A stretch of 64,000 bases of DNA from assembly GCA_026770705.1 (NCBI GenBank), contig JANJGN010000189.1, positions 124,001 through 188,000 on the forward strand, in the 5' to 3' direction. The position numbers and the translations under genes are program-made. Of the stretch, positions 1 to 64,000 are shown one piece after another. Position 1 is the stretch's first letter, and each line of letters begins with the position of its first letter. This DNA is from Isurus oxyrinchus. Taxonomy: Eukaryota. Below the pieces are notes generated by a model, which worked only from the letters and a program-made list of their open reading frames with translations, made no database searches and was not told the DNA's origin.

Positions 1-700
1 GCATGAATCGCAAAAGGTTAGTGTGCAGGAACAGCAGGTAATTCGGAAAGCGAATAGAATGTTATGATTTACTGTGAGGGGCATTGAATCCAAACGTAGG
101 GAGGTTACACTTCAGTTATACAGGGGGCTGGGGAGACCACATCTGGAGCTTTGTGTTCAGTATTGGCCTCCTTATTTAGGGAAAGGTGTAAATGCATCAG
201 GAGCAGTTCAGAGAAGGTTTATTGGACCAACACCAGGAATGGGCGGGTTGTCTTATGAGGACGGGCTGGACAAGTTAGACTTGTATCCACTGGAATTTAG
301 AAGAGGAAGGGGAGACCTGATTGAGAGATTTAAGATCCTGAGGGGCCTTGACAGGGTGGATGTCGGGAGGATGTTTCCTCTTGTGGAAGAAGCTAGAACT
401 AGGCGTCACTGATTAAAAATAAGGGTTTGATCATTTATGACAGAGATGAGGAGAAAATGTTTCCTCTCAGAGGGTCGTGAGGCTTTGGAACTCTTCCTGA
501 AAAGGCAGGAAACAGAGTCTTTGAATATTTTTAAGGCGCAGCTCGATAGGTTCTTGATTCACAAAGGGGTGAAAGGTCATCAGGGGTGAGCAGGGAATGT
601 GGGGTGGAGGTTACAATCAGGTCATCCATGACATTATGGAAAGGCGGAACAGGCTCGAGGGGCTGAGTGGCCTCCTCCTGCCCCTCATTCCTGTGTTCGT
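1..700 (+). mobile_element. CR1-type LINE 3' fragment (RT C-terminus and 3' tail)
   Basis: ORF 74-412 LYRGLGRPHLELCVQYW...LYPLEFRRGRGDLIE is the typical CR1 RT C-terminus; it ends in a ggctcgaggggctgagtggcctcctcctg tail. Confidence 0.85.
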
Positions 701-829
701 ATGTTTGTTTCACCAAAATCTTTGTCAAAGAGATCGGTTTAAAGGAGCATCTAAACAGAATATTTCAACACAGCCCAAAAACCAGGCCAGTGATCCAGAG
801 TGATCCAGTGTGGAACTGAGATATCAGGA

Positions 830-1186
830 AATGTATGTGTGTATGTGTGTGTGCGTCTCTGTCTGTTTGTGTGTGTATGCCTGTGTGTGTGTCTGTATGT
901 GTGTGTGTGTCTCTGTGTCTAGGTGTGTGTGTGCGTCTGTGTACGTNNNNNNNNNNNNNNNNNNNNNNNNNNNNNNNNNNNNNNNNNNNNNNNNNNNNNN
1001 NNNNNNNNNNNNNNNNNNNNNNNNNNNNNNNNNNNNNNNNNNNNNNNNNNNNNNNNNNNNNNNNNNNNNNNNNNNNNNNNNNNNNNNNNNNNNNNNNNNN
1101 NNNNNNNNNNNNNNNNNNNNNNNAGTGTGTATGTGTGTGTGTGCCTCTGTGTGTGTGTGTGTGTGCGCGTGTGCGCGTCCGTGTTT
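830..1186. repeat. (GT)n-type microsatellite flanking assembly gaps
   Basis: Degenerate TG repeats on both sides of N runs. Confidence 0.9.
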
Positions 1187-2861
1187 NNNNNNNNNNNNNN
1201 NNNNNNNNNNNNNNNNNNNNNNNNNNNNNNNNNNNNNNNNNNNNNNNNNNNNNNNNNNNNNNNNNNNNNNNNNNNNNNNNNNNNNNNNNNNNNNNNNNNN
1301 NNNNNNNNNNNNNNNNNNNNNNNNNNNNNNNNNNNNNNNNNNNNNNNNNNNNNNNNNNNNNNNNNNNNNNNNNNNNNNNNNNNNNNNNNNNNNNNNNNNN
1401 NNNNNNNNNNNNNNNNNNNNNNNNNNNNNNNNNNNNNNNNNNNNNNNNNNNNNNNNNNNNNNNNNNNNNNNNNNNNNNNNNNNNNNNNNNNNNNNNNNNN
1501 NNNNNNNNNNNNNNNNNNNNNNNNNNNNNNNNNNNNNNNNNNNNNNNNNNNNNNNNNNNNNNNNNNNNNNNNNNNNNNNNNNNNNNNNNNNNNNNNNNNN
1601 NNNNNNNNNNNNNNNNNNNNNNNNNNNNNNNNNNNNNNNNNNNNNNNNNNNNNNNNNNNNNNNNNNNNNNNNNNNNNNNNNNNNNNNNNNNNNNNNNNNN
1701 NNNNNNNNNNNNNNNNNNNNNNNNNNNNNNNNNNNNNNNNNNNNNNNNNNNNNNNNNNNNNNNNNNNNNNNNNNNNNNNNNNNNNNNNNNNNNNNNNNNN
1801 NNNNNNNNNNNNNNNNNNNNNNNNNNNNNNNNNNNNNNNNNNNNNNNNNNNNNNNNNNNNNNNNNNNNNNNNNNNNNNNNNNNNNNNNNNNNNNNNNNNN
1901 NNNNNNNNNNNNNNNNNNNNNNNNNNNNNNNTTTNNNNNNNNNNNNNNNNNNNNNNNNNNNNNNNNNNNNNNNNNNNNNNNNNNNNNNNNNNNNNNNNNN
2001 NNNNNNNNNNNNNNNNNNNNNNNNNNNNNNNNNNNNNNNNNNNNNNNNNNNNNNNNNNNNNNNNNNNNNNNNNNNNNNNNNNNNNNNNNNNNNNNNNNNN
2101 NNNNNNNNNNNNNNNNNNNNNNNNNNNNNNNGTCGGGGGGTCAGCAGGAAGTTGCTCTGCAATGTCAGAGGTGAATTTTTATCAATAAAAGCAGATGATC
2201 TGTTGTTAAACAAACTGTAGTTTATGGGTTTTTGCTGTGTAACATGTGGACTATAATGGCTAATGCAGGATGTCCGTACATGTTACTTTGGTGTTTCTGT
2301 CTCTCAGCTTAATACATGTTCACTCCAAAAAACTTGAACTGATAATAGTGGGTGAGGGTGGTGGAGCAGACCAGAGTTTGGAGTGCACTACCCCATCATT
2401 CACTCAGCGATCTGGGCCATTTATTACTTTGCAATTTGTGGGAGCTTGCTGTGTGCAAATTGGCTGCTGTGTTTCTCACATTACAACAGTAACTACAATT
2501 CAGGAATCAGCTCATTGGCTGTGAAGTGATTTGGTCCGTGCTGAGATGGTGAAAGGTGCTATAGAAATGTGAATCTTTCTTCTGTCGATATGTCAGACTT
2601 CGAGACAGGATTAGGGAGATCGATGGGAGTGGATAACCTGATAACATTGATGGACACAGTCAATACATTTAATCATTGATATTAAAGTGAGTATTAGAGG
2701 TTGTTTTAGGACTGAACTGGAAGCTATCACCAGGTTATTGAGAATCGGACAGTGTGTTATAATAAACTGTCTTTTGTGTTAATATGTAAACGTCACAGTT
2801 TGTGTTATTTCCCATTGAGTGTTGGATGTGAATTGTTGAGTAATTATAACACAGCACTTAC

Positions 2862-3230
2862 CAGAAACGTGAAGCTGGGTTACAGGGTAATAGTTGTGGC
2901 TCGGACCATTGTCAAATTCTATTCTGAAAAAATAAGGTCCTGCATCTTCCCGTGTGATGTTGTTTATAATCAGGGAACAGTCGCCATCTTTCAGGTCTCC
3001 AGACAGCCGGGTCCGATGGTGGAACCGTGGTAACTCGTGACTGTGATCCTTGGAGTGAAAGGCAATGGGAGCCCAGGGAATCTGTTTCTCATTATTAAAC
3101 CAGACTCCACCTCGCGGTTGGTTTTCCAGACACGATGGATAACTGTAATGACATGGAATCTGTACACACGAACCTTCCTGCGCTGTCACCTCTCGTGGAG
3201 TGTCACCTTTCCACTCTTGTGAGGGTTCAG
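2862..3230 (-). CDS. Siglec-like gene A, proximal V-set Ig exon (essential Arg present)
   Basis: Acceptor ctccccag|, donor CTG|gtaagt, 369 nt, phase 1-1; EPSQEWKGDTP...GSCVQIPCHY...GDCSLII...DAGPYFFRIEF...QLHVS shows the Siglec CVxIPC / DCSL cysteines and the F-strand YFFR. Confidence 0.9.
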
Positions 3231-3286
3231 CTGGGGAGACAAATCTCAATATTTAACTCTGGATGGTTTGTGGATCCACTAGACTC

Positions 3287-4112
3287 AAAATTTACTGATG
3301 AGGCTGAATTGGGGGGATGGTCAATACTGAGGAAAATGGCAACAAATTATTTTGGCAGGAAGAATAGAAAAACAGGATATTATTTAAATGGAGACAGGCT
3401 GCAGAATGCAGTACAGAGGGATCTGGGTGTCCTTGTACATGAATCACAGAAAGTCAGCATTCAGGAACACCACGGAATGAGGAAGGCAAGTGGAATGTTG
3501 GCCTTTATTGCAAAGGGATGGAGTATAAAAGGAGGGAAGTCTTGCAACAGCTGCACAAGGGGAGATTGTATCAGGAGCAGTGTGTACAGTTCTGGTCTCC
3601 TTACTTAGGGAGGGATAGAGTTGCATTGAAGGCAGTTCAGAGGAGGTTCACTGGGCTGATTCCCGGGATTAAAGGCTTTGTCCTGTGAGGAAATGTTGAG
3701 CAGGTTGGGCCTGTATCCATTGGAGTTTAGAAGAATGAGGGGTGACCTTATTGAAACATATCCGATTCCGAGGGGGCTTGACAGGGTGGATGCTGGGAGG
3801 ATGTTTCCCCCTCGTGGGGGAATCTAGAACCAGGGAGCACAGTTTCGGAATGAGGGCTCTCCCATTTAAGACTGAGATGAGGAGGAATTTCCTCTCTCAG
3901 AGGGGCGCTAGCCTGTGGAATTCTCTTCCCCAGAGAGCAGTGGAGGCTGGGCCATTGAATAGACTCAAGGCTGAGTGAGGCAGGTTTTTGATCGACAAGG
4001 GAGTCAAGGGTTTGGGGGACAGGCAGGAAAATGGAGTTAAGGCAACAACCAGATCGGTGAGAGCAGGCTCGAGGGGCCGAATGGCCTGCTCCTGTCCCTA
4101 TTTCTTATGTTC
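3287..4112 (+). mobile_element. CR1-type LINE 3' fragment
   Basis: YYLNGDRLQNAVQRDLGVLVHES and FKTEMRRNFLSQR...LWNSLPQ motifs, CR1 tail. Confidence 0.85.
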
Positions 4113-4194
4113 CTACATTCTTACCATCTTAAAATATTAAAGCTGCAGAATAAACATGCAAGTGACTGACCCGCTCGACCCACCTTCCATCAGG

Positions 4195-5140
4195 GGCTGG
4201 AGGAGGTTACACAGATAGGGAGGTTTGTGGGGGCTGTAGGAGGTAACAGAGATAGGGAGGGCTGTAGATACTGGAGGAGGTTACGCAGATAGGGAGGGTG
4301 GTAGGACCTGGAGGAGGTTGCAGAGATAGGGAGGGCTGTAGGGATTTGAGTAGTTTATGGCGATGGGGAACATGTAGGGACTGGAGGAGGCTGCAAGAGC
4401 AGAGAGGGTTTTAGGGTCTGGAGGAGTTTACAGGGATAGGAAGAGTTGTAGGGGCTGGACGGATTGCAGAGGTAGGGAGGGTTGGAAAGGCTGGTGGAGG
4501 TTTCAGAGGTAGGGAAGGTTGCAGGGACTGGAGGAGTTTACAGAGATGGGGGAGTTTTTGGGGCAGGATGGGGTTACAGAGATAGGGAGGGTTGTAAGGG
4601 CAGGACGAGGTTACATAGATATGGAGTGTGGCTGGGGCTGAGGGAGGCTACAGAGATAGGGAGGGTTATAATGGCTGGAGTAGGTAACAGAGATAAAGGA
4701 AACTCTTAGGGACTGGAGGAGGTTACAGAGATAGGGAGGGTTGTAGTGGGCTGGAGGAGGTTACAGAAATATGAAGGGTTGTAAGAGTTGGACCAGCTTA
4801 CAGAGATAGGGAGAGGTATTCGGTCTGGAGGAGGTTGCAGAGATAGGGGAGGTTGTTAGGACTGGAGGAGGCTACAAATATCGCGAGGGTTATCGGGGCT
4901 TGAGGAGGTTAAAGAGATAGGGAGGGGTGTTGGGTCCGGAGGAGTTTGCAGTGATAGGAATGGTTTTCGGGATTGGAAGAGAGTACTGAGATAGGAGGGT
5001 TGTAGGGACTGGAGGAGTCTCCTGAGATAGGGAGGGCTGTAGGGACTGGAGGAGGCTCCTGAGATAGGGAGGGTTGTAGGGACTGGAGGAGGCTCCTGAG
5101 ATAGAGAGGGTTGTAGGGACTGGAGGAGGCTCCTGCGATA
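4195..5140. repeat. ~35-bp tandem repeat (ggaggaggttacagagatagggagggttgtagggact)
   Basis: Many degenerate tandem units; inverted copy at 29185-30025. Confidence 0.85.
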
Positions 5141-6165
5141 GGGAATGTTGCCATGGATGAAGATAAAGGAGGAGATTACTGTAATAGGGAGGAAAAATAT
5201 TCAAAAATTTGGACATTGAGACTTTGCTTGACCAGGAGCCAGTCTCGGTCATCGAGCAGAGCGGGTGATAAGGGAACGGGACTTGGTGTGAGTAAGGACG
5301 TGGTCAGCAGTTTTGGATGGCCTCAAGTTTATGGAGTGTAGAGCATGTGTTGGAACAGTCGAGTCTGGAGGTAATGAAGGCGTGGATGAGGGTTTCAGCA
5401 GCAGATGAGCTGAGACAGGGTGAAGTCGTACGACGTTATGGAGGTGGAAATAGACGGTGTTAGTGAGGGCGCAGATATGAGGCCGGAAGCTCATCTCAGG
5501 ATCAAATGGGACAACAAAGCTGTGAACAGATTGGCTTCAATCTCAGAGAGCTGTCAGGGAGAGGAATGGAATTGGTAGCGAGGGAACAGAGTTTGGAGCG
5601 GGGAATGAAGACAATGGCTTCAGTCTTTCCAATATTTAATTGGAGGGAATTTCTGCCCATCCAGTACTGGATGTTGGATAAGCAGCCTGATAATTTAGCA
5701 GCAGTGGAGGAGTCGAGAGAGGTGGTGGTGAGGTAGAGCTGGGGATCCTCAGTGGACAGGTGAAAACTAACACTGTTCAGATGATGCTGCAAAGCCATTG
5801 CAAGTGATTCTCTGGCTACGATGAGATGGATAAGAATGGAGCCAGGGGAGAGCAGTCCCACCCAGCTGGACGACAGTGGACAGGTGTTGGAGGAGGATGG
5901 TGTGGTCGAGCATGTCAAAGGCTGCAGACAGATCGAGAAGGACGAGGAGGGAAAGTTGACCTTTGTCACAGTCACATAGGATGCCATTTGTGACCTTGAT
6001 AAGAGCTGTTTCAGCACAGTGGCTGGGGTGGGAACCTGATTGGAGGGATTCAAACATGGAGTTCCGGGAAAGATGGGAACGGATTCGGGAGATGGAATCA
6101 CGTTCAAGGACTTTGGAGGGGAAAGAGAGGCTGGAGATGGGACGGGGGTTTACACGGACAGTGTG
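5141..6165 (-). mobile_element. L2-type LINE RT fragment (degenerate)
   Basis: ETALIKVTNGIL...LLVLLDLSAAFD; DPQLYL...CLSNIQYWMGRNSLQLNIGKTE. Confidence 0.85.
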
Positions 6166-6421
6166 AGGGGTGGAAGGTGTAGTGGGGAGGAGACACTTCA
6201 CTCAGGGGGGAGGTGTCATCACCCCTCAGCTCGGTTTACGTTACAGCTATGATGTGGATTCAATCACACACCATAAGCTCATGGATCTGGGAGCAGAAAT
6301 AGACAAATCATTAAAAATAGTGACGCTGGTTAACACGGCCAAAAAACAAGCAAATCAAACACTATTATTTCCCATTGAGTGTTGGATGTGAATTGGTGAG
6401 TAATTATAACACAGCACTTAC

Positions 6422-6799
6422 CAGAAACGTGAAGCTGGGTTACAGGGTAATAGTTATGGCTCGGACCATTGCCAAATTTTATCGTGAAAAAATAAGGTCC
6501 TGCATCTTCCCGTCTGATGTTGTTTATAATCAGGGAACAGTCGCCATCTTTCAGGTCTCCAGACAGCCGGGTCCGATGGTGGAACTGTGATAACTCGCGA
6601 CTGTGACCCTTGGAGTGAAAGGCTATAGACCATTTAGACCATTTGTTCCGTTTTAACCTTCTCATTTTCCAGATTCCGACCTGTGGTTTCTTTACCAAAT
6701 CTGATGGATAACTGTAATGACATGGAATCTGTACACACGAACCTTCCTGCGCTGTCACCTCTCGTGGAGTGTCACCTTTCCACTCTTGTGACAATCCAA
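6422..6799 (-). CDS. Siglec-like gene A, distal V-set Ig exon (essential Arg replaced by Thr)
   Basis: Acceptor ctccccag|, donor CTG|gtaagt, 378 nt, phase 1-1; GLSQEWKGDTP...CVQIPC...WKMRRLKRNKWSKWS...DAGPYFFTIKF. Confidence 0.9.
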
Positions 6800-7422
6800 C
6801 TGGGGAGAGAAATATCAATATTTAACTCTGGATGTTTTGTTGATCCACTAGACTCGATATCCACCCCCTCCATCACTGGGGCACAGTGGCTGCAGTGTGG
6901 ACCATCTACAGGACACACAATGAACTCCACAAGGTATCACACCAGATGGAAGAGAATCCTGGACACAAAAGCGGAAAAGTTCATTCTACATTGGTTCATG
7001 GTCCTCAGGACCCTGTTTGTGCAGAAGTCTGCTCTCCAACAGAACTGAAGTTGGGGACAATGCATTTGGAATTCCATTGTCCGGGGCATTGGGTTAACTT
7101 GCTGATTTTGTTTTAAATCTAACATCTATTTTTGGTCTGTTGCCTTTAAGGGACTGTAACTGGGAGTCAGGTTAATTAGGAATTTTAGGAGTTATGATAG
7201 CAGTCATTGTCGTTATGTATGTGCTTGAAATCTTTTATTTTGACGACAAATATGTTAATTTATTGTTTTAAATCTCTAAAGGTATTGGTGGATTTATTGC
7301 TTCTGAATTAAGTGCACACATCTCATAATAAATACAAATTGCAAAATCATTTTAATAGTGTGACCAGGTTTCTCTCAGGGACTTGGTCTGCCTGGCACAC
7401 ATCACCTGCCAAGTGATAACAC

Positions 7423-8717
7423 TGTTGTAATATGCCTTTCAGGGACAGCAGCATGACATCACTCGAGGGGAAGTGTGTCATGTGATTTTTAGGAACTGGT
7501 GTTCGCTTAAGTAAGTTCTATGTGTATTTGTGTGTGTTAGGCAAAAGGTCTATCTTCAAGTTCAAGTTTAGTTTGTATTTCTGTATTTGGGTGTTGAGAA
7601 AAGGGGGAACTTGAGTTAAAAAGAAGCCAGCATTCCATTGAGGTTTAATGACTGTTGAAGGGAAGTCAAAACAAATACAAGGTGTAAGAAACTGTGCTGT
7701 TGCCTAGCAACAGTGATCCAGAGGGAAGGACCCACAGAAACAGAAAAAAACAGAAAAGTACCTTCAGTTCTGTTGAAAGGAGTTGCCAGGAGAAGCAGCA
7801 AAGGATTGGGACAGATAGTCAGTCCCAAAGTAAAGAAGAAGCCAAAACTATAGAGTTTGACAGGAGAAAGGGCCCAAGAAAACCTTCTAGTCAAATCTGG
7901 AAAAGGCCCTGTTAAGTGAAGTTAAGAGTGAGGAGCAGAAGAAGGCTTCAAGCATAAAGGGAGAAAGCAGCAGGACACAGGCCTAAAGCAAACTAGGCTT
8001 GTGAGAAGCCAGAAGATCCTAGGAGACACCACAGGTTGGTGACTCATTACTACGGCCATGTGAAGCCATGGTGTTCCATTGACACGGCTGAGCATTGGAG
8101 AGACAGGGCGTGGAAGGAAGGCTGAATGCACGTGGCGATCCAGGGGACAGGAACATGGGAAGGAGAGTTTGAAATAGTGAAAGTGGACCCTTGTGGAAGG
8201 TGTCTGAGTGAAAGTGTCATGTTGGAGAAGATTCCAAAGTGAGTTCTTGGAGAGTGGAGATTGGAAACTCTCATATGAAAGAAGCTTTTCAGTGAGACTG
8301 GTTGGCTCACAGTGTAACAAGCGTCTGGGGACAGATGAGACATAGAATTTGTTTCAAGTGGGCTCTGCCACTTGCTTTCAGAATGTGGTGTCCCTGACCA
8401 CAGGTCGTCTATTGGTTTACACGGACTGTGTACTTAGTGTGAACATGAGAATATAAGATAGTTATCGTAATTTGTGTTCTACTTATGTATCTGTAAAGGT
8501 ATAGGTCTGGGTGAAGGAGTAATGTCATATAGTTTGTCTTTCCTAGTTTAATAAATGTTTTATTCTTTTGTTAGACGTTCATCAGATGACTCCTGTGACT
8601 CTGTTCAGTAGCCGCACTCCACATTCCTAAATAAAAAATAAAAGTTAGGACCTATCAAGCTGAGTTCCACCCTGGGATCTGACTTGCTCAGTAGTAACAT
8701 CAGCTGGGATGGTAACA
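7423..8717 (+). mobile_element. Solo LTR-like element
   Basis: Begins TGTTG, ends TAACA, internal AATAAA near 8549; inverted copy at ~25614-26908; no clean target-site duplication seen. Confidence 0.55.
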
Positions 8718-11100
8718 CCATCCAGTCCAAGTTTCACTTTGGCCTGTGAGCAGAACACAGCTCACACAGTTTGGCTGCAGGTGTCTCCCAGCTTTCTATC
8801 CTTGTATATCTGTTCTCATGTCCCTGTTCTAAATAACTGAACCCACAATGTATTTACCCAATTCCGTATCAGTGGCTGGTGCCTTTATATCATTATAAAA
8901 ACACAACATGGTGATCAGTGGTGGCCAAACATTCTGGCAGCAAGTTTCAGTACAGGTATGACGTGGTGAACAGCCTAAGATCGAGCTACATGACATGAGA
9001 CGACCCTCGACGCTTTGGTCAGACCACAACAGAGACACAGCATCAGAGAGGGTTGAAATCGCAGTGTACTGACTGCTCAGGAAACCTTTGAAGACACAGT
9101 GACGGGAAAGAGCTCAAGTAAAGAGCTGGGGAGCAGACGGATCCCTCGTGGTGAGATTACAGCACACGGCCTGTAGGACAGTGAGTGGGACAGTGTGTAT
9201 CGCCAGGACCAGCAGCGGGTTAGCTCAGTCAGGGAAGGCGAGTGACCAGGGTGTGGGCTGGATCGATAGTGAGCGAAGGAGAGTCAAACACACAAAAACC
9301 ATTATAAAAATCAGCCCAGAGAAGTTAGTGATTATAACGGGCAGCTTCGAGATTGCTGAACAGCAAATTGAATAAAAAACAAAGACTCCATTACTCCGTG
9401 GTGTGTTCCTGCCACAACCCGTCTTCATGGGCGGAGCTTCGGAAAAGCACGTGAAAGGGGCTAAAGCGACACTCATCCCAGGTCCTGTAGGAGAAGGAAG
9501 GTCAAAGGAATATTGTCAGAATATCCACGAAATTCCCCAGTTTGAACTGGGATGTAGCTGACCGACTATCTGAATTCAGAATGTTTAAACAGCGTACAGA
9601 GCTCTGGTTTCCTGATTCAGGTGTGACTGAACCAGACGAACAAGCCATAAAAATTCACCTCGCGATTGGGAATGAAGGTCTACACAGGCTGAGCACATCA
9701 GGATTAACAGCAGAAGAGCGAAAGGATCCCCAATAGATACGGACGATATTGGAAGACAGGTTCAGAATCAGGTGAAACTCCATATTCATCAACTAGAGTT
9801 TATGTCATTTCATCAGCCTACACAATCCATAGACCACTTCATCAGCCGATGTAGAGAAAAGGGTACGCACTGTGATTTCAAACACAGAGCCTGCAGACAG
9901 AGTTGTTGAGTTGGTGATTACATCCACTCCCATGGAAGCCTTCCAGAAAGATCTGCTAGATAAGACCAAAACCTATAGCATTGAAGAGCTACTCAAGGAT
10001 GGACATAAATACGAAGTGATCCTCGCAGGTCAACGAAGCTTACAGGTCCTCAGTACAACATCAATTGTTGACACACTCACTAGAACATCCAAACCTAGTG
10101 AGACGTGTGGAAGGTGTGGCCTTCTGCAGGCACCAAGGAAATGCCCAGCTTTCCACCAATCCTGCAAGGCTTGTGGCAGAAAGGGCCATTGACAGCGGCA
10201 GCGCACTAGAGCAAAGGCTGATGCAGCTACAAAGAGCTGTGCACTGATCCAAACAAACCCTACACAACGGGGAACTTTCAAGCAATAAGAATGACCATCC
10301 GCTATCCATCAGGAACATATAAATGTGGTGACTGACAAACCAGGAAATGGCGATGATGTACACGACGAGACTAGGAGCGGTGATCGATATTCCACCTCTC
10401 ACACATATCCTGACGTGGCTTGCCAATAAATTGTGGATTGTGGTCTTTATTGATCTCTCTGGGCACATCAAATTAACTGAAAATGTTCCCATAGGGGTGG
10501 GATTTTCTGGCCCCACCCACTTCCATGATTGTCCAGTCCGGCCGAAAGCCAATGGATTTATGTCTGTCCCATTCTCAGAAACTATCCCATCAGCTCAGTT
10601 CATGACATAACATTGAAATATGCAGAAAGATTCAACAATATTGGCAGGTTCAAGGGAGCTGCAACATTTCACCTGCAGGGGAATGCAAGTCTGTCAGACT
10701 CCTTGCATTAAAATTAATACAATCCAACTTTGCCACGCTATCTTGAGCCTTAAATGGCCAATAATTTCTATGCCTTCCAGTTTCATTTGCTCTCTCTTCT
10801 AATTTTGGCCGTGCATCTCTCTCTGTTGAACCTCCTCTCGGGATCCGATCCCCTGCCATATTAGTTTAAAGCCTCCTCAGTTGCATCAAGGGTGTAATGT
10901 CAATTGAAACCAGAGACAACATCGAAGAATGACAATCCCACAGATCAATGTGAGCAATTAAAGAAACCTCCAGACAATTTTGCCACCACAAGATCTTGAT
11001 ATAACAGCAGATTACCTCTACGCTTTAGAGACTCAAATATTCAACAGATCTATACACTTATATAATTGTCAAGAAATATGAAAATGATACCAGGAACCTC
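8718..11100 (+). mobile_element. Ty3/Gypsy LTR retrotransposon remnant (LTR end, PBS, gag; internally deleted)
   Basis: ...acacaaca followed by PBS-like TGGTGATCAG at 8909; gag-like FRMFKQRTELWF and zinc knuckle CKACGRKGH. Confidence 0.75.
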
Positions 11101-12356
11101 TTGTTCCCTGTCCTTCTCAAAGATCCATCCCTGCAGCAGGAGCCTGAAGAGTTACTGATGTGGGGCTTAATTTATCAGATTGTAGAATGATCTGGAAATG
11201 AAGGATGCCATTTGGCCCATCGAGCCTGTGCTGGGCCTTTGAAAGATCTGTCCAATTAGTCCCACTCTAACCTCTGCTCTCTCCTCCACAGCCCTGCAAA
11301 ATGTCCCCTTCAAGTATTTATCCAGTTCCTCTTCTGAAAGTTCCTGTTGAATCTGCTTCCACCGCCCTTTCAGGCAGTGAGTCAATGGTCTCTCTCTGAG
11401 CTGCAAAGTGATAAGTTTCAATGAAATATAAACTCTGCAGCAGATCAGAAACCATCATGATAACTCAGAATATTTGACAGTTTTACATACAGACAGCTTT
11501 GCCTCCCTTCTCTCTATCAGTTATCTTGCTCCCTTATCGAATTTTCTAGCATGGTGAGAAGGGACAGGAAGTGTGACGCTGAACTGCCTGTCTAATCTAA
11601 GAGCTTCTGTGTTGTCTTCATGGGAAATTCTGATGAAAATCAGCAAGAGTGAAAAATTTCAGGGCATTGATATCGGAGTGCTAGCATCAGGATAGACTTC
11701 ATCCCCCAGTTTTTATCCCTGCTTCTCTATTCAGCCGATCGCTCCCCTGTCACTCGCTGACCTACACTGGCTCCCAGTCCAGCAATAACTCAATTTTCAA
11801 AATCTCTTCATTGATTCCTTATCCCTCCATCCTCCCTCTCCACTCCCTATCACTGTCACTTCCTCCAGCCCTGAAACCCTTTGAGGTCTCTGCTGTCCTC
11901 CAATTCTGCTGTCAGACAGGGAGTCAGTGTATATCAGTGAGCACAGGGGTGATGGGTGAATGGGACTTGGTGTGAGTTTGTACACTGGCTCACTGCTGAA
12001 CCGGTTCCCTATCAGAGCTCACTGCAGGAAGTGCGAGGGCTGGACTCTCTGTCTATTCTCACTGCAGCTGTGATGTGGTCGTGGTGATTCTCAGTAAAAT
12101 GAAACCCTCTGAGCTCCTCCATCCCCGAGGTTTAGGGAGTGAATTCCAGAGCTCAGGACCCAGGCAGCTGAAGGCCCGGCCGCCAGTATTGGAGTGATGG
12201 GAATCGGGGGATGGTCAAGAGGCCGGAATTGCAGTAACACAGAGATCTGGGAAGTTGTTTGGGTGAGTTGCAGGAGGTTACAGAGATAAAGAGATAAGAA
12301 TGATCTTTTACAAAGACTATTAGCCATAAGTCTGTCCAAGCTGACGATGATATTAC

Positions 12357-12396
12357 CTTGGAGAAGTGACAGGAGGAAGTAAGATTTCCCGATCAC
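12357..12396 (-). CDS. Siglec-like gene A leader (signal peptide) coding part, begins with GTG
   Basis: GTG ATC GGG...CTC CAA G|gtaata = (V/M)IGKSYFLLSLLQ, phase 1, matching the V exons; exon acceptor tttcacag| at 12437. Confidence 0.75.
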
Positions 12397-12846
12397 TGTC
12401 CACTCCCAGATATTCCATCCACTTCTCACTCTCAAGCTGTGAAAGAGAAAGGAGTTAATGAGACCTCACCGCTTGTCCGACAGCTCTCGAGAGATCAGAA
12501 CTGCTTTTAGACAATGTCTTCACAGACTAATTTGATTCTCTGTGGGATGATAGGTGCTCTGCAGAGAGTTACAAGTCTTTAAGTAAGACAAACAATGATT
12601 GATTTGCATTTCTATAGCACCTTTCACTATCTCAGGACATCCCAAATCTCATGTCCCTGCACTTCCCTCATCCATTGAGCTAGAAAGATGTTCTGTACAA
12701 CAGACTTGAGTCTCACACCCAGAATTCAATAATCAGTAAAAATCTTTCAAAGGCATCAATCATTGGAATCTGTCTTTATAAAGTCACAACATCAACAAAG
12801 GACGGTGTTGGTGGTGGAAGTGAATTCCAATCATTCCGTTACTTAC

Positions 12847-12990
12847 CCAGGACCTGTCCGACTGCTTGCCTGGGGAGGAACTGCCCACACGCTCTGCTTG
12901 GGCTGAATGACCTCTTCCTGTGCTGCTCCCTATTTGTGTTTAATTAAAAAGGGTGCATGTGTCACTGTGAGTCAAAATGAGGAAGTGCTT
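12847..12990 (-). promoter_or_regulatory. Putative promoter and non-coding first exon of gene A
   Basis: Strong donor CTGG|gtaagt at 12847; PU.1/ETS-like aaaatGAGGAAGTg at ~12974-12987; AP-1 TGAGTCA at 12968-12974. Confidence 0.5.
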
Positions 12991-13089
12991 GGTACCAAGT
13001 GAGAAAGCAACTCTTTGCCTCGCACTGTTAGAAAACTGTTAACCCTTTGCGTGCCAATAATGTGGTTGAAGGGCCATCGACTGTTCATA

Positions 13090-14452
13090 TGCAACAAGCT
13101 CGAGGGTTTGAATGGGCCTCCTCCTGTTCCTGTGTAACAGGCTCGAGGGGTCTAAATGGGCCTCCTCCTGTTCCAGTGTGACATGATTGTGTGGCTGATT
13201 AAGCCTCCCCCTGTTCCTGTGTAACAGTCTTTGGCAGGGCTGAATGTGCCTCCTCCTGTTCCTGTGTAACAGGCTCCAGGTGCTGAATGCCCTCCCCCTG
13301 TCCTTGTGTAACAGGCTCGAGTGTCCGAATAGGCCTCCTCCTGTTCCTGTGTAACAGGCTCAAGAGGCTGAATGGATCTCCTTGTTTTCCTGTGTTACAG
13401 GTTAGATGGTCTGAATGGGCCACCTCCTGTTCCTGTGTAACAGGTTCAAGGGGACAGAATGGGCCTCCTCCTGTTCCTGTGTAACAGCATCATGGGGCTG
13501 AATGGGCCTCCACCTGTTCCTATCTAACAGGCTTGAGTGGCTGAATGGGCCTCCTCCTGTTCCTGTGTAACAGGCTTGATGGGGCTAAATGAAGCCCCTA
13601 ATGTTCCTGTGTAACAAGCTTGTGGAGGCTGAATGGGTCTCCTGTACCTGTGTAACAGGCTCAAGGGGACAGAATGGGCCTCCTCCTGTTCCAGTGTAAC
13701 AGGCTCGAGGGAACAGAATGGGCCTCCTCCTTTTCCTGTGTAACAGGCACGAGGGACTGAATGGGTTTCCTATTCCTGTGTAAGTGGGTTGAGAGACTGA
13801 ACGTCCTCTTCCTGTTCCTGGGTAACAGGCTCGAGGAGCTGAGACTCTCTCCTGTTCCTGTGGAAGGGTGTTGAGGGACTGAATGTCCTTTTCCTGTTCC
13901 TGTATAATAGGCTCAAGAGGCTGATGGGCTTTCTCCTGTCCTCATGTAACAGGCTTGAGTGGCTGAATGGTCCTCCTCCTGTTCCTGTGTAACAGGCTTG
14001 AGGGAATGAATGGGCCTCCTCCTGTTCCTGTGTAACAAGCTCGAGGGGGCTGAATGGGCCTCCTCCTGTTCCTGTGTAACAGGCTCGAGGGAATGAATGG
14101 GCCTCCTCCTGTTCCTGTGTAACAGGTTCGAGGGGGCTGAATGGCCTCCTGCTGTTCCTGTGTAACAGGATCAAGAGGCTGAATGGGCCTCTTCCTGTTC
14201 CTGTGTAACAGGCTCGAGGGGGCTGGATGGGCCTCCTCCTGTTCCTGTGTAACAGGCTCGAGGGGCTGAATGTGCCTCCTCCTGTTCCTGTGTAACAAGC
14301 TCGAGGGGGCTGAATGGGCCTCCTCCTGTTCCTGTGTAACAGGCTCGAGGGCCTGAATGGGCCTCCTCCTGTTCCTGTGTAACAGGCTCGAGGGGGCTGA
14401 ATGGCCTCCTGCTGTTCCTGTGTAACAGGATCAAGAGGCTGAATGTCCTCCT
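13090..14452 (+). repeat. ~41-bp minisatellite derived from a CR1 3' tail
   Basis: Tandem ggctcgaggggctgaatgggcctcctcctgttcctgtgtaaca units matching the CR1 tails at ~650-690 and ~4065-4100. Confidence 0.9.
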
Positions 14453-14459
14453 GTCATTA

Positions 14460-14672
14460 AAAATAAATACTGCAGATGCTGTAAATCTGAAATAAAAACA
14501 GAAAATGCTGCATTAACTCAGCAGGTCTGGTAGCAGCTGTGGAGAGAGAAACAGACTTCTTGCTTATAGACTCTGAAGAAGGGTCATAAGGACACAAAAT
14601 GCTAATTCTGTTTATCTCTGCACAGATGCTGCCAGACCAACTCAGTTTCTCCAGCATTTTCTGTTTTTGTAT
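14460..14672. mobile_element. Short interspersed element with inverted ends
   Basis: aaaaacagaaaatgctg ... cagcattttctgttttt terminal inverted match. Confidence 0.5.
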
Positions 14673-15788
14673 CAGGTGCCCTCTTGTTCTTGTGTAGCAG
14701 GTTCGAGGGGGCTGAATGGCCTCCTCCTGTTCCTATTCAATGGGCAGTCAAAGAATGTCTGATTTTGGACCTCGAACCCAATTCTGTCCTCAGGACATTG
14801 ACAGAAGGAGAGACCAGTTACAGGTTAATGCCGGAGGATTATTTATTTTCCCAATCTTTTATCCAAGTATCTCATCAAACACAGAGCAGAACCAGGATCA
14901 AGGATGTTGGTCTCTGTGATCTGTAACACATCGCACAGTCCACCCATCCACTCAGCCTTCAGGATGGATGCTCATTGTACTCTCCAAGTGTGAAAGACTA
15001 AAATGATGGTTTATTGCAGCTATATCTCATTCTGTTGTCAAAGCTGTCTCATCCATCCATGACATATTGAAGAAGGTAAACCTGCAACCAATTTTTCACA
15101 TCATAATTTCCTATGTTCATTGGCAACATCAATGTAAACATGTCACGCTGAAATGATGTCCTGCCACCAGTGGTGGCACTGTATCACATCTGTTATCCTC
15201 TGAGCTGCAGAGAATTTCTCAAATCTCCAATCAAATTGTTTCCCTGTTTCCGGGATTGCTGATGGTTTTGCTCTTTAACGATGAAGTGTAAAATCCAAAT
15301 ATATATCTGAAAATACATTTGACTACAAAATGCTGAGTAAATTTTACCAATCTCTTCTGCTCCAATTATCCACCGATCCTGCATTTCCTGAAGTCTACAC
15401 TGGCTGATGAATATTCTGTAAACACTGACAGACAGGAAGGTGAATAACAGAATGAAAATTAACTCATAATCACGGACACGGGATTGAATTTGTGCGTTCT
15501 GTCCTGGTACATCATCGAACGATATCTAAAGACATTTACAATCAGATTGGAGAGAAGTATGTTTCCAACAGTGAGGGACAAATCTGAAGGAGGATGTTCG
15601 AATTGAAACCCACAGACAATCATCCTGGATAGATCATTCCGAAGAAATTCCATCAGATTGTAACAAGAGGTTTAAATCTATTTCCTGGGAGTGAGTTCCT
15701 GTGGATATTAGGAAGGTAAATTGGAGTTTTGAATGATTCTCCCGTTCTGTATTCTCCCCACACTGTCTGTGTCTCATTCTTGCTCAGT

Positions 15789-15905
15789 TTATAAATTCCC
15801 ATAAACAGAATCCTCGGCAAAATCACAGTTTGCGTAAAGATCATCATCTGTATCAGGATTGACTCCGCGGTTAGATTTCATTTCCAGATCCTTCTCATCT
15901 TTCTT
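15789..15905 (-). pseudogene. Orphan terminal cytoplasmic-tail exon of an immune receptor
   Basis: Acceptor tttctgtttctattacag|; KKDEKDLEMKSNRGVNPDTDDDLYANCDFAEDSVYGNL*, with two acidic-flanked YxN tyrosine motifs; no upstream TM exon found on this strand nearby. Confidence 0.65.
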
Positions 15906-16014
15906 CTGTAATAGAAACAGAAATGATCAGAGTGACAATCAGAGTGATCAGTGTTTAGTATTATTGATCCAAATCGAAAATTCCACCCACAATACATACA
16001 TTAATTATTGATAC

Positions 16015-19000
16015 TGTTGGATGCTGCTCACGAGTTTGTTGGGACTTATGGATCCAGGCTTGTTTTGGAGAGGCTGAGTAGGTACAATAGACAGAGTAGA
16101 TCAGCAGACAGTTCTTAGATGAAACACATTCTGCTTATTTACAAAGGAACTCAGCTACACTTGTGTGCTTTCAACTCAAGCCCTGTCTCCGCATTACAGG
16201 CTCTAACTAAAGGTGACCGACTACTGAGGTACCTGCGCCACTCGGCTGTTGGACACTGATATAAGAGTTAAACAGGGACTTCTATTAGTGAAAACCAAAG
16301 GTCAGCAGAATTCTCCAGGTGAACCTTGTGCACCATGGGGCTGACATCAGCAGAACTCTCCAGAAAGGGCTTGAAGATCACAAGGGATTAACTCGAGAAG
16401 TGACATAAAGAGATGCTGAGGGTAAACAGATAAGGTAAAGGCAAACAGCACCAGGCTAGAACGAGATAAACAGTTCTTGCTTGGGTAAGGAGCAGATATG
16501 TACCTGGGACTGGGAACATCTGCTTATTATGTGATTATGTACTGACAAGATTTGAATTTAAATAACCCAATGTGTACGTGACTAACTCTGTGAACAAAAA
16601 AGATGGTTTCCCTGTAATGGGTAGAGTTCTGTTTTTAGCCAGGCCTGAGGTTGATTCTGAGAACACACCACAACACTGAGCTCATGTTATCTTCCATTGT
16701 AACCTTCTTCTTAAAGGTACATCACACATCAGATTACCACCACCCTCCCCCTTTACTCAGAAATACATTTTACACTTACTTTTACCATTTTCTCAAAGTA
16801 TCAAATGATTTACACAGATCAGTAATTTACAAATTCAGTCTTTCTGGGGGGTTTCCTTATGCGTCTGGAACGTCTCAGATCCACAGCTTCAGATGCTTTG
16901 TCAGGAGTCTCCTTTTCTGATGTTGTCCCAACACCAGCTTCTTCGGTGGACACCTGCAAACCTGTTTCCTCAACTCTTGCAGGTACAACGGACCCTTCAG
17001 ACACATCTGTTCTCAGCTGAGTTCTTTCAACAGGAGACATAGACGCAGCCGTGAAGACTGGTGGGATTGTTTCTTGGTACTTTGTTTCTCTCCTCCTTAT
17101 ATGACCCACATGTCTCCATATGACTCGGTCTTCCACTTTCACATGGTGAGAAAGAGTTCCAATCGCTGCATTTATTTCACCCGGTGACCACTTTGGCCCC
17201 TCTCTAAAATCCTTCACATATACCGTCTCTCCTACGGTCAGCTTCCTGTCATGACTATGCCAGTCATGTCCAGTTTCCTGTCTTCCTGGACTCCTTTCCA
17301 CCTTCCCGCTGACATTTAGCATGACTGATGTTGCAAATGTGACGTGAGAAAAAACTTTTTCACACAACTAAGTTTTGGGCCTGGAATGCACGGCCTGGAA
17401 GTGTCGTGGAGGCAGGTTCAATCGAGGCATTCAGGAGGGCATTAGATGGTTATTTGGATAGAGAAAAGGTGCAGGGGCATGGGGAAAGGCAGGGCAATGA
17501 CACTAGGTCATGATGCTCATTTGGAGAGCTGGGATAGACACGATGGGCTGAATGGCCTCCTGCTGTGCCATTAAGACTCTGTGATCCTGCAGAGGAGACT
17601 CTGAAAGGCAAACCGGTTTATTGATACAACCCTTTGTGTGTATTAATTGTGACAAACTTCTGGGAGGCCTTCTCGAACTCCAATTGTTGATAAGCATGGC
17701 TCATATCAGCTCCGTGTAGGCCGTTCCAGTCAATTCTTGTCATCTCCGCAAATTCAACCACTTTGGCCAGGCTCAGGTCCAGGGACTATTGGTGCTGCCC
17801 ATTCTGAGGGCAGCACAGATTGTATCCCTCCCAGTTTCTAGAACCTGCCCAATTCAGCATCTGCCTTTTCCCACATTGCATAAGGTACTGGTCGTGCCTT
17901 CATAAATCAGAGGGGTAGAGTCTGGATCCACATGAATTTTTGCTTGCAGCCCCTGGATCTCTCCGAGTTCATCTTGGAAAACTGAGATGTATTTTTGTAG
18001 TAGCTCAGGTAGCCCACTGGCTCTCAGTTGGAAGATCTCAGACCAATCCAGTTTAATATCTTTCAGCCAGTTTCGTCCAAGGAGGCTTGGTCCCTCACCA
18101 GCTCCCATCATCAAGGGTCATTTTACTGATTGACTTCCATACTGTATAATAACCCTGCTTATGTCTTTGGCTTGAATGTCTTCTCCCGTGTAAGTTTTCA
18201 ATTAGTCATCTATTCTTCCAAATTTAATTGACTTTCCCCATGATTCCAGTATTTGAAAGTATGCTCACCAATTAGCGTAGTGTTAGCTCCTGTGTCCACC
18301 CCCATTCTGAGAGCTCTATCATTCACCCTCACTGTTACATAGATTGGCTCTGTTCTTCCTACCTTTAAATTATACAATGAATAACTATCTGAATCTGTTA
18401 CTTCAGGCTCTTCTATGTTATGGATCTCACAGGGTTTTCTCTCTTGATTGAAACTCTGCCTGATTCTATCCTTGCAATCTCTCATGGGCTCTCTGTTTCG
18501 ATGACAGTAAAAACAATTGATTTTTTTAAAGTTCCATTCACTACGATGTTGTCTGCTTCACCTCTGTTCACATTATTCCATGTTTTCTCTGCTAAGTCAT
18601 TCCTTTTTATTTGCTGCTAGTGGTGGAGGTTTCCCGTTTCTCATCAGAGCTGTACATTTTCCCGCACTTCTTGGCTGAGGCTCCTCACCCAACATGAGGA
18701 CGGTGACATTTTGCACTCTCCATATGTTTTTCGAGTCCCTCACTGCTCTTTCCATAGCCAGCACTCTTCCCAGAGCCTTCTGAATATCCAAATCTGTTTC
18801 AGACAGTAATCTCTTCTGAATCGCATCTTCATTTATACTGCACACCAGTCGATCTCTCAGCATATCATTTATAGATTTACCAAACTCACAATGTCCTGTT
18901 AACTGTTTCAGAATTTCCACATAACATGCAGCTGCCTCCCCTGGGACTCTATTTCTTGAGTTAAATTTGGACCGTTGCATCGTTACCGAGGGCTGGGGCT

Positions 19001-19395
19001 GGGAAGGAATCTTCACAAGGTTCACTATATCATCTAAACTTTTTGAATCCATGGCACCGGGTGGCATTAAAGTTCGCATCAATCCCTAAATCTTACTGCC
19101 ACACGTGGATAAGAGGGTCGCTCGCCTCTTCTCCTCCCCATCAATGTCATTCACTTGGAAAAAGAACGCGAGGAGTTCACCATAATGAGACCAATCGCCC
19201 ACCGTTGGGTCGAAAGGATCAACTCTTCCAAACTGCAGCATTCTTCGAGGGGGCTGCATCGGTTATTAGGATGGAAATTACATTTATAATCACTGCGTGA
19301 GGCACAGCCCGATTTCAGTTCCCTTGCTCTCATTCCTTGATTTTTCTTCCTTGTTTTTCACCTCATCACCAGTTTATTCAACCCTTGTCACTACT
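16015..19395 (-). mobile_element. Degenerate Ty3/Gypsy LTR retrotransposon (with nested CR1 fragment ~17366-17585)
   Basis: PBS-like TGGTGATGAG near 19370; gag LRDRLVCSINEDAIQKRLLSE; protease VDTGA; GPSLLGRNWL; integrase C-terminus VGETVYVKDF...KWSPG; polypurine tract near 16741-16755. Confidence 0.85.
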
Positions 19396-19685
19396 TTAGT
19401 TTGCACTCCCTCGGTACTGAGCCTGCGACAGTGCAGCATTCCCTGGGTACGGACCCTCCGACTGTGCAGTGGTCCCTTAGTCATGAGCCCCTGATAGTGC
19501 AGCAGCCCCTAGGTACTGATGCTTGAAAAGTGTAGCGCTCCCTCAGCATTGACCATCTGACAGTGCAGCACTCCTTCAGCACTGGCACACCCAGAGTGCA
19601 ACACTCGCAGTACAGACCCTCCGACAGTGCAGCACTAAGTCAGTACTGACTCTCCGACTGTGCAGGACTCTCAGTCCTGACACCG
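19396..19685 (+). repeat. 32-bp satellite (cagtgcagcactccctcagtactgaccctccga), degenerate
   Basis: Tandem units; same family recurs at six other sites in the window. Confidence 0.8.
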
Positions 19686-19899
19686 AGTGCCGGTCTGGTT
19701 TGCCAGCCTGAATTTTGCCAAATGAATTTCGAACTGACGAACTTCTCACTCAGAGAGAGAGAGAGGGTTCGAAATCCAGTGACACACAGGAGAAATTCCT
19801 GGTCAATGACTTTACACTTTTGAGCAGAAATATCATCACAAGTCCAGAACGCAAAGGGTTAACAGCTTCAAAAAACTCAAAACACGACCTGTTCTGTCA

Positions 19900-20049
19900 C
19901 TTTGATCCAACTTCCTCATTTTGTCTCACAGTGACACATCAACCCTTTCTCATTAAATACACAGAGGCAGCAGCACAGGAAGAGGTCATTCAGCCCAAGC
20001 AGAGCGTGTGGGCAGTTCCTCCCCAGGCAAGCAGTCGGACAGGTCCTGG
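19900..20049 (+). promoter_or_regulatory. Putative promoter and non-coding first exon of gene B
   Basis: ACTTCCTCatttt ETS/PU.1-like site at 19910; donor CTGG|gtaagt at 20049; mirror of 12847-12990. Confidence 0.5.
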
Positions 20050-20499
20050 GTAAGTAACGGAATGATTGGAATTCACTTCCACCACCAACACCGTCCTTTG
20101 TTGATGTTGTGACTTTATAAAAACAGATTCCAATGATTGATGCCTTTGAAAGATTTCTACTGATTATTGTGATCTGGGTGTGAGGCTCAAGTCTGTTGTA
20201 CAGAACATCTTTCTAGCTCAAGGGATGAGGGAAGTGCAGAGACATGAGCTTTGGGACATCCTGAGGTGGTGAAAGGCGATATAGAAATGCAAGTCCTTCA
20301 TTGATCTATTTTTTTAAAGCTTTTTAACTCTCTGCAGAGCACCTATCATCCCACAGAGAACCAAATTAGTCTGTGTAGACAATGTCTAAAAGCAGTTCTG
20401 ATCTCTCGAGAGCTGTCGGACAAGAGGTGAAGTCTCATTAACTCCTTTCTCTTTCACAGTTTGAGAGTCAGAAGCTAAAGGAATATCTGGGAGTGGACA

Positions 20500-20539
20500 G
20501 TGATCGGGAAATCTTACTTCCTCCTGTCACTTCTCCAAG
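20500..20539 (+). CDS. Siglec-like gene B leader coding part, begins with GTG
   Basis: GTG ATC GGG AAA TCT TAC TTC CTC CTG TCA CTT CTC CAA G|gtaata; acceptor tttcacag| at 20459. Confidence 0.75.
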
Positions 20540-21519
20540 GTAATATCATCGTCAGCTTGGACAGACTTATGGCTAATAGTCTTTGTAAAAGATCATTCTT
20601 ATTGAGCTCTGATAGGGAACCGGTTCAGCAGTGAGCCAGTGTACAAACTCACACCAAGTCCCATTCACCCATCACCCCTGTGCTCACTGATATACACTGA
20701 CTCCCTGTCTGACAGCAGAATTGGAGGACAGCAGAGACCTCAAAGGGTTTCAGGGCTGGAGGAAGTGACAGTGATAGGGAGTGGAGAGGGAGGATGGAGG
20801 GATAAGGAATCAATGAAGAGATTTTGAAAATTGAGTTATTGCTGGACTGGGAGCCAGTGTAGGTCAGCGAGTGACAGGGGAGCGATCGGCTGAATAGAGA
20901 AGCAGGGATAAAAACTGGGGGATGAAGTCTATCCTGATGCTAGCACTCCGATATCAATGCCCTGAAATTTTTCTCTCTTGCTGATTTTCATCAGAATTTC
21001 CCATGAAGACAACACAGAAGCTCTTAGATTAGACAGGCAGTTCAGCGTCACACTTCCTGTCCCTTCTCACCATGCTAGAAAATTCGATAAGGGAGCAAGA
21101 TAACTGATAGAGAGAAGGGAGGCAAAGCTGTCTGTATGTAAAACTGTCAAATATTCTGAGTTATCATGATGGTTTCTGATCTGCTGCAGAGTTTATATTT
21201 CATTGAAACTTATCACTTTGCAGCTCAGAGAGAGACCATTGACTCACTGCCTGAAAGGGCGGTGGAAGCAGATTCAACAGGAATTTTCAGAAGAGGAACT
21301 GGATAAATACTTGAAGGGGACATTTTGCAGGGCTGTGGGGGAGAGAGCAGAGGGGAGAGTGGGAATAATTGGACAGATCTTTCAAAGGCCCAGCACAGGC
21401 TCGATGGGCCAAATGGCTTCCTTCTGTTCCAGATCATTCGACAATCCGATAAATTAAGTCCCTTTTCAATAACTCTTCAGGCTCCTGCTGCAGGAATGGA
21501 TCTTTGAGAAGGACAGGGA

Positions 21520-24500
21520 GCAAGCGGTTTCTCATATCATGTTCATATTTATTGACAATTACATAAGTGTACGGAACTGTTGAATATTTGAGTCTCTAAA
21601 GTGTGGATTTGACCTTCTGGTACACCCAGATCTTATGCTGGTTACCTTGTCTGGAGGTGTCTTTAACTGCTCACAGTGATCTGTGGGATTGTCACCCTTG
21701 GATGTTGTTCCTGATTTCATGTGGGATCTTCTCCTCGATGGAATAGGAGCAGGAATGGATCTGATTTATCCTCGGTTCCGCCTCACCGCTGTGCCCTTGT
21801 GTGTTTGACTCCATAGGCCCTTGGTTCTGAACAAATCCTTGTCACCTCGGCTGGTGGTCATGAACCTTCTGTGGGATCCTGGATGTGAACTTGTCCCAAC
21901 TGTAAACTTGGCAACTCTGCACCATAATTTTGATCATGAACATTCCTTATCTTCTCTTGTAGTTTTAAAAGTTGCGCTCTGGTTTCTGAGAGAGTAGAAT
22001 GGGTAAGAATAGCGAAATTGGTCACTACTGGCCCACCAAACATGCTCTCTGTCAGTGATGGAATAAGGTGAGGTGATGGTGTAGTGGTATTGTTGCTGGA
22101 TGAGTAATTCAGAGACCCAGGGTAATGTCCTGAGCATATGGGTTCAAATCCTGCCATAATTGATGATGGAATTTGAAATAAATAAAAAGATGAAATTCAA
22201 AGTCCAGTGATGACCACAAAACGATTGTTGGAAATCCGACCTGGTTCACCAGTGCCCTTTAGGGAACAAAATTGTCTGGCCGACATGTGACTCCACACTC
22301 CACGTCAATGTGGTTGATTCTTACATTAGGGATGGGTAATAAATCCTGGCCTGGCCAGTGACTCCCACATCCCGTGAATGAATTTAACAAAGTTGCAGTT
22401 GTAGGTGTCGATCTCAGATGTAACATTGCAATGTGTGGATCTTGCTTGGCCTGTCTACATTTGAGAATTAGGGATTTCACTGTGTGAATCATTCATTCAG
22501 CTAGGCTGTTAGATCTGGGGTAATGAGGAGAAGAAGTAGTGTGATTGATATTCCAGATTATCTGTAATCATGTCCCTAGGCTCACCAAATAAACTGAAAA
22601 TAGTGCTTAGAGTGTAAGCAGCAGTTGTGCTCGGTGTGTTGTGCTATTTTTGAATAACGGGATATCTGGTAAAGCTGTCGACGACGATGAAGTCAGTGAC
22701 ATGGACATGAAAGGATTCAGATGTGATTTTGGACTAAGAATGGGCAGGAATTTCCTGTGGAATCAGTGGTTCTTTGTGTTGACTTGGCTCATCCTCTTGA
22801 CAAGCCTCGAACTTCCCTACAATGACTTCAAGGTCATTGTTTATACCCGGCCAGGGACTGTATCTCTTGGGAGTCTCCTTGTCTGATCTGTGCCCATGTG
22901 TGAAGGATGAAGTTGTTGAAGAATATATCATCACAAAGGTTCTGGTATGATGCGATGCCTGCCATTAAAAATGACTCCCTGGGAGATGCCTCGCTTATCC
23001 CGATGACATCAAGTTGAATCAGGCCACCCTTTCAATGATATTTCCACATTTCCTGTAGAATTTTTCACTGTCCCCTCTTGTAGATGCTGGCATTTCTGTT
23101 GTGCTAAATGTACTGGATCAATTGACAGACTTGCATTCTCCTGCAGGTGTAATGTTGCAGCTCCCTTGAAACTGCAAATACTGTTGAAACTTTCTGCATA
23201 TTTCAATGTTATGTCCATGAACTGAGTTGATGGGGTAGTTTCTGAGGTTGACCCATGTGAGGTCTGACAGATTCCATGGATTGTCACTAGTGTGAGGTCA
23301 CCGCATGCCGGTAGACTTGCAATTGCTCAGCCTTTAGTCTCCACGATGTAGAACATCTGTGACACCCAGGAGGATTGATTGTACTTGCACCCCAGGACTA
23401 TGTATTCCGCACATGGAGTTGGTGAAGTGTTGTACACAGCAGTAGGTTTCCCCATGGACTTCCATGTCCTTGGATACATGTCTTTGAAAATTTGCTGGGG
23501 TGGTCGGGGGGAGGGGAATGTTGGCACTTGCCCTTGTGTCAATCTTGGCCAATAAAGGAGAGGTAGCAACTTTCTCAGGGCAGATAATTGGAATCTTGGC
23601 CAATAGTGCGGGTGATGTGACGGCATCTGTTCTCCATTAGATTGATGGTGTAAAAGGTGTGAAATTGTTCAACAATTGCACAAAACGTTGAGCACAAATG
23701 TTGCACAAACTCTAGGCCGGGGTTTTCCGGCCCAGTCATGGTGGGACCTGCCTGGGAGATAGGGACAAATATAAATCCATTGGCTTTTGGCCGGACCGGG
23801 CAATCCTGGCAGTGGGTGGGGCCAGAAAATCCCACCCCATTGGGACATTTTCAGTTTATTTGATGTGCCCAGAGAGATCATTAAGGACAACAATCCACAA
23901 TTTATTGGCAAGCCACGTCAGGATATGTGTGAGAGGTGGAATATCGATCACCGCTCCTCGTCTCACCATGTACATCATCGCCATTTCCTGGTTTGTCAGT
24001 CACCACATGTATATGTTCCTGATGGGATAGCGGATGGTCATTCTTATTGATTGAAGGTTCCCCGTTGTGTAGGGTCTGTTTGGATCAGCGCACGGCTCTT
24101 TGTAGCTGCATCAGCCTTTGCACTAGTGCCCTGCCACTGTCAATGGCCCTTTCTGCCACAAGCCTTGCAGGATTGGTGGAAAGCTGGGCATTTCCTTGGT
24201 GCCTGCAGAAGGCCACACCTTCCACACGTCTCACTAGGTTTGGATGTTCTAGTGAGTGTGTCAACAACTTATGTTGTACTGAGGACCTGTAATCTTCGTT
24301 GACCTGCGAGGATCACTTCGTATTTATGTCCATCCTTGAGTAGCTCTTCAATGCTATAGGTTTTGGTCTTATCTAGCAGATCTTTCTGGAAGGCTTCCAT
24401 GGGAGTGGATGCGATCACCAACTCAACAACTGTGTCTGCAGGCTCTGTGTTTGAAATCACAGTGCGTACCCTTTTCTCTACATCGGCTGATGAAGTGGTC

Positions 24501-25613
24501 TATGGATTGTGTAGGCTGATGAAATGACATAAACTCTAATTGATGAATATGGAGTTTCACCTGATTCTGAACCTGTCTTCCAATGTCGTCCATATCTATT
24601 GGGGATCCTTTCGCTCTTCTGCTGTTAATCCTGACGTGTTCAGCCTGTGTAGACCTTCATTCCCAATCGTGAGGTGAATTTTTATGGGTGGTTCGTCTGG
24701 TTCAGTCACACCTGAATCAGGAAACCAGAGCTCTGTACGCTGTTTAAACATTCTGAATTCAGATAGTCGGTCAGCTACATCCCAGTTCAAACTGGGGAAT
24801 TTTGTGGACATTCTGACAATATTCCTTTGACCTTCCTTCTCCTACAGGATCTGGGATGAGTGTCGCTTTAGCCCCTTTTGTGTGCTTTTCCGAAGCTCCG
24901 CCCACGGAGACGGGTTGTGGCAGGAACACACCACGGAGTAATGGAGTCTTTGTTTTTTATTCAATTTGCTGTTCAGCAATCTCGAAGCCGCCCGTTATAA
25001 TCACTAACTTCTCTGGGCTGATTTTTATAATGGTTTTTGTGTGTTTGACTCTCCCTCGCTCACTATCGATCCAGCCCACACTCTGGTCACTCGCCTTCCC
25101 TGACTGAGCTAACCCGCTGCTGGTCCTGGCGATACACACTGTCCCACTCACTGACCTACAGGCCGTGTGCTGTAATCTCACCACGAGGGATCCGTCTGCT
25201 CCCCAGCTCTTTACTTGAGCTCTTTCCCGTCACTGTGTCTTCAAAGGTTTCCTGAGCAGTCAGTACACTGCAATTTCAACCCTCTCTGATGCTGTGTCTC
25301 TGTTGTGGTCTGACCAAAGCGTCGAGGGTCGTCTCATGTCATGTAGCTCGATCTAAGGCTGTTCACCACGTCATACCTGTACTGAATCTTGCTGCCAGAA
25401 TGTTTGGCCACCGCTGATCACCATGTTGTGTTTTTATAATGATATAAAGGCACCAACCACTGATACGGAATTGGGTAAATACATTGTGGGTTCAGTTATT
25501 TAGAATAGGGACATAAGAACAGATATACAAGGATAGAAAGCTGGGAGACACCTGCGGCCAAACTGTGTGAGCTGTGTTCTGCTCACAGGCCAAAGTGAAA
25601 CTTGGACTGGATG
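21520..25613 (-). mobile_element. Ty3/Gypsy retrotransposon remnant (longer counterpart of 8718-11100)
   Basis: Same gag and zinc knuckle, plus protease-like KIDTRASAN and integrase-like DPHIAMLHLRSTP segments. Confidence 0.8.
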
Positions 25614-27530
25614 GTGTTACCATCCCAGCTGATGTTACTACTGGGCAAGTCAGATCCCAGGGTGGAACTCAGCTTGATAGGTCCTAACTTTTATTTTTTA
25701 TTTAGGAATGTGGAGTGCGGCTACTGAACAGAGTCACAGGAGTCATCTGATGAACTTCTAACAAAAGAATAAAACATTTATTAAACTAGGAAAGACAAAC
25801 TATATGACATTACTGATTCACCCAGATCTATCCCTTTAAAGATTCATAAGTAGAACACAAGTTACTGTAACTATCTTATACTCTCATGTTCACACTAAGT
25901 ACACAGTCGATGTAAACCAATAGACGACCTGTGGTCAGGGATGCCACATTCTGAAAGCAAGTGGCAGAGCGCACTTGAAACAAATTCTATGTCTCATTTG
26001 TCCCCAGACGCTTGTTACACTGTGAGCCAACCAGTCTCACTGAAAAGCTTCTTTCATATGAGAGTTTCCAATCTCCACTCTCCAAGAACTCACTTTGGAG
26101 TCTCCTCCAACATGACACTTTCACTCAGACACCTTCCACAAGGGTCCACTTTCACTATTTCAAACTCTCCTTCCCATGTTCCTGCCCCCTGGATCGCCAC
26201 GTGCATTCAGCCTTCCTTCCACGCCCTGTCTCTCCAATGCTCAGCCGTGTCAATGGAACACCATGGCTTCACATGGCCGTAGTAATGAGTCACCAACCTG
26301 TGGTGTCTCCCAGGATCTTCTGGCTTCTCGCAAGCCTATTTTGCTTTAGGCCTGTGTCCTGCTGCTTTCTCCCTTTATGCTTGAAGCCTTCTTCTGCTCC
26401 TCACTCTTAACTTCACTTAACAGGGCCTTTTCCAGATTTGACTAGAAGGTTTTCTTGGGCCCTTTCTCCTGTCAAACTCTATAGTTTTGGCTTCTTCTTT
26501 ACTTTGGGACTGACTATCTGTCCCGCTCCTTTGCTGCTTCTCCTGGCAACTCCTTTCAACAGAACAGAAAGTACTTTTCTGTTTTTCTCTCTCTCTGTGA
26601 GTCCTACCCTCTGCATCACTGTTGCTAGGCAACAGCACAGTTTCTTACACCTTGTATTTGTTTTGACTTCCCTTCAACAGTCATTAAACCTCAATGGAAT
26701 GCTGGCTTCTTTTTAACACAAGTTCACCCTTTTCTCAACACCCAAATACAGAAATACAAACTAAACTTGAACTTAAAGATAGACCTTTTGCCTAATGCAC
26801 ACAAATACACATAGAACTTACTTAAGCGAACACCAGTTCCTAAAAATCACATGACACACTTCCCCTCGAGTGATGTCATGCTGCTGTCCCTGAAAGGCAT
26901 ATTACAACAGTGTTATCACTTGGCAGGTGATGTGTGCCAGGCAGACCAAGTCCTTGAGAGAAACCTGGTCACACTATCATAATGATTTTGCAATTTGTAT
27001 TTATTATGAGATGTGTGCACTTAATTCAGAAGCAATAACTCCCCCATACCTTTAGAGATTTAAAACAATAAATTAACATATTTGTCATCAAAATAAAAGA
27101 TTTCAAGCACATACATAACTACAATTACTGCTATCATAACACCTAAAATTCCTAATTAACCTGACTCCCAGTCACACTCCCTTTAAGGCAACAGACCAAA
27201 AATAAATGTTGGATTTAAAACAAAATCAGCAAGTTAACCCAATGCCCCGGACAGTGGAATTCCAAATGCATTGTCCCCAACTTCAGTTCTGTTGGAGAAC
27301 AGGCTTCTGCACAAACAGGGTCCTGAGGACCATGAACCAATGTAGAATGAACTTTTCCGCTTTTGTGTCCAGGATTCTCTTCCATCCGGTGTGAAACCTT
27401 GTGGGGTTCATTGTGTGTCCTGTAGATGGTCCACACTGCAGCCACTGTGCCCCAGTGATGGAGGGGGTGGATATCGAGTCTAGTGGATCAACAAAACATC
27501 CAGATTAAATATTGATATTTCTCTCCCCAG

Positions 27531-27908
27531 TTGGATTGTCACAAGAGTGGAAAGGTGACACTCCACGAGAGGTGACAGCGCAGGAAGGTTCGTGTGTACA
27601 GATTCCATGTCATTACAGTTATCCATCAGATTTGGTAAAGAAACCACAGGTCGGAATCTGGAAAATGAGAAGATACATACGGAACAAATGGTCTAAATGG
27701 TCTATAGCCTTTCACTCCAAGGGTCACAGTCGCGAGTTATCACAGTTCCACCATCGGACCCGGCTGTCTGGAGACCTGAAAGATGGCGACTGTTCCCTGA
27801 TTATAAACAACATCAGATGGGAAGATGCAGGACCTTATTTTTTCACGATAAAATTTGGCAATCGTCCGAGCCATAACTATTACCCTGAAACCCAGCTTCA
27901 CGTTTCTG
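27531..27908 (+). CDS. Siglec-like gene B, first V-set exon (Arg to Thr)
   Basis: ctccccag|TTGGA...TTTCTG|gtaagt, 378 nt; ...WKMRRYIRNKWSKWS...DAGPYFFTIKF. Confidence 0.88.
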
Positions 27909-28164
27909 GTAAGTGCTGTGTTATAATTACTCAACAATTCACATCCAACACTCAATGGGAAATAATAGTGTTTGATTTGCTTGTTTTTTGGCCGTGTTAA
28001 CCAGCGTCACTATTTTTAATGATTTGCCTATTTCTGCTCCCAGATCCATGAGCTTATTGTGTGTGATTGAATCCACATCATAGCTGTAACGTAAACCGAG
28101 CTGAGGGGTGATGACACCTCCCACCTGAGTGAAGTATCTCCTCCTCACTACACCTTCCACCCCT

Positions 28165-29184
28165 CACACTGCCTGTGTAATCTCCCGTCCCATCTCCAGC
28201 CTCTCTTTCCCCTCCAAAGTCCTTGAACGTGTTTCCATCTCCCGAATCCGTTCCCATCTTTCCCGGAACTCCATGTTTGAATCCCTCCAATCAGGTTCCC
28301 ACCCCAGCCACTGTGCTGAAACAGCTCTTATCAAGGTCACAAATGGCATCCTGTGTGACTGTGACAAAGGTCAACTTTCCCTCCTCGTCCTTCTCGATCT
28401 GTCTGCAGCCTTTGACATGCTCGACCACACCATCCTCCTCCAACACCTCTCCACTGTCGTCCAGCTGGGTGGGACTGCTCTCCCCTGGCTCCATTCTTAT
28501 CCATCTCATCGTAGCCAGAGAATCACTTGCAATGGCTTTGCAGCATCATCTGAACAGTGTTAGTTTTCACCTGTCCACTGAGGATCCCCAGCTCTACCTC
28601 ACCACCACCTCTCTCGACTCCTCCACTGCTGCTAAATTATCAGGCTGCTTATCCGACATCCAGTACTGGATGGGCAGAAATTCCCTCCAATTAAATATTG
28701 GAAAGACTGAAGCCATTGTCTTCATTCCCCACTCCAAACTCTGTTCCCTCGCTACCAACTCCATTCCTCTCCCTGGCAGCTCTCTGAGATTGAAGCCAAT
28801 CTGTTCACAGCTTTGTTGTCCCATTTGATCCTGAGATGAGCTTCCGGCCTCCATTTTGCGCCCTCACTAACACCGTCTATTTCCACCTCCGTAACATCGC
28901 ATGACATCACCCTGTCTCAGCTCATCTGCTGCTGAAACCGTCATCCACGCCTTCATTACCTCCAGACTCGACTGTTCCAACACACGCTCTACACTCCATA
29001 AACTTGAGGCCATCCAAAACTGCTGACCACGTCCTTACTCACACCTAGTCCCGTTCCCTTATCATCCGCTCTGCTCGATGACCGAGACTGGCTCCTGGTC
29101 AAGCAAAGTCTCAATGTCCAAATTTTTGAATATTGTTCCTCCCTATTACAGTAATCTCCTCCTTTATTTTCATCCACGGCAACA
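28165..29184 (+). mobile_element. L2-type LINE RT fragment
   Basis: Inverted copy of 5141-6165; LLDLSAAFD motif. Confidence 0.85.
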
Positions 29185-30104
29185 TTCCCTATCTCAGGAG
29201 CCTCCTCCAGTCCCTACAACCCTCCCTATCTCAGGAGCCTCCTCCAGTCCCTACAACCCTCCCTATCTCAGGAGACTCCTCCAGTCCCTACAACCCTCCT
29301 ATCTCAGTACCCTCTTCCAATCCCGAAAACCATTCCTATCACTGCAAACTCCTCTGGACCCAACACCCCTCCCTATCTCTTTAACCTCCTCAAGCCCCGA
29401 TAACCCTCGCGATATTTGTAGCCTCCTCCAGTCCTAACAACCTCCCCTATCTCTGCAACCTCCTCCAGACCGAATACCTCTCCCTATCTCTGTAAGCTGG
29501 TCCATCTCTTACAACCCATTATATTTCTGTAACCTCCTCCAGCCCACTACAACCCTCCCTATCTCTGTAACCTCCTCCAGTCCCTAAGAGTTTCCTTTAT
29601 CTCTGTAACCTCCTCCAGCCATTATAACCCTCCCTATCTCTGTAGCCTCCCTCAGCCCCAGCCACACTCCATATCTATCTAACCTCGTCCTGCCCCTACA
29701 AACCTCCCTATTTCTGTAACCCCATCCTGCCCCAAAAACTCCCCCATCTCTGTAAACTCCTCCAGTCCCTGCAACCTTCCCTACCTCTGGAACCTCCACC
29801 AGCCTTTCCAACCCTCCCTACCTCTGCAATCCGTCCAGCCCCTACAACTCTTCCTATCCCTGTAAACTCCTCCTGCCCCTAAAACCTTCTCTGCCCTTGC
29901 AGCCTCCTCCAGTCCCTACACGTTCCCCATCTCCATAAACTCCTCAAATCCCTATAGCCCTCCCTATCTCTGTTACCTCCTCCAGCCCCCACAAACCTCC
30001 CTATCTGTGTAACCTCCTCCAGCCCCAGATGGAAGGTGGGTCGAGCGGGTCAGTCACTTGCATGTTTATTCTGCAGCTTTAATATTTTAAGATGGTAAGA
30101 ATGT

Positions 30105-30930
30105 AGGAACATAAGAAATAGGGACAGGAGCAGGCCATTCGGCCCCTCCAGCCTGCTCTACTGATCTGGTTGTGGCCTTAACTCCATTTTCCTGCCTGTT
30201 CCCCAAACCCTTGACTCCCTTGTCGATCAAAAACCTGCCTCACTCAGCCTTGAGTCTATTCAATGGCCCAGCCTCCACTGCTGTCTGGGGAAGAGAATTC
30301 CACAGGCTAGCGCCCCTCTGAGAGAGGAAATTCCTCCTCATCTCAGTCTTGAATGGGAGAGCCCTCATTCCGAAACTGTGCTCCCTGGTTCTAGATTCCC
30401 CCACGAGGGGGAAACATCCTCCCAGCATCCACCCTGTCAAGCCCCCTCGGAATCGGATATGTTTCTATAAGGTCACCCCTCATTCTTCTAAACTCCAATG
30501 GATACAGGCCCAACCTGCTCAACATTTCCTCACAGGACAAACCCTTTAATCCCAGGAATCAGCCCAGTGAACCTCCTCTGAACTGCCTTCAATGCAGAGT
30601 CTATCCCTCCCTAAGTAAGGAGACCAGAACTGTACACACTGCTCCTGATATAATCTCACCCTGTGCAGCTGTTGCAAGACTTCCCTCCTTTTATACTCCA
30701 TCCCTTTGCAATAAAGGCCAACGTTCCACTTGCCTTCCTCATTCCGTGGTGTTCCTGAATGCTGACTTTCTGTGATTCATGTACAAGGACACCCAGATCC
30801 CTCTGTACTGCATTCAGCAGCCTCTCTCCATTTAAATAATATCCTGTTTTTCTATTCTTCCTGCCAAAATAATTTGTTGTAGTCCTCCTCAGTATTGACC
30901 ATCCCCCCAATTCAGCCTCATCTGTAAATT
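30105..30930 (-). mobile_element. CR1-type LINE 3' fragment
   Basis: Inverted copy of 3287-4112. Confidence 0.85.
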
Positions 30931-30987
30931 TGAGTCTAGTGGATCCACAAACCATCCAGAGTTAAATATTGAGATTTCTCTCCCCAG

Positions 30988-31356
30988 TTGAACCCTCACA
31001 AGAGTGGAACGGTGACACTCCACGAGAGGTGACAGCGCAGGAAGGTTCGTGTGTACAGATTCCTTGTCATTACAGTTATCCATCGTGTCTGGAAAACCAA
31101 CCGCGAGGTGGACTCTGGTTTAATAATGAGAAACAGATTCCCTGGGCTCCCATTGCCTTTCACTCCAAGGATCACAGTCACGAGTTACCACGGTTCCACC
31201 ATCGGACCTGGCTGTCTGGAAACCTGAAAGATGGCGACTGTTCCCTGATTATAAACAACATCAGACGGGAAGATGCAGGACCTTATTTTTTCAGGATAGA
31301 ATTTGACAATGGTCCGAGCCATAACTATTACCCTGTAACCCAGCTTCACGTTTCTG
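30988..31356 (+). CDS. Siglec-like gene B, second V-set exon (essential Arg present)
   Basis: ctccccag|TTGAA...TTTCTG|gtaagt, 369 nt; DAGPYFFRIEF. Confidence 0.88.
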
Positions 31357-32169
31357 GTAAGTGCTGTGTTATAATTACTCAACAATTCACATTCAACACT
31401 CAATGGGAAATAACGCAAACTGTGACGTTTACATATTAACACAAAACACAGCTTATTATAGCACACTGTCTGATTCTCAATAACCTGGTGATAGCTTCCA
31501 GTTCAGTCCTAAAGCAACCTCTAATACTCATTTTAATATCAATGATTAAAAGTATTGACTGTGTCCATCAATGTTATCAGGTTATCCACTCCCATCGATC
31601 TCCCTAACCCTGTTTGACAGTTTTCCATATCGACAAAAGAAAGATTCGCATTTCTATAGCGCCTTTCAACACCTCTGTACGTTGCAAATGGTTTCACAAC
31701 CAATGAAATAATTCTTGAAATGTTGCCCTTGTTGTAATATGGGACACACAGCAGCCAATTTATTCACAGGAAGCTCCCAGAAACAGCAATGTGATCAATA
31801 ACCTGATCATCTGTTTTAGATGCCGGTTCAGTGATTGGTTCAAATGGATTCTCTCCTGCTGGGAACAGGATAGAATTTAAATCTGGCAGATTTCAGAGAA
31901 AGTAACAAGCCAGTGTGTCAGGAACTGTGAGCTGCTCCCCCACCCTCACCTGGGATTGTCAGTTCAATTGTCTCAAAGTGGAAGTGAATTCATCTGAGAG
32001 ACAGAAAATCCACTAAGTCTGAAAATAGGAAATTCTCTCCTGATCGTTGTAATCTCTCAGTTCTGATATCATCCTTGTAAAAGTGCTTTCTCTTGTGGGA
32101 CTGTGGTTTCTATTTGAACTGATGTTTCACGTTATATTTCTCCAAAAGGATCCATTCTCTGTCTGTTAG

Positions 32170-32466
32170 ATTTCACAGATAAACCCATGATATTCCCTGC
32201 TGAAATTATTGCAGGAAAGCGTATGGATGTAAGCTGCACCTTCAACACAACGTGCAATGGAACAGCAGCACCTGTCTTAACCTGGGACACTGCCACTGAT
32301 GTACCTGGATCAGTCTCAAACACTGTAACTCAGCATGGTGTCACTCTGACCTATACTTCTGTTCTGACCCTGATCCCATCACTCCAACACCACGGACACA
32401 CTCTCAGCTGCAGAGTGAGATATCCATCTGTTTCATCGGAGCGGACCCTCATACTAACTGTGTAAG
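32170..32466 (+). CDS. Siglec-like gene B, first C-set Ig exon with in-frame TAA at its last full codon
   Basis: ctgttag|ATTTC; DFTDKPMIFPAEIIAGKRMDVSCTFNTTCNGTAAPVLTW...LSCRV...LILTV*; TAA at 32463-32465 directly precedes G|gtaagt. Confidence 0.85.
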
Positions 32467-32789
32467 GTAAGTACCGACACCTTTCATTCTACATCAGCAC
32501 TCCCTCAGCGCTGACCCTCTGACAGTGCAGCCCGTTCTCAGTATCTACATTCTCAGACCTCTCAAAGTGCTTCACAGTCGATAGAAGTTAACTGATCTTT
32601 ATTTGATTATTGCTGAATGAAGAGACAATCTGCCTAAACTTTACAGCTCGCACACATTATTTTCCATGGCAACACCGCCTCCAATCAGAGACCACTTGCC
32701 AATCAATCAGCACTCTCTTCCCATTAAATATAAATTGTTGTTCACTTCCTGTTGGTAAACCTGTGATCTGTCATGTTGAGTCCTGCCCT

Positions 32790-32942
32790 GACATCTGAAT
32801 ATCACAATGAACAGAACAAGTTCCAACAATGAGCTGTGGTTGGTGATTCCTCACGTTACATCCAGGGACACTGGAGACTATCAGTGTGTGGCAGAGAATG
32901 AACATGGAGCAGTGGAGGGGTTCATAACCATCACTGTGGAAC
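32790..32942 (+). pseudogene. 5'-truncated C2-set Ig exon of gene B
   Basis: HLNITMNRTSSNNELWLVIPHVTSRDTGDYQCVAENEHGAVEGFITITVE then |gtgagt; the first half and acceptor seen in the 62362/63410 exons are absent. Confidence 0.85.
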
Positions 32943-34060
32943 GTGAGTGTACACAGACTTCAACAGCTCTCTCAGATTCAAACACTACACAAACACAGAC
33001 AATTATACAAACCTAAATAGACACGTGCAGACACACAATCCCACATGTATGAGCACACAAAAGGACACACTCACAAACAAACACACTAACACATTCTCCC
33101 CCGTGGGTTACCTGACCTCCCTCAGTGCTGCACCGGAGAGTTGACATGGATTCTGGGAGTTGTATTCCCTTTCAAGTTTATGGAAGAATGCGGAAATTGC
33201 AAAGTCTATTAGACACCCAGATGCACAGAGATTCTCACAGATACTCTCTGCCTCTCTAACTCTCTATCCTCCTTTAAAAAGCTTCCTGAAATCTAACCCT
33301 TTGACCAGTCACCTGTCCCAACTCCTCCTTATGTAATTCTGTGTGAAATGTTGTTTGAGTATCTGACAGTAAGAGAGAGATGGAGAGGTTTACGAAGGAA
33401 TTTCTGTTGGTGAAAAGCTTACATCATGTTCTCACCTTTCCAGAGCCCATTTTGCACATGATGTCCAATGTCCAAGTTCATAATGGGGATTGCCTATGTA
33501 AACGTCACGCTGTAGTTATACTCTCCCACCAGTGGTGGCACGGTAGCACTTAACCCTTGCATCTCCTAGCTTTTCAAGCAATTTCCCATCCTAATTTGCT
33601 ACTATTCACCTCGACCACTTCCTGTGGGAGCGAGTTCCACATTCTCCTCTCTCTCTGGGTAAAGATTGGAACTGTTTATTAAGCGGGGGTTGTAAGTCCG
33701 TGGGGGAGTCCATCTCGATCCTGCCCGATTCGCACACACGTCCGAGATGGATTTCCACCCTGCACTAAACGTTTCCAGAATTTTCTACAGCACAATCCTG
33801 TACACAGCGATGGAGAGAAACATTGGACAGGGAGTCCAACAGCACAATGATCCATTCTCACCAATGTTCCACGCTAAGGGGAAAGTTCCGATTGTCCACT
33901 CTTCGAGTGTTTACAATGAAAACATTCATTCCACATTGAATCCCAGTGGATGGGTCAATATTACAGCAAATGTTGCAGTGATATGAAGCTTGATTGTTCA
34001 GCCAGAGTGAGAGATTGAAAGCAGAGAGTCAGTGATGATTTCTTTCTGTGTGCTCTCTAG

Positions 34061-34200
34061 ACAGTGGAGGAGAGATTCTGCATGTGATCCTGATCCTGGG
34101 AATACGAGCTGTGATATTCCTTGTGGCTGTGGTTATCACTATCGCTGGAGTCTGTGTCTGGGAGAGACAAACAGTGAAAGGAAGTCGACAGACTGTTTGA
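34061..34200 (+). CDS. Siglec-like gene B transmembrane exon with intramembrane Arg and short tail (activating type)
   Basis: tgctctctag| phase 1; SGGEILHVILILGIRAVIFLVAVVITIAGVCVWERQTVKGSRQTV*. Confidence 0.8.
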
Positions 34201-34314
34201 AGCTTTGTACAGCAACAATCTGGTCAGTCAGTGCGGACAAATAACGTGTGATGTTGGGTTAAGTTGTAATGAAACTGGTCAGAATCCTGGTTAGAATCAT
34301 CTCCGTATCATCGA

Positions 34315-34912
34315 GTTATTGCAGCAATGGAGGAGGACATTTGGCCCATTGAGACCATGCTGTCTCTCTGTAGAGCAATCCAGTCAGTCCCATTCCCCCG
34401 CTCTATCTCCGTATCCCTGTGAGTTTATTTCCAAGTGTCCGTCCAATTTCTGTTTGAAATCGTTCATTGTCTCCACTTCCACCATCCTCGTAGGCAGCGA
34501 GTTCCAGCTCATTACCACTCGCTGTGTAAAAAAGTTCCTTCTCACATCCCCCCTCTGCCCAAAACCTTCAATCTGTGTCCCCCAGTCCTTGTCCCATCAG
34601 CTAATGGCAACAGCTTCTCTTTGTCTACATTATCTAAACCCATCATCATCTTGTACACCTCGATCAGATCCCCCCTCAATCTCCTTTGCTCCAAGGAGAA
34701 CAACCCCAGCTTCTCCAACCCAACCTTGTAGCTAAAATCCCTCATCCCTGGACCCATTCTGCTCAATCTCCTCCCCACCCTCTCAAGGACCCTCACTTCC
34801 TTCCCAAAGTGAGGAGACCAGAACTGGACACAATACTCTAGTTGTGACCTAACCAGAGCTTTATAAATGTTCAGCATAACCTCCCTGTGTTTGTACTCAT
34901 TCCCTCGATTTA
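34315..34912 (-). mobile_element. CR1-type LINE 3' fragment
   Basis: YKALVRSQLEYCVQFWSP...LEKLGLFSLEQRRLRGDLIEVYK. Confidence 0.9.
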
Positions 34913-35621
34913 TGAAAAGCTTATTCTTTCCATCAGCACAAACAGCAATTTCCAAGTGGTCTCCCATCAGCAGACAGAGTGCAATGAAACATCGACATGC
35001 CTGCTTCTTAATGTACGGAGAGAAACCTGGAACGAGAGATTCTCCTTCTTCTCCTCAGCAAGCTGAAACTTTTCCTTATACCTGGTGCTCCCCAGTCCTG
35101 CTGTGTGGACACATCATAACCACGGCATTGTCTGGCTGTGTGCAGCCAACATGGTCGAATAGGAATGAACAGAAATGTGACGTTGCTAAACTCTGTTCTC
35201 TGATTGGAATGTGCTTTCTGAATGCTGCACCTTTTTCATGCTGCGATAGATTGTAAGAAGCATTTGGGTTATGAATAAAATTACATTGATTAACACAAGT
35301 GATTAAAATGCTCAGCCTGTTCTGTAGATATTTAAAGATTAAAATTCTTGTTTTGCTGCAAAATACTTGGCTCAAAGACATTACTTCATGTTGTCACGTT
35401 TTCCAATCAGATGAATTCCTCTGTCCATCTTTATAATAGAAATTTCCAATGTAAACATGTCACATTGTAGCTGCACACACTTGCCAGTGGGTGGTGTGAT
35501 ATCAAAGCTGTCTTGCTGCAGAGAAACAGCGAGAAATATTCCTGTTGTGTGCATGAACTTCATGTTAGCATGAGACACAGGCATCAGATGCAATTTTGTG
35601 CAATTTGTACAATGTTCTTTA

Positions 35622-36072
35622 GACAGCGCAGCACTCCCTCAGTCCTGACCCTCCAACAGTGCAGCACTCCCTCAGTTCAGACCCTCCTACAGTGCAGCAC
35701 TCCCTCAGTTCAAACCCTCCGACAGTGCAGCTCTCTCTCAGTTCATACCCTCCGACAGTGCAGCACTCCCTCAGTTCAAACCCTCCGACAGTGCAGCACT
35801 CCCTCATTTCAGAGCCTCCGACAGTGCAGCACTCCCTCATTTCAGACCCTCCGACAGTGCAGCACTCCCTCATTTCAGAGCCTCCGACAGTGCAGCTCTC
35901 CCTCATTTCAGAGCCTCCGACAGTGCAGCACTCCCTCAGTTCAAACCCTCCGACAGTGCAGCACTCCCTCAATTCAGAGCCTCCGACAGTGCAGCACTCC
36001 CTCAGTTCAAACCCTCCGACAGTGCAGCACTCCCTCAGTACTGAACCTCCGACAGTGCCGCACTACCTCAGT
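35622..36072 (+). repeat. 32-bp satellite array
   Basis: Tandem cagtgcagcactccctcagttcaaaccctccga units. Confidence 0.9.
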
Positions 36073-37399
36073 TCTTCTCCGCCGATGCTGCCAGACCTGC
36101 TGAGTTTTTCCACGTATTTCTGTTTCTGTTTTTGTTTTGAATTTCCAGCATCTGCAGTTTTTTTGCTTTTAGTGCTGGGCAGTTCCTCAGCAAGGATTCG
36201 GGCCACAAAACATTGCGAGTGCTGTGGGTCTGCGCCACGATTTAGAGAGCTGTGCTTGGCACGCCTATTCTAGTCCCAGTCCAGTGTGGTGGGGACAGCC
36301 TGGCAGTCCTGGGTTGGTGGTGCCCAGCATGGTGTGAGTGACGTGGTCAGTCCCTCACACACGTCGGTCCTGGGGGTGGGTGGCTTGATACTAGGCCGCA
36401 GGTGGCACAATCCCAGTCAGGGGAGGCATCTGCAGCCGGTCAGTGGGGAGCAGGTAATATAGAGAGTAGGGGTGGGGGTGGGAATCGAGGGGGGCCGGTG
36501 GTCTCTGTAAGTCACAGTACAATGGGCCTCTAGTTGGAGAGAGGTCAGGTCTACATGGGGCATTGGGATGTCAACATCAGACAGTCTAGGGAGGAGGACT
36601 GGGATGTCAACCCCGAACACAATAAGATCAAGGATTAGAGAGGAAGGGAGGAAACTGATTGGAAGGAGGGGAATGTGCACATTATGCTCCTCCAGCACGA
36701 TGGGAGGGACTGTGATGGTTACGGGGGTGGGGGGGTGAAGTGGGAGGGGATAGAAGCTTACCTGGTGGTATTGCCTCAGCCTCACCCTTTTTCAAGCTGA
36801 TCCAATGTCGCAGTTGAAGAATAAGCTACAAAACAAATTGGCAGGGGAGGTCTCCCAGGGCCTGTGGGAGACATCACCCACTGCATCTTCGGCCTGTTTG
36901 AAGGGGCACCCGAACAATTCCGGCTTTTCCAAATGATGAGGAAGACACAGCTGCACCCCGAGTCCCCTACTGGGGATCCAGAAGGTTGCAATAGCGCTGC
37001 GAGGGACTCATGGGCTCCACAGTGACTCCCTAATTAGCGACTGGAAGGTTTATGTTCATTTATCTTTATTATCCGTTCATATTGAGCAATGGAGCTCCTG
37101 ATTTGTCACCTTTCTGTACCTCGTCCAATGCTTCTGTTATCAGGACTTCCACATCGATGTGAAAGAGCCATGATGATAGCAGACAGTCGCACAATGGGAA
37201 TGGCACTAGGCCAGTGATCTAGAGGCCCAGGTGAATACTTTGAAGGCACGGGTTCAAATCCCACCATGGCAGCTGGAGGAATTTCAATTCCATTAATCAA
37301 TAAATTTAATTGATTGATACATTTTTTTCTTATTCATTTCAGGGATGTTGGTGTCGCTGGCTAGGCCAGTATTTGTTGCCCATCCCCAATTGCCTTTGA

Positions 37400-64000: not shown

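What the first reader, a model, noticed from the sequence alone, without database searches (positions are those of the whole stretch)
2605..31612. Head-to-head inverted gene pair with a sharply bounded near-identical 5' tract
Seen: ~2605-12930 and ~19965-31612 are near-identical inverted copies (5' exons, leader, introns with shared transposons, both V exons). About 250 bp past the proximal V exon, near-identity drops to clearly diverged but alignable homology (2290-2600 versus 31620-32010), and the same happens inside the promoter. Established: human SIGLEC11/SIGLEC16 are head-to-head and homogenise their 5' ligand-binding part by gene conversion. Inference: older paralogs with recent conversion restricted to the promoter and ligand-binding exons, keeping specificity matched while signalling ends differ. 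Gene A's C and TM exons are in gaps or outside the window, so its signalling type is unknown.
Basis: partly seen in the sequence, partly recalled or inferred. Interest (0 to 1): 0.72.

Follow-up and report, generated by a model that had tools for sequence, protein, structure and literature searches.

The report
Giant shark Siglec paired-receptor array
The two back-to-back genes are real, one ending in a likely 'brake' tail and the other in a likely 'accelerator' anchor, but both have lost their normal start codon and are just two pieces of a shark array of several hundred sugar-sensing immune-receptor genes that likely swap parts by recombination, so this pair is not a specially matched couple.

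Summary
The inverted arms are real (96.65% over 9,608 aligned bases; step to 76.5% about 255 bases past the proximal V exon). They encode Siglec-type V domains of a shark. Gene A continues left of the window as leader-V-V-TM-tyrosine-motif tail (its C2 exon is deleted); gene B is leader-V-V-C2-Arg-TM. So opposite signalling ends are confirmed. But the long similarity is not pair-specific: ten other copies are as close to A as B is, and the step is a family-wide intron dimorphism found in both signalling types. Only an 804-base leader patch (1 mismatch) and possibly V1 point to A-B exchange; the patch carries ATG>GTG, and B also has a stop, so both genes are likely disabled. The window is a mosaic of near-identical blocks found elsewhere. 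The genome holds 385 exact leader-motif hits (about 580 extrapolated) on at least 13.8 Mb of contigs: a very large CD33-related-like paired-receptor array, perhaps inflated by uncollapsed haplotypes. The scan noted a similar head-to-head pair, the Arg anchor and the extra cysteine before on other DNA of this genome; I found no note or paper giving the array's size.

The parts
12357..12396 (-). Gene A leader coding exon; starts with GTG where the family has ATG
6422..6799 (-). Gene A distal V exon (V1), open frame, Thr in place of the sialic-acid-binding Arg
2862..3230 (-). Gene A proximal V exon (V2), Arg kept, extra BC-loop Cys
2279..2285 (-). Junction of a ~452-base deletion that removed gene A's first C2 exon; TM, cytoplasmic and tail exons follow left of the window (G000:C189:123154-123058, 122084-122003, 120538-120290; second copy 119126-117403)
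11341..12416 (-). B-like patch in gene A (804 aligned bases, 1 mismatch to B), interrupted by a 272-base piece (12022-12293) typical of another leader class
20480..21283 (+). Matching patch in gene B (likely donor lineage), containing the GTG leader at 20500-20539
27531..27908 (+). Gene B distal V exon (V1), Thr for Arg
30988..31356 (+). Gene B proximal V exon (V2), Arg kept
32170..32466 (+). Gene B C2 exon ending in TAA where intact copies have CAA
32790..32942 (+). 3' half of a second C2 exon, a remnant common to Arg-TM genes
34061..34200 (+). Gene B TM exon with intramembrane Arg and short tail
2420..2604 (.). Start of the 'diverged' flank in A: post-V intron class shared with many genes of both types
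31613..32169 (+). 'Diverged' flank in B: another post-V intron class, 40 of 40 listed hits at 94-100%
7078..16719 (.). Block with 5 differences from G000:C71 (about 707850-717490), where the same promoter, GTG leader and intron 1 belong to an Arg-TM gene
17893..64000 (.). Part of a ~109-kb block with a 99.5-99.8% copy on G000:C52 (1654969-1763772), including gene B and gene C
59192..64000 (-). 3' end of neighbouring gene C (leader-V-C2-11 further C2-TM-tail): C2 exons 63408-63691 and 62360-62643, TM 61449-61545, cytoplasmic exon 60489-60570, tail 59192-59440 with LFYANI and TEYAQI

Best explanation
Genes A and B are two members of a several-hundred-gene array of Siglec-type receptors in a shark genome, A ending in an uncharged membrane anchor with a tyrosine-motif tail (likely inhibitory) and B in an arginine-bearing anchor with a short tail (likely activating), and their similarity likely comes from shared descent in a two-V subfamily that is reshuffled by recombination among many copies, with only a 0.8-kb leader patch likely converted between A and B themselves. 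Shown: exon anatomy, lesions, the copy numbers as assembled, the mosaic of near-identical blocks, the patch. Inferred: unequal crossover and conversion between misaligned copies (direct or inverted) join promoter/leader segments, V cassettes and signalling ends in new combinations; the patch went from B's lineage into A's and spread an ATG>GTG start loss, so this pair is probably dead or weakly translated, while intact relatives act as paired sialic-acid receptors (inhibitory via SHP phosphatases, activating via an ITAM adaptor; recalled mechanism, untested).
For: Siglec identity: best solved-structure hits Siglec-7, -5, -8, sialoadhesin, CD33 (E 1e-13 to 5e-12), Arg aligned; closest named proteins are shark 'Siglec-like' models, up to 96%. 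Array: 150 of 150 scored V exons at 93-100% (1053 candidates), 150 of 150 tail exons (426 candidates), 150 of 150 Arg-TM exons, 99 identical (237 candidates), 381 ATG and 4 GTG leader motifs; whole contig C189 has 35 leaders, 55 V, 23 uncharged TM, 14 Arg-TM, 33 tails in 987 kb. Not pair-specific: in a 12-copy alignment A differs from B at 119/3767 intron-1 sites and from A2 at 75/3766; V2 8 against 3-5; the same 5' module leads to an inhibitory end in 5 copies and an Arg-TM end in 7. Patch: 1 mismatch in 804 bases, 0 of 10,000 permutations reach it (longest 541); best other leaders of that lineage differ at 12-14 of 681; GTG is found only in A, B and one near-identical copy of each. End swapping: A's promoter-to-intron-1 block is 5 differences in 9.6 kb from a C71 gene with an Arg-TM end, while A's 3' end is 98-99.8% like C2-less inhibitory copies. 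Family members are spliced V>C2 (3 of 4 runs) and C2>Arg-TM (2 of 4) in contigs of presumed RNA runs.
Against: V1 of A and B are each other's nearest distinct neighbours among the 75 V exons annotated (7 differences; next 12 and 9), which fits an older pair-level exchange of that exon. V exons are not freely mixed between signalling types: 50 of 59 have a nearest neighbour of their own type and the tree needs 5 changes against 9 in shuffles, so whole-gene duplication dominates and end swapping is occasional. Block boundaries in such an array could partly be assembly switches, and contigs may hold both haplotypes; no long reads or depth were examined. GTG initiation was not tested. Binding and signalling were not tested.
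Confidence: 0.8

Rival explanations
1. A dedicated inhibitory/activating pair whose promoter and V exons are kept matched by repeated conversion between the two neighbours, as in SIGLEC11/SIGLEC16.
For: Head-to-head at 8.0 kb with opposite ends; pair-restricted patch with a shared rare GTG; V1 mutual nearest neighbours; 5 of 8 head-to-head junctions seen join unlike ends.
Against: Most of the tract and V2 are closer to other copies; the step is family-wide and unrelated to signalling type (A class: 7 activating, 4 inhibitory; B class: 2 and 2; other: 10 and 14, of 39 genes); B's copy on C52 faces an unmatched partner; 3 of 8 junctions join like ends; both genes carry start loss, B a stop, and the V domains differ at 5 of 125 and 5 of 120 residues.
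Confidence: 0.12
2. The arms, or the mosaic around them, are an assembly product: two haplotypes or paralogs mis-joined in a collapsed repeat array.
For: The window switches between blocks that are almost identical to stretches on three other contigs; the array is very repetitive and lies on at least 16 unjoined contigs.
Against: A and B differ by 3.3% plus large indels and have unrelated 3' ends, each with several near-identical copies, some on the same contig; head-to-head spacing of 8-11 kb recurs at 7 of the 8 junctions seen, and the same spacer is seen on C52 and C71.
Confidence: 0.08

Closest known systems
Primate SIGLEC11/SIGLEC16 (PMC5701461; abstract and Background read)
   Same: Head-to-head about 9 kb apart, inhibitory and activating ends, conversion that includes the 5' region and comes from a non-functional donor.
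   Different: There the converted ~3 kb includes the V exon and only two genes take part; here the youngest tracts miss the V exons, both genes lose the start codon, and the pair sits among hundreds of near-copies.
CD33-related Siglec cluster, including Siglec-5/14 and two-V Siglec-12 (PMC6288428, PMC13358205; passages read)
   Same: Siglec-type V domain with the essential Arg, C2 stalks, tails with two tyrosine motifs or a charged TM residue, fast turnover, Arg loss in a distal V.
   Different: Humans have about fifteen Siglecs in all (PMC7226832 abstract); here about 580 leader exons are extrapolated, with 1-7 V and 0-12 C2 domains per gene and an extra Cys in every internal V. Orthology to the mammalian cluster is untested. 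PMC7226832 (passages) states that fish genomes lack inhibitory CD33-related Siglecs; it deals with teleosts and does not mention sharks.
Expanded paired-receptor families such as Xenopus FcR-like and CEACAM genes (PMC2413239, PMC5112662; search listing only) and chicken CHIR (recalled)
   Same: Lineage-specific arrays of activating and inhibitory Ig receptors with variable domain numbers.
   Different: Different domain family; none is a sialic-acid-binding type.

Membership tests
Siglec family | N-terminal V-set domain of Siglec type | tested here: met
   Pfam V-set and Ig_CD22 above cut-off for V1 and V2; top 17 PDB hits are Siglecs
Siglec family | Essential Arg on the F strand | tested here: met
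   Aligned with Siglec-7 and -5 in V2; V1 of A and B has Thr. Among intact V exons: 31 of 31 internal, 15 of 15 single, 5 of 17 first-of-several have Arg
Siglec family | Siglec cysteine pattern (B-E intra-sheet pair, extra Cys linking to domain 2; feature recalled) | tested here: met
   Three Cys align with those of Siglec-7/-5 and the F strand has none; C2 exon has the extra Cys. Bond formation not tested
Siglec family | Binds sialylated glycans | not testable with these tools
   Needs glycan arrays
CD33-related Siglecs | Tail with ITIM plus distal ITIM-like motif | tested here: inconclusive
   Gene C has LFYANI and TEYAQI; gene A has LLYANP and TEYAQI. The signature I/V/L/S-x-Y-x-x-L/V (PMC7226832) is not strictly met by either proximal motif
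CD33-related Siglecs | Orthology or synteny with the mammalian 19q13 cluster | tested here: inconclusive
   Searches for two neighbour markers (ETF, LSR; choice recalled) hit other contigs and gave no link; no tree with mammalian Siglecs was built
SIGLEC11/16-type converted pair | Head-to-head neighbours with opposite signalling ends | tested here: met
SIGLEC11/16-type converted pair | Ligand-binding exons closer to each other than to any other paralog | tested here: not met
   True for V1 (Arg-less), false for V2 and most introns
SIGLEC11/16-type converted pair | Both products co-expressed with like glycan preference | not testable with these tools
   RNA contigs show family-level splicing only; both genes lack ATG

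The most novel reading that the evidence does not exclude
This shark carries by far the largest Siglec-type locus described: more than 13 Mb and a few hundred genes per haploid genome, in which promoters, 1-7 disulfide-linked V cassettes, 0-12 C2 spacers and inhibitory or activating ends are recombined so fast that single genes are mosaics of three or four lineages, giving a germline-encoded combinatorial repertoire of paired glycan sensors and showing that CD33-related-like paired Siglecs predate, or arose in parallel with, those of mammals.
Probability: 0.55. Interest if true: 0.8.

Novelty: new variant of a known kind. Interest (0 to 1): 0.6.

Why it matters
The pair alone repeats a known pattern and is probably disabled. 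The setting matters more: a review of fish Siglecs says fish lack inhibitory CD33-related Siglecs, and mammals have on the order of ten, yet this shark assembly holds hundreds with both signalling ends. If real, it moves paired Siglec-like sensing to the base of jawed vertebrates (or shows convergence), offers a large natural series to study how conversion, crossover and pseudogene donors shape paired receptors, and gives an extreme test of the reported link between CD33-related Siglec number and lifespan (PMC4384638, passages read). It also warns that apparent 'conversion tracts' between neighbours need the whole family as control.

Tried and rejected
Pair-specific conversion of the whole tract: rejected by the 12-copy alignment. 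Step as the border between ligand-binding and signalling parts: rejected, intron class is independent of signalling type. Gene A's C2 exon hidden in a gap: rejected, deletion junction found. Upstream in-frame ATG rescuing the leaders: none in the leader exon (A has one out of frame). Positive selection: pooled uncorrected pN/pS over 51 distinct V exons was 0.81 (BC-CC' loops), 0.69 (F-G), 0.51 (framework), none above 1, so not shown. Enrichment of unlike ends at head-to-head junctions: 5 of 8, about what chance gives. Synteny: ETF and LSR searches uninformative; a small group of 4 family genes lies at 15.13-15.19 Mb of the 19.9-Mb contig C34, neighbours not identified. Splicing of V directly to the inhibitory TM in C2-less genes remains untested with RNA. 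Contig depths were not used as expression or copy number. Literature: searches 'siglec+shark+expansion', 'siglec+cartilaginous fish', 'CD33-related siglec+shark', 'siglec+elasmobranch', 'CD33rSiglec+gene number+evolution+fish', and two wider ones listed no paper on a shark Siglec cluster; the library lacks most subscription papers and no supplements were read, so gene-family tables of shark genome papers may hold counts. No structure prediction was run.
Full report
Observation. Self-comparison shows two inverted arms, A (minus strand, about 13052 to 2420) and B (plus strand, 19849 to 31800).

Anatomy. Each arm has a 40-base leader coding exon and two V exons. The V domains match Siglec-7, -5, -8, sialoadhesin and CD33 best among solved structures, with the sialic-acid-binding Arg aligned in V2 and replaced by Thr in V1. 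The closest named proteins are shark models called Siglec-like, 96% in white shark and 91% in basking shark; 93 of 105 candidates passed, all with names from sharks and rays. Gene B continues with a C2 exon, half of a second C2 exon and a TM exon with an Arg and a short tail. Gene A continues left of the window with an uncharged TM exon, a short cytoplasmic exon and a tail with LLYANP and TEYAQI, the last two duplicated. Its C2 exon is gone: against a paralog that keeps it, about 452 bases including the exon are deleted at window 2279-2285, and four other loci share that flank at about 100%. But both leaders begin GTG instead of ATG, with no in-frame ATG upstream in the exon, and B's C2 exon ends in TAA where intact copies have CAA. 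Both are likely disabled.

The family. A search of the own genome with B's V2 returned 150 of 150 scored matches at 93-100% (1053 candidates); the tail exon 150 of 150 at 86-100% (426); the Arg-TM exon 150 of 150, 99 identical (237). An exact leader motif occurs 381 times with ATG and 4 times with GTG; the motif catches 34 of 51 leaders in the 1.30 Mb that I annotated, giving about 580. The hits lie on at least 16 contigs; six known lengths sum to 9.9 Mb and hit positions on ten more add at least 3.9 Mb. Contig C189 (987 kb) holds 35 leaders, 55 V, 32 first C2, 93 further C2, 23 uncharged TM, 14 Arg-TM and 33 tail exons. Of 33 complete units in the annotated 1.30 Mb (18 Arg-TM, 15 tailed), a crude screen of start, V, first C2 and Arg-TM exons found no lesion in 21. 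Genes have 1-7 V and 0-12 C2 exons. If the assembly holds both haplotypes these numbers halve; this was not resolved. Contigs of four presumed RNA runs (three samples) show GT-AG joints from V to C2 in 3 of 4 and from C2 to the Arg-TM exon in 2 of 4, at family level.

Is the tract pair-specific? I aligned A and B with the ten closest copies picked by their 3' flanks (four A-type, six B-type). Nine carry the same 5' module with the same intron repeats and the tenth a more diverged form of it; five of the twelve end inhibitory, seven in the Arg-TM. Mismatches of A to B against A to A-type copies: rest of intron 1, 119/3767 against 75-105; V1-V2 intron 82/3081 against 57-61 (three full-length copies); V2 8/366 against 3-5 (three full-length copies; a fourth is truncated); post-V 10/255 against 2-6. 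So B is not A's special partner there. Two exceptions. First, a patch (A 12416-11341, B 20480-21283) has 1 mismatch in 804 bases, while the nine other copies differ at 63-73 of about 680 in its larger part; 0 of 10,000 permutations gave so long a run, and the best other leaders of B's lineage differ at 12-14 of 681 (38 of the 40 hits listed are 97-98%). B's lineage continues on both sides in B but not in A, so the likely direction is B to A. The patch holds the GTG, which occurs only in A, B, a near-identical copy of B on C52 and a near-identical copy of A's 5' end on C71. Second, V1 of A and B differ at 7 sites, against 16-20 to A-type copies, which may record an older exchange, although another B-type copy on C71 could equally be the donor.

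The step. Both 'diverged' flanks are common intron classes: A's matches many loci at 96-97%, B's 40 of 40 listed loci at 94-100%. Among 39 genes the A class occurs in 7 activating and 4 inhibitory genes, the B class in 2 and 2. The step is a family-wide polymorphism, not the edge of a tract between these neighbours. Likewise most family members begin to match B's promoter at nearly the same point.

Mosaic. Window 7078-16719 differs at 5 positions from a block on C71 where this promoter, GTG leader and intron 1 lead to other V exons and an Arg-TM end; from 17893 rightwards the window is part of a 109-kb block copied at 99.5-99.8% on C52, where B's twin faces a different inhibitory gene with V exons only 87-90% like B's; the left end is 98-99.8% like the C2-less inhibitory copies. 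Gene A is thus a chimera, and the same 5' end serves opposite signalling ends. Of 8 head-to-head junctions seen, 5 join unlike ends, 2 two activating and 1 two inhibitory genes. Against free mixing: 50 of 59 V exons have a nearest neighbour of their own signalling type and the tree of 30 last-V exons needs 5 changes against about 9 in shuffles, whereas C2 exons are intermixed (9 against 10.8) and mean V identity is the same within and between types (88.9% and 88.6%) (two duplicate C52 genes, broken V exons and genes without a TM were left out).

Mechanism. Shown: anatomy, lesions, copy counts as assembled, the patch and block boundaries. Inferred: birth-and-death duplication of whole genes and multi-gene blocks, plus crossover and conversion between misaligned copies that re-pair 5' ends, V cassettes and signalling ends; one such event carried a start loss from B's lineage to A's. 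Function of intact members as paired sialic-acid receptors rests on analogy with mammalian Siglecs (PMC6288428, PMC13358205, passages read).

Comparison and novelty. It works like SIGLEC11/16 in layout and in conversion from a dead donor (PMC5701461, abstract and Background), but fails the test that the ligand exons be matched pair-wise. The array resembles the CD33-related cluster at far larger scale; orthology is untested. PMC7226832 (passages) says fish lack inhibitory CD33-related Siglecs, on teleost data; the whale shark genome paper mentions Siglecs once, in a list. Seven searches found no description of a shark cluster. Earlier notes of this scan describe a similar head-to-head pair, the Arg anchor, Arg loss in V1 and the extra Cys on other DNA of this genome; none of those listed gives the array's size. 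Verdict: real feature, reading partly right, new variant of a known kind; interest 0.6, carried by the array rather than by the pair.

Noticed in passing
window 2862-3230 and 30988-31356; G000:C189 and C52 block: Internal V domains carry an extra BC-loop Cys (31 of 31) that first V domains mostly lack (3 of 36; 8 of 75 exons not parsed); in 93 database proteins 33 of 41 against 4 of 89. It likely accepts the inter-domain disulfide. Noted before as e1-9575185.
   Followed up: partly
G000:C189:689-705 kb and C52:1871-1887 kb: Arg-TM genes with seven tandem V exons, several of them identical.
   Followed up: partly
window 59192-64000 and G000:C189:188001-202600: Gene C: one V, twelve C2 exons of which eleven are 94-98% alike, TM and two-tyrosine tail, no lesion found.
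   Followed up: partly
G000:C189:117403-122084 and 10251-19591: The cytoplasmic exon plus tail exon unit is tandemly duplicated (up to four tails behind one gene) in two variants, one with ..YANI and one with ..YANP; alternative tails are possible.
   Followed up: no
G000:C189:56715-56808; C34:15134588-15134680 and 15178259-15178351: A third TM exon class, 72-77% like the inhibitory one, without a tail exon nearby.
   Followed up: no
G000:C34:15130000-15190000: Four family genes on a 19.9-Mb contig, a possible anchor for synteny.
   Followed up: partly
window 32463-32465: The TAA at the end of B's C2 exon (also in two close copies) would give a secreted V-V-C2 protein if the gene were translated.
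   Followed up: no
window 13081-14452, 4192-5144, 29186-30026: 43-base minisatellite upstream of A and 37-base minisatellite in the V1-V2 intron of both genes.
   Followed up: no

Follow-up and report, generated by a model that had tools for sequence, protein, structure and literature searches.

A single leader exon followed by two closely similar V-set exons raises the question of how the two exons are used: whether they are spliced in series into one protein, whether one of them can be skipped, or whether they exclude each other and thereby switch ligand specificity. We addressed this question in a stretch of 64,000 nucleotides from Isurus oxyrinchus (contig JANJGN010000189.1, positions 124,001 to 188,000), hereafter the window, in which a gene on the plus strand (the plus arm) and its inverted sister on the minus strand (the minus arm) both carry such exons, here called V1 and V2 (table 1). 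The original prediction had left tandem and exclusive splicing side by side and had favored a splice-level switch. Our results indicated that the feature is real but that its mechanism was probably misread, and that the locus probably encodes a position-specialized tandem-V Siglec whose V domains are linked by a disulfide.

Table 1. Features of the plus-arm gene and of the inverted sister gene (window positions unless otherwise indicated)
Feature	Position	Strand	Remarks
Leader exon	20460..20539	+	coding part 20500-20539, (V)IGKSYFLLSLLQ
V1 exon	27531..27908	+	378 nt; first-position V-set, basic C-C' loop
V1-V2 intron	27909..30987	+	3079 nt, GT-AG; repeat-derived sequence and a 37-nt tandem array inside
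V2 exon	30988..31356	+	369 nt; later-position V-set, EPS start
C2-set exon	32170..32466	+	Siglec partner Cys at B-strand Cys +6
Remnant of a second C2-type exon (3' half, 5' part missing)	32790..32943	+	skipped in RNA
TM exon	34061..34200	+	intramembrane Arg (LILGIRAVIFL), short tail, no tyrosine motif
Sister-gene leader, coding part	12357..12396	-	GTG start too
Sister-gene V1 exon	6422..6799	-	basic, Thr; 371/378 nt identical to plus-arm V1
Sister-gene V2 exon	2862..3230	-	Cys, Arg; 360/369 nt identical to plus-arm V2
Sister-gene inhibitory-type TM and tyrosine-motif tail exons	G000:C189:123057-123155 and 117406-120577	-	just beyond the start of the window

Both V exons stood as described in the original prediction, being bounded by AG and GTAAGT, in phase 1-1, multiples of three in length, and open. 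The predicted cassette of about 490 bp with some 55 bp of flank on each side was likewise recovered, as a shared block (27476-27965 versus 30932-31413) that matched at 87.5% over 496 columns and reached 55 nt upstream and 57 nt downstream of the V exons. The domains are of the Siglec V type: both exons encode the Siglec V-set cysteines QIPC and DGDC, which form the B-E intra-sheet pair, and an F strand of the form YFF-x without Cys. The sequence of V2 matched Siglec-7, -5, and -8, sialoadhesin, CD33, and MAG, with Siglec-7 and Siglec-5 as the best matches (E 1e-13); the modeled fold matched that of sialoadhesin (Z 17.3, rmsd 2.0 A over 115 residues), and the nearest proteins to V2 came from Carcharodon (up to 96%) and Cetorhinus (up to 90%). 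The YFFR Arg of V2 (AGG, 31293) aligned with the YFFR of Siglec-7 and Siglec-5, whereas V1 has Thr (ACG, 27845) at this site; thus, the essential F-strand Arg expected in the outermost V domain of a Siglec is lost from V1 and present in V2. As had been noticed, the two exons also differ in the C-C' loop, the motifs KMRRYIRNKWSKWS/YFFTIK and FNNEKQIPWAP/YFFRIE being found in the plus arm and KMRRLKRNKWSKWS in the minus arm (V1 6799-6422, V2 3230-2862), so that both arms carry V1 and V2, with one leader exon per arm. V1 is strongly basic (net charge +6 versus -5 in V2). The premise that these residues matter for ligand binding was sound, since binding by MAG involves the C-C' loop and strands F and G in addition to R118, according to the accessible text of PMC5150538. 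The B-C loop differs too, with Asp at 27629 in V1 versus an extra Cys at 31086 in V2, and both exons carry the inter-domain Cys (27593 in V1, 31050 in V2).

We then placed the locus among its relatives. Exact patterns, which gave zero control matches and which undercount by pattern and possibly overcount by assembly duplicates, matched 565 V donors, 469 C2 acceptors, 211 leaders, 247 Cys-type V exons, and 46 YFFTIK exons in the genome; V1 is one of the latter, and identical copies of V1 and V2 lie at four and five places, respectively. The gene is thus one of several hundred putative shark Siglec units. On contigs C52 and C189, 800 kb and 264 kb, respectively, were mapped without selection, and 39 further loci with the Thr form were added by design, giving a total of 79 gene units and 156 V exons. 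In the unselected survey, 18 of 40 units had one V exon, 19 had two, and one each had three, four, and five, so that 22 of the 40 carry two to five. The inter-domain Cys (EGSC, five residues before the B-strand Cys) was present in 155 of the 156 V exons.

The order of V exons within these genes was fixed. All 46 Thr (YFFTIK) exons lie directly behind a leader and before another V exon; 43 of them are intact, two have stops, one has a dead donor, and none has a frameshift. Basic-type exons as a class were the first of two or more in 59 of 59 cases (46 of these fetched by design). Starts of the type EPS, KPS, or QPS were found in 63 of 77 later V exons versus 0 of 79 first exons, and 13 of the 77 later exons begin with GLS, as first exons do. 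The extra Cys in the B-C loop, seven residues after the B-strand Cys, was bound to position in the same manner. In the contiguous survey made without selection, 27 of 28 later V exons had it versus 1 of 40 first ones; for all the DNA fetched, the counts were 75 of 77 and 1 of 79, the sole first exon that carries it sitting behind an ATA leader. Among exons with a GLS start and an IP(W) loop, the Cys occurred in 8/9 later versus 1/10 first exons, and among those with an EE(W/R) loop in 16/16 versus 0/3. With loop type and start held constant, the rule still applies, and it survives the shuffling of parts on both sides of the Cys. The surveyed exons are kin, and Fisher p-values for the position rule overstate the case. 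In a tree of 105 distinct intact exons, which conversion makes a rough guide and whose bootstrap is unsettled, the position label needed five changes, three of them forced by well-supported branches, and a group of Cys-less, mostly first exons nested inside the later exons.

A similar distribution was observed in gene models of other sharks and rays, where the Cys was found in 38 of 51 domains that follow a V domain, in 3 of 68 that follow a leader, and in 5 of 23 unplaced domains, counts that leave out 14 Cetorhinus isoforms; in other sharks, another V comes after 17 of the 19 basic V domains. Outside elasmobranchs, tandem-V models were found in frogs, a turtle, a teleost, and primates, and the B-C Cys was present in none of the 12 later V domains of eight proteins among the best 150 matches. 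Because these 12 domains and 13 of the 51 after-V domains of the other elasmobranchs carry no B-C Cys, tandem V architecture does not need this residue.

A role for the extra Cys is suggested by known Siglecs. In CD33, C36 of the V domain bonds with C169 of the C2 domain, and a free C36 leads to stray oligomers (accessible text of PMC6669322), and the inter-domain bond of MAG is C37-C165 (PMC5150538, in the portion cited above). The shark C2 motif CTFNTTC aligned with CSVSWAC of CD33, with the partner Cys at position +6 from the B-strand Cys, and the B-C Cys of V2 is placed where C2 carries this partner of the Siglec inter-domain disulfide. The position-bound Cys therefore points to V1 and V2 in one chain, and its presence in later exons seems best explained by a preceding V domain. 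The Cys of V1 five residues before the B-strand Cys would pair with the B-C-loop Cys of V2, and V2's own Cys at the corresponding position would pair with C2, as that of the lone V domain does in one-V Siglecs. The predicted V1-V2 pair of a Cetorhinus protein (P0018; pTM 0.43) superposed as one unit on Siglec V-C2 pairs, with an rmsd of 4.0-4.3 A over 207-208 residues for Siglec-10 and 4.9-5.2 A for MAG; over all such pairs, the range was 4.0-5.7 A over about 200 residues, with MAG chain 5lfu at 20 A, versus 12.7-14 A for Fab heavy chains and 8.8-9.0 A for Dpr4 and JAML. This modeled geometry is compatible with a disulfide-linked V1-V2 unit. An AlphaFold model of three domains (P0125; pTM 0.46), searched with Foldseek, confirmed the Siglec folds but not the domain orientation. 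Taken together, these results make it likely that V1 and V2 are spliced in series (leader-V1-V2-C2-TM), with the basic Arg-less outer domain seated on the Arg-bearing inner domain and tied to it by a predicted disulfide. The inner V2 would then keep the sialic-acid Arg beneath the outer basic V1.

Splicing in series leaves room for variants. The acceptor and donor are identical between first and later exons, and because the sites are alike, nothing in them forbids skipping; V1 skipping may arise as a minor isoform. As RNA evidence, we used contigs of 4 of 22 listed runs from two studies, whose status as RNA is a guess (word share 0.24-0.37). These runs had no exact copy of the plus-arm gene, showing only the other letter at 27732 and 32463, and their joints are read at the level of the family. 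A leader-to-V joint (20537>27529, GT..AG) was found in three of the four runs, a V-to-C2 joint in three runs from one sample, and a C2-to-TM joint (32464>34059) in one run; the latter skips the relic C2-type half exon, which is common in genes with this TM exon. Joints between V1 and V2, V1 and C2, or leader and V2 were not among the best 15 of 343 joints, which is not evidence of their absence. The NCBI models of Carcharodon XP_041037226-30 include V1-V2-C2 (P0013), an entry inside V1 (P0114), and leader-V2-C2 (P0116), and a leader was joined to a Cys-type V in P0116, P0118, P0122, and P0126. If V1 were a regulated cassette, a long form capped by the basic Arg-less domain would alternate with a short leader-V2-C2 form that exposes the Arg domain, giving a one-sided switch. 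The like splice sites, the phase 1-1 and 3n lengths of both exons, the Carcharodon gene modeled with and without V1 (P0013, P0116), and the GLS-started minority of later exons would suit such a cassette; however, skipping would leave the B-C Cys of V2 without its inferred partner, and the EPS, KPS, or QPS start that most later exons carry never stands behind a leader, and we thus consider the cassette unlikely.

Series splicing also places the Arg-less domain outermost, and its properties bear on what it does there. Net charge ranged from +4 to +10 in 43 Thr exons versus -6 to -1 in 75 later exons. The original prediction had treated the Arg-less basic variant as one unit, and this part had to be abandoned because a basic loop elsewhere mostly goes with Arg: 11 of 13 other basic V1 exons in this genome keep it, and among 19 basic V domains of Carcharodon and Cetorhinus, 17 have Arg, two have Lys, and none has Thr. 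On the same counts, we dismissed the candidate rule by which a basic loop and the loss of Arg go together. The Thr exons occur on two different C-C' loops. Since Thr is always accompanied by Lys two residues on (TIK), and since RIK exists in both Carcharodon and Cetorhinus, the Lys likely predates the Thr and may have shifted the site of positive charge within the strand, although this is one event only. As judged from these sequence comparisons, the basic V1 type is old, and the Thr form arose within it as a recent subfamily, which has probably lost the standard mode of sialic acid binding. In the literature searched outside subscription journals, nothing was found on ligands of Arg-less basic Siglecs. 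For the intact Thr exons of 378 nt (38 of 43; 24 distinct sequences), Nei-Gojobori counts gave 38 nonsynonymous and 8 synonymous variants, with no purifying selection seen (p=0.59 versus neutrality) at low power and with transition bias ignored; by contrast, first-position FNN-type exons gave p=0.003, and later exons were borderline (p=0.054).

These counts would accord with an inert or decaying spacer, that is, with a Thr-type V1 whose ligand site disappeared in a single event, whose copies spread passively along with the surrounding segmental duplications, and which may be included or skipped without consequence, a view that agrees with tandem splicing. A pN/pS of 1.3-2.0 that does not differ from neutral, the two nonsense and one donor lesions among 46 exons, the lack of Thr in all 19 basic domains of the two other lamniforms, and the many identical copies (32 distinct of 46) fit this view. 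We nevertheless regard it as quite improbable: 43 of the 46 exons are intact and free of frameshifts, the Thr clade is too young (pS 0.018) for statistical power, the changes cluster in the ligand-facing F-G/G region (nine nonsynonymous to one synonymous), and the basic type is old and always first in the count of 59 given above. A bolder and doubtful extension of splicing in series is that the family builds disulfide-stapled V stacks from position-specialized modules, in which the 46-copy outer domain would act as a non-sialic sensor: after the change of Arg to Thr, a new anion or protein site would be formed by the basic Trp-rich loop together with the Lys that lies two residues further on, on the same face of the strand. 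The receptors would be bispecific and coupled to tails of both the activating and the inhibitory kind, and skipping of V1 would expose the sialic-acid site.

Four mechanisms of exon exclusivity are listed in the accessible text of PMC6071210, namely a short intron, a U2/U12 mismatch, a frameshift with decay, and docking-selector pairing, and exclusive exons are said there to stem often from tandem duplication. At this locus, the V-V intron is too long for steric exclusion (3079 nt here; about 813-4130 nt, n=77); neither a U2/U12 mismatch nor a frameshift on joint inclusion was found, with AG/GTAAGT at both exons and 378 + 369 nt together; docking duplexes between the four shared flanks and the neighboring introns did not exceed shuffles (best: 5/40 shuffles as low); and blastn, applied to the shared flanks only, found no shared complement. 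Strict mutual exclusivity of V1 and V2 is thus very improbable, for although the two are tandem duplicates of like length with conserved 55-nt flanks, and two NCBI models of other sharks join a basic V to C2 (P0115 and P0094; 2 of 19 basic domains), long GT-AG-bounded introns, a jointly kept frame, and docking sites no better than shuffles in the shared flanks point to no means of exclusion, the position-bound Cys and the fixed order would be without reason, and multi-V NCBI models string V exons together. The splice-level specificity switch accordingly found no support, given the fixed order of 46/46, the position-bound Cys, the EPS-like starts, and the lack of any exclusivity mechanism found; of the two modes originally allowed, the tandem one gained from order and Cys, and the exclusive one showed no hallmark. 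Ligand variety would stem from the duplication of genes and the exchange of loop modules between hundreds of them rather than from a choice of exons.

The plus-arm copy itself carries lesions. Its leader begins with GTG (20500) instead of the family's ATG, and the exon contains an in-frame stop a few codons before this start; ATG was found in 58 of 61 surveyed leaders, and GTG leaders number four in the genome. In its C2 exon, a premature TAA (32463-32465) replaces the family's CAA a single base ahead of the donor; surveyed C2 exons ended in CAA in 48 of 53 cases and in TAA in three, and TAA occurs three times in the genome. The TM exon is present and would be of the activating type, and the same exon ends the Carcharodon models P0022, P0024, and P0125, but it lies behind the TAA at 32463 in a gene whose start is GTG. 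Because of the GTG start and the TAA before the TM exon, the plus-arm copy is probably a defective family member, and its product may be at most a weakly made secreted V1-V2-C2 protein initiated at GTG. The original prediction was right about the V exons of the gene and overlooked the GTG start, the TAA end, and the B-C loop difference. In the minus arm, masked bases lie downstream of V2. Near-identical V exons stand on an Arg-bearing TM exon in one arm versus a TM exon with a tyrosine-motif tail in the other, as in paired receptors, and the two arms look like a paired receptor in decay. Across the cluster, Thr-V1 genes join all three TM types (8, 6, and 3 of the 17 reached).

As the single plus-arm copy is probably defective, it matters less than the family, which suggests a large modular innate-receptor repertoire in cartilaginous fish, in which the extra Cys likely rigidifies V-on-V stacking. 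In such a family, glycan binding by inner V domains and the gain of new ligands by Arg-less outer domains can be tested directly. No account of the shark Siglec cluster was found in the literature searched outside subscription journals, and a whale shark paper names Siglecs once.

Compared with known systems, the exons resemble the tandem duplicated Ig-domain exons of Dscam1 and FGFR2 IIIb/IIIc, which differ in their ligand loops; unlike these, they are position-specialized, and none of the four mechanisms in the accessible part of PMC6071210 was found. The paired Siglecs 5/14 and 11/16 have near-identical ectodomains on opposite signaling modules, kept alike by gene conversion (PMC6288428 and PMC13358205, in their accessible parts), and the arms described here share their V exons at 98%; in contrast to those pairs, both arms start with GTG, the activating arm has a stop, and the cluster holds a mix-and-match family rather than one pair. 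With the CD33-related Siglecs, MAG, and sialoadhesin, the locus shares the Cys pattern, the F-strand Arg (in V2), and the fold, but those receptors have one V domain, and their inter-domain bond is between V and C2 only. Siglec-12 is said, in the accessible text of a 2020 paper (PMC7876704), to be the only Siglec with two V-set domains, and the likeness originally drawn to it was borne out by the two V-sets before C2 and the loss of Arg in the outer V. Siglec-12/XII further shares segregating null copies with the shark genes (PMC7876704 and PMC6288428, as far as their accessible text goes). The differences are that V2 of Rhinopithecus Siglec-12 (P0236) is without the B-C Cys, that human Siglec-XII is said in the same partial sources to be without Arg in both V domains whereas the shark V2 keeps it, and that the shark two-V layout recurs in many genes with two to five V exons. 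The shark V exons are much more similar among themselves than to the primate domains. In layout, Siglec-12 appears to be the closest known system.

The two arms of the window constitute an inverted duplication (2419-12986 versus 19910-31799), with an identity of 93-98% in blocks. The duplication ended 443 nt past V2; thus, the promoter, the leader and both V exons were included, and the signalling exons lay outside.

Sequences of cytoplasmic-tail exons were also observed outside the tail position. The segment 5' of the leader matched a cytoplasmic-tail exon (SSTGRGHSAQAERVG...) that belongs to one of the inhibitory tail types, and such a segment also preceded most leaders of contigs C52 and C189 of the same genome. 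Judged from sequence, this segment appears to be a 5' non-coding exon; thus, the tail exon seems to have been redeployed at the front of the genes. In addition, a tyrosine-motif tail exon with no gene attached was found in the window.

Features of the window and of contigs C52 and C189 (genome G000)
Feature	Location	Strand	Remark
Tail-exon-like segment	window 19957-20088 and 12808-12927		~400 nt upstream of leader
Lone tyrosine-motif tail exon (DDDLYANC...VYGNL)	window 15792-15908	minus	between the two arms
Inhibitory-type Siglec gene	window 59195-64000 and G000:C189:188001-202583	minus	
Seven consecutive Cys-type V exons	G000:C52:2282421-2294509		spacing ~2 kb
Broken single-V type, LKG(R/I)DGNP loop	G000:C189:313539; G000:C52:142885, 396989, 461861, 510654, 655952		

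The inhibitory-type gene at the window's end carried a single V exon and a single C2 exon, plus eleven additional Ig exons that were nearly identical; across the cluster, the number of additional Ig exons ranged from 0 to 11. The single-V type with the LKG(R/I)DGNP loop was recurrent and connected to an Arg-TM exon (intramembrane arginine, no tyrosine motif), and several copies had no C2 exon. On its sequence, we regard this type as a dead sub-lineage in which duplication is ongoing.

The run of seven Cys-type V exons, which have an extra B-C-loop cysteine, suggests a gene with approximately eight V domains. A Cetorhinus gene model (P0001) contained seven V domains, and the ray models P0011, P0014, P0133 and P0134 each had four, with Arg-type and Lys-type domains in alternation. 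The second and fourth V domains of these ray models had no B-C cysteine but had one in the C-C' region (KDEC), perhaps an alternative partner for the spare cysteine.
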